IMG/VR virus record: IMGVR_UViG_3300047440_000434
Span: 311-64,310 of that record
From: a virus
Lineage: Duplodnaviria > Caudoviricetes
Reading direction: 5' to 3' (one strand)
DNA length: 64,000 nt
In this document: piece by piece, positions 1 to 64,000 of the stretch
How the letters are laid out: the number at the start of each line of letters is the position of its first letter
Numbering within the stretch: position 1 is the first letter of the stretch
Made by a program: the position numbers and the translations under genes
The notes under the pieces: model-generated
What the model saw: only the letters and a program-made list of their open reading frames with translations
What the model was told of the DNA's origin: nothing
Database searches by the model: none

Positions 1-75
1 GACGAAGTGACGGATCTTCAGGTTATATTCCACTGGTTTGGCGCGCAGCCTGTGCACGATGAACTGGTCGCTCAC
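1..75 (-). CDS. Hypothetical protein, partial (runs off window start)
   Basis: GTG at 75-73 overlaps the terL stop (GTGA coupling); frame is open to position 1 (MSDQFIVHRLRAKPVEYNLKIRHFV). Confidence 0.5.
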   Translation of the reverse strand, partial: MSDQFIVHRLRAKPVEYNLKIRHFV

Positions 76-1544
76 GTCCATCCTCCCGACTGTATTCTTG
101 GTTTCGTCGACGTTACCCGCGATACCATCGACCGCATCGCCTTGCCCGTGAGATCCGCCTGAACCGAAAGGCAACCGTATTGCAACGCATCGGCTACATC
201 GGAATACGGATGGTTGTTCTTCTCCGGTTTGTCGTCGAGGTGGCCATCGCGTCGGCGGCGGTAGTGGTACTGGGATGCCAGCGCCCTGATCAGGATTGGA
301 CAGCCCATCCGCGATATCTGGAGGGCGGGCTGACCCATTATTGTCTGCCTGAGGAGCTTTTCCACCGCCAGCAACCTCGGCGGGATGTCGTTGGTAAGCC
401 CTGGATACGCGAGAAACCCGGCACTCCGAAGCACGTCGAACGCCGTTTCCTCTGTGTGCTGCGACCGCTGGGCCCCGGCGGGGTCGGCCACCACGTAGGA
501 TCGCTTGCCCTGGAACGGCTCCATCATCAGGCGCGGGCGTAGGCGTTCCGCCACCATCTGATGCAGCCCCATGTCGTCGGTGACGATCTCCTCGAAAATA
601 AGATATCTTCCGTAACTATCCACCTGCCCTATCAACGCGCAGGGCGTGCGACCGAAATCCATCGCGATCAATATGGGCCGCATCGGATTGACGACGACTT
701 CCATGTCCACGACGTGGGTGTTGGCATCAAATGAGCGGCGGAACACCGCCTGACCCGCGTTGGACGTGCCCCACTCGGATCTTATTTGGGTAGCGATACG
801 TTCTTCCGACGAGCCGGACATCGCGTTCTCGTAATAACCCGGCGGCAGGTTCTCCAGGTTCTCGGCCTGGGGAGAGAGCCCGCTGGGCTGATGGTATAAT
901 ACCCATTTCACATCCGGATTGAGCACGAGAGCTTCGTGATAGGGGGAGTCGACGTCCCACGGGTTGCTGTCGGCTATGAGTCCGAACCATGTCGGTCCGC
1001 CGTTGATCTTGGACGGAAACCGGCCCAGGCGTTCCATCAGCGCGGAGACGATATCGTAGGGCACTTCGCGGATCTCGTTCACCCATGCGCCGGTCAGCTG
1101 CATCGACAACAACCGTCGCACGTCCTCCTTGGTGTCCAGGGGTATGAGCACCCAGTCGGAGTGGACCGACGTGCCGTCCTCCAGGTCCGCGCGTATTTGG
1201 ATAGTAGAGTCGGTGACGAAATACCGGATCATCGGATTTAGGTACTGCATTACGTCGTTGAGTACAGTGGTGCGCAGTTGCTGCATCGTATTACGGATAA
1301 GGGCGAAACGGGTGGAGCGCCGACCGTTGCCGTCGGGTTTTTGCATCCGTGCCCGGCGCAGCAACTCCATGATGCAGCCCATGGACTTGCCGGAACCCAC
1401 GGGTCCGACGATGAACCGGACCAGATGGTCGTCCATCATGAACCGCTCGACCGTGGGCGGCGGGATGTAGATAAGCTGGTTCGGGTCCTCGGGGCTGTTG
1501 TATGCCGGGGGCAGGTCCAGGGTGGCGTGGTTGAGAACGGGCAT
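72..1544 (-). CDS. terL: Terminase large subunit
   Basis: Walker A GPVGSGKS, Walker B GAWVNE, RNase-H-like acidic motifs MDFG / DPAG / SDVADA; 490 aa. Confidence 0.93.
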   Translation of the reverse strand: MPVLNHATLDLPPAYNSPEDPNQLIYIPPPTVERFMMDDHLVRFIVGPVGSGKSMGCIMELLRRARMQKPDGNGRRSTRFALIRNTMQQLRTTVLNDVMQYLNPMIRYFVTDSTIQIRADLEDGTSVHSDWVLIPLDTKEDVRRLLSMQLTGAWVNEIREVPYDIVSALMERLGRFPSKINGGPTWFGLIADSNPWDVDSPYHEALVLNPDVKWVLYHQPSGLSPQAENLENLPPGYYENAMSGSSEERIATQIRSEWGTSNAGQAVFRRSFDANTHVVDMEVVVNPMRPILIAMDFGRTPCALIGQVDSYGRYLIFEEIVTDDMGLHQMVAERLRPRLMMEPFQGKRSYVVADPAGAQRSQHTEETAFDVLRSAGFLAYPGLTNDIPPRLLAVEKLLRQTIMGQPALQISRMGCPILIRALASQYHYRRRRDGHLDDKPEKNNHPYSDVADALQYGCLSVQADLTGKAMRSMVSRVTSTKPRIQSGGWT

Positions 1545-1834
1545 CAGGTCAGTCCGATCTTACTACGGTCGTGAATGTTCCTGGGACCGCCCTGCGCTTC
1601 GAGTTCCCAGCGCGCCGCCTGTTCGTCCAGGCTGGCGGCGGCGTCCGCCCGGCTGATCTCCCCGCCTTCCATCACGCCGCCCCCGCCGGGGCCGGTGGCC
1701 AGCATGATGGGCGGATACCCCCGCGCCGCTTCCACCCGCAGGTCCGCCGCCATCTTCCTGCATGCCCTCGCCATCAGGAACGGGTCGAGGGCGTAACTAT
1801 TACGCATCGTGCCCCGGCTTCGGTCCCTGGCCAT
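1544..1834 (-). CDS. Hypothetical protein
   Basis: Stop overlaps terL start; likely start MARDR at 1834 behind GGGGA. Confidence 0.6.
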   Translation of the reverse strand: MARDRSRGTMRNSYALDPFLMARACRKMAADLRVEAARGYPPIMLATGPGGGGVMEGGEISRADAAASLDEQAARWELEAQGGPRNIHDRSKIGLT

Positions 1835-1844
1835 GGCATCCCCG

Positions 1845-2015
1845 TTATAAACGTCCGGTGAGGAGCAATATGAGCAGGACGAGGAGAAGCACCCCGCCGA
1901 TACCGAAACCATAACCATAATATGGGCCCCCGGCGAAACCCGATCTGTAGCCGTAACCTCCTCCCAGCACGAGGAGGATGATCAGGACGACCAGGATCAG
2001 CATCAGCGGGCTCAT
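1845..2015 (-). CDS. Small two-TM membrane protein, DUF3309-like (56 aa; not in ORF track)
   Basis: Hand translation MSPLMLILVVLIILLVLGGGYGYRSGFAGGPYYGYGFGIGGVLLLVLLILLLTGRL; ATGA coupling with the upstream gene. Confidence 0.75.
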   Translation of the reverse strand: MSPLMLILVVLIILLVLGGGYGYRSGFAGGPYYGYGFGIGGVLLLVLLILLLTGRL

Positions 2016-2227
2016 GTGCGTGGGCTCCCATCGGGGTTACGGGTGATCGCGACGTTCACCCACATCGCGTTGGCCCGGTGCGCGCGGATGATGAAATCCT
2101 TATCCGGCCCGTCCGGCAGGTGCTGTTCCAACATGTCGCAATAAACCTTCGCCGAGTAGCGCAGGACTTTCATCGTATTCTGTTGCGCCTCGGTCGGCAT
2201 CAGGTAATCGAACGTGCTCGGGTGCAT
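2012..2227 (-). CDS. Acb2/Tad1-like helical-hairpin protein (putative nucleotide-signal sponge)
   Basis: Pattern F-D-Y-x-x-P...LP-D-G-P-D-K...AMWVNVAITR; AGGAG SD. Confidence 0.55.
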   Translation of the reverse strand: MHPSTFDYLMPTEAQQNTMKVLRYSAKVYCDMLEQHLPDGPDKDFIIRAHRANAMWVNVAITRNPDGSPRT

Positions 2228-2236
2228 GGCTCACTC

Positions 2237-2962
2237 CTATGGTGGGATTACTATGTCACGCCCGTCGGGCTCGACGGGTTCGGCCTTGATGGTGGTGAAT
2301 GTCTCGGTCTTGCCCGCGTTGGCGAACATGATCTGGATGGAGAACTTCGTCGCCTGGGGGCCACCGGAGCCCTGAGCAGCCGCGCCGTTACCCGTTGCCT
2401 GGGACCCGGCCATGATGGAGTGCTGCTTGACGGCATCCAGGCGCGTCTGCGCGGGCTGGTTCGGGTCCAGCATGATCCGCGCCGTGGTGGGGAGCGCGGC
2501 CAGCACGGCATGGCCGGATAGCTTTTTGATCCGCTCCTGGACGTTCTCGTCGCTCTCCCAGATCGCCCGGTATTCCTTGATCCTGCGCCGGATGACGTGC
2601 TGGTCACGCAGGAAATCCGCCATCTGGGCCACGTCGGTGAAGCCATAACGGATCGCGATGGTCGCATACGTGTCCACGTTCTGGGCCACGTCGGTGCAGA
2701 ACGCGTAGAGCACCTGGGGAGTGAACGAGGGCACCTGATCCAGGACCGCCGTGGCGTCGACGACGCCGTTTATCACCTCCTGGTCGGCCCGTTCCTCGTC
2801 GTCCGGCTCGGTTACTACGGGAGTAAGGTCCAGATCCGGACCGGGCCCCGTGCTCACCGTCATTTCAACAGGTGTTTCAGATACAATCAGGGGTTTTTCA
2901 CTCCTGACCCAGTTACTGAAAGGGCTGTCCTCACTATCCATGGTGGTCTCCACCGGGGTCAC
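2237..2962 (-). CDS. Putative terminase small subunit
   Basis: First gene of the terL operon; helical core with acidic N-terminus; size and position. Confidence 0.55.
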   Translation of the reverse strand: MTPVETTMDSEDSPFSNWVRSEKPLIVSETPVEMTVSTGPGPDLDLTPVVTEPDDEERADQEVINGVVDATAVLDQVPSFTPQVLYAFCTDVAQNVDTYATIAIRYGFTDVAQMADFLRDQHVIRRRIKEYRAIWESDENVQERIKKLSGHAVLAALPTTARIMLDPNQPAQTRLDAVKQHSIMAGSQATGNGAAAQGSGGPQATKFSIQIMFANAGKTETFTTIKAEPVEPDGRDIVIPP

Positions 2963-3030
2963 GCACCCTATGTGGTTGCCACATAAGTGATTTATACGCT
3001 AATGGGAAATGATACGAGGGGGCAAACCCA
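2963..3030. promoter_or_regulatory. Divergent promoter region with inverted repeat TATGTGG-TTG-CCACATA (2969-2985)
   Basis: 68-bp AT-richer gap between head-to-head terS and portal genes. Confidence 0.55.
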
Positions 3031-5262
3031 TTGCCAGTGGCCCAAGCAGGTCTGTCGTCCAGTTCTTACCCGGCCCAGGCCCGTTCGGCTGGCGAGAACG
3101 GTGGTTTTCTGCGTGTCGTCTCCCCGGCGCAGCTAAATCAGCGCGATCAGGAGGCGAATACCCGCCGCGCGAAGGCCAGTAAGCCCCTGGAGACCCCGGA
3201 TCTGGGGTCCTGGATCAGGCAACAGTGGTTTATCTTCAGAAATCACCGAAATCAGGGCAATAACCCCATAAATGAGCGCCTTTTGCGCGCTCAGCGCATG
3301 TTTGAGGGCAAATATGACGCCACCAAACTGTCCCAGATCCAGGCTTTTGGCGGTTCCGAGGTCTATTCGCGCATCGTGGCGAACAAAAGCAGGGGTGCCA
3401 CGGCGCTTTTGAGAGACGTTTATCTCGGCACGGAGCGCCCCTGGACGCTCAATCCGGTCACCGATCCGCCCATTCCGCCCGAAATTCGGACCGCTATCCT
3501 GCAGTTGATCGCCACCGAGGTCGACACGCAGCGTCAGGCGGGCCAGCCGGTGGAGGAAAATCAGGTCCACACCCGCTACGTCACGCTGCTGCACTCGGCG
3601 CAACAGGCCACCCGCCGCAACGCGATGATGCAAGCCCACGCCGCCGCCGACAAAATGGACGACATCCTCCAGGCGGGCGGGTTCTATGAGGCCATGGGCG
3701 AGTTCCTGCAGGACCTGCCCCTGTTTCCCTTCGCCGTCCTCAAGGGGCCCGTCGTCCGCATGGTCCCCCGGCTGACGTGGCTGGACAAGAAACCAAGTAT
3801 TCAGAACAAGCCGGTCATGTTCTGGGAACGGGTCAACCCGTTCGACGTCTACTGGTCCCCCGGCGCTTCGGCGCTCGCCGACGCGGCCATCATCCAGCGC
3901 GTGAGATACACACGAGCGGATCTGAACGACCTGCTGGGCGTGCCGGGCTATGACGAGACGGCGGTGCGCAACGCGCTCACCGACTACGCCAACGGATTAC
4001 GCGAGTGGCTGGACGCGCCTGATCCTGAACAGGCCATCAACGAGGGGCGGGAAGATCCATCCCTGAACCGGTCCCAGTACATCGAGGGGATCGAGTTCCA
4101 CGGCAATGTACAGGGCCAGACGCTCTTGGATGAGGGCGTAAACCCCAAGCTCATTCCCGACCCGGACCGCGAATACATGATCCAGTCCTGGGTCGTCGGA
4201 CGTTGGACGATCAAGACCCAGATCAATCCCTCCCCGCGCAAGCGTCATCCGTTCTACCTCACCAGTTTCGAGAAGGTCCCCGGCACCATCGCCGGGCACG
4301 CGCTGCCGGATATCCTGGAGGACATCCAGGAAGTCGCCAACGCCGCGTTCCGCGCCCTCGTCAACAACCTCTCGATCTCGTCTGGGCCGCAGGTCATCGT
4401 CAACGACGAGATGGTTTCGCCCACCGAGAACGGCGACGAGCTATATCCGTGGAAACGCTGGCATGTGCAGGGCGATCCGCTGGGTAACCAGCGCGAGCCG
4501 GTTACGTTTTTCCAACCAACGTCGAACACCCAGGAACTCCTGGGCGTCATCAACGCGGTCAACACCATGGCCGACGAACAGTCGGCCATCCCCAGGTATC
4601 TGACCGGAGAAAGCCTCTCTGGAGGTGCCGGGCGCACGGCGTCCGGCCTCGGCATGTTGATGAACAACGCCGCCAAGATCCTGCAGACCGTGGCGGCGAA
4701 CATCGACACCAACGTCCTGGAGCCGCTGATCGAGGCGCTCTATGAAATGATCATGCTGACGGACACGTCGGACATGCTCACGGGCGAGGAGCAGATCAAA
4801 GTCCTCGGCAGCAAGGTCTCGGCGCAGAAAGAGACCGAGCGCCAGCGGCAACTACAATTCCTGCAGATCACCGCGAACCCGATTGATGGACCCATCATCG
4901 GCCAGATCGGGCGTGCCCGGCTGCTGCGGTCGATCTCGGAGGGCATGGGGCTGCCGGACGACATCGTGCCCGACGACCAGACCCTCAAGGCCCAGGAGGA
5001 CGCCCAGAAGCGTCTTCAGGCGGCGGGCATGGCCGTTCAGGCGCACGCCCAGGCCGCTGGTGCCCACGCACCGGGCCCGCCAGGGCAGGAGCAGGAGAAG
5101 AAACCGGGAGAGCCCCAGGGTCCGCCCGGTCCGCCGGGCCCGCCGGGGATGCCGTCTCCGGGGGCACAGGCGCAAGGCGGTCAGTCACCCAAACCAGGAC
5201 CGCCCCAGGGACCTCGCGTCAACTCGTTTAGCCAGGGCACAGGAGCACCAGCACATGTCTGA
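3031..5262 (+). CDS. Portal protein
   Basis: 743 aa, first gene of the head operon; RTASGLGMLM motif typical of podovirus portals; Pro/Gln-rich tail; TTG start after GAGGGG. Confidence 0.85.
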   Translation: MPVAQAGLSSSSYPAQARSAGENGGFLRVVSPAQLNQRDQEANTRRAKASKPLETPDLGSWIRQQWFIFRNHRNQGNNPINERLLRAQRMFEGKYDATKLSQIQAFGGSEVYSRIVANKSRGATALLRDVYLGTERPWTLNPVTDPPIPPEIRTAILQLIATEVDTQRQAGQPVEENQVHTRYVTLLHSAQQATRRNAMMQAHAAADKMDDILQAGGFYEAMGEFLQDLPLFPFAVLKGPVVRMVPRLTWLDKKPSIQNKPVMFWERVNPFDVYWSPGASALADAAIIQRVRYTRADLNDLLGVPGYDETAVRNALTDYANGLREWLDAPDPEQAINEGREDPSLNRSQYIEGIEFHGNVQGQTLLDEGVNPKLIPDPDREYMIQSWVVGRWTIKTQINPSPRKRHPFYLTSFEKVPGTIAGHALPDILEDIQEVANAAFRALVNNLSISSGPQVIVNDEMVSPTENGDELYPWKRWHVQGDPLGNQREPVTFFQPTSNTQELLGVINAVNTMADEQSAIPRYLTGESLSGGAGRTASGLGMLMNNAAKILQTVAANIDTNVLEPLIEALYEMIMLTDTSDMLTGEEQIKVLGSKVSAQKETERQRQLQFLQITANPIDGPIIGQIGRARLLRSISEGMGLPDDIVPDDQTLKAQEDAQKRLQAAGMAVQAHAQAAGAHAPGPPGQEQEKKPGEPQGPPGPPGPPGMPSPGAQAQGGQSPKPGPPQGPRVNSFSQGTGAPAHV

Positions 5263-5443
5263 GAACAAAGTCGAGCGCACCAGCAGCGGTTCGTCGATGA
5301 AAGCATCCGGCGGCGGATCGAGCGGCGGGAATACGGGCCCCACCGGTTCTGGCCGCAGCTACCCGAAAGGGAAGTCGATCCGCCGTACGGACTGGAACCC
5401 GGAGAAGAAGCCCGCTTCCACCTACGGAATTTGCGGAGCGTGA
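5255..5443 (+). CDS. Small Gly/Ser/Lys-rich protein
   Basis: AGGAG SD then ATG 5255 (MSENKVERT); coupled to neighbours. Confidence 0.6.
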   Translation: MSENKVERTSSGSSMKASGGGSSGGNTGPTGSGRSYPKGKSIRRTDWNPEKKPASTYGICGA

Positions 5444-5643
5444 CGTCCGACATCCTGCAGTTCTTCGCCTACGAGCATCTGCCGGAACATCTGGCCAAGG
5501 TTAGCGCGCCGTTCGGTCAACTGGCGCGCGAACTGGTCGCCAATCTCCCGCGCAATCCAGAGCGTAGCGTGGCGCTGCGCAAATTACTCGAGGCCAAGGA
5601 CGCCGCCGTGCGGGCGAGACTGTACAAACCACCGGAGGGGTGA
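5440..5643 (+). CDS. Conserved small phage helical-hairpin protein (possible distant Acb2/Tad1-like)
   Basis: FFAYEHLP...LPRNPERSVALRKLLEAKDAAVRA; GGAG SD and GTGA coupling. Confidence 0.7.
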   Translation: MTSDILQFFAYEHLPEHLAKVSAPFGQLARELVANLPRNPERSVALRKLLEAKDAAVRARLYKPPEG

Positions 5644-5644
5644 C

Positions 5645-5983
5645 ATGGCGCTATTGCCCATTGGTGCTGGATCGGGCGTGGGTGGGACGCTGTTCGGTGG
5701 CGGGGGCGGCATCGGCGGCCCCTTCACCACCAAGGTCGGTGGCGGCAAGGACGCCAGCCACCAGCAGCTGGGCTCGCCGCACGCGGGCACCAAAAACACC
5801 CTGACCAAGGGCGATCCGGCCCTGCGCTCGATGGGTCAATACGGGAAGGGCGGCAAGCTCGGGGTGACGTCGCGCATCCAGGGCATCAAGGGCGGCATCA
5901 CCCGCCCCGTGGGCGGGCTCGGGCCGGGGCGTAAGGGCCAGCCTGGGCCGAAGGGCGACTACAGCATGAAAAATCCGTTCTGA
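5645..5983 (+). CDS. Gly/Lys-rich basic protein
   Basis: GGAGG SD; in operon. Confidence 0.65.
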   Translation: MALLPIGAGSGVGGTLFGGGGGIGGPFTTKVGGGKDASHQQLGSPHAGTKNTLTKGDPALRSMGQYGKGGKLGVTSRIQGIKGGITRPVGGLGPGRKGQPGPKGDYSMKNPF

Positions 5984-6002
5984 TTTACTCCGGGAGTGAA
6001 GC

Positions 6003-6281
6003 GTGAGTGTGAATTTAGGCAACGACGCGATCATGGCGATCAAGGAACTGCGCGGTAACTCCCACTTCGAGAACCTCGTGGCTCACCTGGGAGCGTTCGC
6101 GCAGAACATGGTGCTCTCGTCGTGCGACGCCGACGTGAACACCCGCGTCGACAAGACCGCCTATGCGCGGGGTTTCTATCACATGTGGCAAGCGATCCAC
6201 GCCGCGCACGCTGATCTGCACATGAGTCAGGTGAAGATGGCCCCACCGAAGGGCGTGAAGGGAGCAATGGCCAATGTCTGA
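6003..6281 (+). CDS. Hypothetical protein upstream of scaffold
   Basis: SD supplied by the 17-bp motif at 5984-6000; typical portal-scaffold linker position. Confidence 0.7.
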   Translation: MSVNLGNDAIMAIKELRGNSHFENLVAHLGAFAQNMVLSSCDADVNTRVDKTAYARGFYHMWQAIHAAHADLHMSQVKMAPPKGVKGAMANV

Positions 6282-7308
6282 CACGATCACGCATCAGCCG
6301 TACCTGCCCGACGCCGTTCGCCGCGCGTCCGCCCGCGCCGACGAGCTTGCCCGTGAAGCGGGCGTGGCCAACGTACCCGACGCGCCCGAGGGTGATACTC
6401 CCGTAGTAAACAACGATCCGCCGACGCGGGAGACGCGGTTCGAACTGACCCCGCCGCCCGAGGACCTGGATGCGCCGCGTGACCCTCCACCCCAACACCA
6501 GGGCAACGAGTGGGAGCAGCGTTATAACACGCTGAAGGGTAAGTACGACTCCGAGATCCCCGAGCTACGCGGCCAGTTACAGTCCGTGCAGACCATGATG
6601 GCGCAGATGAACCAGCCGCGCCGGGCCGAGGACACGTTCGAGAACGTGCCGCGCTCGCGCCCGATGCCGCCGCCCACGCGCGAGGTGCCCCCGGAAGATG
6701 TCGAGGCTTATGGACAAGACCTGATCGAGGCGTCGCAGCGTTGGGCCGACGCGCGATACGCGCCCATTTTACAAGACTACGAACGGCGTTTGATCGCGGT
6801 CGAGTCGGGCAACCAGCAACTGGCGACGTACACGACGCAGCGTGGCGTGGACGCGTCGCTGACCCAGGCCGTTCCCGACTGGGAACAGATCAACGTCGAT
6901 CCGAAATTCATCATGTGGCTGGACCAGCAGGACGTGTTCAGCGGGCAAAAACGCAAACTTCTTATTGACAACGCTTACAATTCGGGCGATGCGGGAAGGA
7001 CCATCGCGTTCTTCCGTGCGTACAAGAACGAGCAGACCGTGGTTGGCCAGCAGCCAGGGACACAGACGTTCCAGACCGATCAGGCGGAACGGCTACCCCT
7101 CGCCGATCTGGCGGTGCCTGGACGAGGGCGTAGCGTCTCGTCACCAGCACCCGGCGCTCCTGAGTCACGCATTTGGACGACGGCGGACGTCAACGCGTTC
7201 TATCGACAAAAGCAGCGTGGATATTGGAACGGACGTGAAGCGGAAGCTGAGCGTCTGGAGCGCGATATCATTCTGGCTCCACTCGAAGGGCGCTTCCGTC
7301 AGTCATGA
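6274..7308 (+). CDS. Putative capsid scaffolding protein
   Basis: Directly upstream of the capsid gene; coiled-coil (WEQRYNTLKGKYDSE) and C-terminal EGRF. Confidence 0.7.
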   Translation: MSDTITHQPYLPDAVRRASARADELAREAGVANVPDAPEGDTPVVNNDPPTRETRFELTPPPEDLDAPRDPPPQHQGNEWEQRYNTLKGKYDSEIPELRGQLQSVQTMMAQMNQPRRAEDTFENVPRSRPMPPPTREVPPEDVEAYGQDLIEASQRWADARYAPILQDYERRLIAVESGNQQLATYTTQRGVDASLTQAVPDWEQINVDPKFIMWLDQQDVFSGQKRKLLIDNAYNSGDAGRTIAFFRAYKNEQTVVGQQPGTQTFQTDQAERLPLADLAVPGRGRSVSSPAPGAPESRIWTTADVNAFYRQKQRGYWNGREAEAERLERDIILAPLEGRFRQS

Positions 7309-7338
7309 CATCCCCATTTGTGAGAGGAGCGGCCTTCC

Positions 7339-8280
7339 ATGGCCATCACAGTAGCGGCAACCCCATTCGCGGGTGCCAACCAGACCCCCGCGTACCATGG
7401 CACGTTCATCCCCGAGATCTGGTCAGGTAAACTGATCGAGAAGTTCTACTCGGCCACCGTGCTCAGCGCCATCGCCAACACGGACTACGAGGGCGAGATC
7501 AAGAACCAGGGCGACGTGGTTCACATCCGCACCAAGCCGACGATCACGATCAGGGATTATCAGGTCAACCAGGACCTGCTCATTGATCGCCCGTCCAGCA
7601 ACATCGTCGACTTCACCATCGACAAGGCGAAATACTTCAACGAAGCCCTCGACGACATCATGGAGGTCCAGTCGGACATCAACATGCTGTCGCTCTGGTC
7701 GGACGACGCCGCCGAGCAGATGAAGATCGTCATCGACACCGACGTGCTCACCACCATCGACGCGGGCATCGTTCCGGCCAACAAGGGTGCCACGGCGGGA
7801 CGCATCTCGCTGAACATCAACCTGGGTGCCACGGGCGCGCCGATCCCGATCACGCCGCTGAACATCATCGACAGCATCGTGGACATGGGCACCGTGCTGG
7901 ACGAGCAGAACATCCCGGAGACGGGGCGTTGGCTGGTCATCCCGCCGTGGGTGGCGGCGCTGATCAAGAAGTCCGACCTGCGCAACGCGTCCATCTCGGG
8001 CGACGGCGTGTCCATGACGCGCAACGGGCGGCTGGGCATGATCGACCGGTTCACCCTCTACTCGTCCAACCTGCTGCCGACGGCGACCGAGGGTGCGACC
8101 AACGCGTTCCGCATCTTCGCCGGTCACCCGCATGGTCTGACTTTCGCGAGCCAGATCACCAAGCTGGAGCAGATGCGCTCCGAGCGTTCGTTCTCGACCT
8201 TGCTGCGTGGCCTTCAGGTCTACGCGTCAAAGGTCCTGGACGGCATCGCCATCACCGAACTCTACGCCATTCGGGGATAA
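7339..8280 (+). CDS. Major capsid protein
   Basis: FIPEIWSGKL...DYEGEIKNQGDVVHI motif of P22-coat-like capsids; strong GAGGAG SD; very biased codons. Confidence 0.9.
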   Translation: MAITVAATPFAGANQTPAYHGTFIPEIWSGKLIEKFYSATVLSAIANTDYEGEIKNQGDVVHIRTKPTITIRDYQVNQDLLIDRPSSNIVDFTIDKAKYFNEALDDIMEVQSDINMLSLWSDDAAEQMKIVIDTDVLTTIDAGIVPANKGATAGRISLNINLGATGAPIPITPLNIIDSIVDMGTVLDEQNIPETGRWLVIPPWVAALIKKSDLRNASISGDGVSMTRNGRLGMIDRFTLYSSNLLPTATEGATNAFRIFAGHPHGLTFASQITKLEQMRSERSFSTLLRGLQVYASKVLDGIAITELYAIRG

Positions 8281-8297
8281 GTTTACTCCCGTCGTAA

Positions 8298-8319
8298 ACC
8301 GCTGGCTTCGGCCAGCGGT
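8298..8319 (+). terminator. 9-bp hairpin with C(UUCG)G tetraloop after capsid gene (attenuator or stabiliser)
   Basis: ACCGCTGGC-TTCG-GCCAGCGGT; no U-tract; directly follows the motif copy at 8282-8298. Confidence 0.5.
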
Positions 8320-8332
8320 AACGGAGGTTCGC

Positions 8333-8713
8333 ATGGCGAAACGCAAGGGCTACGCCCAAGGCGGCAAGGTCACCACCGGTAACGCTGACTTTCGCGGGGA
8401 CGCGGATATTCGCGGTATTCCCGACACGCCCCGAGGCAGGGCGTTCACGGGCGACGCGGACGTTCGCGGCATCCCCAACACGCCCACGCCCAGCGGGCGA
8501 AAGTTCGGCATGGAGAATAAATTCGGTCCCAGCGCGGCACCGGGTTTCGCCAAGGGCGGCAAGGTTAAATTCGAAGGCACGAAAAAGGATATGGCGCAGG
8601 ACAAGGCGGGCGCGAAGAAGATGGGCATTTCCCAGCGTGCGTATGAGAAAACCGCCAAGGACAAAGCCCAGGATAAAGCCGGTCAACGCCAAATGTATGG
8701 GAAGCGCAAATGA
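8333..8713 (+). CDS. Basic virion-associated protein with internal repeat
   Basis: GGAGG SD; GYAQGGKV and GFAKGGKV motifs; GDAD(I/V)RGIP(D/N)TP twice. Confidence 0.7.
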   Translation: MAKRKGYAQGGKVTTGNADFRGDADIRGIPDTPRGRAFTGDADVRGIPNTPTPSGRKFGMENKFGPSAAPGFAKGGKVKFEGTKKDMAQDKAGAKKMGISQRAYEKTAKDKAQDKAGQRQMYGKRK

Positions 8714-8997
8714 GAGCACCATCGAATTTGAAAGCCGCGAGCAAGGGCGCGGGCAAGACCAAGATGCCCGCCGGTTTCGGTGCCCCGAAGAAGTCGGGAC
8801 CCAAGCTGCCCACGGGCGTCGCCGGTCCGCCCGCCCCGCCAGCGCCCGCCGGTCCGCCCACGCTGGCATCGGGTGGCCCCGGCGCGCCGAGCGCGTCCTC
8901 GGCTCCCGACGGGCCCGTGCCGCCCATGGGCTTTAACAAAGGCGGTAAGGTGAAGAAGTCCATGCCGTTCAAGCCATTCAAGAAGGGCCGTCGCTAA
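8710..8997 (+). CDS. Pro/Lys-rich small protein
   Basis: ATGA coupling; GFNKGGKV motif. Confidence 0.65.
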   Translation: MRAPSNLKAASKGAGKTKMPAGFGAPKKSGPKLPTGVAGPPAPPAPAGPPTLASGGPGAPSASSAPDGPVPPMGFNKGGKVKKSMPFKPFKKGRR

Positions 8998-9434
8998 TGG
9001 CCAAGAAACCTGCGCCCAAACGTATGCGCGGCTACGACTATGGTGGGCAGGTGCTCAGCACGGACAGCTTTGGCCGCAGCGTGAGCGAAGGTTTCAACAT
9101 GGGTATGGGCGGGGCCAAGGCTTACAAGGAAGCCGGTAAGCCCGACACGCCCAAACCCACTGATACCAAATCCGAGAACACCTCCGTTCCGAAGCAGCCT
9201 TCGGTGACCGTCGACTACATGAAAAGCCCGGCGGGCGGCGTGCCCACCATCGGCGGCAACGCGCGCGGCGGCGTGATCAAGAAGGTCGCCGGTAAGCCCA
9301 TCGGCAAGGATGACGGGCTCATCCCCGCGCAAAGAGGCGAGTGGGTGATCCGCAAATCGGCGGTCAAGAAGCTGGGCAACAAGGTTCTGGGGCAGATCAA
9401 CAAGGGTAAACTTCCTTCGCGCCGAGGTAGATAA
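8997..9434 (+). CDS. Basic protein with IPAQRGEWVI motif
   Basis: TAATG coupling; GYDYGGQV, and DDGLIPAQRGEWVIRKSAV resembling a small motif in phage internal proteins. Confidence 0.7.
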   Translation: MAKKPAPKRMRGYDYGGQVLSTDSFGRSVSEGFNMGMGGAKAYKEAGKPDTPKPTDTKSENTSVPKQPSVTVDYMKSPAGGVPTIGGNARGGVIKKVAGKPIGKDDGLIPAQRGEWVIRKSAVKKLGNKVLGQINKGKLPSRRGR

Positions 9435-9814
9435 TGTCGACGACGCTGGGCCGGACCTGGGGCAGCCTGATCGGTGAGGCCCGCACGCTGTTGCAGGACA
9501 AGCTGGGCACGTCCGGTCAGGGGCTTCGTTACACCGACGACGAGATGTTCGAGAGCATCAATAGTATGCTCGCCGAGGTGCGCACCAAACGCCCCGATCT
9601 GTTCCTGCCAATCGGGCTGCGCCGCCCGTTGGCGTTCTACACCGCCGCTCACGACATGGGCACCGCGTTCCCGCTGGATACCAGCTGCTACAGCGCGTTC
9701 GTTTACTATCTCGTTGGGCGCGCGGAACTACGTGAAGACACCTTCTCCGACGACAGTCGCGCGGTCAGCATGATGAACAAGGCGCTCGCGCAACTATTGT
9801 CGCTGCAAAGTTAG
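9434..9814 (+). CDS. Head-tail adaptor-like protein
   Basis: ARTLLQD...LRYTDDEM...RPDLF pattern of podovirus adaptors. Confidence 0.65.
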   Translation: MSTTLGRTWGSLIGEARTLLQDKLGTSGQGLRYTDDEMFESINSMLAEVRTKRPDLFLPIGLRRPLAFYTAAHDMGTAFPLDTSCYSAFVYYLVGRAELREDTFSDDSRAVSMMNKALAQLLSLQS

Positions 9815-9823
9815 GACCTGAGC

Positions 9824-11455
9824 ATGAGCGGATCGGCTACCGGATCGAGCCCGAACTGGGTCGCGGGTTATGTCCCCCCGGCGGGTGAATGGAACCAGTG
9901 GTGGGCGCGCAAGATGGACGCGGACAACACCATTTTCGCTGGTGGTCCGTTTCTGTCCACGCAGGGCGGCACCATGTCGGGTGCGTTATATTTGCCGCCC
10001 GCCAACCCGGTCGATCCCAACGAGGCGGTCCGCAAGGGCTACGTGGACTCGCTGACTTTCGCCGCCGGGCCGTTCATGCCGACGACGGGTGGCATATTCA
10101 CCGGCCCCGTCACCTTCACGAGTTCGCTGGAACTGGCTGGTAATCCCGTCAATCCGCTTGATGCCGCGCCGAAACAATACGTGGACAGCGCGATCAACCA
10201 GTCCAACAACGCGATCAACGTGGCCAACGCCGCCGTGCGGCGCGCGGGCGACACGATGACCGGCTTGCTCGCGCTATCGTCTGATCCGGTATCGCCCAAT
10301 CACGCGGCGACCAAGGCTTACGCTGACCTCAGGGTGCTCAAATCCGGCGACACGATGACGGGACGTTTGACCGTCAACAGCGATATGGTCGTGGGCGTCG
10401 GGCCTCTCTACAACAGCGGTAATTTATACATTAACGCCTACAACAGTTGGGAATGGGCCTTAACGCTCGACCCCAACACTGGTGATCATTACCAGACATA
10501 CCGCACGAGTTGGTACGACGTGTGGGCTTCCGCCACCGGTACGCGTAGCTGGGTTGGCGGCAACCAGAGCCTGATGAACCTGAACGGTGGGGGAAACCTC
10601 AACGTCATGGCGCAGATAGGCAGCGGCAGCATGGTCACCACCACGCTGAGCGTGGGTGGCAACGCCAACGTCGCGGGCAACCACTCGGTGGGCTCTTTCT
10701 CCATCGGCCCGTGGATGTTTTACAACAACGGAACAGCCCAGATCCAGCAGCACACGGGCGGCTGGTACGAGTCCTGGGCGAACAGCGGCGGGGGGCGTCT
10801 CTGGGTCAACGACAACAAGATCGTCATGAACCTGGACCCCGGTGGCAGCCTGTCGGTGGTCGGCAACATCACCGGCACGCAGATATTCTCCAACCACTCC
10901 GTGTTGGCGGCGGACGGGTTCCATGCCGGGAGCTTTACCGGCGCGGCCTGTTATTTCGGCGTCAGCGGCGGTATGCGCGTCACCCAGTACCAGCCTAACT
11001 GGTACTGGCGCTGGGACCCCAACAACGGCGATCTGTGGTGGGTCATGGACAACGGCGGCGTGCGCCCCTTTTTCAAGTTCCGTCAGTCCGATGTGATGGC
11101 GCTCAACGATGTCGGTGCCATTGGCGCGCACGGGTTCCAGGATTTCTCCGACGAACGCGGCAAAACCGATATCAATCCCGCCACGCGCGGGTTGGCGGAC
11201 GTGCTCAGGATCAACCCGATCACGTTCGTCCGCGTGGGCAAGTCACGCCAGGAACTCGGTTTTAGCGCGCAACAAATTCGCACGGTCATCCCGGAAGCGG
11301 TCTCGCCCATGGGGATCGTGCTCGCCGACGGGACGGGCGGGATCGACGACGACGAGCCGTCCCTGGGTATCCAGACCACGCCGATCATCGCCGCCATGGT
11401 CAACGCCATGAAGGAACTGGCGGCGGACGTCGCCGCGCTGAAAGCCGGGCGATGA
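9824..11455 (+). CDS. Tail fibre 1 with C-terminal intramolecular chaperone (peptidase S74)
   Basis: A(A/V)xKxYVD and GDTMTG fibre repeats; FSDERGKTDI...LGFSAQQI plus terminal coiled coil. Confidence 0.85.
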   Translation: MSGSATGSSPNWVAGYVPPAGEWNQWWARKMDADNTIFAGGPFLSTQGGTMSGALYLPPANPVDPNEAVRKGYVDSLTFAAGPFMPTTGGIFTGPVTFTSSLELAGNPVNPLDAAPKQYVDSAINQSNNAINVANAAVRRAGDTMTGLLALSSDPVSPNHAATKAYADLRVLKSGDTMTGRLTVNSDMVVGVGPLYNSGNLYINAYNSWEWALTLDPNTGDHYQTYRTSWYDVWASATGTRSWVGGNQSLMNLNGGGNLNVMAQIGSGSMVTTTLSVGGNANVAGNHSVGSFSIGPWMFYNNGTAQIQQHTGGWYESWANSGGGRLWVNDNKIVMNLDPGGSLSVVGNITGTQIFSNHSVLAADGFHAGSFTGAACYFGVSGGMRVTQYQPNWYWRWDPNNGDLWWVMDNGGVRPFFKFRQSDVMALNDVGAIGAHGFQDFSDERGKTDINPATRGLADVLRINPITFVRVGKSRQELGFSAQQIRTVIPEAVSPMGIVLADGTGGIDDDEPSLGIQTTPIIAAMVNAMKELAADVAALKAGR

Positions 11456-11826
11456 TCCCAGGTCGGCTCCCCCTCACGCTCTATCGCGGCGACACCGGTC
11501 GGTGGCGGTTCAGCCTGTGGCTGGACGCCAACAAGACGCAGCCCACCGACCTGACCGGGGCCTCGGCGCTGGCGCAGATCCGTGATCGCGCGGGCGGCTC
11601 GCTCATCGTGTCCATGGAGTGCGCGATAACGCTGCCGAACCATATCGACATGGTATTGTTGTCGGCGGACTCGGCGAAACTTCCCAGTTCCGGGGCGTGG
11701 GATTTACAAGTGACCTATGCCTCGGGTGACGTCATCACGGTGCTGTCCGGTCCGGTCAACACGACGAGCGACGTTACGACGGGAGTAAACGTGGTGACCC
11801 CGCTCCAGCTGCGGTCGGCGCGGTGA
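11452..11826 (+). CDS. Tail-associated beta-sandwich protein (BppU N-terminal-like)
   Basis: YRGDT...[12 protein letters not shown]...WDLQVT pattern. Confidence 0.65.
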
Positions 11827-14800
11827 GCGATACCCTCTTCATAGACGTCATCGTCGCCCCGACGGTTCAGTCCGTCGACGTCTTCACCGCGCCCGCCGAG
11901 CCGGTGCTGATCGACTACGTGGTGCCGGGTCCGCAAGGACCGCCGGGCGTGCAGGGCGACGTGGGCGCGCAGGGTCCGAAGGGCGACAAGGGCGACAAGG
12001 GCGACAAGGGCGACCGGGGCACCACCGGAGCCACGGGTGCCACCGGCCCCATGGGCCCGCAGGGTGCCGTAGGACCGCAGGGTGCCAAGGGCGACAAGGG
12101 AGACAAGGGCGACCAGGGTATCCAGGGTGTCCAGGGTCCCAAGGGCGACAAGGGCGACCAGGGTATCCAGGGCGTCAAGGGAGACACCGGAGCCCAGGGA
12201 CCCATCGGCGTCACGGGTGCCAAGGGCGACAAGGGCGACAAGGGCGATACCGGAGACGTCGGGGCCACCGGTCCGCAGGGTATCCAGGGTATCCAGGGCG
12301 AGACCGGCGAGACCGGCGCGCAAGGACCGCAAGGTATCCAGGGTCAGCAGGGTATCCAGGGTATCCAGGGTGAAACGGGCCTGACCGGTGCCGACAGTAC
12401 GGTGCCCGGCCCCGTGGGCCCGCAGGGCATCCAGGGTATCCAGGGCGATACCGGTGCCCAGGGTATCCAGGGCGAGACGGGTTTGACGGGCGCGACCGGT
12501 GCCCAGGGTATCCAGGGTGAGCCGGGCCTGGACGGGGCCACCGGCCCACAAGGTATCCAGGGCGAGACGGGCCTGACGGGGGCGCAAGGTCCGCAGGGCA
12601 TCCAAGGCGACACGGGTGCCACGGGCGCGGCGGGCACCGGCATCAACTTCATCGGGCAGGTTCCCACCGAGGGCGACCTGCCGCCGGGTGCTTCCGAGGG
12701 TGATGCCTATGTCGTCACCGAAACCGGTGAGATGTGGATCTGGGACAGCACCACCGGGGCGTATATCAACGCCGGTCCCATCCAGGGGCCGCAGGGCGAG
12801 ACGGGCCTGACGGGTCCGCAGGGTGCCCAGGGCGTGCCGGGTGCGACCGGCCCTCAGGGTATCCAGGGCGATACGGGTCTGACGGGTGCGACGGGACCGC
12901 AGGGCATCCAGGGAGACGTCGGTGCCACGGGCGCGACGGGGGCCCAGGGGCCGGTGGGTGCCACCGGGGCTGACAGCACGGTGCCTGGACCCGTCGGCCC
13001 AGAGGGGCCTCAGGGCATCAAGGGCGACGTGGGTGCGCAGGGCGTCCAGGGACCGCAGGGTATTCCGGGTGCGACGGGTGCCGACAGCACGGTGCCTGGA
13101 CCGGTAGGGCCCACGGGTGCCACGGGCGCGCAGGGGCCGGTGGGTGCCACGGGTCCGCAGGGTGTTCAGGGTCCGGCGGGCGCTGACGGGTTCATCACCG
13201 AGCCGGTGGGCGCGGGCACCTGGGCACGCCTGGAGACGGGCGCGTGGCAGCGCGGCGTGGCGGTTTCCGGCGACACGATGACCGGCAACCTGACGGTTGG
13301 GCTTGGCACTGATACGGGCCGGATCATCAACATAAACGGCGCGGCGCAAGGCGGCGGCGCGTTGGGCTGGTTGGTGGGCAACGTCCAGCGGTGGGCGATA
13401 GGGCTGGATAATTACCCAGCCGAAGATGGGTCCGGCGTCGGCAGCGGCCTGTCGTTCCATCGCTACACGGACACCGGAAGTTATATCGACTCGGTTATGA
13501 ACCTGAGTCGGCAGACCGGCTCGGTCGCCATCTGGAACTCGCTCACGGTGGGTAAGGGGCTCAACCTCGGCAATAACGTGGCTGACGCCCCGTGGAATGT
13601 CTGGAGCCATATCTCGCTCTATGGCGGGCAGTATGGCTTCTCGGTCACCGGGTCTCGGCAGAACTACGTCGTACCGAACGCGGCTTCGCACACGTTCGTG
13701 GTCAACGCCGTTGACGTCGCTCTCATCGACTACGGCGGGATCAGCCTGCTCGGCGGGACCGATATGTGGCTCGCGCGCCTGCCCACCGACGCCCGGCACG
13801 CCACGAACAAGCAATACGTGGACGATAAAGTTAATACGGGAGTAAGCGGCTACCTGCCACTTTCGGGTGGCACGCTGACCGGCGGGCTGCAGATCAGCGC
13901 CTACGCACCGTCATGGGGCAGCTTCAACTTCGCCGCGCAACTGGTGATCCGGGGCGTCCAGAACAACGGTATCGGCATCTTCGACAGTTCCGACGCCAAC
14001 CCCATGGCGATCATCAACGGCGCGGGCACGCTTGGGTTCTACGCGATGCCGCCCTGGGGCGACAGCACCACGCCGCCGATCCCACGGCTGACGTTGGAGC
14101 CAACCCAGGCGACGTTCAGCACGTCGCTCACGGCCACTGGCAATCTGACTATCCAGGGCGTTTCCGATATATATGGCTGGTTGCGGGTCGGGGGTAATAC
14201 GACGGCGGCGGAAGCGGCGGCGATCAGCACCTGGGGCGGAATAATCACGAACAATGTCAGCGGCGGCGCGGGTGAGACCGCGTTCGTTAATGTTTATTAC
14301 CCATACGGCGGCTTTCGTTTTTACCAGAAGACGAGCGACACCGACACGACACTGAAATGGCTTAGCTCTCTGGAGCCAGACGGTTTGTGGCGGATTTATA
14401 ACCAGATCGTCTATCAAAACCTCCCCGGTGGCGGGAACGGCATTGGGTTCACCTTCGCGGCGGACGGCTTACATCCATGGGTGGATCTCAACGATCAGGG
14501 GCCGCTCGCACTTAAAAGCTGGGTGAGCGCCAACTACGCGCCGATCACGGGCGGCGGGTATCTCACCGATGCGCCAAACGACTTCCGCACCTACGGCAGA
14601 CATGCCGCCGCGTGGTATCGGGTTTCCGCCGTCACCGAGTATCCAACGGGCGCGCTCGACCTGAACACACCGGACGATGCGTTCATCGGATTGTTGCAGA
14701 TCACCAACCAGACCGGCGGATTGAACTGGCCGTCTGGCAACGGCGACCAGACCGCTTTGATCCTGGCTGGTTATAACTCGAACGCTGGCTGGAAATCCCA

Positions 14801-17800
14801 GCTTATGATGGGCGGGCGCAGCGGGCACAACGGCCCGGCGCTCTGGTATCGCGCCATCGACGATACATACCCCGCCGACGCCAGTCAGTGGTCGCCCTGG
14901 TATCGGCTCCTGGGCACGGTCAACGGTAATCTGGAACAGCCCCTGACGATAACCAACGGGCTCCATTTCGGCACCGCCACGGCTCCCACCCACGCCGGGG
15001 ACACGTCCCGGCATATCACGCTCTACGAGGGCTTCGGTGGCTTCTCCGTCACGGGCGGAACGATCAACATCGTTTCGGGTGGCAACACCAATTTCGTATC
15101 CAACGCGGGTGTGACCTGGGCGGAGGTCAACTCGGGCGGGATCGCCGTGCGATCCGGCGATGTCTGGCTGTTGCGCGATCCGACCGATCCCACGCAGGCC
15201 ACGACCAAGCAATACGTGGATGCGAAAGTTAATACGGGAGTAAGCGGTTACCTGCCGCTCACGGGCGGAACGATCACGGGAGACCTTACCGTCCAGGGCA
15301 ATACCTTTGTTACGGGATTTAGGGTCCACGAACAAAACACCGGACCCATGGCGGGCGGCGGCTATGGTGCTATCACATGGAACACGGACGGCGCGGGCGA
15401 CGTCGCCTTCGTCAACGGCTGCAACTGGGTGGCTGCTGGTTTCTCCTGGTACAACGTGCTCAGTCCCGACGGCTGGAAACGGTCGATGTTTCTGTCGTTC
15501 GACGGGGCGCTCCATCTGAACGGCCCCGGCATCGACTACAACATTGGCGGCGGCACGAACCTCATGGGGTTCAAGTGGACCGGCTCACACGTCGATAGTT
15601 ACGTGGACGGGACACTTATCGGTCGCATAGCCATGGGCGATCTGGGCAACTACGTCGCCAAGAGTGGCGACACGATGACCGGCGCGTTGACGATCCAGGG
15701 CAACCTCAACGTGTTCCCCGGTTCACTGACGGTCAGTTACGACGCGGTGTTTGGCTTCGATAACGCCGGATATGCCGCCATCTACATGAACGCGGGACCA
15801 GCGACCAACCGCATCACGTATTACAAGACAAACAGCGTGACGCGCTGGCTCTATGGCGTGAACGCCTCGCCCGAGAGCGGTGGCAACGCGGGCTCGGACT
15901 TCTTCCTCGCCTCTTATACCGACGCGGGCGTCGGCGGGCCGACGGCGTTCTGGTTCTCGCGCGCCACGGGCCTCGGGGTCATAGCGGGCGATCCCGTCGA
16001 TCCGCTGGGCATCGCGACCAAGCAATACGTGGACGCCAGGGCCGGGACCCCAGGACCAGCGGGCCCAGCCGGGCCTACCGGCCCCGCTGGCGCGGACAGC
16101 ACGGTTCCAGGACCGGCGGGTCCAGCCGGACCCACCGGCCCCGCTGGCGCGGACAGCACGGTTCCGGGACCAGCCGGTCCGGCGGGTGCCCCAGGTGCGG
16201 CGGGTGCTACCGGCCCGCAAGGCCCGGCGGGACCGGAGGGTCCGGCGTCCACCGTCCCAGGTCCAGCGGGTCCGGCGGGTGCCACCGGCCCAGCCGGGGC
16301 CAACGGTTTCATCGCCGAACCCGTGGGCGCGGGCACGTTCGGGCGGACCTCGGCGGCGGCGTGGCAACGCAGCGTGGCGCTGTCGGGTGATAACATGACC
16401 GGCTCGCTCACCGTGGCGAACATGGTGTCGATTAACTCGGCAACGACCTACGCGCAGCTGGTCATGTCCAAGGGCGCGGGGGCCAACGCCAACCAGATAC
16501 TTGGCTACACCGGCAACTCGGTACGTTGGAACCTCCAGGTGGGCGACGCCACCGCCGAGGGCGGGGGCAACGGCGGGTCGGATTTCACCCTGAGCCGACA
16601 TGACGACGCGGGGAACTGGCTAAGCCGGTCTTTCAGTGTTTCACGCGCCAACAACTCGATGACCGTCGATGGCCTTCTCAACTGCGTGGGGCAACTCTGG
16701 TCGAACGCCGGGCGCGTCATCAGTTGCAACGGTGGCTACCCCACCGTCACCGTCTACGACACCGTGGGGGCTGTCGCGAGCGGCATGTGGGTGGAGCCGA
16801 ACGGCGTGCTCTACTTTGGCGACATGGACGGCGCGGGCAACGCGGTGACGGGCCGGTTCTACGTGGACCGCTCCAGCAACCTCGTCGCCAACGCGGGTGT
16901 TTTCGCGACGCATCTTCAGTCATCCAGCGGGGCCACCATCGCCGGTAACATAAGCGCGGCGACCATGAACACGACCGGTCGCATCACCGTCAACGAGATC
17001 ATGAACATCTCGGGTGTCATGCGCGTCGCCAACAACGAAGCCTACTACATGAGCCGGGGCAGCGACGGGACGTGGAATTTCGTCGAGAACAACGGGAACA
17101 TTACATGGTTCAACAGCACTGGCATCTGGTGCAGGAGCGGTCAGAGCGGGCTGTTCGCGGGCGGCACTGGCGTCGTCATGCAGTTTTCCCCGAACTGGTA
17201 CTGGGACTGGAACATCAGCAACGGCACCTTGTCCTGGATGGCGAACGGTGGCGTGGCCATGACCATGGACGGGGGGTATAATACCGGGTTCCATAATGGC
17301 ATCGTCATGATTAACGGGGCGCGTCTGGTCTGCCAGACCAACTGCACCGGCATTCAGTTCACCTCCGGGGCCTGGAACAGCGGCAGCACGTTCGTCTTCG
17401 GTTGGAGTAACGCCGTCTCCAACCTCGCCACGATCAGTATCGACAGTGGCGGCGCGGCCTACGCGATAGCGAACGCCTCCGACGCGCGGCTCAAGCACAA
17501 CATCGGGGCATCCGACTTCGATTGTCTCGACGCGGTGTCGAAGCTGTCGCTGGTCGAGTTCGACTGGCTGCAGATTGATAACCCGTGGAAACTACGGGAA
17601 GCCCGCGCCACGCCGAGGACCAGCGCGATCAGTCGCCATAAAGTGCGCGCGGGCCTGATCGCCCAGGAGGTGGCGAAGATAATCCCCGAGGCCGTCCAGC
17701 ACGGGGAGGATTTCGAGGACCATCTCGGTCTCGTATGGAACCTGGACAGCAACGTCATGAACGCGGTGCTGATCGGTGCGATCCAACAACTCACCGCGCG

Positions 17801-17834
17801 TATCAATCAACTCGAACAAAGGACACTCCACTAA
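11823..17834 (+). CDS. Long collagen-like tail fibre 2 with S74 chaperone (2003 aa)
   Basis: Extensive Gly-X-Y runs, KQYVD modules, [10 protein letters not shown]...AGLIAQEV C-terminus. Confidence 0.88.
11927..13187 (+). repeat. Collagen-coding tandem repeats (GDK, GIQ, GAT units)
   Basis: Repeated 9-nt units such as AAGGGCGAC and CAGGGTATC; second block at about 16043-16303. Confidence 0.9.
13801..15255 (+). repeat. In-frame direct repeats of about 57 bp (13801-13857 and 15199-15255), each containing the 17-bp motif
   Basis: AAGCAATACGTGGA...AAAGTTAATACGGGAGTAAGCGG(C/T)TACCTGCC; offset 1398 bp = 466 codons. Confidence 0.85.
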
Positions 17835-18181
17835 TGGCCGCGCTTATCATCCCAAACAACACGACGTTCGGTTCCATGACGAACCAGACCGTGAGCAACC
17901 TGCTCAAGCTCAACACCACCATGGCGCGCCTCAAGGACGCGCTGGCCACGGCGTCGGCTGGCTACGAGGGCGTGGCGGGCACGCAGTACGAAGCCGCCAC
18001 CATGGGCATGAACATGCCAATGTCCCAGAACAACTTCGGCATCGTCCCCAAGGTGGACGCGGCGGGCGCGAACGGCACCGACTACGAATACGCGGTGAAC
18101 ACCCTGACCGCGCAATGGGACACGTTCTGGGCAGCCGCCGAAGCCTCGGTCAACCAACTCGATAACGGTTCGAACTTTTAA
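17834..18181 (+). CDS. Hypothetical protein
   Basis: TAATG coupling; stop codon lies inside the motif copy at 18177-18193. Confidence 0.7.
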   Translation: MAALIIPNNTTFGSMTNQTVSNLLKLNTTMARLKDALATASAGYEGVAGTQYEAATMGMNMPMSQNNFGIVPKVDAAGANGTDYEYAVNTLTAQWDTFWAAAEASVNQLDNGSNF

Positions 18182-18196
18182 TACGGGAGTAAAAAC

Positions 18197-18433
18197 ATGA
18201 GTGGATCACAGCAGCCGACACAACAGGACATCACCGCTCTGATGGCCATGGTGACATTGCCCATCGGGCGCTGGAACCAGGTACTGGAAGTGCTTGGCGG
18301 ACAGCCCTGGAAAGAGATCAACCCCACCATCGTCGACATCCATCGCCAGCTGCAGGACGCGGTGAACGCCCAGATGGGCCAGGGCGGCAATGGCATGGAG
18401 ACGTTGCGGCAGATGAAAGAAACCCAGTCATGA
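18197..18433 (+). CDS. Hypothetical protein (possible fibre assembly factor)
   Basis: SD GGGAG from the motif; VLGGQPWKEINPTI pattern. Confidence 0.65.
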   Translation: MSGSQQPTQQDITALMAMVTLPIGRWNQVLEVLGGQPWKEINPTIVDIHRQLQDAVNAQMGQGGNGMETLRQMKETQS

Positions 18434-18840
18434 GCTTGCCGCCCCTGCCCAAGGGTGGGACTTACCCGGCGGTACCGGCGTTGCACTTCGTGGTGCCGCC
18501 GGACCCGCCCGGCGCGAGACCTTTGTTGGTGCCGGGGACGACCGAGATGCCGCCACCCCTCGGGGGCGTGGAGGACTGGATGCGGTCGCCCAACTGTCCC
18601 AACAACCCGCCGGACTGCCGGATCAGCGTCACCGCGTCGCCCGTCACGACGCCGACACCCGATCCCATCCATGATGGCATGGGCGATCCGGTGCCGCCGT
18701 TGGTGGTGGCGGCGGTGTCGCGCGGGTCATGCACGACGTGCAACCTGGAGTGGGACATCACGCGGGGGCCGGTTGGTCCCAACGAGCAGCCGATCACGCC
18801 GGTAGGCCCGCCCGTGCTCGCTCCGCTAGTGCCCAGCTAA
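18430..18840 (+). CDS. Pro-rich protein with CxxC
   Basis: ATGA coupling; CPNNPPDC and CTTC. Confidence 0.55.
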   Translation: MSLPPLPKGGTYPAVPALHFVVPPDPPGARPLLVPGTTEMPPPLGGVEDWMRSPNCPNNPPDCRISVTASPVTTPTPDPIHDGMGDPVPPLVVAAVSRGSCTTCNLEWDITRGPVGPNEQPITPVGPPVLAPLVPS

Positions 18841-18852
18841 CAGGAAACAGCC

Positions 18853-19557
18853 ATGTCGGGGTCGTTCGTCTATAGTTCCGCCGTCGGGCAGTTCATCATC
18901 GGGGTAAGCCCGATTGAAGGCTCTGGCATACCCATCGACCCCGGTTCCGGCGGTCCTGGGTCGAGCATCGGCTCGGGCGCGGACTTCGAACGGCTCTACG
19001 ACAACATCCAGACCATGCTCCCGGCGATCACCCTGCCGGTCATCGAGATGGAGTTGTGGAACACGGTCCAGGAGTTCTGCATCCGCAGCACTTACTTCCG
19101 TAGTAAAATCCACTGGGAGATGGGGCCGGGCATCAGCACGGTGGACTTCAATCCGTTCAACCTCGATATGGTCGTGGTCTGGGTGCTGCATGTGCGGGGC
19201 CTGACGCACTGGGGCATCAATCCGCCAGCGGTGCTTTACGACATGATGCCGCCCACGAACGGGCGGTCCGGTGACGCCCTGGTGGCGCTACGGCCCGTTC
19301 GGTTCGACGTGCTTAAACTGGGTGCGATCCCGGAATTGTTCACGACGTGGTTCGAAACCATGCTGGATGGGACGCTGGCGCGGCTCTACGCCATGCCCGC
19401 CAAGCCCTGGTCCACGCCGCAGCTGGCGCAATACCACGGCACGCGCTTCCGTCAGGGAATGGGACGTGCGCGGGACATTGCGGAGCGATTACATTCTCAC
19501 CAGCAATCGCCTCGCAGGGCGTTTCCCTATTTCGCTCACGGGCGAAGGAAGCAATAG
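18853..19557 (+). CDS. Tail adaptor / tubular-A-like protein
   Basis: EFCIRSTYFR...GTLARLYAMPAKPWSTPQLA pattern of podovirus adaptors. Confidence 0.7.
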   Translation: MSGSFVYSSAVGQFIIGVSPIEGSGIPIDPGSGGPGSSIGSGADFERLYDNIQTMLPAITLPVIEMELWNTVQEFCIRSTYFRSKIHWEMGPGISTVDFNPFNLDMVVVWVLHVRGLTHWGINPPAVLYDMMPPTNGRSGDALVALRPVRFDVLKLGAIPELFTTWFETMLDGTLARLYAMPAKPWSTPQLAQYHGTRFRQGMGRARDIAERLHSHQQSPRRAFPYFAHGRRKQ

Positions 19558-22512
19558 ATGCTCGTCATCCGCGTCGATAAAGAAACACCCGACATCACAC
19601 GGATCGTCGTGGATATGGCGTGGTGGCTGGACCCGAACGAACACATTACCCAGATCGTTTCGGCTGAAGTCATCGAGGGAATGTCGGGTTGGTCGGAAGC
19701 CCCCTATCCGCCGCCCGACAGTCCGCCGCCCTACGACCCGACGCCGCTCATCCTGAACAGCGTGGCGCTGGACGCCACGCAGCGGCTGCTCATCATGTTC
19801 GTCGAGTTCGGCACGGCTGGGCTGGCCTACACGGTGCAGTTCATCGTGGATGGCACGTCCGCGCGCCGGGTCACGTTCGAGGTAGGCGTCCAGATCACGG
19901 GCGTGCCGCCGGAACAGCCCATGCCGCTGCCCCCGCCACCCCTGGGGCCGGGCATAAATCCCCTGGATTGGTATCTGCCGCTCAAGGGCGGCAAGATGGA
20001 GGGGCCGCTCTACCTGTTCCGCAATCCCCGGTATCCGACCGAGGCGGTCACCAAACACTACGTCGATGGTATGTCCTGGGTGTCGGGACCCTACATGCCC
20101 GAGGCCGGGGGCGAGTTCACCGGCCCCGTGAGCATGGGCGAGAGCACGCTGACGCTCGCGCCGGACGGGCCGTGGGAACCACTGGACGCCGCCAGCAAGC
20201 AATACGTGGACGGGCTGATTGGGACGATGACCCTGCCCTATCTACCATTGTCCGGCGGCACGATGGGCGGCTTGCTCACCCTCGCGGTCGAGCCGCTCGA
20301 CCCCATGGACGCGGCGACCAAGGGCTACGTCGATACGCAGATCGGCGGCGAGAACATCGTCATCAGCGTCAATGGCCGCACGGGCGCGATTGTCCTGCAC
20401 GAGCAGGACATCTCCGACGCGGGTGGCGCGCTGCTGGACAGCCCGACGTTCTTTGGCACGCCGCACGCGCCCACGGCGTTACCGGGGACCAAGACCACGC
20501 AGCTGGCCACGACGGAGTTCGTCGACGCGGCGGTGGTGCTGTCTACTACGGGAGTAACCAGCTTCAACACCCGCACGGGGGCGGTGGCGCTGACCCTGAT
20601 CGACGTGACGTCCGTGGGCGGTGCGCCGCTCGCGAACCCGACGTTCACGGGCAACCCCTCCGCGCCGACGCCGCCGCCGGGGGACAACGATACGTCCATC
20701 GCGACCACGGCGTTCGTCACGAGCGCCATCGTCGCCAACACGACGGCCAACGTGACGAGCTTCAACACCCGTCAGGGCGCGGTCGTGCTGACCAGCGCCG
20801 ACGTGGCGGCGGTCGGTGCCGCACCGCTGGCCAGCCCGGTGTTCACGGGCGACCCTCGGGCACCCACGCCCTTGCTGGGCGACAACGATACCTCCATCGC
20901 CACCACCGCGTTCGTGCAGGGCGTGGTTGGTTCGCTGGCCCTCGGCTTCGTCACCAGCTTCAACACCCGCACGGGAGCGATCACGTTCACCGCCGCCGAT
21001 CTGACGAGCGTGGGCGGCGCGTTGCTGGCGAGCCCGGTGTTCACGGGCAATCCCCAGGCCCCCACCCCATCGGCGGGAGACAACGACACCACCATCGCCA
21101 CCACGGCGTTCGTGACCAGCGCGGTCGCGGCGGTTTCCACGGGCGCGTATCTGCCTCTCACGGGCGGCACGCTCGCGGGGCCGGGCAACCTGACAGCCCA
21201 GGGGTTCGTCAAGGCGCAGCTTGTCACGGCGGAGATGGCGAACGGCTACCCGCAATACATATTCAGCAATACGGCGGGCGGCACGAACGCTAAGCAAGCC
21301 TCGATTTACATGGGCCCCGACGGCAACATCACAGGGCAGTTCATCGACGACTCGGGCACCGTGGGTAACGCGTTCCTACAGGCCAGCCGTAGCGGAGCCA
21401 GCGTCGCGACACTGGCGCTCAGCGCGCCGAATATATACCTCAACGGCGCGTCGCAGATCAGCGGCGGTGCCGTCGTGCTCGGCGCGATGCAGGTCAACGG
21501 CGTCTTCAACGGTCGTGGCAACATCATATCGGTCGGCGGCGGTAACAACTTCCTGGGCTCGCACCACGAGGGCAGTTCCTGCGTTGGTTTCTGGAACGCG
21601 GCCAACGTGTTCTATTTCGGCAACGCCGATGGCAATGGCATCGTGCAGCCCAACCCGCGCGTGACCATCGACACGGCCAGCAACGTCTGGGTGAACAACG
21701 GCGGTGCCCTCACCGCCGGTTACGTGCGCTCGACCGGCACCGTACAGGCGGACGGCTCGGTCAACGCCAACGGGAATGTTTCCGGGTCCACCATCTCATG
21801 CGCTGGCCGGGCCACGCTCAACGATATCATGTGTAGTTCTGGTGTGTTTCGCGTCGCCAACAACGACAATTACTACATGAACCGGGGCACCGACGGGACG
21901 TGGAACTGGGTCGAGGGCGGCATCATCAACATGTCCGTGGACGCATCCGGGTCCATAAGCGCCCGTAACGTCATCACGGCGGGGACCAACTGCAACGCCG
22001 TCGGCGGTCAGATGGTCATGGGCTACGGCGGCAACGGTCGTGTCTTACAGTTCAGCCCCAGCTGGTACATCGACTGGAACATCAGCAGCGGTACTTTCTC
22101 GTTCATGCACCCCAGCTTCGCGGCGGGGACCTGGATCGTCTACGCCGACGGGCGCTGCTTCAACAACGTCGCCGATGTCGGCGGGCATGGCCCCTACGTC
22201 GATTACTCCGACGAGCGCGCCAAACATGGTATCGGCTCAACCGGCGTGGGGCTGGCCGAGGTCCTGAAGATCAAACCGATCCGCTTCCGGCGCATCGGCG
22301 ATCAGTTCAAGGACCGCGAGGAGATCGGTTTCAGCGCGCAACAGCTTCGGAGCGTGATCCCCGAAGCGGTGACGGAGTTCCCGTTCACCCTGCCGGACGA
22401 CGCGGGCGATGACCCGGCGCTCGGCATGGTGACGACGCCCATCGTCGCGGCCCTGGTCAACGCGGTGAAAGAACTGCAGGAGCAGATCCACCAACTAAGG
22501 AAACACAAATGA
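19558..22512 (+). CDS. Tail fibre 3 with S74 chaperone
   Basis: Four repeats of the type VTSFNTRTGA...SPxFTGxPxAPT...ATTAFV; YSDERAKHGI...IGFSAQQL. Confidence 0.85.
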   Translation: MLVIRVDKETPDITRIVVDMAWWLDPNEHITQIVSAEVIEGMSGWSEAPYPPPDSPPPYDPTPLILNSVALDATQRLLIMFVEFGTAGLAYTVQFIVDGTSARRVTFEVGVQITGVPPEQPMPLPPPPLGPGINPLDWYLPLKGGKMEGPLYLFRNPRYPTEAVTKHYVDGMSWVSGPYMPEAGGEFTGPVSMGESTLTLAPDGPWEPLDAASKQYVDGLIGTMTLPYLPLSGGTMGGLLTLAVEPLDPMDAATKGYVDTQIGGENIVISVNGRTGAIVLHEQDISDAGGALLDSPTFFGTPHAPTALPGTKTTQLATTEFVDAAVVLSTTGVTSFNTRTGAVALTLIDVTSVGGAPLANPTFTGNPSAPTPPPGDNDTSIATTAFVTSAIVANTTANVTSFNTRQGAVVLTSADVAAVGAAPLASPVFTGDPRAPTPLLGDNDTSIATTAFVQGVVGSLALGFVTSFNTRTGAITFTAADLTSVGGALLASPVFTGNPQAPTPSAGDNDTTIATTAFVTSAVAAVSTGAYLPLTGGTLAGPGNLTAQGFVKAQLVTAEMANGYPQYIFSNTAGGTNAKQASIYMGPDGNITGQFIDDSGTVGNAFLQASRSGASVATLALSAPNIYLNGASQISGGAVVLGAMQVNGVFNGRGNIISVGGGNNFLGSHHEGSSCVGFWNAANVFYFGNADGNGIVQPNPRVTIDTASNVWVNNGGALTAGYVRSTGTVQADGSVNANGNVSGSTISCAGRATLNDIMCSSGVFRVANNDNYYMNRGTDGTWNWVEGGIINMSVDASGSISARNVITAGTNCNAVGGQMVMGYGGNGRVLQFSPSWYIDWNISSGTFSFMHPSFAAGTWIVYADGRCFNNVADVGGHGPYVDYSDERAKHGIGSTGVGLAEVLKIKPIRFRRIGDQFKDREEIGFSAQQLRSVIPEAVTEFPFTLPDDAGDDPALGMVTTPIVAALVNAVKELQEQIHQLRKHK

Positions 22513-22715
22513 GCAAGATCGGACCCCGGAACGTCAATCCCAGTTCGAAAGGAAGCTCGCCCACGCATGTCGTGGCGGGCGGGCCGGGACACAGCTTCGC
22601 GCAGCAACCCATTCCCGGCCCCACTTCGACGGGCCAGCCCAAGTCGATGAAGAAAGCCTTGTCGAAGAGCCCCCAGCGGGGCATGGCCACCGGCTTCCCC
22701 GGCAAAGTTCGTTGA
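22509..22715 (+). CDS. Small basic protein
   Basis: AGGA SD, ATGA coupling. Confidence 0.55.
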   Translation: MSKIGPRNVNPSSKGSSPTHVVAGGPGHSFAQQPIPGPTSTGQPKSMKKALSKSPQRGMATGFPGKVR

Positions 22716-22728
22716 AAGGATAAGCACA

Positions 22729-23064
22729 ATGCCCTCGTTCCTCTTCCCCAACGGGACGTTCTACGCCGACAACAACGTGGCACCGTTGATGGCGGCACCG
22801 GCTTCCGGCGCGGTCATCTCCATGACCGGTCCGAGCCTTTACCTGACCCCTCTGGCCACCCTCGCCACGCTGACCATCAAGCTCCCGATGAGCCCCAAGA
22901 TCGGGCAACAGGCGATCATCATGTCCTCGGCGGCGGTGACCGCGCTGACCGTGCAGACGTCCGCTGGTGCCGCTATCCCCGGCTCGCCCACCGCGCTGGT
23001 GGCGAACACCAAGGTCATCATGCAGTTCATGGGCGGGGCCACGGGCTGGATCTGGGCGAAGTAG
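22729..23064 (+). CDS. Hypothetical virion protein, paralog A
   Basis: AAGGA SD; similar over its full length to 23065-23403. Confidence 0.75.
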   Translation: MPSFLFPNGTFYADNNVAPLMAAPASGAVISMTGPSLYLTPLATLATLTIKLPMSPKIGQQAIIMSSAAVTALTVQTSAGAAIPGSPTALVANTKVIMQFMGGATGWIWAK

Positions 23065-23403
23065 TTGCCGTCGTTCCTACACGCTAACGGCACGTTCTTT
23101 CCCGATGGGGGGATCGCGCCGCAACGTATGTCGCCCGGCAACGCCACGACTATTCGTATGTCCGCGCCCAGTCTCTACCTGACGCCCGCCGGTCCAGTGG
23201 GGGGTATCATGATTTCGTTGCCGCGCCCCGCCGGACCGGGTGCGACGGCGACGATCCTTTCCTCGCAGCCCATCGCCGCGCTCGTCCTGGTGGCGTTCGA
23301 CATGGGCATACTGACCGGCGTGCCCACGGCTTTGGTGCCCAACACCAAGGTCGTGATGCAGTATATGGGCGGTAGCAACCTGAACTGGGTATGGGTGAAA
23401 TAA
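23065..23403 (+). CDS. Hypothetical virion protein, paralog B
   Basis: PSFL.NGTF...PSLYLTP...PTALV.NTKV.MQ.MGG shared with paralog A; TTG start directly after TAG. Confidence 0.7.
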   Translation: MPSFLHANGTFFPDGGIAPQRMSPGNATTIRMSAPSLYLTPAGPVGGIMISLPRPAGPGATATILSSQPIAALVLVAFDMGILTGVPTALVPNTKVVMQYMGGSNLNWVWVK

Positions 23404-23407
23404 TCAG

Positions 23408-25186
23408 GTGGTATCACTGGCGGTAAAGGATTTCGGCGGCGAGATACCAAGGCGGGGGCCCAGGCTCCTGCCCGACAACATGGCCGTCGAAGCCGTCAAC
23501 ACCGATCTGGCGAGCGGACCGCTGGATGGGCTGCCGCAGCCCAAGCCGATCATCGACCTGTCGGGTTCGGCCCCGTGGGAGGTGCGCCGGGCGTATCGGA
23601 TGCCCGGCCCCGTCGAGGGCCAGCCGGACGTATGGTTGCCCCTGCCGAGCGAGTTCTCCTCGGTGTGCCGGTCGCCGCTGGCCAACGATACGCTGCACCG
23701 GATCTTCTGGACCAACCCGCCCGGCTCGCCGGACGCGGGGGCGTGGTGGAACACCTACGAGCGCCTCGCGGCGGGCGGCACCGGGGGCAATGCCCACTGG
23801 AACATGGGGTTTCTCCCACCCGACATATCCGCCGGGGCCGCGCCGGTCATCTCGTCGGTAACCGGCGGGACGCCCGACATACCGCTGGTGGAACGGTCTT
23901 ACGTCTATACCTTCATCGACACCTACGGCACCGAGAGTTCGCCGTCCGCGCCGTCGAACGTGATGGCCGGGACTTCCGACGGGGTGTGGCACATCACCAA
24001 CCTGCCAGCGACCGCGCCGCCCATGCCCGCTGGCAAGGTCTACCCGCCGCCGACCAGGACGCGCCTGTACCGAACGCTGACCGCCGCCACGCAAGGCGCG
24101 CAGTTCTACTTCGTCGTCGACCTGCCCTTTGGGACGACGGCCTACGACGACGTGCTCCCCGATACGACGGTAGTAAACAACAACACGCTGCTCAGCGTGA
24201 GTTTCGCGCCCCCGGTGGACGGGCTGGATGGGCTGCTGTCCATGGCCGGTGGCATGATGGTGGGGTTCACCCGGAACACCGTGCACTTTTGCGAGCCCGA
24301 CCGGCCCAACGCGTGGCCCGCCGGATACGACCAGAGCCTGATGTATCAGATCGTCGCCCTGGGCGTGTGGCAGCAGCAACTGATCGTGCTCACCCACGGG
24401 TTCCCCAGCACCGGGGTGGGCAACCGCCCCGACCAGTTCACCTTCTCGCAGATCCAGACAGCCGAGCCCTGCGTCGCGCGCGGATCGGTGGTCACCGATC
24501 TGGCCGGGGTTTATTACGCTTCCCCAAATGGGCTGGTGGCGATCAACTACTACGGGATGCAGAACCAGACCCTGAGCAATATGACGCGTGAGATCTGGGC
24601 CAACGTGTATAACGCGACCAAGATCATCGCCGCCCGGCACCGCGCGCAATACCTCGCGATCAACGATACCGGCGAGGGCTTTATCATTGATTATTCAGAA
24701 CAACGCATGGGCATCATCCATGTCTCGCCCTTCGCGGATATCGTCTGCGTGTGGAACGATGTTTTCACTGGCGACACCTACATGATCGGCGACGGACGGG
24801 TTTACCAATGGGACGCGGTTGATACGCCGTCACTGACCTACCGGTGGGTGTCACGGGAGTTCTACTTTCCCGCCCCCGTGTCACTGGGCGCATGTCAGGT
24901 GGCGCTCGATCCGAGCGTGGTCGACGCCGCGCCGCCGCGCATCCTGCCGCCCGCCGACGTGGTGGACCCCACCCTGATCCTGCCCAACGGTGTCAACGCG
25001 CTCTTGCGGCTTTACGTGGGCACGCCCGCCGAACTGGTGCACGAGGAGTGGCTCCAGAAGGAACAGTGCATCTTCCGGTTTCCCTCCGGTCGTAAAGCCT
25101 TCAACTGGCAGTTCGAGATTGTCTCACGGGTGCCCATCCACTCGGTCGAGATGGCGTCCACGATGCGGGAACTGAAGGGTGTCTAG
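23408..25186 (+). CDS. Tail nozzle / stabilisation protein
   Basis: DFGGEIPR...LLPDNMAVEAVN start; ERSYVYTF, FCEPDRPNAWP, YASPNGLV motifs of podovirus nozzle proteins. Confidence 0.75.
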   Translation: MVSLAVKDFGGEIPRRGPRLLPDNMAVEAVNTDLASGPLDGLPQPKPIIDLSGSAPWEVRRAYRMPGPVEGQPDVWLPLPSEFSSVCRSPLANDTLHRIFWTNPPGSPDAGAWWNTYERLAAGGTGGNAHWNMGFLPPDISAGAAPVISSVTGGTPDIPLVERSYVYTFIDTYGTESSPSAPSNVMAGTSDGVWHITNLPATAPPMPAGKVYPPPTRTRLYRTLTAATQGAQFYFVVDLPFGTTAYDDVLPDTTVVNNNTLLSVSFAPPVDGLDGLLSMAGGMMVGFTRNTVHFCEPDRPNAWPAGYDQSLMYQIVALGVWQQQLIVLTHGFPSTGVGNRPDQFTFSQIQTAEPCVARGSVVTDLAGVYYASPNGLVAINYYGMQNQTLSNMTREIWANVYNATKIIAARHRAQYLAINDTGEGFIIDYSEQRMGIIHVSPFADIVCVWNDVFTGDTYMIGDGRVYQWDAVDTPSLTYRWVSREFYFPAPVSLGACQVALDPSVVDAAPPRILPPADVVDPTLILPNGVNALLRLYVGTPAELVHEEWLQKEQCIFRFPSGRKAFNWQFEIVSRVPIHSVEMASTMRELKGV

Positions 25187-25958
25187 GAACCCCAACGTCC
25201 CGCCGGTCCCGCTGCCGCTGGCCGATATCAATTCCCTCGTGGCATCCGTCACGCAGATGCGTCAGGGCGTGGAGTCTCTCGGCGGGCTGCGCGGCGACGA
25301 CCTGGATCGCGCGGCCACGCTGCGCGAACTGAAGATGGCCACTGGCGAGGCCAGCAACCAGGGCCCGCCTGGGCTGACCGGCCCGCCTGGGCAGTCCGGC
25401 CCGGCTGGTCCGGCTGGGCCCGCTGGTCCGGCTGGCGCACCGGGAACACCGGGCACCCCAGGCGCGGCTGGTCCGCCGGGACCCGCTGGCGAGGACTTCA
25501 GCGGCGGCGGCGAGATGACCGGGCCGTTGACCGTGATCATCACACCGCCGATCACCGAGACCTACGGCATCGCCGTGGAGGGGGTCGTGGTCACGCAGCC
25601 GGGGCTCGCCGACGGTTACGCGGTGAACCCCCTGGGCGTCGGCGTGCACTGGCAGAACGGCTTCGTCTCGACCGACAACGCCTCGGTCAACGGGCTGGCG
25701 CTGGGCTACCAGGGCTTCACCTCGGGCAACAACCGGTCGAGCCAGCCGATCATCCTGTACAACAGCGATGCCGCCGGGCTGCGCCACCCCATCACCATTC
25801 AGGCGCGCGGCAGTAATCAACTGGCGATTTTCGGCGACACGCCGCTCAATGTGCAGATCACGGGCGATTTGCACGTCAGCGGCACCATCGGCAAGGTCGC
25901 CGAGCTTGAGGAGCGCATCGCGCTGCTGGAGCTACGTCTGACGGATGCCGGGCTATGA
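25179..25958 (+). CDS. Collagen-containing minor tail protein
   Basis: GPAGPA run at about 25361-25490; C-terminal coiled coil. Confidence 0.65.
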   Translation: MSRNPNVPPVPLPLADINSLVASVTQMRQGVESLGGLRGDDLDRAATLRELKMATGEASNQGPPGLTGPPGQSGPAGPAGPAGPAGAPGTPGTPGAAGPPGPAGEDFSGGGEMTGPLTVIITPPITETYGIAVEGVVVTQPGLADGYAVNPLGVGVHWQNGFVSTDNASVNGLALGYQGFTSGNNRSSQPIILYNSDAAGLRHPITIQARGSNQLAIFGDTPLNVQITGDLHVSGTIGKVAELEERIALLELRLTDAGL

Positions 25959-26416
25959 GAGAGATCAGGATCGACCACATCCCCGACGGCGAGTGGGTCA
26001 TGACCCGCGTGGGCGGGATCTACAACGAGAAGACCGATCACGTCGTGGCGATGCACCAGAACGGCAGGATCGCCGGGGGGCTGGTATATACTGGGTATCT
26101 GGGCGCTTCGATCATGATGCACTCGGCGGGGACCGAGGGTAACTGGGTCACCAAGGACTTCCTCTGGATGATCTTCCATTACGCGTTCGTTCAGTTGGGA
26201 TGCCGTAAGGTTCTCGGCCTCGTCCAGTCGTCCAACGCCCGCGCCCTGTCGATCAACATGCGGCTTGGGTTCATCCCCGCCGCGCGCATCCCCGAGACTT
26301 ACGTGGATGGGTCCGACCTGATCATCCTGACCATGGACAAAGCTCAGTGTAAGTGGCTCGCCATGACACCGGATAAATACCGTAGTAACACGCCTGACCT
26401 GTCGGAGTTTGTGTAA
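25955..26416 (+). CDS. GNAT-family acetyltransferase-like protein
   Basis: YAFVQLGCRKVLGLVQSSNARALSINMRLGF (RimJ/DUF2824-like). Confidence 0.8.
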   Translation: MREIRIDHIPDGEWVMTRVGGIYNEKTDHVVAMHQNGRIAGGLVYTGYLGASIMMHSAGTEGNWVTKDFLWMIFHYAFVQLGCRKVLGLVQSSNARALSINMRLGFIPAARIPETYVDGSDLIILTMDKAQCKWLAMTPDKYRSNTPDLSEFV

Positions 26417-27282
26417 TGGGTGGTAAAGGTAGCGCACCGCCGCCTCCCGATTATTCGGCGATGGCGCAGTCGTCCACGGACTCGGCGAAGATCTACGCGG
26501 ACGTGTCCCAGCAGCAACTCGACTGGGCCAAGGAGCAATACAAGGATCAGGCTCCGCAGACCAAGCAGTTCATGGACGAGGCGCTGGCGTCGTCGAAACA
26601 ATCCAGGGCCGCGCAGGACGAGCAACTCGACAACGCGCGTAAATCGCAACAGTTCTACGAAAGCACCTACCAGCCCATCGAGTCCCGGCTGGCCAAGGAA
26701 GCCACGGATTATAACTCCCCCGCGCGTGCCAATCAGGCGTCGGCCATGGCGCAGGGCGACGTGGCCACGGCGTTCTCGGGCCAGCGCGCCGCCGCCCTGC
26801 AAACCCTGGAGGGGTTCAATATCGACCCCAGCCAAACGCGTTACGGCGCGCTGGACCTGGGCACGCGGATCTCCCAGGCGGCTGCCCAGGCCAGCGCGGG
26901 CACGCAGTCACGGCTGCAGTCCGAGGCGGTGGGACGCGGGCTGGAGACCCAGGCGGCGAACATGGGGCGCGGCTACGCCGGGCAGGTGGTCAGCCAGTAT
27001 GGCGGGTCCACGGGCGCTGGCACCGCCGCCACCGGCCAGGGGGGCGCGGGCATCAACGCCGGGATCAACACATCCAACGTGTACGGGTCCATGATGGGCA
27101 ACCCGACGCAATGGGCGAGCATGTCGAACACCGCGTCGAACTCGGCCATGAACGCCACGAATACCGGCTACCAGAACCAAATGGCCGGGTTCAACGCCAA
27201 CGCGGCCATCGCGCAGAACACCACGTCGGGCATCGGCAGCATGGTCGGTGCCGCCGCTGGCGTCGCGGCCATCGCGATATGA
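26416..27282 (+). CDS. DNA ejection / internal virion protein
   Basis: MGGKGSAPPPPDY N-terminus; Ala/Gly/Gln-rich; hydrophobic C-end. Confidence 0.75.
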   Translation: MGGKGSAPPPPDYSAMAQSSTDSAKIYADVSQQQLDWAKEQYKDQAPQTKQFMDEALASSKQSRAAQDEQLDNARKSQQFYESTYQPIESRLAKEATDYNSPARANQASAMAQGDVATAFSGQRAAALQTLEGFNIDPSQTRYGALDLGTRISQAAAQASAGTQSRLQSEAVGRGLETQAANMGRGYAGQVVSQYGGSTGAGTAATGQGGAGINAGINTSNVYGSMMGNPTQWASMSNTASNSAMNATNTGYQNQMAGFNANAAIAQNTTSGIGSMVGAAAGVAAIAI

Positions 27283-27956
27283 TCGACCAGAACAAGCTCA
27301 ACGAGGCATCCGAACAGGCGCACAAAACCGGCTTACGGGTGCTGCAGGGTTTCCGCCTGGACACCACCGACCAGGGCCACGTCATGGCGTTGCTCCACCA
27401 CATGAACCCCGGTCAGGGCACCAAGTGGGTGGATGTAGGATGCGGCTTCGGCGAGCCCGCCAAGCTGATGAAAGAGCTACGGCCCGACCTGCTGTTCTGG
27501 CTGGTGAACAACAACACGTTCCAGCTGTCGAAATGTCCCACCGACATGCCGACGTTCTGCTGCGACATGAACGAGATGCCCTTTGATCGTGAAGAGTTCG
27601 ACGGGGCGATGTTCCTTTATTCGCTGTGCCACACGGACGATTTCGTCATCACGTTGCGTGAGGCGGCGCGCGTGGTGCGACCGGGCGGCAAGCTGTTCGT
27701 CTACGACTACGTTCGTTTCGAGGGCGACGACCAGCTGTCCATGGACCACCTGAACGCGCGGTTCATCCCCTTCGACATGCTGCGCGCCGTGGCCAGGGCG
27801 GGCGACTGGGAGTTCGAGTCGTTCGTGTTACCCCGAGGCAGCGACGCGATCTTCCGGTCCGTCATGCCGAACCAGTATTTATACGCGCAGATCTTCAGGG
27901 GGCTCCGTCCGATCATATGGAAAGCGACTCGAACGGGATGGCTTCCCAAGGCATGA
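27279..27956 (+). CDS. Class I SAM-dependent methyltransferase
   Basis: WVDVGCGFG motif I; MPFDREEFDGAMFLYSLCH; RVVRPGGKLFVYD; ATGA coupling at both ends. Confidence 0.85.
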   Translation: MIDQNKLNEASEQAHKTGLRVLQGFRLDTTDQGHVMALLHHMNPGQGTKWVDVGCGFGEPAKLMKELRPDLLFWLVNNNTFQLSKCPTDMPTFCCDMNEMPFDREEFDGAMFLYSLCHTDDFVITLREAARVVRPGGKLFVYDYVRFEGDDQLSMDHLNARFIPFDMLRAVARAGDWEFESFVLPRGSDAIFRSVMPNQYLYAQIFRGLRPIIWKATRTGWLPKA

Positions 27957-28690
27957 TCGACCTCGCGCCCTTGTTGCGGCACGCCCCCGGCAAGCGCGCC
28001 CTGTCGTTCTCCGGTGGCAAGGACTCGATGGCGGTCGTGGAGTTACTACGGGAGTATCTCGATGAGATCACGATCTACCATCTCGATACGGGTGACCTGC
28101 TGCCCGAGATGCGCGAAAGCGTTGCGCGCGTGGAAGCGTTCGCGCCTCACTTCGTTCGTGTTCAGACGGACGTATCGGCGTGGATCGCCGTTCATGGATT
28201 GCCGACAGACCTGCTCCCTTTCCACAGCCACGCTGTCGGGCATCACCTTGGACAAGCTACCGCTCACTTGGTCGGGCGTTACGACTGCTGTTACGCGAAC
28301 CTGATGTGGCCGTTATTCGAGCGCGTCTACAAAGACGGCTGCTCGTTGTTGATACGCGGCACCAAGCGGGTGGACATGCCCCGGTTGCCAGCCGAGGACG
28401 GCACGGTCGCCGACGGGGTGGAACTCTGGTATCCGCTGTTGAACTGGTCGAACGATCAGGTGTTCGCCTATCTCGGGGAGCGCGATGTACCGCTCCCGCG
28501 TGTCTATGATTATGTAACGAACTCGCCCGAGTGCGCGCGTTGTTCCGCGTGGTGGGGTGAGGGGCGATCCGCCTACCTGAAGAAATACCACCCGGAACTA
28601 TGGGCTCAGTACGACGCGCGGCTGCAGGTGATCATCGACGCCGTGGCACCGTCGCTGGCCCTGCTCCGACAAGAAGCGGGGATAACGTAG
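27953..28690 (+). CDS. PAPS/APS-reductase-family (PP-loop) protein
   Basis: SFSGGKDS, LDTG, CC pair, YPLLNWS, CxxC (CARC); lacks the C-terminal ECGLH motif. Confidence 0.85.
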   Translation: MIDLAPLLRHAPGKRALSFSGGKDSMAVVELLREYLDEITIYHLDTGDLLPEMRESVARVEAFAPHFVRVQTDVSAWIAVHGLPTDLLPFHSHAVGHHLGQATAHLVGRYDCCYANLMWPLFERVYKDGCSLLIRGTKRVDMPRLPAEDGTVADGVELWYPLLNWSNDQVFAYLGERDVPLPRVYDYVTNSPECARCSAWWGEGRSAYLKKYHPELWAQYDARLQVIIDAVAPSLALLRQEAGIT

Positions 28691-31600
28691 ATGGCGCTGT
28701 ATCTGGGATCTTTCGCTGGTGGGATGTTCAGCGGCGCGCAGAGCATCTTCGGCCTGTATAAAGAGTATCAGGGCGTCAAGCGCCAGTCGGAACTCGACGA
28801 CATCGCCGACAAGCGCAAGGCCGCGCGCGACGAGGAAGAGGCGGGGATCAAAAAGGGCGTCGGCGGCTCTCGCGCCGTGCCCGGCACGCAGGACTTTACC
28901 GGGACCGGCGGCGAACAATACGGCCCGCCCGCGCCGACGCCAGCATCCGCGCCGGGGGGCGAACAATACGGCCCGCCGGAAGCGCCGGAACAGTATGGCC
29001 CACCGGAAGCGCCGGAACAGTATGGCCCGCCGGAAGCCTACGGCCCGCCCGAATTATACGGCCCGCCCCGACCGGGCGAACAATACGGCCCGCCCGCGCC
29101 GCCCCAGCCCAACAACGTCCGCGCCGGACGCACGGGCTCTCCCCCCGGTCGCCCCGCGTCGCCGGGTATGCGCGGTCGCGGCGGTTCGGGTGTCGCCACG
29201 CCGCGTGGCCAGTACGGCCCGCCGGAAGACCCCAACATGGTGGGCGGCATCTCGCGGCAGACGTATCCCTGGGACCCGGCGAACCCCATCGGCACACAGG
29301 CAATCGGCGCGAACGGTTCCGCCGTCGACCCGCGCTCCATCCAGCCGGGTGCCGCGTCGGACGTCGCGGCGCACGAGGGCGTGCAGCCAGAGCCGTCCCC
29401 GCCCCCCTCGCGGTATCCCACGGAGGTCACCAACCAGCCGGTGGGCACGACGGTTGGTCTGGGCGGTGGCCCCAGCGCGTTGTCCCGGCCCAGCGCGATC
29501 TCGAACCAAAGCCGGATCTCGAACCAGCCGGTTGGAGCCACGACCCAGGGGGCACCAACCGGGATCTCCAGGACCGCGCCCACCAATCAGCCCATCCCGA
29601 GCCAACAGCCGGGCGGGCCTTACATGCCACCGGCCCAGCGCGATCCTCGGCCCCCGCAGCAGCAAGGCCCGACCGAAGCCATTCCGCCCGGCGAGACGGT
29701 GCGGGAGGGACCACAACAAGGCCCGCCCGAGACACAACAAGGGCCTTACATGCCGCCGCCCCAGCGGGACCCCCGGCCCCCGCAGCAGCAGGGTCCCACC
29801 GAGGCGATCCCAGGAGCGCCACCGCCGCAGGGCGTCGGTGGCCCGGTCATGCGCGGCGGTCCAGGCGTGCGCGGCGGGATGCCACAGGCGTCAGCCGAGC
29901 CGCCCTCGCTGGGACGTCGTTTGCTCAACTCCATCATCAGTCCCGCGCACGCCGAGGAGGTGCCGCACCCCGAGCGCGAGCCCGGTGCCATTCCGCCAGG
30001 AGGTGCCAGTCCTCCCGGAGGTGCCAACGCACCCGTGGAGTTCCCCCCGAAGGGGCCGGTCCAGAACGTGCCCCCCTCGCCATTGGCGGGGCAGACCACG
30101 GCGGCACCGCCCGCGCAGACGCAGGGCATCACGACGGCGAAGCCACCCGTGGCGGCGGCACCCACGGGCGGACCGCCGTCCGCGCCAGCGGTCACGCCAC
30201 CACATCCCACGGCGGGACCGGTCGCGGTGGCGGGCACCCAGGGCAAGGTCGAGCAGTCACAGTCCACGCCGCCCGTGCTGGCTCCCCCGGTGAGCGTTTC
30301 CTACTACAACCAGACCAAGGCGAGTCACCCGGAGCGCATCGCCATGGTCGAGCGCGCCATCAGGGCCGAACACGCCGAGGGGCTGGTCTCGCCCGAGTAC
30401 ATGCTGGCCACGATTGCCCGCGAGAACCCAGGCTGGAACAACAACATCGACCACGGCACGGGCGTGACGGGCTACCGGTCCAGCGCCAAGGGCATCGTGC
30501 AGATCATCGACAGCACGCGCCGGGGCATCGACCCGAACGGTGAACTCGACTGGCGCGACCCGGAGCAGAACATCCGGTTGGGCGTGCGGCTCTACAAGGA
30601 ACAGGCGAAGTCCCTCGGTGCCAACTCATTGCAGAACGCGATGGTCTACCGCGCCGGTTACACGTTCCTGAATGGCGTCAAGAACCATGGCTGGGATGGT
30701 TATGCCGCGCTGGGTCCAGAGCAGCGCAGTCAGGTCACCGACATGATGAAAATGTTCCCCGGCACCAAGCTGGCGGACATCCCGCTCCCGGCCACGGGCG
30801 CGGGCCACGGCAGCTACGACGCGGCGGGGTTGTATCAGCGGGCGCAGAAAGAAGGCCCCGATGGGTTGCTACGCGGGCTGGCCGAGACGGGACCGGCGGG
30901 CCTCGGCATGTCGGATCGCTGGCGCGCTTACCAGGGCGCGCTGGAGGATCACCTGATCCGGTCCGGCCACCCCGAAATGGCACCCATGGCGGCTGAGTGG
31001 ACCGCGCAGATGTCGCACCAGGGGACCATCTCCAACCTCATCGCCGCCGATCAGGCGATCATGGGCGGGGACGCGCACACGGCCATCCAGTATCTCGCCA
31101 AGGCGCACGCGTTCTTCCCCGACGGCACCTACGCGCGTTTCGGTGCCGACGATAAGGGCCAGATCTGGGGCTACCAGATCTCCGAACAGAGCGGCAAACC
31201 CACCGGCCCGCCCCGGATGGTCACGCACGATGACGTGGCGAAGATGATGGTCGGGCTGCAGAACCCGGTGACCTACGTGAAGACCATGCAGGAGATGCGG
31301 AAGAACAACGCCGCCATTGATCTGAGCGAAGCGCACGCGGACTACTACAAGCAGTTGCCGGGCATCAAAGAAGAACAGATGAAAGCGGCGCAGGAGAAGG
31401 AAGCCGCGCGGCAACAGGCGGCGCAGGAGAAGGAAGCCGCGCGCCAGCAGTCGGCGACCGAGAAAGCCGCCGCCGCCGAGAAAGCGAGGATCGAGAAGCA
31501 GGACCTCATCGCCGGGCACACCAAGGACGTCGATGACGAAACGGCCAAGGTCTACCCGCCCGAGCCGACGGACTCCGCGCGGTTCACGCCAGAGGAATAC

Positions 31601-32149
31601 CCGATGGCGGCGAACGTCTACCGCCAGCTTCGCAAGCACCCGGAGGTGGGTGGTGCCGACATGAGCGGCACCGACGCCTACCGTCTCGCCAACGGCCTCG
31701 CCGCCGGGGCGACGGAGGGCTCCAAGAACCCGCAGCTGAAGATGCAGTTGCTGCCCTCCAACAAGGAGGGCCAGGAACCGGCCTGGGCCATCACGGACAA
31801 GGACGGCAAGGTCCAGAGGCTGTTGACCTACCAGCAGGGCGAATACGTGCGCGGCATCATCGGGCTCGCCGGGTCGGCACCCTTGAAGGCGGGCGCGCCC
31901 CCCGGCGCGGCGGCACCCGCGCCAGCCGCCGCTCCCGCGCAACCAGCGCCAGCGGCACGGCCACGGGCGTTGCCTGGACCGGGCGGTTACGCGCCACCGG
32001 CTCCCCCGCCAGCGCCAGCCGCGCCCTTGCAGGTGCGGCCACCCGCGCCCCGGCAGACCGGCACGAACCCGCGTGGGCCAGAGCCGGACGATCCGATCTT
32101 CGGCAAGATGTCGGCCTTACCGAGGCAGGGCATATCCAGGATGGCATGA
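28691..32149 (+). CDS. Ejection protein with Pro-rich repeats and SLT-like transglycosylase domain
   Basis: ATIARENP...SSAKGIVQII...DPEQNIRLGVRLY at about 30340-30660; YGPP repeats. Confidence 0.75.
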   Translation: MALYLGSFAGGMFSGAQSIFGLYKEYQGVKRQSELDDIADKRKAARDEEEAGIKKGVGGSRAVPGTQDFTGTGGEQYGPPAPTPASAPGGEQYGPPEAPEQYGPPEAPEQYGPPEAYGPPELYGPPRPGEQYGPPAPPQPNNVRAGRTGSPPGRPASPGMRGRGGSGVATPRGQYGPPEDPNMVGGISRQTYPWDPANPIGTQAIGANGSAVDPRSIQPGAASDVAAHEGVQPEPSPPPSRYPTEVTNQPVGTTVGLGGGPSALSRPSAISNQSRISNQPVGATTQGAPTGISRTAPTNQPIPSQQPGGPYMPPAQRDPRPPQQQGPTEAIPPGETVREGPQQGPPETQQGPYMPPPQRDPRPPQQQGPTEAIPGAPPPQGVGGPVMRGGPGVRGGMPQASAEPPSLGRRLLNSIISPAHAEEVPHPEREPGAIPPGGASPPGGANAPVEFPPKGPVQNVPPSPLAGQTTAAPPAQTQGITTAKPPVAAAPTGGPPSAPAVTPPHPTAGPVAVAGTQGKVEQSQSTPPVLAPPVSVSYYNQTKASHPERIAMVERAIRAEHAEGLVSPEYMLATIARENPGWNNNIDHGTGVTGYRSSAKGIVQIIDSTRRGIDPNGELDWRDPEQNIRLGVRLYKEQAKSLGANSLQNAMVYRAGYTFLNGVKNHGWDGYAALGPEQRSQVTDMMKMFPGTKLADIPLPATGAGHGSYDAAGLYQRAQKEGPDGLLRGLAETGPAGLGMSDRWRAYQGALEDHLIRSGHPEMAPMAAEWTAQMSHQGTISNLIAADQAIMGGDAHTAIQYLAKAHAFFPDGTYARFGADDKGQIWGYQISEQSGKPTGPPRMVTHDDVAKMMVGLQNPVTYVKTMQEMRKNNAAIDLSEAHADYYKQLPGIKEEQMKAAQEKEAARQQAAQEKEAARQQSATEKAAAAEKARIEKQDLIAGHTKDVDDETAKVYPPEPTDSARFTPEEYPMAANVYRQLRKHPEVGGADMSGTDAYRLANGLAAGATEGSKNPQLKMQLLPSNKEGQEPAWAITDKDGKVQRLLTYQQGEYVRGIIGLAGSAPLKAGAPPGAAAPAPAAAPAQPAPAARPRALPGPGGYAPPAPPPAPAAPLQVRPPAPRQTGTNPRGPEPDDPIFGKMSALPRQGISRMA
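28910..29226 (+). repeat. YGPP tandem peptide repeats (8 copies)
   Basis: GAACA(A/G)TA(C/T)GGCCC units; a further duplication of about 70 bp at 29615-29687 / 29741-29813. Confidence 0.85.
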
Positions 32150-32152
32150 ACC

Positions 32153-35100
32153 ATGGCGTATGATCCCGACGACGATGCCGAACTCGATACTCCGGTAGTA
32201 AGCGAAGGCCCGGCTGACCCGGAGCGAGAGTCGGCGTGGGACTGGCGCGAGCAACAGGCCACACAGCCCACCGCGCTGCCGCAACGCCCGTTGCAGGGAC
32301 CGGCGCAACCGGCGCAGCCGGAACAGGCACCAGCGCCTAAAACGGGACTGACGCGGGTCAACGCCCCGTCGCTGGCTGACCGGGCGTTCGCCAAGCGGGC
32401 ACCCCGGCTTGAGGATTACGATACCGCGAACCCGATCATGACCGTCGGGAACGCGCGCGAGCCACCGCCGCCCGAGGCGGGCGTCGGGTCGAACCTGCTG
32501 AGCGTGGTATGGAAGGGCGTGCTGTCCAACGCCGCCGATATCATGGGCGCGGCGCGTTTCGCGGAACAACAACTCACGTCCGATCCCGAGACGAACACCT
32601 GGATCGAGGAGCAGCGCAAGTCACTCGAAGAGCAGGTCGCCAAGGATTACTCGGACCCTAAACTCCAAAAGATCATGTCGGCCAGCTGGATGTCGATGTT
32701 CGGCGGCAGCACCGACGCCAAGGGCAACCATATCCCCACCCCCGGTGAGGTCGGGTGGATGAACTACTTCATGTACAACACGGCCTCGATGATCCCCACG
32801 GTCGCGCTGGCCGTGCTACCGGCGACGACCACGGCCAAGGTCGCCACCAAGCTCATGTCGTCGATGGGCGCGGTGTCGAAGACGGCCAAGGCGGTCGGCA
32901 CGGCTGCGAGCATCGGCGAGTCGGCGGGACAGTTCGGCCTTCAGAACATGGGCGCGCTCTACAACAGCGTGTCCGAGGAAGTGATGCGGACGCCGGAAGC
33001 GGAGATGCGCAAGTCTCACGCTTACGTGGAACTGCGTAACACCGGTCAGTCCGACGAACAGGCCAAACAAACCCTCATCAAACAGACCATTCCGCCGATG
33101 GCGCTTCAGGCGTTGCTGGTGGGCGGCGCGGTCGGAGCCGGGTTCCTCGGCATGGCGGCGCGCGGCGGGATCGCACCGCTGGTGGGTCAGGGACTGAAGG
33201 CGCGCATCGTCGGCGCGGGCGTCGGCGCGACCGAGATGGGCGCGATGATGGGCGGGCAAGCCGCCGCCAATACGGCCCTGGGCCAACAGGCCGAGCAGGG
33301 TATCGGCATCCGCGAGGGCTACGACACCGACGCGATCCGCGCCAACGCCGTCGCGGCGGCGGGCGGAAGCCTGGGCATGGGTGCCACGTTCGGGGCCTAC
33401 CATCCGCCCGTGGCGAGGCCGCGCGCCGAGCCGCGCCCCGCGCCGGACGTGGCCCCCGATCACGACGCGGCACTGAGGGCGGCGTTGCCGCAGCCAGACG
33501 CCGCGCCCGATACGAGTATGCCACCACCCGAGCGCAACCCGCTGGCGACCGCGCCGCCGCCCGAGGCCGCGCCGGGCGAGCAGCAGGAGATGTTCCATCC
33601 CACCCAGCACGGCCCCACGGTCGAGCCGGGCATGGCACCCGAGCCCCCGGCTCCCGAGCGCACGGAGTTTCCACCCTCCATGTCGCCCGTGGACACTGGT
33701 GATCGCACGCCCGGCTACAGGGAACCACAACACCCATCGTATGCGCTCACCGAGCCAGAGCCCGGCAAGCGTCCGGCGGTCAAACCGCCAGAGCCCGGCT
33801 TGCCCATCGTCACCGAGCCGACGGCGGACCCTGGGCTGGGGATGCACGGAGCGGAGCAGCCGGACCTGCTGGGCGGCGAGCCGACGCGCTACGCGCCGCC
33901 ACCAGAGTCCACACCCCCGGCACCCGTGGAAGCGACAGCCGCCCCACGAACTGTCGACAGTTCACGGGGCGGATCGCGCGCGGCACCGGGAGAACCACCT
34001 CCATCGGCGGGTATGAAGGTCGGGGATATCCGTGACGCGCTGATGTCGGAACACGGCATGAGCCTGTCCGACGTGAAGGGCATGAGCGCCGCCGACGCGC
34101 GAGCGCGCTATGATAAACTCTCGGCGCAAGCTAGGGTTGGCGAGGGTTCAGCCCCCACGACTGGCGAGCGGTCACGCCCCGGCGAACCAGTAGTGGCCCC
34201 GCCGACCGGAGAGGCTCACTCCCCTCAAACGTCGGCGGGGGTTGAGACCCCGGCCACGAAAGCCGTGGCGGCGATGGGTGAAGCCAAGGCGGCGGCGGGC
34301 GAGGCCAAGGCGGCGGGCGAGTTGCGGGCGCGCCTGGACTCGTCGAAGAAAGCCCTGGACGAAGCCAAGGCGGCACGCGAGGCCACTCCCACGCACGGCC
34401 CCGAGCCGCGCGTCACCGAACTCGCGGCGGAAGTGGCGGCGACCAAGGACTTCCGGCCCGCGTCGGAACCTACTCCGGTAGTAAAAACCCCAACGGTGTC
34501 CGAGACGCTGAAAGAGGCACAGGCGGCGAAGGGTCCGCCCGATGCTCAGAAGCGCAAGGAACTGCGCGCCCTCGGTGTCCCCAAAGCTGGCAAGATGAAC
34601 AAGGCCGAGCTTCAGGAAACCTACGCGCGCGTGATGAAGGAGCAGGAGGAAGCCAAGCGCGGCTTCGTCGCCGAGCCCGTCAAGCCGCCCGAGCCCACCA
34701 AGGCGAGGATCACGCTCGAAGCCGAAGCGCCCAAGGCCGCGCCCAAGGCGGCTGAACCCAAGGCCGCGCCCAAAGTGCCCGAGCCCAGGGTCGCGCCCAA
34801 AGCGGCTGAACCGGCGGTCAGGGGCACGCTCAGGGCATCTCCCAAAGCCGCCGAGAAACTCAAGGAAGCCGCGCCCAAACCGGTCGAGAAGAAGGTCGAT
34901 GCGCGGGCCGAACTATCGGAAGAGGAAGCCACGGCTGATCGCGCCAAGGAGATCGCGCGCGGTAAGGCCATGGAGGATATCGGCTTCGTCACGCGGAACA
35001 CGGTCAACCGCGCGCCGCCCGGCACGCCCATGCACAGGGCCATGCGTCAGGCGGTCGAGGATCTGGGGCGGCTGGTCAACCTGACCGATGGTTCGCGCGA

Positions 35101-38100
35101 GCATATCACCGACGTGACCAACCGCATGTTGGAGCCCCGGTCCGGCGATACCGAGATCGCGGCCAAGGCTCGCGCCGAAGTCGCCAAGGCTTACTACGAG
35201 CGTAACATTGGCGAGAAATACAACGAGCGCACGGGCGATGAAGAGGGAGCCCCGGTCAGCGAAGCCGCCGCCGCGCAAGCGGAAGAGGTCGCCGAGCGCA
35301 CCGCGTCCGCCGCGCAAGGTCCGGCCAAGGCCGAGGACATCGAGGCCAAGGGCACGGGCGGCGGCACGGGCGAGAGCGCCGGGCAGACCATGGGCCTGGA
35401 GACCAAGAACCAGGACGTCACCAAGACATCCAACTCGGATCGCAAAGCCGGTGACTGGTTCAAGAAGATCCTCGATACGTCCGACCCGACGACGGTGCAT
35501 GACGCCGCCGATACTTACGACAACGTAAACGGCAGGGGACGCCCCCGCGACAAGGAGTATGCCACCCTCGCCGACGCGCTCGCCACCGAGATCAAGCGCG
35601 TCAACACCGCGTCTAACTCCAAGCTGTTCCGGGATAATCTGGCCGAGATCGCCAAGCGGAAGATCGAGGGGAAGCCGGGCACTGACGCTTACGAGGCGCG
35701 GGTCAAGAAGCGCGACGCGGCGATGGACCGGATGACGGACGCGCTGAAGGACTTCGAGCCCGAGCGCATCCAGCAACTGGAAGCCGCGCTCAAGGAGCTT
35801 ACCGACGCGGGCCGGGGCAAGCGCGCTGATATCGGCGCGAAGATGGGCGAGCGTATCGCCCGGTCGCACGAACTGGCACCCGACGCGCCGCGCGTCCTGA
35901 AGATGGCGCGTGACCCGCGTCTGAGCGCGGGCGTCGAGAACCTTATTCGCACATCGGAACGGAACGATGTCGAGTTGACCGACCGGGACGTGCTGAACCA
36001 CATCATCAACGATCCGCTCGTTCGCAAAGAACGTCCGGCGTTGCGGGCGCTGGCCCAGCAACTGATCAAGGTGGCGCGGGACGTGCAGGTCATGACGCCG
36101 CTGCGCGCGTTCGAGCAAGGCCGCATCACCAAGGAAGACTACAACGCCTACACGGCGTTTGGCCGGTTCGATGCCAAGGACGGCAAGGGCAACGACTTCA
36201 TCACCATCAACATCGACAGGGACCACCCGCAGGGCACGCACCTTGAGACGGCGCTGCACGAGATCACGCACTCGGCTTACTCCGACTACATCGCGTCGCT
36301 GGAGAAACAAGATCCGACCCACCCGGATCTGCTGGCGCTGGAAGCCATGCGGACGGAGATCGGCTGGCTCGCTTACGAAGCGCACAAAAAGGGCGAACTG
36401 GACAGCGTGGCGTACGAGAACATCCGTTACGCGACCAGCGATCCGCACGAATTTCACACCATGATGATGAGCAACGCCGACCTGCACGCGTTCACCGCGT
36501 CGCGGAAGGCACCCACGGACCTTACCGACGCGCTGGCCCGGCTGGGTCACTGGCCGCGCACCGGGACCCTGCGGTCCATCTGGAACAGCTTCACCAACAT
36601 GGTGCGCAAATCGCTGGGCTTCGAGAAACCGAAGTCCGAAGCTGAATACACGCTGTTCGATCACGTCATCCAGCCCGTCACCGACATCGCCAATCGCGCG
36701 GCGAAGTTCAACCGGCAGCTGTTCCCGCGCGACGAAGCGGGCGTGTTGTTGCACGACCGGGCGATACGCACCGACGCCGAGCCGCTGAACTGGGGTATGC
36801 GCGACGTGCTGGGCGACAGAGCGGGCGAGGTGGCCACCCGCGCCCTGGCTCTGGCGGGCGACCGGCTCAAGCCGCCAGCCGTGCACAACCTGCTGCAGAC
36901 CATCCACCTCGACCGGATGGTGGATCGCTACGGTAGTAAATTCCAGGACGGCGCGGTCAACCACATCAAGAACGTCCGCACGGCGGTGGAGCGGGCCGGG
37001 GTGGCGAGCCGCCGGTTCCTCGACAAGTTCAGCGCCGAAGCGGGCGAGATCACCCGCGAGCTTGTCAAACACGATGACGTGGCCGAACTGATGAACGACG
37101 CGGGTTATGCCCGTGCCGCGCTGGGCACGCGCGATGCCGCCGCCAACGCGCATCTGACCTCACGCGAGGAGCGCGCGACGCTGGCGGCGTTGCAGACCAA
37201 GTTCGATACGATGCCCGCCGAGAAGCAGGAACTGTACAAGAAGACCCGAGATTTCCTGAACAAAAAGTATGCCGCCGAGCGGGACGCGGTATCCAACAAC
37301 CTGATCAATCGTTTCATGCCGGGTTCGTCGGACGCCGAGAAGGCGACGATGCGCGACATCCTGAAGAGCAAGACCAAACTCGATGCGTTCCTGAAGAAGC
37401 CCGAGAACTTCGCCATCGCCGACGAGAGCAAGCGCATCGCCAAGGGCATGGCCCATCTGACGCGGCTGGGCTTCGTCGACGGCGACTACTTCCCCATGCG
37501 CCGCTACGGCGACTTCGTGGTGGAGTATGGCGGGCAGCACGGCGATCCTGGGTATGGCGTGCAGTTCTTCGAGGGTGCCAGCGAGGCGGCGGCGTTCCGC
37601 AACAAGATGCTGGCCGACGGCGTGCCGGACGTGAGTTCGGTGCGCGAGCGCAACTCCATCGTCCAGCGTGGCGAGATGCGCCTGTCGCCCGTGGTCGAGC
37701 AGATGATCGACGCGGTGAAGAAGGACCCCGCGTTGCGGGCGCACGCGGCGCAACTGGAGGAAATGGCGGGGCACCTGCAGCTTCAGTACGCGTCGGGCTG
37801 GGAGAAGGACGCCGCCAAGCGCAAGTATGTGCTGGGCGCGTCCAAGGACGTGGCCCGCGCCATCGCCACCGACCTGGAAGCCTCGGGCCGTCGCATCGGC
37901 ACCATCGAGCACGGCGGCGAGCGGGACGCCGCGCTGGAAGCGATGAAGCACTTCAACGACGCCACGGGCCGGGACCCCAACAACGCCGACAACACGGACC
38001 GGGACCGGGTTTATCACGAGTTGCAGCAGCGGTTCCAAAAGGGAGCCGAGATCAACCACACCGGCTGGCGCGGCATGGCCCGGCGCTTCTCCGCGTTCGG

Positions 38101-39670
38101 CTACGCGCAAAGCATGATGAGCATGTCGCGCGCCCCGGTCGAAGCCTACGAGATGACGTCGAAGATGCTGGCGTTCATCGGTGCCCGGCACGGGTATGGC
38201 CGCGCCGCGCTCGAACTGGGTAAGGCCCTCAAGGATCTGGGCCCTAAAATCGTCGCCCGAGGCGGGGCCAACACGCTCGACGCGCTGCTCGGCAAGCCCA
38301 TGAGTTCGGTGAACTACCGGTTCTCCGAGATGGCCAAACAGCGTCTGCTCGACCGTGGTTACGACCGTAGTGAAGTCGATGCGTTCTTCAAACACTTCGA
38401 CGACAACGGGCTGTTGGACAACACCCAGGCGGCATCGCTGCGGGAACTGGCGCGGCCCGGCAAGGTGGGCAACGTCTGGGACCGGTTCATCGAGGTGTCC
38501 AGCGCCCTGACCCACGCCACCGAGGAGATGAGCCGCATCGGCGGGGCGTGGGCCGCGTTCCGCACCGCGCGCGGCAAGGGCGAGGCGGTCCACGGCGCGC
38601 TCGACTTCGCCGAGAATACGCTGCGTAAAGCGCCCAACTACTCTGAAGCCAACCGGGCGCGCATCACCACGAGCAAGGGCTCGCTCGGCGGCATGGCCGC
38701 GCCGATCATGCAGTTCAAGCAATACGGGCTGAACGAAAGCTGGCTGATCGCCAACCTGTTCCGCGACTCGTTCAAGAGCGCCGACCCGGCGGTGCGCAAG
38801 GAAGCGGCCATGCAACTCGCTGGCACCATCATGATGCACTCGCTGGCGGCGGGCGCGCTGACGTGGCTGGCGGACCCGGTGCGCTACCTGGGCGGGGCCT
38901 ACGATCTGGCGACGGGCAACAAACCAAGGGACCGGATGCTGGACATGCGGAAGTGGCTGTCCGAGACCCTCGGACCCACGTTGGGCGAGGTCGTCGGGGC
39001 GGGCGTGCCGCATCTGGCGGGCATGGACCTGAGCCACCGGCTGGGCGTGAACAACATGTTCAACATCCCCCAGCTGAACGGGTTCACCCCCAAGGACTGG
39101 GCCGAGTTCACCGGGCATCTGGCGTTCGGCGCGCAGGGCGAGGACACCGGCAACGTCGTGTCAGGCGTGGCCAAGATGGTGGACGGGGACATCACGGGCG
39201 GACTCACCGCCATGCTGCCGCGCATCCTGCGCGACCCGGTGAAAGCCTACGGGCTCGCCAACAAGGGCGTCACCGACAGCCGGGGCAAGGAGATCCTCTC
39301 CCCGAAGAAGATCAGCCCGCTGGAGATCGCCTATCAGGCCATCGGCATCACACCGTCGGATGTGAGCGAGGCGCGGATGGGCCGTCAGGCCATCGTCCAG
39401 GCTCGCGAGCAGGTCACCGAGACGCGGACCAAGCTCATGCAACACTGGCTGGAAGCGGACCCCGCTGATCGGGCGGACGCATGGGCGCGGATTGCCCGCT
39501 ACAACGCCGACGCGAAGACGAACCTGGGGGCGAAGATCACAAGAGATCAGCTGGTGAAACAACTCAACGAACGGAAGAAGAGCCAGTCCTCGCCGGGCAC
39601 GTACGGATTGAAGCTGCCCAAGGCCAGCGCCCGCCAACTGAAAGAATACGGCGCGTTCGCCCAGCACTGA
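32153..39670 (+). CDS. Large internal virion polyvalent protein (2505 aa)
   Basis: HEITH zincin-like motif at about 36256; YFPMRRYG (PLxRFG-like) at about 37490; last gene of the structural arm. Confidence 0.75.
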   Translation: MAYDPDDDAELDTPVVSEGPADPERESAWDWREQQATQPTALPQRPLQGPAQPAQPEQAPAPKTGLTRVNAPSLADRAFAKRAPRLEDYDTANPIMTVGNAREPPPPEAGVGSNLLSVVWKGVLSNAADIMGAARFAEQQLTSDPETNTWIEEQRKSLEEQVAKDYSDPKLQKIMSASWMSMFGGSTDAKGNHIPTPGEVGWMNYFMYNTASMIPTVALAVLPATTTAKVATKLMSSMGAVSKTAKAVGTAASIGESAGQFGLQNMGALYNSVSEEVMRTPEAEMRKSHAYVELRNTGQSDEQAKQTLIKQTIPPMALQALLVGGAVGAGFLGMAARGGIAPLVGQGLKARIVGAGVGATEMGAMMGGQAAANTALGQQAEQGIGIREGYDTDAIRANAVAAAGGSLGMGATFGAYHPPVARPRAEPRPAPDVAPDHDAALRAALPQPDAAPDTSMPPPERNPLATAPPPEAAPGEQQEMFHPTQHGPTVEPGMAPEPPAPERTEFPPSMSPVDTGDRTPGYREPQHPSYALTEPEPGKRPAVKPPEPGLPIVTEPTADPGLGMHGAEQPDLLGGEPTRYAPPPESTPPAPVEATAAPRTVDSSRGGSRAAPGEPPPSAGMKVGDIRDALMSEHGMSLSDVKGMSAADARARYDKLSAQARVGEGSAPTTGERSRPGEPVVAPPTGEAHSPQTSAGVETPATKAVAAMGEAKAAAGEAKAAGELRARLDSSKKALDEAKAAREATPTHGPEPRVTELAAEVAATKDFRPASEPTPVVKTPTVSETLKEAQAAKGPPDAQKRKELRALGVPKAGKMNKAELQETYARVMKEQEEAKRGFVAEPVKPPEPTKARITLEAEAPKAAPKAAEPKAAPKVPEPRVAPKAAEPAVRGTLRASPKAAEKLKEAAPKPVEKKVDARAELSEEEATADRAKEIARGKAMEDIGFVTRNTVNRAPPGTPMHRAMRQAVEDLGRLVNLTDGSREHITDVTNRMLEPRSGDTEIAAKARAEVAKAYYERNIGEKYNERTGDEEGAPVSEAAAAQAEEVAERTASAAQGPAKAEDIEAKGTGGGTGESAGQTMGLETKNQDVTKTSNSDRKAGDWFKKILDTSDPTTVHDAADTYDNVNGRGRPRDKEYATLADALATEIKRVNTASNSKLFRDNLAEIAKRKIEGKPGTDAYEARVKKRDAAMDRMTDALKDFEPERIQQLEAALKELTDAGRGKRADIGAKMGERIARSHELAPDAPRVLKMARDPRLSAGVENLIRTSERNDVELTDRDVLNHIINDPLVRKERPALRALAQQLIKVARDVQVMTPLRAFEQGRITKEDYNAYTAFGRFDAKDGKGNDFITINIDRDHPQGTHLETALHEITHSAYSDYIASLEKQDPTHPDLLALEAMRTEIGWLAYEAHKKGELDSVAYENIRYATSDPHEFHTMMMSNADLHAFTASRKAPTDLTDALARLGHWPRTGTLRSIWNSFTNMVRKSLGFEKPKSEAEYTLFDHVIQPVTDIANRAAKFNRQLFPRDEAGVLLHDRAIRTDAEPLNWGMRDVLGDRAGEVATRALALAGDRLKPPAVHNLLQTIHLDRMVDRYGSKFQDGAVNHIKNVRTAVERAGVASRRFLDKFSAEAGEITRELVKHDDVAELMNDAGYARAALGTRDAAANAHLTSREERATLAALQTKFDTMPAEKQELYKKTRDFLNKKYAAERDAVSNNLINRFMPGSSDAEKATMRDILKSKTKLDAFLKKPENFAIADESKRIAKGMAHLTRLGFVDGDYFPMRRYGDFVVEYGGQHGDPGYGVQFFEGASEAAAFRNKMLADGVPDVSSVRERNSIVQRGEMRLSPVVEQMIDAVKKDPALRAHAAQLEEMAGHLQLQYASGWEKDAAKRKYVLGASKDVARAIATDLEASGRRIGTIEHGGERDAALEAMKHFNDATGRDPNNADNTDRDRVYHELQQRFQKGAEINHTGWRGMARRFSAFGYAQSMMSMSRAPVEAYEMTSKMLAFIGARHGYGRAALELGKALKDLGPKIVARGGANTLDALLGKPMSSVNYRFSEMAKQRLLDRGYDRSEVDAFFKHFDDNGLLDNTQAASLRELARPGKVGNVWDRFIEVSSALTHATEEMSRIGGAWAAFRTARGKGEAVHGALDFAENTLRKAPNYSEANRARITTSKGSLGGMAAPIMQFKQYGLNESWLIANLFRDSFKSADPAVRKEAAMQLAGTIMMHSLAAGALTWLADPVRYLGGAYDLATGNKPRDRMLDMRKWLSETLGPTLGEVVGAGVPHLAGMDLSHRLGVNNMFNIPQLNGFTPKDWAEFTGHLAFGAQGEDTGNVVSGVAKMVDGDITGGLTAMLPRILRDPVKAYGLANKGVTDSRGKEILSPKKISPLEIAYQAIGITPSDVSEARMGRQAIVQAREQVTETRTKLMQHWLEADPADRADAWARIARYNADAKTNLGAKITRDQLVKQLNERKKSQSSPGTYGLKLPKASARQLKEYGAFAQH

Positions 39671-39683
39671 TTTACGACGGGCA

Positions 39684-39718
39684 TAAAAATAGCCCCCGGC
39701 GATAGAACCACCGGGGGC
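39684..39718 (-). terminator. Rho-independent terminator at convergence of the two arms
   Basis: Stem GCCCCCGG/CCGGGGGC followed on the minus strand by TATTTTT. Confidence 0.7.
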
Positions 39719-40007
39719 AAGGGTGATAGCGTTGGGGTAATCTCGCGAGAAATGCTAAAAACTCGCGCTCGGAGCCTACCGCCGACGTAGCTGGGTTAGC
39801 AAGAGCATCTCCCGCTGAACTTCCAACATGTCACGTTGTATCCTGGCCTGTTCGACCCCCTCCAGCCGTCGGTCCAGGTTGTCCTGACCGACGCACGAGG
39901 GGAGGACGAGCAACACAAGAAGGCACACGGCACGGGGCTTCATGAGTCGCTCCTTGGGCTGATCGGTTTACTACCGTATTATCATAGGACATTCCGGGGG
40001 AAGGGCC

Positions 40008-40262
40008 ATGGCCAGTAAGTCGCACGCCAACTACATGCGTAATCGAGCATGGTATCTGGCCCGCGAAGCATCGCCCGAGGGCGTCAAAAAGCGCGTCGAA
40101 CGAGATCAGGCCCGCACCAAGGAGATCAAGGCGGGGAAGTTATCCCCGCACTCGAAACTCACGGTGGACCATAAGAAGCCCTTGTCCAGGGGTGGCGGGA
40201 ACGCGACCAGCAATCTGGCGCTGGTAAGCGGCAAGAAGAACCGAGAGAAGTTCAATCACTGA
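40008..40262 (+). CDS. Small HNH endonuclease-like protein
   Basis: VDHKKPLSRGGGNATSNLALVSGKKNREK. Confidence 0.75.
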   Translation: MASKSHANYMRNRAWYLAREASPEGVKKRVERDQARTKEIKAGKLSPHSKLTVDHKKPLSRGGGNATSNLALVSGKKNREKFNH

Positions 40263-40428
40263 ACATGCTGTCGGGGGGCGTGAAGGTCGGGTATTTGTAG
40301 AACACCCGGTTACATTTGGCGCATCGAAACGCCATCCATATGGTGCCTCGATGCGTGCACGATACGACGGTGCCACGGTGCTGGCCCAGCCTGTGTAGCA
40401 GGGCGTGCCATAGTTGTTCGAACGTCAT
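40252..40428 (-). CDS. Small Zn-ribbon-like protein
   Basis: ATGA coupling; FRCAKC. Confidence 0.5.
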   Translation of the reverse strand: MTFEQLWHALLHRLGQHRGTVVSCTHRGTIWMAFRCAKCNRVFYKYPTFTPPDSMFSD

Positions 40429-40817
40429 TCCGCCGCGACGGCTACTTCGGGCAGCTTGTCTTTCCACTCGGGTAATCCAATGGCGAGCATCTGTCGTATG
40501 CGCCCGTTGTCGTTGACACAAACCCGTTTGCCCATCTCTATGATCCTGCGTTTCTTGAGCAGGGGCACACGCCGGGGTGAGAAACTGTCTCGTCCCATGG
40601 CGTTGGCTTTGGCGATCTCTATCGTGGCCATGGGGTGTCCGTAATCCTGGAGAGTAAGAACCGTCAGTTCTTCCAGGACTGAAGCGTTGGTGTCGCGGGC
40701 CGCTTCGTGTGATGTATCCGGGTCGGTATGTCGAACCGCGCCGGAAGTATCATTGGGGCGTAAGCCAGCGACTATGGCTCTGGCCCGCCGCATACGATCT
40801 TCGCTTTCCTTACTCAT
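40425..40817 (-). CDS. Winged-HTH DNA-binding protein
   Basis: AGGAG SD, start MSKESED; HTDPDTSHEAA then MATIEIA...SFSPRRVPLLKKRRI. Confidence 0.65.
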   Translation of the reverse strand: MSKESEDRMRRARAIVAGLRPNDTSGAVRHTDPDTSHEAARDTNASVLEELTVLTLQDYGHPMATIEIAKANAMGRDSFSPRRVPLLKKRRIIEMGKRVCVNDNGRIRQMLAIGLPEWKDKLPEVAVAAE

Positions 40818-40992
40818 ATTGTTCACTCCTTGTGTGGTAGTCTTCGATCTCCTGATGGAGCAGCCGCGCCCGGCCCTCCTTGAACGCCGCGACCAGCACC
40901 GGGTGCTGGGCACAACCAATACACAACGCCACATCCACATTGTCACGCACGCCGATGGGACGTTCGCAGACGCCGCATGAGATGTTCCTCAT
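40810..40992 (-). CDS. Small protein with two CxxC motifs
   Basis: CGVC and CIGC; coupled to the primase stop. Confidence 0.55.
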   Translation of the reverse strand: MRNISCGVCERPIGVRDNVDVALCIGCAQHPVLVAAFKEGRARLLHQEIEDYHTRSEQYE

Positions 40993-43934
40993 TTCGACGC
41001 ATCCGAGGGAGACTTGCGCAGCAGAGCCGCCACCGCGTCGTCGTTGACGCTGTTGGCGATGTCGGCCAGCCGCCCGGTCAGCGGGATGTCGATGACATGG
41101 CTCACGCCGCCAGCGAAGCCGGTGCCGCCGCCCAGGGATTTCCGATGTTGTACCGCGCCCATTTTATCCACCAGTTGTTTAATGATGACGGTGGCCGGAA
41201 GGCCCCGTGAATGTAGCCACTCGTTGAACGCCGCCCGGTTCACCCGCAGGATCTTCGCCGCCGTGGCGATCTGCAGCCGCACCACGTTGCCACGCGGCAC
41301 GCCCGACATGGTTACCTTGCCCGCGCCGCCGCTGGAGAAGTTGTCGGTCCGCAGCCGGTAGTCGGCTTGCGAATAGACGAAGCCGTTGACGATCTCCTCC
41401 ACGTCCAGACCGCCCGCCGCCGCCACCATGGTGCGGGTGGCCCGGCTCTCGCGCTGCGCCAGGAACGCCGTCTTGAGCACGCCCAGGATGCCCGGCACGT
41501 CGAAGTTAAACAGGCCCAGTTTACGTCCGTAGTAAGCACCGACCAGGGTGCATGCCATGGCGGTCACGCTGAACCGTTCGTCGCGCTGCATCTTCAGCCC
41601 GTCCGACAGCATCTTCATCGTCGATGAAAGTTTGTTTTGCACTTCTTGTAAATGCGTGGCGACGTACTGGAGATACACCCGACCGGCGTGCCCGTAGTTG
41701 GTCTCGCACAGCTTGATGGACTGACCCGCCATGGGATCGAACGCCGTCGGGATCTTCGCCATCTCGACCTCGAGCAAACGCGCCAGACCCGAGTCGGTGC
41801 CGTCGTCCCGCGCCAGCAAATAGTCCTGGCATGGACGGTTGGAGGTGAACACCAGCATGGTCTCCCACTCGCCCACCTCGCGCAGGGTGGTGTCGGAGTT
41901 CATGCGGGAGCGTTCCTTGCCCTGGGGGATGGTGAAGATCATCTCCACGAACGCGTCCTGATAGTCCTTGCGGACCCGCAACTCATCCCAATACCGTATT
42001 AAAATCCTCGGCTCGCTCAGGGATTTCATCACCGCGTTGGGCGTGTCCTGCATGGACTGCATGGACCTGGGATCGCCCCACACCGACTGGCCCACCTTGA
42101 TCGCCGTGCTCTTGCCGATGCCGCTCTCGGTCGACCAGAAGCTCATGGTCATGCCGCGCACGTCGCCGCAAAGGGATATGAGCACGGCACCGAACGACGT
42201 GGCGATGATGCCCTGGCAGTCGGGACGGCCCCCCTCGAACAGCGCCGCCGCCTTGCGCCAGTTGGCCATGTCCCCGGCTGGCCGATACATGGCGGCGATC
42301 TTGGGGTCACCGCCCGGCACTTTGTCTATACTACCGTCGGTCTTGTATAGGGTTCCGGCGATAGCCACTCCGATCCGGTTGCCCCGCGCGTCGATGTTCC
42401 ACCCGAAGGGCCTGACCACCTCGGTCTTTACTGTCTGCTGCAGCCGTAGCTGCGATATCCACGCCATTACGAAGTCTCCCGCGTGCGCGGCGGTATGCCG
42501 CGTGACCGCCACGCCCTGCTTCGAGAAGTAGCCCACCTGGATCTGCGTGGTCATGTCGGCTTCATTGGCCGCGACGGGATAGTCACGGCCAGCCAGCTTG
42601 TAGGTGAAGCTCAGCCGGTGCCCGCCCGTGGGCAGTTCATCCAGCCGGGGTTTCGCCACGTCGCCAAAGAACAGGAACACCCACTCGGCGTCCTCACCTT
42701 TGCCGTCCATGCGTTGGATGGCCGTCTCGCCCGCCAGCACCACCCGCCGATATTTGTAGGGCAGGTCTTCCACGTCCACGCCCAGCGACAAGGGCGAGGT
42801 GATCTTGTCCTTGAAGGGGCATGCCCCGCACACGCCGGGCCGGGTCATGTCGTAATGTTTGCAGGTAGGCGCTCCAAGAACCTTGCCGTCCGTCTCCTTC
42901 TCGGCCCGCGCGAACGCGGCCTCGGTCTTGTCGGCGTCGTAGTCCGCGTGGTCTTTGCTTATGGGATGGATGAAGTCCTTGCCGTCCCTGGTATGCACGG
43001 CCATCGAGATGTTGCCGAGATACCAGAGCGGGTATGGATCGCCCTCGCCGCCCTTGGCCAGGGACAGCTTGATCTGCTCACACCTTTTGGCGATCTCAGC
43101 GAACTGGAACCGGCTCTCGATGCGAGCCGACTGGTTCAGCCCCGGCCCACCCGGCGGGATGTAGGAGGGGCGTGGACCGATGGAGGTGACGGTGGCCCCG
43201 CCGTGGGTGCCGGTGGCCCGCGCCTTCTGCACCCCGATCCAGGGCGTCAGCTTGGCCATGATGTCGGCGTTGGCATAGTCGTTCGCCGACAGCTTCGGGA
43301 ACCCCTCGACCGCCACCGGCTGGCCCGACTTGAAGTTGAACGTCCCAGGCGGGCGCATGATGCGCGCCCCGTCCACCGTGGGTGCCGTGTCGCCCACCCA
43401 ACCGTGCGCGACCATCGCCTCGCGCAGCGCGTCGGCCATGGGTTGCCACTCACCGAGCGTGATGGCGGTTTCGAGTATCCAGTACCAGTGAAACCCGTAG
43501 CCGCTGTTCACCCACATGCTGGGCATGGGCAAGCCCGTGGCCTTCGTGAAAGCCTTGAGCCACTCGATGGCTTTACTACGGTCGTGAAATACCTTGGTGG
43601 CGTCTTTCTTGTCGCCGTCCCGCTTGACGTCGGCGTCGATGACCAGCGTGCGTATCAGATGCACGTTGGCCTGTTCGCGCTTGGCGCGGATCGTGGGCTC
43701 GCCCTTCTGCGAGGTGCCGATTTCGGCGACGTTGTAGGATGCGACAGCGAAATAGGCGTCGGCCTTGATGCTCGACGCCCATCGTAACCAACTCGCCGCC
43801 TGGGATACCTGTGCCGGTGGGAAACTTCGTGAGGCCCAGCCTCGTCCTTCGCCCTTCCATGTGATGGTCAGATAATTCCCTTGGACGGGAACCACACGCG
43901 ACAAAAAGCCTTCTACATCCGCTGCCGTGTTCAT
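40989..43934 (-). CDS. Primase-helicase (RepB/AEP-like primase plus DUF927-type helicase)
   Basis: VNSGYGFHWYW, RIMRPPGTFN, Cys cluster PTC...CGACP, Walker A GIGKST. Confidence 0.85.
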   Translation of the reverse strand: MNTAADVEGFLSRVVPVQGNYLTITWKGEGRGWASRSFPPAQVSQAASWLRWASSIKADAYFAVASYNVAEIGTSQKGEPTIRAKREQANVHLIRTLVIDADVKRDGDKKDATKVFHDRSKAIEWLKAFTKATGLPMPSMWVNSGYGFHWYWILETAITLGEWQPMADALREAMVAHGWVGDTAPTVDGARIMRPPGTFNFKSGQPVAVEGFPKLSANDYANADIMAKLTPWIGVQKARATGTHGGATVTSIGPRPSYIPPGGPGLNQSARIESRFQFAEIAKRCEQIKLSLAKGGEGDPYPLWYLGNISMAVHTRDGKDFIHPISKDHADYDADKTEAAFARAEKETDGKVLGAPTCKHYDMTRPGVCGACPFKDKITSPLSLGVDVEDLPYKYRRVVLAGETAIQRMDGKGEDAEWVFLFFGDVAKPRLDELPTGGHRLSFTYKLAGRDYPVAANEADMTTQIQVGYFSKQGVAVTRHTAAHAGDFVMAWISQLRLQQTVKTEVVRPFGWNIDARGNRIGVAIAGTLYKTDGSIDKVPGGDPKIAAMYRPAGDMANWRKAAALFEGGRPDCQGIIATSFGAVLISLCGDVRGMTMSFWSTESGIGKSTAIKVGQSVWGDPRSMQSMQDTPNAVMKSLSEPRILIRYWDELRVRKDYQDAFVEMIFTIPQGKERSRMNSDTTLREVGEWETMLVFTSNRPCQDYLLARDDGTDSGLARLLEVEMAKIPTAFDPMAGQSIKLCETNYGHAGRVYLQYVATHLQEVQNKLSSTMKMLSDGLKMQRDERFSVTAMACTLVGAYYGRKLGLFNFDVPGILGVLKTAFLAQRESRATRTMVAAAGGLDVEEIVNGFVYSQADYRLRTDNFSSGGAGKVTMSGVPRGNVVRLQIATAAKILRVNRAAFNEWLHSRGLPATVIIKQLVDKMGAVQHRKSLGGGTGFAGGVSHVIDIPLTGRLADIANSVNDDAVAALLRKSPSDASK

Positions 43935-43950
43935 TGTTGACCCCTAAGTG

Positions 43951-43977
43951 AAAGAGGGCGTGGCTGGCACCACGCCC
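43951..43977 (-). terminator. Hairpin / weak terminator
   Basis: GGGCGTGG-6nt-CCACGCCC then TCTTT on the minus strand. Confidence 0.45.
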
Positions 43978-43990
43978 CCAGAGGTCAACC

Positions 43991-45049
43991 TCAATCGTCG
44001 TTGAGCAGGTTGCTGATCTCGTCCTCTAACGAGGCGGGCGCGCCCTGGATGACCACGGTCGCCGCAGCTGGCGTGGCTGGCGTGGCGGAACCCGTCGCCT
44101 TACGGGCCGGTGCTGGCGCGGCTGCCGCTGGTTGCGGTGGCACCGGAACGGGCGGCGGGGGAGGTGTCGGAACCGGGCTCGGTTCCGGCTCGTCCGGCTC
44201 GCTGACCTGCGCCGCCGGGGACGGGCGGGCCAACTGGAGATGCGCCGGGCGCGCCCCCAGCGCCGAGGCCGGTTCGGATATCACGTCCGCCGTCGCGTCC
44301 TCCAACATGCGTTGGACGATATCGGAACGACCGTGCTCGATGACCGTGGAGTAGTCCTCCGCGCTCTCGATCCAGCCGATGCTGTTGAACGTCAGTTCCT
44401 GGTGCGTCACGGCGGGGTTGAACCCGATGCGCGTCACCACCTGGGAAATGTCGGCACCCAGCCGCTCAAGCTGGCGTGTATAACGGTCGAGATTAGCAAG
44501 CGAGGTCGGTGGGATGTCGAGCAACATGGCACCGCCATAGACGTCGTTGTTCACGTCGCCAGCGGGAACCATGGCGATGCGACGGCCATCGCGGCACGCC
44601 TTCGCCTTGCGTCCGTTCTCGGTCGTGGCCGAGCCCCAGATATTCTGCGGGCACGTGGCACACATGCTGTTCTGTTTGAGTGCGCTGGCCGGATCAGGTG
44701 ATACCCCGTTCACGCTGAAGCAATCAGGAGCTTTGCTCTCGCCAGCGGCGAAACCGTTCTGATACCACTTCTTGCTGATCGCGCTGGCGATACCGACGAC
44801 CACCATGTCGACGGATTGCACGGGCGCTTTCGGCAACGGCTTGCCCTGGTGGTCGGTGCCAGCCGACATTTCGATGAGGATCTCCTCCCCACGGTAACGC
44901 ACGCGCCAGTTCTTGCCGCGAATTTTAAGCACCGCGAACGATGCCTGGAGATTGGCCCGCGCCGCCTGATTGAGGCGCAGCCCGTTCGACCCCATGAGGT
45001 GCTGCGGCGCGGCACCGAGGTTAACCAACTGATTGTCCATTTGTATCAC
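43991..45049 (-). CDS. Putative ssDNA-binding / replication accessory protein
   Basis: PDCFS...CATCPQNIWGS...KACRDGRRIA conserved in PolA phages; acidic C-terminal tail. Confidence 0.6.
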   Translation of the reverse strand: MIQMDNQLVNLGAAPQHLMGSNGLRLNQAARANLQASFAVLKIRGKNWRVRYRGEEILIEMSAGTDHQGKPLPKAPVQSVDMVVVGIASAISKKWYQNGFAAGESKAPDCFSVNGVSPDPASALKQNSMCATCPQNIWGSATTENGRKAKACRDGRRIAMVPAGDVNNDVYGGAMLLDIPPTSLANLDRYTRQLERLGADISQVVTRIGFNPAVTHQELTFNSIGWIESAEDYSTVIEHGRSDIVQRMLEDATADVISEPASALGARPAHLQLARPSPAAQVSEPDEPEPSPVPTPPPPPVPVPPQPAAAAPAPARKATGSATPATPAAATVVIQGAPASLEDEISNLLNDD

Positions 45050-45489
45050 TCCTTGTCCGATGTGGATAACTTGGCGGTGTCGCTGGCGCGTCGCACATTG
45101 ACTACCACCTCCGACGAAGTTTCAACCCCCGGAACGGTTTCCTTCGTGGTCTCAGTTAGTTCCTGTAACGCGAGTTTGGAAATCCGTGCTTCCAAAAGAT
45201 CCCACGCGTCATGCTCACGTATGTAACCCAGAGCCGCCGCCCAGTCCGTGACCTTGGCCGACGTGCGCACCGCCTGATAGGCCGTGCCATGTGGCGACTT
45301 CATCGACTTGAGCCCCGACTGGTGCATCGCTTCGAGCATGTAGGCTTCCAGCTTGTCGAGCGCGCTGGTGTAGGGCTTCATCGCCTCTTTATGTTGATCC
45401 TCCAACACCTTCTTTTTGTCACGAATTTTGACATACTTTTCAATCATGTTGTCCACGGTCATCCGTGGACGTTCGACTGTTTCACCCAT
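45046..45489 (-). CDS. Conserved phage coiled-coil protein
   Basis: YVKIRDKK...HGTAY...VTDW...LLEARISK...VPGV; start chosen behind GAGGAG. Confidence 0.7.
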   Translation of the reverse strand: MGETVERPRMTVDNMIEKYVKIRDKKKVLEDQHKEAMKPYTSALDKLEAYMLEAMHQSGLKSMKSPHGTAYQAVRTSAKVTDWAAALGYIREHDAWDLLEARISKLALQELTETTKETVPGVETSSEVVVNVRRASDTAKLSTSDKE

Positions 45490-45494
45490 TTGTT

Positions 45495-45677
45495 TCACTC
45501 CTCGCTATCAAACGTCGGTAACACCCTTCCGAAACCAGCACGCCGTTTGTCCCGGTGCATGGCATCTTCCATCTCGGCTTCACGCTCGATCCGTCGGAGG
45601 AAATCCTCCACGCTTTCGTTGGGGCGCTTACGTTGCCAGATCCAAACCGGCATCCCTCGCGTGCCATACGCCGCCAT
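45495..45677 (-). CDS. Hypothetical protein
   Basis: AAGGAG SD. Confidence 0.55.
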   Translation of the reverse strand: MAAYGTRGMPVWIWQRKRPNESVEDFLRRIEREAEMEDAMHRDKRRAGFGRVLPTFDSEE

Positions 45678-45680
45678 GTG

Positions 45681-45872
45681 TCACTCCTTTCCAAACACAC
45701 GCCTCAGATCCTGGTTTAGCTCCTTGCCGCCACGTATGCCGTCACCCGGCGTGCTGCCGGTGAACACCATGCCGCGCATGCCCGGCTTGGTTAGCTTGAG
45801 ATGCTGGCCCTTGGTTTTCGTTACCACATAGCCCCTGCTCTCAAGTTCACGTATGCGTTTGTTGGTACTCAC
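45681..45872 (-). CDS. HicA-like (dsRBD-fold) protein
   Basis: RELESRGYVVTKTKGQHLKLTKPG...TPGD; SD from the motif copy at 45878-45894. Confidence 0.65.
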   Translation of the reverse strand: MSTNKRIRELESRGYVVTKTKGQHLKLTKPGMRGMVFTGSTPGDGIRGGKELNQDLRRVFGKE

Positions 45873-45937
45873 ATTGTTTTACTCCCGTAGTTGGTTTTTT
45901 CATTGCGCGGGGGGTGGTCAGCGAACTCACATTACGT

Positions 45938-47512
45938 TTAGAACGCCTTCTTTTGTTGATGGAACAAATCCAGCAAACAATTCTGCATACGCTGACGCTG
46001 ACGCAACTTCGTGTACGTGGCCTGTTCGACGGGGGTGCCTACCATATGGACGATCATCGTCTTATGTTTCTGCCCTGGTCGATTGATCCGCGCGTTCGCC
46101 TGTTCGTAAATCTCAAGACTCGTGGTCGGCGAATACCAGACAATAGTGTCCGCCTCGGTCAGTGTCAAGCCATGTGCTAAAGTTTGTGGATGCGCAACGA
46201 TTATCCTAGGCGTGGAAGTTCCCTGGAAATCACTGAAGATTTTATCACGCGCCGCACGACCGATACCGCCGTGTATGATCGCGATATCATATTTTTGTTT
46301 ACGCAAATACGACGAAACACCGAGTAGCGCGTGCATGAACGGAACCATGACCAGTACTTTCCGCTCGGTCTCATCAAGCACTTCGGTCAACGCCGACAAT
46401 CGCGTCGTCGCGTCCATTTCGTAGACGGTATGTTTGTCGGTATAGAGATAACCGCACGACACCTGTAGCAACTTGTTATGCAACACGCCCTGGTTGACCG
46501 CCGAGATGTCCTCGTTCTTCTGGGTCAGCATGTGGGCCTTGTGATATAACAGCGCGTAGGCTTTCTTCGCGTCCGCGTCGAGCATGACCGCCCGGTCGAC
46601 AATCGAGCACTCCGGTAGCTCCATCACGTCATCGCGTGTGTAACGCACCGATGGCGACATGGCCTGACGCACGATGGTGTTCGCGTCCGGTTTCGGATAC
46701 CAGCGGAACTGGTTGATCCGCCGCATGGTCAGATCCTGGAAGGACGTGAACGAGCGGGTGGTGCGCTCGGGTGTGAGCAGCCGCACCTGCGCCCAGGCGT
46801 CCGTTGGGGCGTTTGGCGTGGGGCTCCCGGTCAGCCCCCAGGCGTATTTGACGCCGGGATGGGCGATAAGGGCTCGCGCTGAGTTCCACAACTCCGTGCG
46901 ACGATTACGATAAATAGCCAACTCGTCCAGAACAACAATATCAAAGCCCGCTTCCTGGACCGCCGTGCCGAGGACTCGTAATCCATGATGATTTACCACA
47001 CATATGTCAGAACCTGAGTTCAACAGCTTGATACGTTTTTCTTTACTACCGTAGAGAACGACCACCCTGCGGCCCATCACCAGCTGGAACAGTTCCTTTT
47101 CCCAGACGGGGGTGAGCGTGCTGAGCGGCGCGACCACGATCATTCGTTTGGCCTGACCGGTCCGCATGAGGTAATCGGCGGCGTAGATGACGGATCTGGT
47201 CTTGCCGGTCCCCATCGAGCTTAGGACGTAGCACCGGTCGCTCTCGGACAGCAGCGCCGCCGTGGTGCGCTGGATATCCCACGGTTTGGTGTTCAGCCAG
47301 TCGTAGCGGGTCAGAATGGGTGCCGGGACGGGGATGCCCACGTTGCGGGCGATGCGGGCCTCGTCGGGCTTGTTGGGCAGCAGGAGCATCCGCGAGCCCT
47401 CCCACATGAAGGGCCTCGCGTGCGGCACCGCCGACGCCAGCGCGCCATCCCATGGGACGGCGACGTGCTGCCCGTCCTTGGTTATGAATGTGATCGGCGT
47501 TTCGGCGTTCAT
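45938..47512 (-). CDS. SNF2-like superfamily 2 helicase
   Basis: MGTGKT, LDEL, LTGSP, GLTLT, QANARINRPGQ; start set at MNAETP (ATGA coupling). Confidence 0.9.
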   Translation of the reverse strand: MNAETPITFITKDGQHVAVPWDGALASAVPHARPFMWEGSRMLLLPNKPDEARIARNVGIPVPAPILTRYDWLNTKPWDIQRTTAALLSESDRCYVLSSMGTGKTRSVIYAADYLMRTGQAKRMIVVAPLSTLTPVWEKELFQLVMGRRVVVLYGSKEKRIKLLNSGSDICVVNHHGLRVLGTAVQEAGFDIVVLDELAIYRNRRTELWNSARALIAHPGVKYAWGLTGSPTPNAPTDAWAQVRLLTPERTTRSFTSFQDLTMRRINQFRWYPKPDANTIVRQAMSPSVRYTRDDVMELPECSIVDRAVMLDADAKKAYALLYHKAHMLTQKNEDISAVNQGVLHNKLLQVSCGYLYTDKHTVYEMDATTRLSALTEVLDETERKVLVMVPFMHALLGVSSYLRKQKYDIAIIHGGIGRAARDKIFSDFQGTSTPRIIVAHPQTLAHGLTLTEADTIVWYSPTTSLEIYEQANARINRPGQKHKTMIVHMVGTPVEQATYTKLRQRQRMQNCLLDLFHQQKKAF

Positions 47513-47823
47513 CCGTGCACCATGATCCCTTCCAGGTATTCCTCTAGTTCGCCAAATCCCTCGGTGTCGTCCATGCCGACGATCAGGAACGTCGTGGCTC
47601 CCGACCGGCGCATACGCTCCATGACACGCTCTTGCAGCCGCGTCGTGCGGCCCGACTTCGCCTTGGCCTCGATGGAGAAGAAGCGCCCGTTGGCGCAGCA
47701 AAGAAAATCAACGGTGCGACTGCCCAGCCCCATTTGCACGGGCATGAAATAGTATATCTCCTCTTCGTATCGGTCCAGTAGTTTCTTGATTTTGTCTTTG
47801 ACCTTACCCTCTGGGGTGCTCAT
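47509..47823 (-). CDS. VRR-NUC domain nuclease
   Basis: PEGKVK...DFLCC..GRFFSIEAK...TRLQ. Confidence 0.85.
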   Translation of the reverse strand: MSTPEGKVKDKIKKLLDRYEEEIYYFMPVQMGLGSRTVDFLCCANGRFFSIEAKAKSGRTTRLQERVMERMRRSGATTFLIVGMDDTEGFGELEEYLEGIMVHG

Positions 47824-47835
47824 CTTTTACTCCCG

Positions 47836-48174
47836 TCATAAACTAATCAGCACATATGCTATGAGTTCGGGGTCGATGACCGCGTATTCGATCAGCATGT
47901 TCTCGAAGCGTTTGGTTATGGGCAGCATGGGTGCGCTGGCCAGCACGGTCTCGTTGCCCTTTCGGATGACCCTCCACCACGAGTCCCGCTTGTCGTCCCG
48001 ATGGATGGCCACCCACGGCACGCCCTCGTGCATACCCACGTCGAACAGGATCTTGTCACGAACCTTCCGGGGGAACTGACGGCGCAACAATCGGGTTTGG
48101 ATGCCATACGAAGCGGTGTTGCCGAAGTCTGTTATGTTATAGGTTTTCAGTTCGCTCCGGGGGATGCGCGTCAT
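47836..48174 (-). CDS. Hypothetical protein
   Basis: Coupled ORF in operon. Confidence 0.6.
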   Translation of the reverse strand: MTRIPRSELKTYNITDFGNTASYGIQTRLLRRQFPRKVRDKILFDVGMHEGVPWVAIHRDDKRDSWWRVIRKGNETVLASAPMLPITKRFENMLIEYAVIDPELIAYVLISL

Positions 48175-48596
48175 GGCGCATCCAGTAATATCCTGGAGAT
48201 ATGTTCGTCCGACGGAAACTTGTCCACGTCGTGCAGTTCAAGTTCGCGCATGTTATCGAAGCAAACCGTGATGCGGTCCGTGCCGAACTCCAACCGGGAT
48301 ATGCGCGCCAGCACCCGGAACGGTAGCTGATCAACCAGGATCTTGGTGCGCGCCTCGATGAACACGCGCAATGGTTGTACGGCCACGTACGGCGTGGACT
48401 GTCGCGCGGCCCCCAGAACATTCTGGTATGTGTTCGCCGCCTGTGCCGCGTTCCATTGCGCCGTGACGTTCGCGGCTATCTGTGCCTGTCGCGCCTGCGT
48501 CATGGCGATGCCGATGTTGTTGTAGTTTGGGTCGTTGGGGCCGTAACTCGGTGCCCCGGCTGCCCCGCTAAGGCCCAGCGGATCGACACCCATCAT
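48171..48596 (-). CDS. Hypothetical protein
   Basis: Start trimmed to MMGV, just after the nuclease stop. Confidence 0.55.
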   Translation of the reverse strand: MMGVDPLGLSGAAGAPSYGPNDPNYNNIGIAMTQARQAQIAANVTAQWNAAQAANTYQNVLGAARQSTPYVAVQPLRVFIEARTKILVDQLPFRVLARISRLEFGTDRITVCFDNMRELELHDVDKFPSDEHISRILLDAP

Positions 48597-48597
48597 A

Positions 48598-49275
48598 TCA
48601 CTTCCCATGGAAGGGGCAGGAGGTAACCGCACACCACCGCTTACATAGCCCGCCAGGGTTTGGAGGATATTCCTGTGCTTGTCTGGCATGAACCATTTTC
48701 CCCACGCGCGGGAGGATGTCCCCCCAGATCTCGGTCACGCTCTCACGGGTAAACGTGGCGCGCTCGATATGATCGTAAGCGATGAACGCCAGCGCGGCGC
48801 GGATCTTCTTCACCTTCGTCGCATGGGCGAAAGTCACCACCGCCGCCAGCTGCAGCTGCGTCATGTCCTCGGTCGGCTTGCCCGTCTTGTAGTCGATGAC
48901 GGTAGCGCGCTCGCCGTTGATGTTGGTGTAGTCCAGCACCATGCGGAACCACGCCCCACGCCCGAAAAACTTAGACGGTGACAGCGAACTGTCGAGCGCC
49001 AGCTTCTGCTCCGTGTGCACCGAGCCCTCGGCGTTGGCGAGCTTGTCCAGCAGCTTCTCGTGCGGCACCAGATCGGGCGGCAGGGGCGTGCCACGGCCCA
49101 CGCGGGCGTCGAACGCCTCGTGGATGCGCTTGCCCTCGATCAAGGGCTTGCCCTCGGGCTCCTTGACGTCCTTGGAGACGTTGTAGGCGTAGTAGCGGCG
49201 CGGGCAGGTCTCGAAGTTCTTCAGCGCCGTGTAGCTCCAGGAGAAGCCCTCGGGGTTTACTACCGTCGTGCTCAT
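48598..49275 (-). CDS. PD-(D/E)XK Cas4/RecB-like exonuclease
   Basis: WSYTALKNFETCPRRY, IDYKTGK, C-terminal LCKRWCAVTSC. Confidence 0.85.
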   Translation of the reverse strand: MSTTVVNPEGFSWSYTALKNFETCPRRYYAYNVSKDVKEPEGKPLIEGKRIHEAFDARVGRGTPLPPDLVPHEKLLDKLANAEGSVHTEQKLALDSSLSPSKFFGRGAWFRMVLDYTNINGERATVIDYKTGKPTEDMTQLQLAAVVTFAHATKVKKIRAALAFIAYDHIERATFTRESVTEIWGDILPRVGKMVHARQAQEYPPNPGGLCKRWCAVTSCPFHGK

Positions 49276-49784
49276 GCGGCTTCATCCTTGGTTTTATGGG
49301 TCTTGTCCCATTTCTCTTGTTGTTCCGCCAGATACGCCGCTTTGTAATCATCCACGTTTTCGTAAACACGGTCATAAGGAACGCAGACCTTACCGTCCGG
49401 CATGGGATTGCCGGAACCCTCCATATTAGACCCCCAATCGTCCGTCATGATCGGTGTGACGATGCTGAAATCAGGTCGTTTCAGTGTTATGGTCCAGGCG
49501 ACGACAGGAGCCAGGTACACTCCAACTTCGGTCGGTCTGGCGGTATGATCATCGGTTTCATTACCAACCCATGGCACATAGACAAAAGCATCCTTGGCCG
49601 CTGGAATTATAGTCGCCAGGAGATGGTCGGGATCGAAAGGCCGCTCCGTGGTATAGGTGGTCTTACCGTCGTAAAGCCGCCACGTTTCCGCACCTGTTTT
49701 CTCGTCCAGCGCTATCAGGCGGGCTTCATGGATGAGGTCCAGATTTACCCATCCATGCCCACCCGTATCGAAAAAACGGCTCAT
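49272..49784 (-). CDS. Hypothetical protein (lower-GC codons)
   Basis: ATGA coupling at both ends. Confidence 0.65.
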   Translation of the reverse strand: MSRFFDTGGHGWVNLDLIHEARLIALDEKTGAETWRLYDGKTTYTTERPFDPDHLLATIIPAAKDAFVYVPWVGNETDDHTARPTEVGVYLAPVVAWTITLKRPDFSIVTPIMTDDWGSNMEGSGNPMPDGKVCVPYDRVYENVDDYKAAYLAEQQEKWDKTHKTKDEAA

Positions 49785-51640
49785 GTGTTCACTCCTTTCT
49801 CAGCTTCGAGTAACGTCCGTCCCCAGCCCCCTTCGCTCGCCAGCGGCAGGTCCGGTGCCCATGTGGGGGCCACGGCGAAAGCACGTTCCAATACCGCATC
49901 GAAGTCACGCACTTCGCTTTCCGGCACGAGGTAGTCATGGCTATCGTATGTGCTCATGAACGGGCGGTATCCCGAGTCGCGATGCACGGCGAGCATTATG
50001 TCGGTAACGACGATCCGAGCCAAGCCCTGAGTTATATTCTCGATGAATTTAGCGCCATATATTTTGCGCGGGCCACCGAACACGCCACGATAAGTCGTCT
50101 TACGCCCCCATACGCCATCGTCCGGTTCCTCCTTCAGATCCGGGTAGGCGATAGCCATGCCGTTGGGCAGGTAGACGCACTCGTCGCCGATCTCGATGAC
50201 GGGGATGCCGGGGTCGGGCACGTCGCGCGGGTTGATCATTCGTTTCAGCGCGCCGTTGCCCCGCCACCATAGTTGCTTGATCGGCGCGTATTCCTCCCGG
50301 TAGAAGTCCACCAGCTTGGCGGCTTCCTCCAGGTCCAGGGCGACGCTCACGCCCCCGTTGCCGATATACAGGGCATGACGGAACTTCACATGGCCCGCGC
50401 CATAGCCGAGGCTCAGGATCGCGGTCTTGCCGGTGAAGCGTTCGAGCGTGTCGGCCTTGGTGATTTTACGACCGTAGAACTTCCATGCGAACTCGGAATA
50501 AACGTCGCGTCCCTCGCGAAACGCCTTGACCAGCTTGTCGCACCCGGCCAGCCACGCGACCATGCGCGCCTCGATCTGCGATGAGTCCCGATGCACGATG
50601 CGCATACCCGGTGGTGCCTCGATGGCGTCCCTTATGGGCGAGCCCCGGCGCAGGTTGGCGAAGTTATACCCGCCGTCGCCAGAGAAACGCCCGGTGTGCG
50701 CGCCGTAGTATTTGTAGGGCACCGGCATACCCACGTTACGCTGCGACAGGTTCAGCAGCGTGGCGGTGCGTGTCTCGTCGATGGTGGACTTGGCACCCAG
50801 GCGTACCGCCAGCGCCACCTGCGCGTCCAGGGGTATGTCGGGGTCGGCGCACAGATCCTTGAACTCCCGGTCGTTCCTGGCCAGCGCGAAGGTGGGCTGC
50901 CCGGTCGTGGGCGAGATCTTGGTCGGCGGCTCGACACCATACGACCGGAGTAACTCGGCGAACTTGATGTTCGAGGAGAACACCTCCTCGGGGATATGCG
51001 ACACGCGAGCGAGCGACGCGGCCTTCTCGGCCTGGACCAGATGCAGGTACTCGGCCAGCTTGGCGGCGTTCAGCCGGGCCTGGGGCTCGATGAACATGCG
51101 CAAGCTGAGATCCAACACCTTTAGTTCGCTCGGGGGGAATACCTTGATGAACCTGTCGAAGATGGCGCGGCAGAGGTCCGTGTCGTGCGCGCAGTAGTTC
51201 GCGTAGGTGGTGCGCTCCATGACGTTCAGGCTGGCGAGCGTGCGCCCCATCATGTCCTGGACCGTGGTGCCCTTGGCTTCCAGTTTGAAGTGCGCCGCCA
51301 GCTTGGCCAAGCTGGCATAGGTCAGCACGGGCCGGGTTATGGCGTTGGCCATGCCCAGCGTGTCCAGGTAGAGCGCGGGGACGATACCGAAGCGCCACGC
51401 CAGTATCGCCCCGTCGAAGCGCATGTTGTGCGCCAGCGCCGCCGTCTTGCTCCAGTCGATACAGGCGAACCCGGCGCGTATCGCATCCTCGCCGATGTTT
51501 ACTACCGTCGGTCGATCCCCCACTTTCATCGAACACATGATCGCCTCGAAGCGCGGGTCGAGGATGTAGTCCACCTCGCTCATTTTCTTCAGCGAGTATT
51601 GTTTGTCGTAGTAAGTCTCGAAGTCTATCGTAACGATCAC
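49781..51640 (-). CDS. polA: Family A DNA polymerase with 3'-5' exonuclease
   Basis: IDFETYY, AHNMRFD, HTGRFSG, DSSQIEAR (motif A), RFTGKTAILSLGYG (motif B), TYDS (motif C). Confidence 0.92.
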   Translation of the reverse strand: MIVTIDFETYYDKQYSLKKMSEVDYILDPRFEAIMCSMKVGDRPTVVNIGEDAIRAGFACIDWSKTAALAHNMRFDGAILAWRFGIVPALYLDTLGMANAITRPVLTYASLAKLAAHFKLEAKGTTVQDMMGRTLASLNVMERTTYANYCAHDTDLCRAIFDRFIKVFPPSELKVLDLSLRMFIEPQARLNAAKLAEYLHLVQAEKAASLARVSHIPEEVFSSNIKFAELLRSYGVEPPTKISPTTGQPTFALARNDREFKDLCADPDIPLDAQVALAVRLGAKSTIDETRTATLLNLSQRNVGMPVPYKYYGAHTGRFSGDGGYNFANLRRGSPIRDAIEAPPGMRIVHRDSSQIEARMVAWLAGCDKLVKAFREGRDVYSEFAWKFYGRKITKADTLERFTGKTAILSLGYGAGHVKFRHALYIGNGGVSVALDLEEAAKLVDFYREEYAPIKQLWWRGNGALKRMINPRDVPDPGIPVIEIGDECVYLPNGMAIAYPDLKEEPDDGVWGRKTTYRGVFGGPRKIYGAKFIENITQGLARIVVTDIMLAVHRDSGYRPFMSTYDSHDYLVPESEVRDFDAVLERAFAVAPTWAPDLPLASEGGWGRTLLEAEKGVNT

Positions 51641-51649
51641 CCACCCCTC

Positions 51650-52465
51650 CTATGTGAAAGTCCTGTCCGTCGGCAACTTCTCCCAGAAGTCCACGGTCGC
51701 CACGATGGGCTCCTGAGTATGGTCGTAGGGCGTCAGCATCATGCCCGCCGCGAGCACGGTGTCGGCCAGCTTCATCAGCGGGCGCAGCTGGTCCATGACC
51801 GTCGCGGCTGGCTCGTAGATAGCCAATGGCCTGTGCACGGCGTGCAACCTGTCCTTCCACGTATCGTGCCACAGTTTGTCGCTACTCCGTGACAGATGAT
51901 AGGGCGTGCCCTCCACGTCATTGATGAGCGTGGCGAGCGTGGGCCACATGCGATGCAGGTGCGCGCAGGTTTTCGCATGTGCGCTCACCACGTCCCTGAC
52001 GACCGCGATGGTAATCTCGGTCATGCGCTTTTGTCGCACCGCCCTGTTGAGCCACGCGGCCAGGGCCTTTTGCTTCTCCTCGGGCAGCGGCTCACGGTCG
52101 AAGTTCAGGCTCGCGTAGCCTTGCGCGCCGATGGCGAACGACAGCGTGCGCATGTAGCTGTCCGGTTCCTTCCTCAGGTAGATGGGCTTACGCAATTTGA
52201 GTCTGATGACGGCACCGCGAAGCAGCCCCGGCAGCTGCTCACGCTGGAAACCAAAGCGCCCGTCAGCATACGACGGGAGTGAAACCTTTTGCTTCGCGAG
52301 TTCGCGCATCGTCTCCACCTGATCACGCGGCATCGCCAGCATTTGCACGTCCTCGTGGTCGAGTGGGAAGTCCGAGAAGGCGTAGTCGAGCGTGCGTCCG
52401 CACAGCCGCTCCGCGCGCTGGCGCAGGAAGGTCTGCACGCTGTCGGAGATTTTCCAATTAGGCAT
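51650..52465 (-). CDS. Hypothetical protein
   Basis: 271-aa ORF with AAGGAG SD. Confidence 0.7.
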   Translation of the reverse strand: MPNWKISDSVQTFLRQRAERLCGRTLDYAFSDFPLDHEDVQMLAMPRDQVETMRELAKQKVSLPSYADGRFGFQREQLPGLLRGAVIRLKLRKPIYLRKEPDSYMRTLSFAIGAQGYASLNFDREPLPEEKQKALAAWLNRAVRQKRMTEITIAVVRDVVSAHAKTCAHLHRMWPTLATLINDVEGTPYHLSRSSDKLWHDTWKDRLHAVHRPLAIYEPAATVMDQLRPLMKLADTVLAAGMMLTPYDHTQEPIVATVDFWEKLPTDRTFT

Positions 52466-52468
52466 AAC

Positions 52469-52591
52469 TCACTCCTTCTTTATGTAAGCGTCATAGACAC
52501 AGCCCGCGAGAAACCCGATGGCGAGCGTGATCACGATGTCGAACAGGTCGAACTTCGGATAACCGATCCAGTCCAGGAACGGGTTCATCAT
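52469..52591 (-). CDS. Small membrane protein (40 aa; not in ORF track)
   Basis: MMNPFLDWIGYPKFDLFDIVITLAIGFLAGCVYDAYIKKE fills the gap; ATGA coupling. Confidence 0.55.
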   Translation of the reverse strand: MMNPFLDWIGYPKFDLFDIVITLAIGFLAGCVYDAYIKKE

Positions 52592-53043
52592 TGGTTGTTA
52601 TCCTGCGGCTCGGAATGGATGGCGAAGTATTTGGGCGCGATGTGCATCACCAGCCCTTGCTTCTTCATGTTCGACAGACGCCCCGACGCCGTGCCGTTGG
52701 GCATGTCCGCCAGATCCGCCAGTTCCCTGGCCGTCAGCCCCTGCTCGCCCGCCGCTTCCAACGCGGTCTTCACGATGTCGACGGTCGGCGTGTCATAGGT
52801 CCTGGGCTTGTAGGTCCCGCGCTTGCGGCCCGTACCCGTCCTGACCTTGCGCGGCGGCAAGCCCTCCGTGACATACATGCCGTTGGACTTCACTCCGGTC
52901 GTAAACTCCGGGATTATTTCCGATGTCCCCTCGGGCAGATCGGCGATCATGCCCTGGATGACACGCATGTGCGTGTGCAGCATCTCAGCCTGAGCGCGCA
53001 GCTTATCGTGCTGCGCGACCAGATACCGTCTTACTTCGTCCAT
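52588..53043 (-). CDS. Coiled-coil plus winged-HTH DNA-binding protein
   Basis: GLTARELADLADMPNGTASGRLSNMKKQGLV; GAGGAG SD. Confidence 0.8.
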   Translation of the reverse strand: MDEVRRYLVAQHDKLRAQAEMLHTHMRVIQGMIADLPEGTSEIIPEFTTGVKSNGMYVTEGLPPRKVRTGTGRKRGTYKPRTYDTPTVDIVKTALEAAGEQGLTARELADLADMPNGTASGRLSNMKKQGLVMHIAPKYFAIHSEPQDNNQ

Positions 53044-53056
53044 GTGTTCTCACTCC

Positions 53057-54307
53057 TCAGATTTTAATACGAACCGTGTCGCCGAACGGCCCCACGGCGT
53101 CGCCCGTCGCCGCCCAGATCACGGGGTAGGCTGGCGCTTCGTCGGGGAAAGTGCCCTCCATGTCCGTCAGATAGATCAGCGCGTCGGGACGCAGGTCCTG
53201 CTCCTTCACGTAGTCGAAGACAGGCTCGAAGCACGTGCCGCCGCCACCCTTGATGCCCTTCACGCGCAGGGCCTCGAACTCATCGACCGACCAGAGTTCA
53301 TCGACCTGCGAGACAGCGGCATCGCAGCCGATGACCACGATGCGTTTGGGTCGCACGTCCTGCAGCACGCCGCTCAGTTCAGACATGAACACCTGCATCT
53401 CGTCCGGTCCGACCGAGCCCGAGGTATCGACGCCGACTACTACGGTATTACAACCATAACCGTTACGCCCCGGCATGATCGTGATCGGGTTCATCACCAA
53501 CCTGCGCCGGTTGGGTTTCGTCCATGTCTCGCCGCGATAGCCCACCTTGCCCGTCACGAGCAGACGCACGTGCTCACGCCAGTTGATCTGCGGTGCCAGT
53601 ATCTCCTCGACCAGACGCTGGATGCTGCCCGGCACGTCACCCATGGCCTTGGCGACAGCGTAAGCCTGGGCCACGGCTTCCTTGAACTCGCTCTCGCTGG
53701 GCAGGTCCGTGCCACCATCCGCGTCCGTGGACGGCTCCAGGATCTCGTCAAAGGTCCCGTCACCGTTGAGCGCCTGTTGGTCGCCCTTCTGTCCGCCCTG
53801 CCCGCTGCCCTTGCGCTTCGGTGGCGGCGGGCACATGCCCGGTTTGAACAGCCGCTCGTAGACGTCCTCCCACAATTCGCTGCCCTTGATGGCCTTATCG
53901 AAGAGCCACGCGGGATTGATCGTGCCGACGCCCGTCTCGACCAGATCGGCGTTAATACAGTAGTCAGCGCAGACGTTGCCGAACTTCTGATCGTAGGGCA
54001 GGTTCCTCAACTTGCCTTCGCGCTGGTAGTGGATCATCCGCGTGGGATGCTGGCTCACCAGATGGCTCATCTCATGGGCGAGGATGAACACCTGCTCTGG
54101 CACGGTGAACCCGCAGATGTAATCGGGATTGAGAAGTATGCGACGCCCGTCGGTCGCCGCCGTCGGCATGTCCTTCGTGAACACCTCACGGCCCAGCGAG
54201 TAATAGAGGTGGGAATAAAAGGGACTGGAAACCATGAACGCCACGCGGGCGATTTCCATCTTGCGCTCCTGCTCGGGTGTCAGGGTCGCCACTTTCATTT
54301 TAGCCAT
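53057..54307 (-). CDS. Metallopeptidase-vWA protein (DUF2201-like)
   Basis: TAATDG, HEMSH (HExxH), DTSGS MIDAS, GGGGTCF, YLTD. Confidence 0.9.
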   Translation of the reverse strand: MAKMKVATLTPEQERKMEIARVAFMVSSPFYSHLYYSLGREVFTKDMPTAATDGRRILLNPDYICGFTVPEQVFILAHEMSHLVSQHPTRMIHYQREGKLRNLPYDQKFGNVCADYCINADLVETGVGTINPAWLFDKAIKGSELWEDVYERLFKPGMCPPPPKRKGSGQGGQKGDQQALNGDGTFDEILEPSTDADGGTDLPSESEFKEAVAQAYAVAKAMGDVPGSIQRLVEEILAPQINWREHVRLLVTGKVGYRGETWTKPNRRRLVMNPITIMPGRNGYGCNTVVVGVDTSGSVGPDEMQVFMSELSGVLQDVRPKRIVVIGCDAAVSQVDELWSVDEFEALRVKGIKGGGGTCFEPVFDYVKEQDLRPDALIYLTDMEGTFPDEAPAYPVIWAATGDAVGPFGDTVRIKI

Positions 54308-54329
54308 GTAGTTTCACTCCTGTAGTAAA

Positions 54330-54527
54330 TTACACGCCTTCTTCGTTCGTGCGCAAGGTGGTGTTAAGCGCCTCGACGATGGTCATGCCATGACCATACA
54401 GCGCACGCCGCGCTATGATCACGTCGGAATGTCCGGGGCTATGAAACACGATGTCGTACCATGCCTCGTCCGTCTTCCCCCCGGCTCGCACGAGTCCGTA
54501 GCGCGGTTCATTCGTTTCCATGTTCAT
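54330..54527 (-). CDS. Hypothetical protein
   Basis: ATGA coupling. Confidence 0.55.
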   Translation of the reverse strand: MNMETNEPRYGLVRAGGKTDEAWYDIVFHSPGHSDVIIARRALYGHGMTIVEALNTTLRTNEEGV

Positions 54528-55471
54528 AATCCCCAGCTTGCCAGCTTGTTGTTGATCGCTTTCGCCTGTCGCGCCACGTCGGCCCGAGCTTCCTGAGACT
54601 GGCGCAGCATCTTCGGCGTGATGCCATCCAGCATCCGGTCGATATCGCTTACGACCGTATTAACCCGGTCGTCCCCGGCGCAGTTGAAACCGGGCAGCAA
54701 CACGAGCAGTTCACGCACGTTGTCGATGGTGTTCACCTTGAACGTGGCGGTCGGGTCGTCGAGCCGCTCGATCATCTTGCCCACCACGTCCTTCACGCGG
54801 CCCCACATTTCCGCCTGGGCGGTGTTCACCGCCGACAGCTGGCGCGCCTTGAGTTGCTTGCCCAGCCGTTCGAGCATCCCGTCAGGCAAGCCCTGGAACG
54901 CCCCAGCGGAGGGGATGGGCAGGAAGTCGAACGAGAGCTTGAACGACTCCCGTATCTCCTCCTGATCGGGGTAGTCCTCGGGCGCGGCCATGCCCGCGAG
55001 GTTGGCCTGAGCACGCAGCACGAGGTCGGGATACATGAGCACGAAGTTATCGCGCTTGCCCATGGCGGTGCGGCGCAGCTTGCTCATCTCCGTGAGATAC
55101 TTATCGAAGAGCATGTTGGGCAGCAGACGCGGCCCCTGCATACGCTGCAGCGCCGAGACGGGCTTGCTCACCCATGGCAGGGTCAGTTCATAGTGCGCGG
55201 CGCGAGCGGCCATGTAAGCGGCCTTCACGTCCTTCAGTTCAGTGTCGCACCCGGCGAGCAGGTTCTTGATGTACTTGCCAGTGTTGCCCACCGCGCCCGC
55301 GTCCTCCTTGATCTTGTCGCCCACCTTGCGGTCGGTGCGCTCGCCGGACCAAAGCGAGATCGTCAGATCCGCGAGTAGCGCCGTGGCCCGCACGGCCTCG
55401 GTCAGGTCGGCCCGTGTCACCGCGTCATCGTCTGGCACGGGTGCCTGGGAAACGTCCACATTAGAGTCCAT
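54524..55471 (-). CDS. Conserved helical protein accompanying phage MoxR/vWA pairs (DUF3150-like)
   Basis: LTISLWSG, TLPW, RLLP, DYP motifs; AAGGAG SD. Confidence 0.7.
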   Translation of the reverse strand: MDSNVDVSQAPVPDDDAVTRADLTEAVRATALLADLTISLWSGERTDRKVGDKIKEDAGAVGNTGKYIKNLLAGCDTELKDVKAAYMAARAAHYELTLPWVSKPVSALQRMQGPRLLPNMLFDKYLTEMSKLRRTAMGKRDNFVLMYPDLVLRAQANLAGMAAPEDYPDQEEIRESFKLSFDFLPIPSAGAFQGLPDGMLERLGKQLKARQLSAVNTAQAEMWGRVKDVVGKMIERLDDPTATFKVNTIDNVRELLVLLPGFNCAGDDRVNTVVSDIDRMLDGITPKMLRQSQEARADVARQAKAINNKLASWGL

Positions 55472-55489
55472 TGGTTACTCCTTTGTTTA

Positions 55490-55837
55490 CTACAGTCGTA
55501 GTGATACCATTATGATGCCGCCCCACATATGTGGTTCCTGGCTACCGAACCAGTTATTTATCCTGGTTAGTGTGTTGAGCCGCAGGTCCATGTCCGTGGG
55601 GACCACATGACGCCCATTGTCGCGGCACAGATACCCCTCGATCCAGTCACGCGCCGCGTTGATGGCGTCTTCTCCCACGAGGAAGAGTTCTTCGTGCTGT
55701 TCCACGTCATGGCGATACGCCCCCCCTCCAAAAAGATGCTGGAACCTACGGTAGAACATCCATATCTTGATGTGATCCCCGTTGACGGCCATCTGGGCGG
55801 CGATGTTGGCCATGGCCGACAAGTGCCTGGGTCTCAT
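55490..55837 (-). CDS. Hypothetical protein
   Basis: Bounded by motif copies at 55486-55502 and 55840-55856. Confidence 0.6.
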   Translation of the reverse strand: MRPRHLSAMANIAAQMAVNGDHIKIWMFYRRFQHLFGGGAYRHDVEQHEELFLVGEDAINAARDWIEGYLCRDNGRHVVPTDMDLRLNTLTRINNWFGSQEPHMWGGIIMVSLRL

Positions 55838-55863
55838 TATTCACTCCCGTCGTAAAGGTTGGG

Positions 55864-55902
55864 CTGGGCAGGGGGTAATTTCCCAGTATTCCCCCTGCCC
55901 AG
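55864..55902. other. 12-bp perfect inverted repeat downstream of AAA gene
   Basis: CTGGGCAGGGGG-15nt-CCCCCTGCCCAG. Confidence 0.7.
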
Positions 55903-55906
55903 GGGT

Positions 55907-57073
55907 TCAGGCCCGCGCCGCGATCAGCAGGTCCTTGTTCTTGATCAGCCACTGGCTGAACAATGGCGAGTTCGCCACCATCTTGGCGCGTTGCTGGTGT
56001 TTGGTGATGGTGCCCACCGCCAGCGTCTGCATCTCGATGTTGAGCCGCCCGATGTAGCGGATAATCTTGTCCCCATTGGTTGGTGACACGTTATGCGCCA
56101 GCATGTGCGCGCACACCATCTGCGCGTCCTTGGTGGCGGGGAGCTTCGCCGTCATCGGGTCCTTCTCGATGTCGGCGATGTCGGGGAGCATGTCGGCGAA
56201 TTTGATGTGCGTGAAGTATTGCGCGCTCTCGCCGCCGCCGATCCAGCCCTGGCACACCTCACGCGCCACGTTGTCCGACGGTAGTAAACCACGCTGCTCA
56301 TCCTCGTCCGAGCGCAGCGCCCGCAGATCCCGGTCCATTAGTATGAGCGTGCGAGGGGTGCAGAAAGGCCCGTCACCGGGAGGAACTTCCTCGCGGAACA
56401 CCAAGTGTGGGTTCTTCTCCGCGAAGCTGACCGTGAGATAGTGCGGCTGCTCCTCCAAAGGCAGGTTGTTCACCCAGTCCAGCCACGTCGGCAGGTGCGC
56501 CTCGATGTTCACCTCCATCCGCCTGTTGGTGACGAAAGTTAACGCCCTCATCACGCCCGAGCGGTCGCTCAGGCGGTTGCTGGCGGCGATGACGCGCCAT
56601 CCCAGGGGAAGCCGCGTGTTGCCCACTTCGCCGTGCAGCACCAGTTCCGCCGCTGCTTTCTTGCAGTCATCGTCGGCCTGACCGAACTCATCGAGGAAGA
56701 CGATGCCCACACGCGGCATCGCGCCGTCCCAGGTGCCAGACAGATATTTACTACCGTCGGGAGTAAACACCACCATGGTGGCCTTGGTCGGATACCACGG
56801 CGGGGTCGAGAACACCGTGTCGAGCCCCGTCGGGGTCTTCTGCGGGATCATAAACCCGCGCACGTCGATGCTCTGGATGGTGGCGAGCATCAGGGTGGTC
56901 AGGCCCACGGGTTCGTTCAGCGCCCTGGCGAGCGCGAAGCCGACGTCATCGACCGTGCTGGACTTGCCCACACCCGGTCCCGACTTCCACTCCATGGCGT
57001 TGGCCCGCTTACCCGCCTTGAGGGCGGCGATATGGGTGCGGACGGCGACCTGGAGAGCTTGCGTGAGGTTCAT
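55907..57073 (-). CDS. MoxR-like AAA+ ATPase
   Basis: GPGVGKS, VFLDEF, VIAASN, NRR, TPRT. Confidence 0.88.
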   Translation of the reverse strand: MNLTQALQVAVRTHIAALKAGKRANAMEWKSGPGVGKSSTVDDVGFALARALNEPVGLTTLMLATIQSIDVRGFMIPQKTPTGLDTVFSTPPWYPTKATMVVFTPDGSKYLSGTWDGAMPRVGIVFLDEFGQADDDCKKAAAELVLHGEVGNTRLPLGWRVIAASNRLSDRSGVMRALTFVTNRRMEVNIEAHLPTWLDWVNNLPLEEQPHYLTVSFAEKNPHLVFREEVPPGDGPFCTPRTLILMDRDLRALRSDEDEQRGLLPSDNVAREVCQGWIGGGESAQYFTHIKFADMLPDIADIEKDPMTAKLPATKDAQMVCAHMLAHNVSPTNGDKIIRYIGRLNIEMQTLAVGTITKHQQRAKMVANSPLFSQWLIKNKDLLIAARA

Positions 57074-57094
57074 ATAGTTTCACTCCTGTAGTAA

Positions 57095-57307
57095 TTAACG
57101 AGGACTGGCGAGGAAGCTCCACAAAAGCACGCCCACGACCGCCATGATGGCGAAGCCGAGGATAGCCACGATAAACGGATGCAGCACGAGCCCGAGCACG
57201 CCGTAGACCATTGTCGCCCCGTAATACATGATCACGAGGAAGACAGACACGAGGATAAACCCGACTATGGGCGGCGTGTTGTTCGGCGCGGGATCATTCG
57301 TTTCCAT
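57095..57307 (-). CDS. Two-TM membrane protein
   Basis: Two hydrophobic helices; bounded by motif copies. Confidence 0.7.
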   Translation of the reverse strand: METNDPAPNNTPPIVGFILVSVFLVIMYYGATMVYGVLGLVLHPFIVAILGFAIMAVVGVLLWSFLASPR

Positions 57308-57313
57308 TTCCTT

Positions 57314-57565
57314 TCACTCCTGTATTAAAGTTTCAATTATCGCCAGCAACACCAGCGATGTCTCGTCGAACCGGACCACGCGCCCGGCTGGGCGACGCTG
57401 GGGCGCGAGCGGTATCACGGCGACGCTCCCGCCCGGATATCGCCAGCCGTCCGCGTATAACCCGCGCAGCCACGTCTCCAGCGCGAGTGCCGCCGTGTCC
57501 GCCGTGATCCAGCCGGACGCGGGCATACCATCACCGACGTATTCGGCGATCACGAACCAGTTCAT
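57314..57565 (-). CDS. Small early protein, paralog of 57575-57859
   Basis: Ends LIQE* inside a motif copy. Confidence 0.7.
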   Translation of the reverse strand: MNWFVIAEYVGDGMPASGWITADTAALALETWLRGLYADGWRYPGGSVAVIPLAPQRRPAGRVVRFDETSLVLLAIIETLIQE

Positions 57566-57574
57566 CGGTCTTAT

Positions 57575-57859
57575 TCACTCCCGTATTAAACTGTTGATCT
57601 CATCCATGAACTCCCGTTTTATCATGGCGACGATGGCGTGCACGGCCAGTGAGTGCCGAGGTAGCGTCACGGTATTCTCATGGCTGGCCAGCGCGTCGCC
57701 GAGTGAGGGCCACGCTGATATCGCATCTCCGTTCCACGCATACCCGGCTGAGTACGCGAGCCGCAGCCATGCCTCGACGGCACCCATGGCGTCATCCGCT
57801 TCCACCCATTTCGATGCTCCGCCACCCTCTGGGTAAACCGTCCCGACGTACCAGTCCAT
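57575..57859 (-). CDS. Small early protein, paralog of 57314-57565
   Basis: Ends LIRE* inside a motif copy. Confidence 0.7.
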   Translation of the reverse strand: MDWYVGTVYPEGGGASKWVEADDAMGAVEAWLRLAYSAGYAWNGDAISAWPSLGDALASHENTVTLPRHSLAVHAIVAMIKREFMDEINSLIRE

Positions 57860-57882
57860 CTCCTTTCACTCCCGTATTAAAC

Positions 57883-58014
57883 TCATTTGCAGGGTTGTGT
57901 CGGTGCCGTATTGGAGGGCACACCGGGTTGCGGGGGGAAATACAGGGGCAGCATCACATGCTGTTGCCACTGGGCCAGCATCAGATACGATGCCAGCGTC
58001 AACTCAATCATCAT
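57883..58014 (-). CDS. Small hypothetical protein (43 aa; not in ORF track)
   Basis: MMIELTLASYLMLAQWQQH...; GGAG SD. Confidence 0.45.
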   Translation of the reverse strand: MMIELTLASYLMLAQWQQHVMLPLYFPPQPGVPSNTAPTQPCK

Positions 58015-58195
58015 AATCTCCATCCTCCTTCGCCATCGCGATAAGCACCTTACTCACACGCTCCAACCACGGGATGAAGCGGGGATCGTCCGTCAATGAT
58101 CGCGCACCCTCGACGGTGCGGGTCAGGCCGCGCACATGATTGATCTGCGCCTCGACCGTCCGATACGCGAGCACCTCGTCCATCACGTTGCTCAT
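58004..58195 (-). CDS. Small early protein
   Basis: SD from the motif at 58199-58215. Confidence 0.65.
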   Translation of the reverse strand: MSNVMDEVLAYRTVEAQINHVRGLTRTVEGARSLTDDPRFIPWLERVSKVLIAMAKEDGDYDD

Positions 58196-58199
58196 TGTT

Positions 58200-58361
58200 T
58201 TACTCCCGTATTAAACTACAGTCGTGCGCGACGTAGCCATCACATGGGATGTCGCACTCAACCTCGGCGTATGCCATGTCGCGTGCTTCCTGCTCATTCT
58301 CCGCTTCATAGTCAGCAGCATAGTCACGGATGATGTAGGTTTTCACCATATATTTCGGCAT
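58200..58361 (-). CDS. Small acidic early protein (53 aa; not in ORF track)
   Basis: MPKYMVKTYIIRDYAADYEAENEQEARDMAY...SLIRE*; motif at both ends. Confidence 0.65.
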   Translation of the reverse strand: MPKYMVKTYIIRDYAADYEAENEQEARDMAYAEVECDIPCDGYVAHDCSLIRE

Positions 58362-58366
58362 TGGTT

Positions 58367-58552
58367 TCACTCCCGTATTAAATTAAACGTATCACACACC
58401 TCGGCCAGCGCGGCGATGCGCACCATGTCGCGCTCCATGGCGAGCAGGGGTTCGCGCAGGTGCTGGCCCAGACCCTGCGTGTTCGCCATGTCGCGATAGC
58501 GGTCGGCGGCGGCGAGCAGCCCGGTTATCAGGTGGTCCTTGTTTACGTCCAT
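58367..58552 (-). CDS. Small early protein
   Basis: Start MDVNK behind the motif SD; ends NLIRE*. Confidence 0.65.
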   Translation of the reverse strand: MDVNKDHLITGLLAAADRYRDMANTQGLGQHLREPLLAMERDMVRIAALAEVCDTFNLIRE

Positions 58553-58676
58553 CGTTTTACTCCCGTAATAGGTGGTCCCCGCCTCCCACACCCGTTCACT
58601 GGTGGAGAGCGCCGCATGGGGTCGATCCCGGTCAACATGCGGTCGAGCGTGGTAAGACGGCGGGGGTAGCCACTGG

Positions 58677-58916
58677 CTACGCTTGTTCCGTGGCCCGCTC
58701 CAATGCCGCCATGACCCTGGCCTTCGTCACCTCCTCGGGCAACAGGTCGCGATACTGGACCACGCCGCACGCGGCGAGCCATGTGTCGAGGTTGAACCGG
58801 GGGTTGTCGCGTTTCAGCGACCTGCCCAGGGCGTGCGCCGCCACGGACCTGATCAGGGGGCTCTCGATGTCAGCGAGCCCGGCGGCGAGCGTGACGTAGT
58901 GGCGTTTGGTCATCAT
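58677..58916 (-). CDS. Small early protein
   Basis: MTKRHYVTLA...DNPRFNLDTWLAACG, a recurrent small phage family. Confidence 0.7.
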   Translation of the reverse strand: MMTKRHYVTLAAGLADIESPLIRSVAAHALGRSLKRDNPRFNLDTWLAACGVVQYRDLLPEEVTKARVMAALERATEQA

Positions 58917-58917
58917 G

Positions 58918-59259
58918 TTATTTCACTCCTGTCGTAAATTTACTCGTGTCGGGCTCGCGAAGCGCGAACTCGATGGGCGGGGGGTTGTCCCTACGTTGAT
59001 AGCCAACCCAGTGACTGGCCCATATGGTTTCGAGGCAGCCCGTGCGGTCGTGCAACTCGATGCGAGCGATTGAGCGGGCGTTGCGGGCGACCATGGGCGC
59101 TTCGGCCAGATCGCAGGGGTTATCGGACTGCGCCGCGCATGTGATACGCGGGGGCTCGCCCCTGGGCGTGTGCCATGTGACCATTATGCGGTAGGTTTTG
59201 GTGGGCGTCGGCCACTCGGCATCGTAGGTGCGCGCGCGGCCAGCGTTGCGGTAGTTCAT
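58918..59259 (-). CDS. Hypothetical early protein
   Basis: Ends FTTGVK*, encoded by the motif. Confidence 0.55.
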   Translation of the reverse strand: MNYRNAGRARTYDAEWPTPTKTYRIMVTWHTPRGEPPRITCAAQSDNPCDLAEAPMVARNARSIARIELHDRTGCLETIWASHWVGYQRRDNPPPIEFALREPDTSKFTTGVK

Positions 59260-59483
59260 CAGCGTGCCCCCGGTTCATTCGATGCCGCCCAGCCCGGCAC
59301 CGGCCTCGGCCCGATCATCGGGGCGATGCGTATGACCCGCGCGCCGTGCAGCTTATCGCGCGGGTCGGTGCGCTCATCGCATCGACGCAGGGCGTAGGTG
59401 CACGCGTTGTGATAATCCTCGAAGTCGCTGCGCCGCCACACCCAGTCGCCGTCTACACATTCCCACGTTATCTCATAGTTCAT
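59259..59483 (-). CDS. Hypothetical early protein
   Basis: Start MNYEIT behind the motif SD at 59487-59503. Confidence 0.6.
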   Translation of the reverse strand: MNYEITWECVDGDWVWRRSDFEDYHNACTYALRRCDERTDPRDKLHGARVIRIAPMIGPRPVPGWAASNEPGAR

Positions 59484-59505
59484 TGTTTTACTCCCGTAAT
59501 AATGT

Positions 59506-59967
59506 TCAGCGCACCCGTTGCGGATTGCGCCATCGTATGGCCCACGAGTCCGGCCCATCACACTTCAGGCAGATGCGCGTCCAATCGGTAAGGAACTCGG
59601 TGATCGGTTTGTACACCCGGCACATGCGGCACATGCGATGCGAGAGCCGGGGGCCGGTGTTCTCTTTCTGCCCGCGCTGCTCGCGGTAACGCTCGCGGTA
59701 GTATTTGTTGCGGCCCTCGCGGGTCATCGTGATCGCGGGTTCGCCGCTCGCCTTACGCTCGGCTTCGAGCAGTTTCACGCTACCGGATAGGCTACGCATC
59801 ACACGTTTGAGTTTACAGTGCAGGCAAACCTTATGCCGATGCGTTTCATAGTCCGCGTTGACACGATATTCTCTACAGTTGCGACACTTGCGCCCCGGAT
59901 TGTTAGCGTCGAAGCGGAGCGTGTTGGTCTCGAAGGGGGGTGGAGAGGGTAGTGTGGGTTTCTTCAT
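59506..59967 (-). CDS. Zn-finger protein (four CxxC)
   Basis: CRNC, CLHC, CRMC, CLKC; start uncertain. Confidence 0.55.
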   Translation of the reverse strand: MKKPTLPSPPPFETNTLRFDANNPGRKCRNCREYRVNADYETHRHKVCLHCKLKRVMRSLSGSVKLLEAERKASGEPAITMTREGRNKYYRERYREQRGQKENTGPRLSHRMCRMCRVYKPITEFLTDWTRICLKCDGPDSWAIRWRNPQRVR

Positions 59968-60301
59968 GGTGCGGTAGATCCTTATGTCGGGGTCAGGGTT
60001 GGAGCGATTGTTTGTTACTCCGGTATTAAACAAAGGCACAACTCGACAGCGCCAGATCATGGCTATTATGGACAGAATGTCATTTTCAGGTGTCATTCCC
60101 TGCCAAGCAAAGTCGAGCACGGGACAATGGTCGATCCCGAATAAGTGATTGATCGAACGCGATAATTCGCGGCGGCTTGCTATACTGTTTGTGGTGTTGC
60201 CACAAACAGGAGGGCTTAGGAACCAGGGGGCATAGAGAGTGCGCGACATGGCAGTCCTCACGCGTAACGTGATATGTTTGGTGCAGCTTCACATGGCAAT
60301 C

Positions 60302-60342
60302 ATTATTTATTTATATATAATTTTAATAATATCAATAACTTA
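60302..60342. other. Extreme AT-rich tract (candidate origin unwinding element or promoter)
   Basis: 39 of 41 bases are A/T in a GC-rich genome; lies in a non-coding gap of about 650 bp. Confidence 0.5.
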
Positions 60343-60621
60343 GAGCGCGGTCGAGCCCAGCAAAAGTGCTGCAATTTCTTGGTCGAGCACGTCGGATCAA
60401 TGGGTTACCTTGCGGCACTCGATCCATGCGGCGCGGAAAACATTTGTTAGTTGCGGGCGTGCACCGGATCATTCGATGATCCGGCCCTGGCCCTACATAT
60501 TCACTCGCTTTGTCTAGCGTGCGCACGCTAACGCGCACGTTAGAGCAAGCGAGCGGGGGGTATCATCCCCCCGCCGCTCATACCCACACACTAGTGTGGA
60601 AAGTTACTACCCGTAGTAAAC

Positions 60622-61575
60622 TCAGGCCACCAGCAGGGACGTCATCACCTGACGCTCGATCAGGTTGGCGCTCGCGGCGGCACGCGCCGCCGCGTCACCG
60701 ATCAGGCTATCAAACTCATCGTAGTCCAGCACGCCCTCGGCGACATCGGCTTCCGCTTGCGCGGAAGCCTCAGCAGGGGCAGGAGCGGCGATGACAGGCG
60801 CGGGGGCTTCCACTACCGGCGGCGGCGTAAGCGCCGCCTGAGAGGCAAGCAGGGTCTTACGCGCGGCAAGCAGTTCCTCGGTCGTGATCGTGCGGAGATA
60901 CTCGGCGGCGGTTTGCAGTTCCTCCATCCCGAAGTCCGCGTGGAAGGCGTCGATGCTCGCGATGATGGTCTTGAGGCGCGCGGCCACCTTGGTGGCGTTG
61001 TGGTCCGGGTCGTTCGCCACCGCGTAGTCCACGAGGTCCTGCTTGGACATGCTCCCGTTGAGCGTGCCATCCTTCACGGCGCGGGCGACATTCATCAGCA
61101 GGTGGTAGAACCTGCTCTGCCACTTGCGAACCGGGGTTTTGATCGCGTCGCGATCCTCACGCTCGACCGATGCGAGCAACTCAGTCTCATCGGCCCATGC
61201 CTCATCGCAGATTTCCCGCAGGTTCGGCAGGTAGCCGCGAACCTTGGGGCTCGCGAAGGTCTTCATTTCGGAGATGAACACGCCCACGCTCTTGGCGCTG
61301 CGCGATGCGTCGCCGCCCGATGCGTTGCCCATTTTCGCGGCACGCTCGCAAGCCTGCGCCACTTCGCCGTTGGTCCAGTCCTCGGCGTGCGCCATCGCGG
61401 CCACGTCCGTTACCACGCTGAGCCGGGTATTGCTCCCGTCACGCGATGCCTCTTGCATCGCCTCTTGCGCGTCTTCCATGCGCTGCGTGGGTTCGGCGAC
61501 AGCCGAGCACGCGGCGCGGATGCGGTGCGCGATATCGTCAACGCGGTCGGATACCATCGGGGTTGATTTGGCCAT
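60622..61575 (-). CDS. Hypothetical early protein (317 aa, helical)
   Basis: Well-biased codons; motif copies at both ends. Confidence 0.75.
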   Translation of the reverse strand: MAKSTPMVSDRVDDIAHRIRAACSAVAEPTQRMEDAQEAMQEASRDGSNTRLSVVTDVAAMAHAEDWTNGEVAQACERAAKMGNASGGDASRSAKSVGVFISEMKTFASPKVRGYLPNLREICDEAWADETELLASVEREDRDAIKTPVRKWQSRFYHLLMNVARAVKDGTLNGSMSKQDLVDYAVANDPDHNATKVAARLKTIIASIDAFHADFGMEELQTAAEYLRTITTEELLAARKTLLASQAALTPPPVVEAPAPVIAAPAPAEASAQAEADVAEGVLDYDEFDSLIGDAAARAAASANLIERQVMTSLLVA

Positions 61576-61624
61576 GGTGTGTTACTCCGGTATTAAAGTT
61601 GAGGGTCCAAGCAATGCGCTTGCT

Positions 61625-61650
61625 ATTGCGCGCGGTTAACCGCGCGCAAT
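61625..61650. repeat. Perfect 26-bp palindrome
   Basis: ATTGCGCGCGGTTAACCGCGCGCAAT, extending imperfectly over 61614-61661. Confidence 0.85.
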
Positions 61651-61660
61651 CGTAAGAGCA

Positions 61661-61840
61661 TCAATCAGTGATGCGATTGTGCCAAGGCAGCGCCATGAAA
61701 CCGCAGACGCTGATGGTGGCGTCATCGGGGTATGCTTCGAGAGGTTCGGCCGGATCGAAGTCCTCTTGATCCGGCGACAGTCTGTTTAATACCGTAGTAT
61801 CAATCAGGAACGTCATAGCGTCGAAGTCGAAGGTTTCCAT
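61661..61840 (-). CDS. Small acidic protein
   Basis: AAGGA SD, start METFDF. Confidence 0.5.
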   Translation of the reverse strand: METFDFDAMTFLIDTTVLNRLSPDQEDFDPAEPLEAYPDDATISVCGFMALPWHNRITD

Positions 61841-61928
61841 TGAAGTTTTCCTTACTTGCGCGGGAGTAGCATGATGATGACGGGGGAAAGCACGCTGACG
61901 ATGAGCATCGTCATATGAAGTGTGAACA

Positions 61929-62072
61929 TCAGGCACCTTTGCTAATGAAGAAAGACGCGCCGAAGCGGCCAACGCGTATGAAGCGAAGCCCACCCACCTT
62001 GCGATAGGTGCAACGCGGCCAGCACAGCGGCGCGATGATGGACGTAAGTCCGAGCAGCATTGGAAGTGTCAT
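61929..62072 (-). CDS. Small protein
   Basis: GAGGA SD, start MTLPM; KVGGLRFIRVGRFGASF. Confidence 0.5.
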   Translation of the reverse strand: MTLPMLLGLTSIIAPLCWPRCTYRKVGGLRFIRVGRFGASFFISKGA

Positions 62073-62073
62073 G

Positions 62074-62322
62074 TTATCCTCTTGCTCCGATGAAAGCGCG
62101 CGCCACGTCCGGCGCACTTGTTATGCCTTTGCAAGCACCTGTTGATCCGCCCATCATGTTGCCCTTGAGCTTCCATGTATTGGACATAGGACCGGCTGCG
62201 TATTTCTTGATTTTGAACCGTTCGGGGTAAACCGTGGGCTCGCGTTCGCTTAACGGCGCGGCGCAATAGATCGGTTTGAACTGATCTATCACAACGCGCT
62301 TTTCTGGGTATGGTTTGAACAC
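62074..62322 (-). CDS. Small basic protein (first early gene?)
   Basis: SD from the motif at 62325-62341. Confidence 0.5.
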   Translation of the reverse strand: MFKPYPEKRVVIDQFKPIYCAAPLSEREPTVYPERFKIKKYAAGPMSNTWKLKGNMMGGSTGACKGITSAPDVARAFIGARG

Positions 62323-63184
62323 TGGTTGCTCCCGTAGTAAATCGAAGACATCAGTCAGAACGTATTGACCGCGGGAGCAACGCTATTGGCGCGCCGTTAG
62401 ACTGGCGCGCCATGCGTTAGGCTTAGGCGTTAGGGGTTGTGGCACTTTGTGGTCTCGATCCCTCCGCACTGGGTATGCCGCTTTATTGTTCGCTGATGTA
62501 GCGTCCAATCGCGTCCCGCCGGAACCCATTTGGCAATGTGATTTGTCATTGCCGGGCAAAGCCGTTGAAAGCTAAGCCGATTGAGGGACCTACTCGTTTT
62601 TATCGTAAGGTTCCGAGCGAACCTGACCACGCGCGGAGACTAAATTTCCCGCAATTTAATACCGTAGTAGCGTGTCAGGCTACTAGATACCGTGGCATTT
62701 GGGCTACTCTGGCGTTAAGACGCGCAGTTCCCTACTCCACCCCGTTTTCAGTCGCTCGTCATCGCGTGCTCGCATAGTCGGCAAAGTAGATTGCGAGCAC
62801 GACCCAACTTAGGCCACAGGGTTTGCGCGTCCCCAGCGGGGGTGCGCTATGCCAGTCACGACGCATCGTGACCGGAGGCGAACGCTGGTAGCGACATCCC
62901 GTTGCGCCGGGGGCTTTCCACACCTTGCGGGGGCGGATTAAATACCGGCATAACAGCGGCAGACGGTGGCCCACCCCCCACCCCCCATCTGTCCAAGGGG
63001 GGGCCCCCGGCCCCACCGCCTTTAGGTTCTCCCCCTCTACGTGACTGCCCTTTTTCAAATATCCACACCTATGAAACTGTTGCGCCACAAAAATAAAATC
63101 CAGGGCATTTTTAGAAACCACATTACATCTCTTGCGGTAGCGGATCTTTCTGAGCTATGAAGCGTTCACGCTTGACACCCCCCT

Positions 63185-63847
63185 ATGGAGGACTCGATGG
63201 CCCACAAACCCGACGACAAAAACGGCGACAAGAAACACGATACCAAAGCGGAACATAAGGCCGACGCGCCCAAATCCCCGTTGACCCACGGCGATGTCAG
63301 ACCCGTTGAGCGGCGGGATACCAGCCCGGCTGGGAGCACGCGCGAGGTGGCAAGGGAGGGCGAACCGCCCACCACGCATCCCACGGTCCTCTCGCCCACC
63401 AGCGACCAGCTTCAGTATGTGGTCGAGACCCACGCCACCATCTTCTCGCCGGACGAACTGTCGGTGCTGGCGGCGGCTGTCACCGAACTGAAGGACTACG
63501 AGGTCCTGACGGCACCCCCGCCGCCACCGGTCAACCGCGACGTCCCCGCCATGTGGCAGGAAGGCCCCTTGCTCACGTGCACCATGGGCAACTGGGAGGG
63601 CGAGCCAACCCAGTACACCTACGACTGGCATCGGGACGGCACGTTCGTCGTCGGCGGCGCGGCCAGCACCTACACCGTCATGACCGAGGATGTCGGCACC
63701 ACGTTCACCTGCGTGGTGACCGCCAGCAACGGCAGCGGGGCCACCCAGGCACCGCCCAGCGTCCCATGCGTGGTGACGGAGTTCGTCGGCACTCGTGCCG
63801 CCAAAGACCCGCCGCCCGCTGACCCAACGCCCGCTCGTGCCCGATAA
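63185..63847 (+). CDS. Protein with C-terminal Ig-like domain
   Basis: PVN...LTCTMGNW..EPTQYTYDW.RDG...YTV...DVG..FTCVVTASN. Confidence 0.75.
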   Translation: MEDSMAHKPDDKNGDKKHDTKAEHKADAPKSPLTHGDVRPVERRDTSPAGSTREVAREGEPPTTHPTVLSPTSDQLQYVVETHATIFSPDELSVLAAAVTELKDYEVLTAPPPPPVNRDVPAMWQEGPLLTCTMGNWEGEPTQYTYDWHRDGTFVVGGAASTYTVMTEDVGTTFTCVVTASNGSGATQAPPSVPCVVTEFVGTRAAKDPPPADPTPARAR

Positions 63848-64000
63848 CGACCCAGACGCCAACGTCAGTTTTCGCGGGCTCAGCCTAAAGCTGGGCCCGC
63901 AATTTCTGACGCTTGTGATAATCAACGCCCTTGTCCTGGGCGCGCTGTTCTGGTTCACCGACGCCCGCGCCAAACATACCGCTCACGTCATGGAGCTATT
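63837..64000 (+). CDS. Membrane protein, partial (possible lysis-related)
   Basis: GTG 63837; TM segment FLTLVIINALVLGALFWF; frame open to window end. Confidence 0.5.
   Translation, partial: MPDNDPDANVSFRGLSLKLGPQFLTLVIINALVLGALFWFTDARAKHTAHVMEL

Follow-up and report, generated by a model that had tools for sequence, protein, structure and literature searches.

A short dyad recurs along the phage genome

Why does one short, partly symmetric word recur along almost the whole length of a phage genome, and what might read it? In the 64-kb stretch of DNA analysed here (the window), 46 distinct positions match TTTACTACGGGAGTAAA or its reverse complement with at most four mismatches, compared to about 2 by chance. 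Three of these sites have one mismatch, 14 have two, 16 have three and 13 have four. The array of about 50 copies described in the initial annotation is thus real. Its limits (first site 1559–1575, last site 62655–62671), the copies quoted at 8282, 18177 and 57865, and the spread over the terminase (1559, 2811), structural, replication and early regions were all recovered. The widest gap, from the copy at 47826 to that at 52267, is 4,441 bp. The consensus as written in that annotation has no exact match in the window; with up to two mismatches it has 26, whereas 100 dinucleotide shuffles give an expectation of 0.01. As also described earlier, the motif is A+T-rich and the window G+C-rich (58–69%). 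The carrier is a soil phage.

Many copies lie just before translation starts

Eighteen of the 46 copies, and one doubtful copy, lie 2–10 nt upstream of an ATG or GTG in the orientation of the gene, and all of them contain the Shine-Dalgarno sequence GGAG. We therefore regard start association as a main property of the motif. The initial annotation had contrasted it with the Cluster K start-associated sequences on the ground that these are found at gene starts, a distinction that does not hold for these copies.

On the plus strand, the copy at 5984–6000 (C7/G11 type) adjoins the upstream stop and lies 2 nt before GTG 6003. The copy at 18177–18193 (one mismatch) lies 3 nt before ATG 18197 and contains the upstream stop TAA at positions 3–5; it is conserved in the related genomes G002 and G004 and not in G001. 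The doubtful copy at 28042–28058 (+; three mismatches; identical in G002) is followed after 3 nt by an ATG opening an 80-codon frame, which is out of frame with gene 27917–28690. On the minus strand, copies precede GTG 45872 by 5 nt (45878–45894), ATG 47823 by 2 nt (47826–47842, upstream stop within the motif) and the in-frame ATG 52878 of a winged-helix ORF by 10 nt (52889–52905). This ATG is probably the true start, yielding the 96-aa form of the protein. Further copies precede ATG 54307 of a metallopeptidase/VWA gene by 5 nt (54313–54329) and ATG 55837 by 2 nt (55840–55856).

In the early operon (54–62 kb) the motif forms the entire intergenic spacer, and the part from 57 to 62.4 kb contains 13 copies. 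All of the following are on the minus strand: 57079–57095 (5 nt before ATG 57073), 57313–57329 (5 nt, ATG 57307), 57574–57590 (8 nt, ATG 57565; upstream stop TGA at positions 14–16), 57865–57881 (5 nt, ATG 57859), 58199–58215 (one mismatch; 3 nt, ATG 58195), 58366–58382 (4 nt, ATG 58361), 58556–58572 (3 nt, ATG 58552; a better-matching copy is found in variants), 58922–58938 (5 nt, ATG 58916), 59487–59503 (3 nt, ATG 59483; conserved in G003), 61581–61597 (5 nt, ATG 61575 of a 317-aa early gene; conserved in G002 and G003) and 62325–62341 (two mismatches; 2 nt before GTG 62322 of an 82-codon frame). Counted in motif positions, upstream stop codons are found at −2 to 1, 5, 7 or 16.

These observations raise the possibility that the motif is a translation-initiation element only, an extended ribosome-binding site like the Cluster K sequences, whose A+T-rich flanks would keep the initiation region unstructured and whose intragenic copies would be by-products. 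In agreement with this, GGAGTGA or GGAGTAA without the full motif precedes five other starts (genes 2012–2227, 49272–49784, 51650–52465, 52588–53043 and 54524–55471), and G15 is nearly limited to start copies (11/19 compared to 3/27 non-start copies). Start regions also fold no better than shuffles (z of +0.7 to +1.2 in three of the six start sites folded), suggesting that they are open. We nevertheless consider this explanation rather unlikely, given the copies described below.

Copies within and between genes

The remaining copies are distributed over both strands. The copy at 1559–1575 (+; four mismatches, symmetric type with A7/T11) is antisense at the edge of ORF 1544–1918 and is not conserved in G002. 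The copy at 2811–2827 (+; two mismatches) is antisense within gene 2237–2962 (−) and identical in G002, and that at 6394–6410 (−; two mismatches) is antisense within 6274–7308 (+), with one change in G002. Right behind the stop of the capsid-like gene 7339–8280, an antisense copy at 8282–8298 (−; one mismatch) precedes a G+C-rich hairpin; it is conserved in G002 and G004 and not in G001. A sense copy at 11773–11789 (+; two mismatches) lies in the 3′ end of 11452–11826, 33 nt before the start at 11823. In the gene for a 2003-aa collagen-like fibre, the copy at 13830–13846 (+; three mismatches) is in frame and part of a protein-level repeat, of which the copy at 15228–15244 (+) is a second instance, so that the two are not independent. 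The antisense copy at 19091–19107 (−; two mismatches) within gene 18853–19557 (+) is conserved in G001, G002 and G004, with changes at degenerate inner positions. The sense copy at 20542–20558 (+; two mismatches) in a 984-aa gene is not conserved in G002. Weak intragenic copies with four mismatches are found at 24161–24177 (+, sense) and 25080–25096 (−, antisense).

The gene for a 2505-aa protein contains an antisense copy with three mismatches at 34469–34485 (−) and weak copies with four mismatches at 32186–32202 (−, antisense), 35190–35206 (+, sense), 36924–36940 (+, symmetric type; 15/17 letters the same in G001) and 38358–38374 (−, symmetric type; 16/17 the same in G001, the central base alone being changed). 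Between the stop of this gene and a terminator-like hairpin lies the copy at 39671–39687 (+; three mismatches), and a weak intergenic copy at 39967–39983 (−; four mismatches) is located 23 nt upstream of the start of 39776–39943 (−). The primase-helicase gene carries a sense copy at 41520–41536 (−; three mismatches), not conserved in G001, and an antisense copy at 43572–43588 (+; three mismatches, symmetric type), 16/17 the same in G001. The copy at 47042–47058 (−; three mismatches, symmetric type) is in the SNF2 helicase gene, and weak antisense copies with four mismatches lie in gene 51650–52465 (−) at 52267–52283 (+) and in the ATPase gene at 56272–56288 (+). At the early end we found a sense copy at 60014–60030 (−; three mismatches) about 45 nt before an ATG at 59968–59966, a variant copy with a two-base centre, TACTAC-GG-GTAGTA, adjoining the stop of 60622–61575 (60604–60620, −), and two weak copies of the symmetric type with four mismatches, one in the early leader region (61785–61801, −) and one in the ∼1-kb non-coding head of the leftward operon (62655–62671, −).

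Copies inside genes exceed what the coding sequence predicts. When sites had to lie 30 nt or more within a gene, 22 intragenic copies with up to four mismatches remained, half of them antisense, compared to 1.6 expected from a codon-preserving shuffle (200 rounds, maximum 5). At tighter cut-offs the numbers were 14 against 0.5 (up to three mismatches) and 5 against 0.08 (up to two). The enrichment was replicated in G001, with 13 copies where 1.05 were expected (maximum 3), and in G002, with 8 where 0.3 were expected (maximum 2). A translation-initiation element does not predict such copies.

Related phages carry dyads of their own

An over-represented inverted repeat was found in this genome and in all 12 other genomes of the family that were scanned whole, its arms and spacer varying from genome to genome. 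G001 carries the same motif as the window, and the other relatives have their own dyads of the same layout. In RHph_TM27A the dyad is GTTACCT-N4-AGGTAAC (44 sites, control 1–2). Five genomes were picked since their loci already showed a motif, and are thus subject to selection bias: G005 (TACTAC-N2-GTAGTA, 16 exact copies), G006 (CCCTAC-N1-GTAGGG, 13 copies), G007 (CACTAC-N1/2-GTAGTG), G008 (GTTACC-N5/6-GGTAAC) and G009 (ACTAC-N1-GTAGT, 20 copies). Among G010–G013, which were not so picked, G010 shares the G007 dyad, G011 has GCTAC-N1-GTAGC (11 copies), G012 shares the G008 dyad and is weaker than the pre-selected genomes, and G013 has a weak dyad, TATAG-N3-CTATA (4 copies). The dyad of G014 is ACTCC-N1-GGAGT (16 copies). 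In ten shuffles each of G010–G014, any inverted repeat with 6-nt arms occurred at most three times.

In the relatives, 13–39% of the sites lie just upstream of starts, compared to 3–4% upon random placement. Dyads such as ACTAC-N1-GTAGT and CCCTAC-N1-GTAGGG do not include a Shine-Dalgarno word, which in some relatives is a separate word downstream of the dyad; this also argues against a translation signal alone. These lineage-specific versions point to a putative phage protein with recognition sites along the entire genome.

At all alignable orthologous sites taken together, the 17 motif columns are conserved in 487 of 614 cases (79.3%) and the flanks in 6282 of 7837 (80.2%), so that the motif shows no extra conservation. 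In G001 the motif is absent at the junctions orthologous to 5984, 8282, 18177 and 39671 and from a 16.5-kb stretch, which indicates that single sites are dispensable. Both findings count against the operator proposed below. In its favour, the spacing of sites in the site-rich genomes is more even than random: in G008 (CV 0.52, P < 0.001), in RHph_TM27A (CV 0.71, P = 0.01) and in the first 54 kb of the window (1–54 kb; CV 0.59, P = 0.002). When a symmetric consensus is used instead, the 36 sites of the window are clustered rather than even (CV 1.18), which counts against it.

A duplex-DNA site is likelier than a hairpin

The TTTACT and AGTAAA arms are complementary, although the dyad is imperfect: at its inner position the left arm has A and the right arm mostly G rather than T, which creates the GGAG of the right arm. 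The 27 non-start sites comprise 15 in sense and 12 in antisense orientation, and those of the asymmetric type alone divide 8 to 7 by strand. Degeneracy is mirrored between the arms of these 27 sites (G6 in six, C12 in five), and the information profile is mirror-symmetric down to its minor variants, a feature that a translation signal leaves unexplained. At non-start sites the innermost bases are all but fixed (C8 in 27/27, G10 in 26/27), and G13 is invariant among start sites.

A palindrome would form the same hairpin from both strands, and the active form of the motif might therefore be a stem-loop, in RNA or in single-stranded DNA, for example one at which the DUF927 primase-helicase primes or is loaded on the lagging strand, or one that signals RNA processing or stability. 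The primase-helicase belongs to the core genes of the family (7/7 genomes), and sites spaced by ∼1–3 kb on either strand would suit such a signal. Spacer length is also free within one genome (N5 25 times and N6 35 times in G008; N1 12 times and N2 22 times in G007), which a stem-loop tolerates well and a rigid dimeric protein tolerates poorly. The pattern of deviations, on the other hand, is not that of a base-paired stem. In eight genomes, 343 arm positions deviate in one arm, whereas both arms deviate alike in 12 cases and unlike in 9; 41 double deviations would be expected if the arms varied independently. G6 and C12 never occur together in one site of the window, and the invariant C8 and G10 could not pair around a one-base loop. 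RNA folding of ten sites gave structures no better than shuffles in nine, and no Rfam family was matched. A hairpin is therefore unlikely, though we still give it some weight.

The interpretation offered in the initial annotation is partly supported overall. Its idea of a genome-wide site for a dimeric DNA binder is supported by the intragenic enrichment on both strands, the mirrored degeneracy, the one-armed deviations and the differing dyads of common layout in the relatives; the variable spacer within genomes speaks against it.

Candidate proteins

We infer that a protein reads the site and that it is encoded by the phage. Judged from its sequence, the only recognisable sequence-specific DNA-binding candidate would be the 96-aa winged-helix protein at 52588–52878 (−), which matches the Pfam families HTH_20, MarR_2 and HTH_IclR with E-values of 2.5e-5 to 1.2e-4; HTH_IclR alone reaches the curated cut-off. 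An ortholog is present in G001, and none was found in five of five more distant relatives. Models of two conserved uncharacterised proteins revealed no DNA-binding regulator, and no repressor was recognised in this phage. Neither an integrase nor a ParB-type domain was found in it, which speaks against two further options of the initial annotation, segregation and a target for site-specific recombination.

A host protein could be considered instead, such as the alphaproteobacterial regulator CtrA or a nucleoid protein preferring A+T-rich DNA. The CtrA box is TTAA-N7-TTAA, to which the TTAM-N7-GTRA of the motif is similar. Relatives of the phage infect Rhizobium, and the A+T-richness of the motif would suit this explanation. 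But the window contains no full TTAA-N7-TTAA box, the invariant G13 of start sites does not fit one, and strong arm differences among related phages are not what a conserved host factor would lead one to expect. Moreover, none of the 80 bacterial stretches listed, of at least 120 found in a scan of bacterial genomes, has more than one copy, and their taxa are unrelated. We give this explanation hardly any credence.

The sites might also be targets of a phage nicking enzyme, with the 84-aa HNH protein at 40008–40262 as putative nickase. This protein matches HNH_4 with 25.9 bits (cut-off 22) and has homologs in G001 and RHph_TM27A. The localized nicks described for T5, tf and phiKMV-like phages number 4–14 per genome and are marked by short conserved words of similar length that contain TACT and have partly conserved positions among relatives (PMC3517423). 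These nicks, as described there, are all on one strand and not in dyads, in contrast to the motif described here (PMC3517423). In addition, tblastn found no match to the HNH protein in G005–G009, all of which carry dyads. We find a nicking function very improbable.

Relation to known repeats and a possible role

The repressor of phiC31, a temperate actinophage, binds a 17-bp conserved inverted repeat at many loci of the phage genome. The motif is nearest to the Cluster O 17-bp repeats, the Cluster K start-associated sequences and the Cluster A stoperators, and is a member of none. As far as the available description goes, the Cluster O (Corndog group) repeats have 7-bp arms and a 3-bp centre, TGTTCGGNNNCCGAACA, and are predicted by their authors to bind a dimer whose role is not promoter control (PMC4351075). 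Both systems have a 17-bp dyad in more than 30 genome-wide copies, denser at one end, with intergenic, near-5′-end and mid-gene copies mixed, no orientation rule and no integrase. Cluster O differs in its sequence and almost invariant arms, in host phylum and phage type, and in that its repeats are stated not to be closely tied to translation starts; family-wide diversification of arms is not described in the part available (PMC4351075).

The Cluster K SAS/ESAS are, in the portion available, a 13-bp asymmetric word, GGGATAGGAGCCC, in one orientation and almost never intragenic (PMC3203893). Like the motif, they lie shortly before start codons (in their case 3–7 nt, mostly ATG), contain a Shine-Dalgarno core, are concentrated in non-structural genes and are conserved beyond rRNA pairing. 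Unlike them, the motif is a dyad with more than half of its copies away from starts, on either strand. The Cluster A (L5 group) stoperators, which stop elongating RNA polymerase, resemble it, according to the available parts of the sources, in having up to ∼30 genome-wide sites, many in short intergenic spaces, and in differing by lineage, motif distance there tracking repressor distance (PMC9283540, PMC6550527). They are, however, asymmetric 13-mers bound by a monomeric immunity repressor, mainly in one orientation to transcription, in temperate phages (PMC9283540, PMC6550527), whereas here no repressor or integrase was recognised and non-start copies follow no orientation rule.

Tentatively, and as somewhat less than an even call, we propose that the 17-mer represents, in this lineage, a dyad operator common to the family, read by a putative fast-evolving, phage-encoded dimeric protein and fused here to the ribosome-binding site. 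The operator would consist of two inverted 8-bp half-sites, TTTA[C/A][T/G][A/C]C, flanking one central base, and the dimer would read it as double-stranded DNA, with a specificity that may shift quickly from one related phage to another. This phage and its closest relatives appear to have merged the right half-site with the Shine-Dalgarno sequence (..GGAGTRAA), which would give the element three roles in the early operon: it would separate genes, bind the ribosome and bind the protein. The upstream stop adjoins it or falls inside it, with the next start 2–10 nt on. In the giant structural genes, which offer no spacer, copies may have been placed in coding sequence on either strand. Our best guess, a purely inferential one, is that occupancy exerts global control: dimers sitting on the DNA would form a roadblock to RNA polymerase and occlude initiation regions, so that the early operon with its many copies is shut down, in the manner of stoperators but in an apparently non-integrating phage.

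Motif copies at cassette boundaries

Within the proposed operator array, repeated copies also mark boundaries at which gene cassettes are gained and lost, if only as a side effect. A 70-aa hydrophobic orphan gene (57095–57307, −), without a relative by tblastn, is flanked at its two edges by the copies at 57079 and 57313. Strain variants are known from assembled contigs, and a contig of run X5 joins 57073 to 57313, so that the orphan gene is lost exactly between the two direct copies. It has been proposed that repeated regulatory cassettes of T4-type phages serve as homologies for swapping, and the motif could likewise be primarily a recombination linker, a short homology for cassette exchange at gene junctions. 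Other variant joints are also at or near copies: a 349-bp deletion stops 2 nt from the copy at 58366, and 58553–58709 is swapped for a short stretch with its own motif copy. Such a linker would leave both the dyad symmetry and the intragenic copies unexplained, and cassette exchange is likelier a consequence than the selected function; we consider the linker improbable as the primary role. Ends of blastn alignments within 40 nt are commoner at motif-bearing junctions (69%, n = 13) than at others (38%, n = 58), a small difference on 13 junctions, and intragenic copies are no richer in alignment ends than random positions (15% compared to 13%).

A genome-wide array of palindromic sites

The initial annotation described about 50 copies of a 17-bp palindrome spread over the whole genome. 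No exact match to the consensus as first written was found; 26 matches were obtained at up to two mismatches (0.01 expected). At up to four mismatches to the 17-mer or its complement, 46 positions were detected between 1559 and 62671, with a widest gap between copies of 4,441 bp. Twenty-two copies are located inside genes, 18–19 at gene starts and five elsewhere. In a codon shuffle that kept each protein sequence and the codon usage of each gene, 1.6 copies deep inside genes were expected against the 22 seen (0.5 against 14 at up to three mismatches). Two of the 22, at 13830 and 15228, were counted as one event because both belong to one protein-level repeat. Thus, the array is real. It is also more structured than the annotation had recognized, which missed an association with gene starts and with the ribosome-binding site.

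On the coding strand, the word reads TTTA[C/A]TAC-G-GGAGT[A/G]AA. Eighteen of the 46 copies, plus one doubtful case, lie 2–10 nt upstream of an ATG or GTG, counting only starts followed by an open frame of 40 codons or more. Each of these copies has the orientation of its gene and carries GGAG at Shine-Dalgarno distance, and 13 are found between 57 and 62.4 kb. The upstream stop codon adjoins the word or falls inside it (TAA at positions 3–5 or TGA/TAA at positions 14–16), so that the word makes up the whole intercistronic spacer in the early operon. Several other starts are preceded by GGAGTGA or GGAGTAA without the left arm, and G at position 15 is nearly confined to starts (11 of 19 start copies against 3 of 27 others). 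From these two observations we conclude that the right arm is the preferred ribosome-binding site of the phage. Base pairing of GGAGTGA with 16S rRNA might also extend past the core. A scan of 52–64 kb for sigma-70-like promoters gave nine sites (4.1 expected), none of which coincides with a motif copy.

The arms are probably read on duplex DNA rather than as a hairpin

The 27 copies away from starts lie inside genes or in other spacers, 15 in sense and 12 in antisense orientation; of those with the asymmetric A7/G11 center, 8 are sense and 7 antisense. Their information profile is mirror-symmetric, with near-equal conservation at positions 1/17, 2/16, 3/15, 4/14, 5/13, 6/12 and 8/10, and the minor variants are mirrored as well (G6 six times, C12 five times). 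Each site contains the half-site TTTA[C/A][T/G][A/C]C twice, and G6 and C12 never occur together in any one site of the window.

We rejected an RNA hairpin, as there was neither a consistent fold nor compensatory deviations. RNA folding of ten sites gave no consistent hairpin, with z above -0.5 in nine of them. Across eight genomes, 343 deviations from the consensus were confined to one arm, 12 were alike in both arms and 9 unlike, where 41 double deviations would be expected with independently varying arms, a comparison in which the mismatch limit for calling sites biases against double deviations. The deviations of the eight genomes thus show no sign of selection for arm pairing. The innermost C and G are invariant and could not pair around a 1-base center. 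This favors a reading of each arm's sequence on duplex DNA. Spacer length varies within genomes (in one relative, G008, N5 is found 25 times and N6 35 times; in another, G007, N1 12 times and N2 22 times), which speaks against binding of the duplex by a protein; this variation would be tolerable for a flexible dimer, not for a rigid one.

Close relatives keep the number of sites rather than their places

When viral contigs were scanned for exact matches to the degenerate word, 22 stretches were obtained, approximately the number expected by chance. Four contigs, G001–G004, carried many near-matches at up to three mismatches (21, 12, 9 and 4, respectively) and no match to the reversed word. G001 is a complete genome of 67,234 bp with terminal repeats. 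The four are 73–80% identical to the window over the alignable parts. The intragenic enrichment was repeated in G001 (13 against 1.05 expected) and G002 (8 against 0.3). A corresponding scan of bacterial genomes for the exact motif gave at least 120 stretches; each of the 80 matches listed was single, the taxa were unrelated, and no host or prophage among them had several copies.

Some intragenic sites are found at orthologous places even in the most distant of the four relatives. The site at 19091 changes only at degenerate inner positions, and those at 38358 and 43572 keep 16 of 17 letters. When all sites are pooled, the motif columns are conserved no better than their flanks (79.3% and 80.2%, respectively). 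In G001, the junctions orthologous to 5984, 8282, 18177 and 39671 are without the word, and there are sites at places where the window has none. The sites therefore turn over, and it is their number that is kept rather than their places.

Dyads with other arms occur throughout the family

The cultured Rhizobium phage RHph_TM27A has no copy of the window's word and carries a dyad of its own, GTTACCT-N4-AGGTAAC, with 44 sites at up to 3 of 14 mismatches (two with the word reversed). According to the deposited annotation, 13 of these lie 1–5 nt before starts and 16 deep in genes.

Alignment of the portal protein detected at least 577 relatives in viral contigs. We kept 80 portal loci, 57 of them at least 9 kb long, and in about half of these 57 an A+T-rich inverted repeat was found at least three times, even though the loci cover the portal region only. 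Ten near-complete genomes, G005–G014, were then fetched. All ten carried an over-represented inverted repeat, a count biased by the selection of G005–G009 because their loci already showed a motif; the loci of G010–G012 had shown no such motif, that of G013 a weak one and that of G014 one like the window's. Ten shuffles each of G010–G014 gave any inverted repeat with 6-nt arms at most three times.

The arms differ between the genomes. TACTAC-N2-GTAGTA is found in G005 (16 exact copies), CCCTAC-N1-GTAGGG in G006 (13) and CACTAC-N1/2-GTAGTG in both G007 (12 with N2) and G010 (five with N2 and four with N1). Shorter arms are seen in G009 (ACTAC-N1-GTAGT, 20), G011 (GCTAC-N1-GTAGC, 11) and G014 (ACTCC-N1-GGAGT, 16). 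G008 has 49 exact copies of TTACC-N5/6-GGTAA, of which the N5 form recurs more weakly in G012 (7), and the signal of G013 is weak (TATAG-N3-CTATA, 4). The window's word seems to combine the ACTAC/GTAGT and ACTCC/GGAGT types. Overall, 11 genomes carry 15–60 sites each, with differing arms. Among the relatives, 13–39% of sites lie just before starts, compared with 3–4% at random placement, and 40–60% in coding sequence. The Shine-Dalgarno word is within the dyad in G014, as in the window. For G005, G009 and G011 the dyad is located 12–14 nt before the start and is often followed by a separate Shine-Dalgarno word.

G012 is recorded as a provirus, with a tyrosine integrase encoded at its end (locus L268, record bases 318–731); no integrase was found in the window, G001, G005 or G008. 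The locus of another relative, L218, starts with six tandem copies of a 25-nt unit (1–160).

Spacing and cassette edges

Over 1–54 kb of the window (28 sites), spacing is more even than at random placement (CV 0.59 against 0.95, P = 0.002). Low values were also obtained for G008 (0.52, P < 0.001), G011 (0.66, P = 0.03) and RHph_TM27A (0.71, P = 0.01); in the remaining genomes tested the spacing did not differ from random. The 36 symmetric-consensus sites of the window are clustered by the early operon (CV 1.18), and G001 has a 16.5-kb stretch without the motif. Even spacing is therefore a tendency of site-rich genomes and not a rule.

Related strains, represented by contigs assembled from other soil and rhizosphere metagenome runs, differ from the window by insertions and deletions with ends at motif copies. 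In one contig, 57073 is joined to 57313, and precisely the orphan gene for a hydrophobic 70-aa protein that lies between two direct copies is lost. A deletion has its end 2 nt away from the copy at 58366, and at 58552 two runs have a shorter spacer with a better-matching copy. Gene cassettes of natural strain variants are bordered by motif copies. In comparisons with the relatives, alignments ended near 69% of the motif-bearing junctions (n = 13) and 38% of the others (n = 58). Intragenic copies show no excess of alignment ends, and the ends near motif sites are largely explained by gene junctions. In our view, the cassette edges follow from the repetition of words at junctions and are not the function for which these words were selected.

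Search for a proposed reader of the dyads

Relatives share the layout but differ in arms and spacer, a pattern that calls for a reader co-evolving with its sites. The only recognizable candidate, proposed from its sequence, is a 96-aa winged-helix protein at 52588–52878 with a motif copy 10 nt upstream of its ATG. It matches Pfam families weakly, and a search for a solved relative found none. It is present in the window and G001 and absent from G005–G009 at E ≤ 0.01.

The non-structural proteins common to all seven genomes compared are replication and repair enzymes, an ATPase with a VWA-peptidase protein, a 150-aa protein and a 352-aa protein. The model of the latter (43991–45049; pLDDT 58.9) matched only Whirly, PrgE and gp32, all of them weakly (E 0.3–1.1). 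From these matches, conserved cysteines and an acidic tail we read it as a likely single-strand-binding (SSB-like) protein and rejected it as the reader.

A protein of 233–297 aa (271 aa in the window) is always encoded just upstream of the polymerase gene and evolves very fast (15–34% identity). Searches of PDB profiles and the ESM Atlas gave no match. We regard it as a possible reader and as a lead only. A 315-aa helical protein at 54524–55471 has no family match, and a Foldseek search with its AlphaFold model (pLDDT 67.7) found nothing at E ≤ 0.001. The protein was detected by tblastn in the six genomes with a CTAC/GTAG dyad core and not in the two with GTTACC arms, an agreement that may simply reflect phylogeny. 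Small syntenic ORFs of the relatives gave weak and differing helix-turn-helix or zinc-finger matches. Two ORFs matching phrog_1123 were dropped, as they are not alike. NCBIfam gave no match for any of ten unknown proteins, and no repressor was recognized.

Relation to known systems and possible function

To our knowledge, genome-wide short phage repeats are known from a few actinophage clusters (stoperators, start-associated sequences and the repeats of Cluster O), and a mechanism is known for stoperators only. The same kind of array is now seen in an unrelated and abundant phage family of soil alphaproteobacteria.

In anatomy, the sites resemble the Cluster O repeats (PMC4351075): a 17-bp dyad in more than 30 copies (46 here), intergenic and coding, with no orientation rule. 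The word is a different one, and the nearest relatives of the window are RHph_TM27A/B, TM29 and TM3_14A rather than Corndog relatives. The 18 start copies, plus one doubtful case, out of 46 resemble the start-associated sequences of Cluster K, which typically lie 3–7 nt before the start with the Shine-Dalgarno core inside (PMC3203893). Those sequences are asymmetric, in one orientation and virtually confined to starts, whereas 27 of the 46 copies here are off starts and have mirror-symmetric arms. Like the stoperators of Cluster A (PMC9283540 and PMC6550527), the sites number in the tens genome-wide (15–60 in each of 11 genomes) and the motif differs between lineages. Stoperators are, however, asymmetric 13-bp sites of predominantly one orientation, unlike the 17-bp dyad here with its 8 sense and 7 antisense asymmetric non-start forms. 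Stoperators are bound by the immunity repressor of a temperate phage. Among the five genomes considered here (the window, G001, G005, G008 and G012), an integrase was found in G012 only. The nick sites of T5, tf and phiKMV-type phages, at which virion DNA has single-strand breaks, are all on one strand (PMC3517423); the present sites are dyads with asymmetric forms on both strands. In sum, the array is like Cluster O repeats in its anatomy, like start-associated sequences in its placement and like stoperators in its logic, and it belongs to none of these groups.

Several other systems were considered and rejected. A parS/ParB centromere or KorB-type array would have its binding protein in PF02195, for which none of five genomes had a match above the cut-off (the window had none, G001 one weak match of 23 bits). 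REP elements with RAYT are extragenic palindromes accompanied by a Y1 transposase; PF01797 was found in none of five genomes and half of the copies are intragenic. CtrA boxes have the form TTAA-N7-TTAA, which has no match in the window.

Among the mechanisms considered, the likeliest is a dimeric DNA-binding protein that is encoded by the phage and acts across the genome, and our best guess for the purpose of the array is a roadblock or shut-off. The dyad can be fused with a Shine-Dalgarno sequence, which places one element at both the DNA and the translation level. A bolder reading, which we consider rather improbable, is that the dyads are address labels of a genome-marking system in this large soil and rhizosphere phage family of at least 577 portal relatives. 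A fast-evolving phage protein would recognize the evenly spread dyads on its own DNA and so tell self from host or competitor DNA, for use in shut-off, in protection from the phage's own nucleases or in directing replication or packaging. Conflict between relatives infecting the same cell would drive the diversification of arms, spacers and specificities, much as in immunity groups, yet in mostly non-integrating phages, and in the window's lineage the label would have become fused with the ribosome-binding site. As RHph_TM27A is in culture on Rhizobium phaseoli N831, the function of the array is testable by pull-down, ChIP and transcript mapping. A full-text literature search found no paper naming this phage, and on palindromic intergenic repeats in Rhizobium phages only a CtrA-phage paper was found.

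Genome organization and additional features

The window comprises bases 311–64310 of a single 64,310-bp virus contig. A near-identical stretch of ∼170 nt, differing in few letters, is common to both ends (contig bases 1–170 and the last ∼170 of the window) and may represent either a terminal repeat or, if the genome is circularly permuted, an overlap left by the assembly. No close relative at the DNA level was found among deposited phages, and megablast of 1–20000 gave short matches in fiber genes only. The closest portal and primase-helicase are those of the Rhizobium phages RHph_TM27A/B, TM29 and TM3_14A (50% and 32% amino acid identity, respectively). The public runs that contain the sequence are soil and rhizosphere metagenomes.

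ORFs were called with our own picker using third-position G+C. Leftward genes at 72–2962 include the large terminase subunit. The portal, the capsid, a 2505-aa DarB-like protein and three fiber proteins ending in S74 chaperones are encoded in a rightward structural block (3031–39670), together with a 1152-aa protein that has a lytic transglycosylase domain. Replication and early genes form a leftward block from ∼62.7 kb down to 39.8 kb, which encodes a DUF927 primase-helicase, an SNF2 helicase, VRR-NUC, a PD-(D/E)XK nuclease, a family A DNA polymerase, a metallopeptidase/VWA protein and an ATPase, and then numerous small orphan proteins. The window's genome has no recognizable RNA polymerase, integrase, ParB or Y1 transposase, and it gave no Rfam matches and no tRNAs.

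The three fiber-like proteins (9824–11455, 11823–17834 and 19558–22512) each end in a Peptidase_S74 intramolecular chaperone domain, and the 2003-aa fiber protein has nine stretches of collagen triple-helix repeat. The C-terminal third of the 2505-aa protein (32153–39670) matches DarB-like antirestriction and polyvalent-protein families, and the whole protein is the likely injected one. The D-x-D-G-D motif is absent from it; because it is DarB-like and without this motif, no virion RNA polymerase was recognized.

Within the non-coding gap at 60262–60621, ∼55 nt (60290–60345) are almost pure A+T in a genome of 63% G+C and are flanked on both strands by promoter-like hexamers; this may be an origin or early promoter region. 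At the head of the leftward operon, ∼1 kb (62118–63184) is without a convincing gene, has long G runs near 62960–63000 and holds two motif copies (62325 and 62655). Weak sub-threshold Pfam rows were obtained for an Acb2/Tad1 hairpin domain at 2012–2227 (E 0.058) and a HicA-like fold at 45681–45872 (E 0.001), whose products are possible counter-defense or toxin-like small proteins. Finally, the DUF927 primase-helicase homolog at 42248–45331 of MN988461.1 (locus L023) is deposited as a ‘putative integrase’; for its ortholog in the window, Pfam and PHROG matches point to a primase-helicase.
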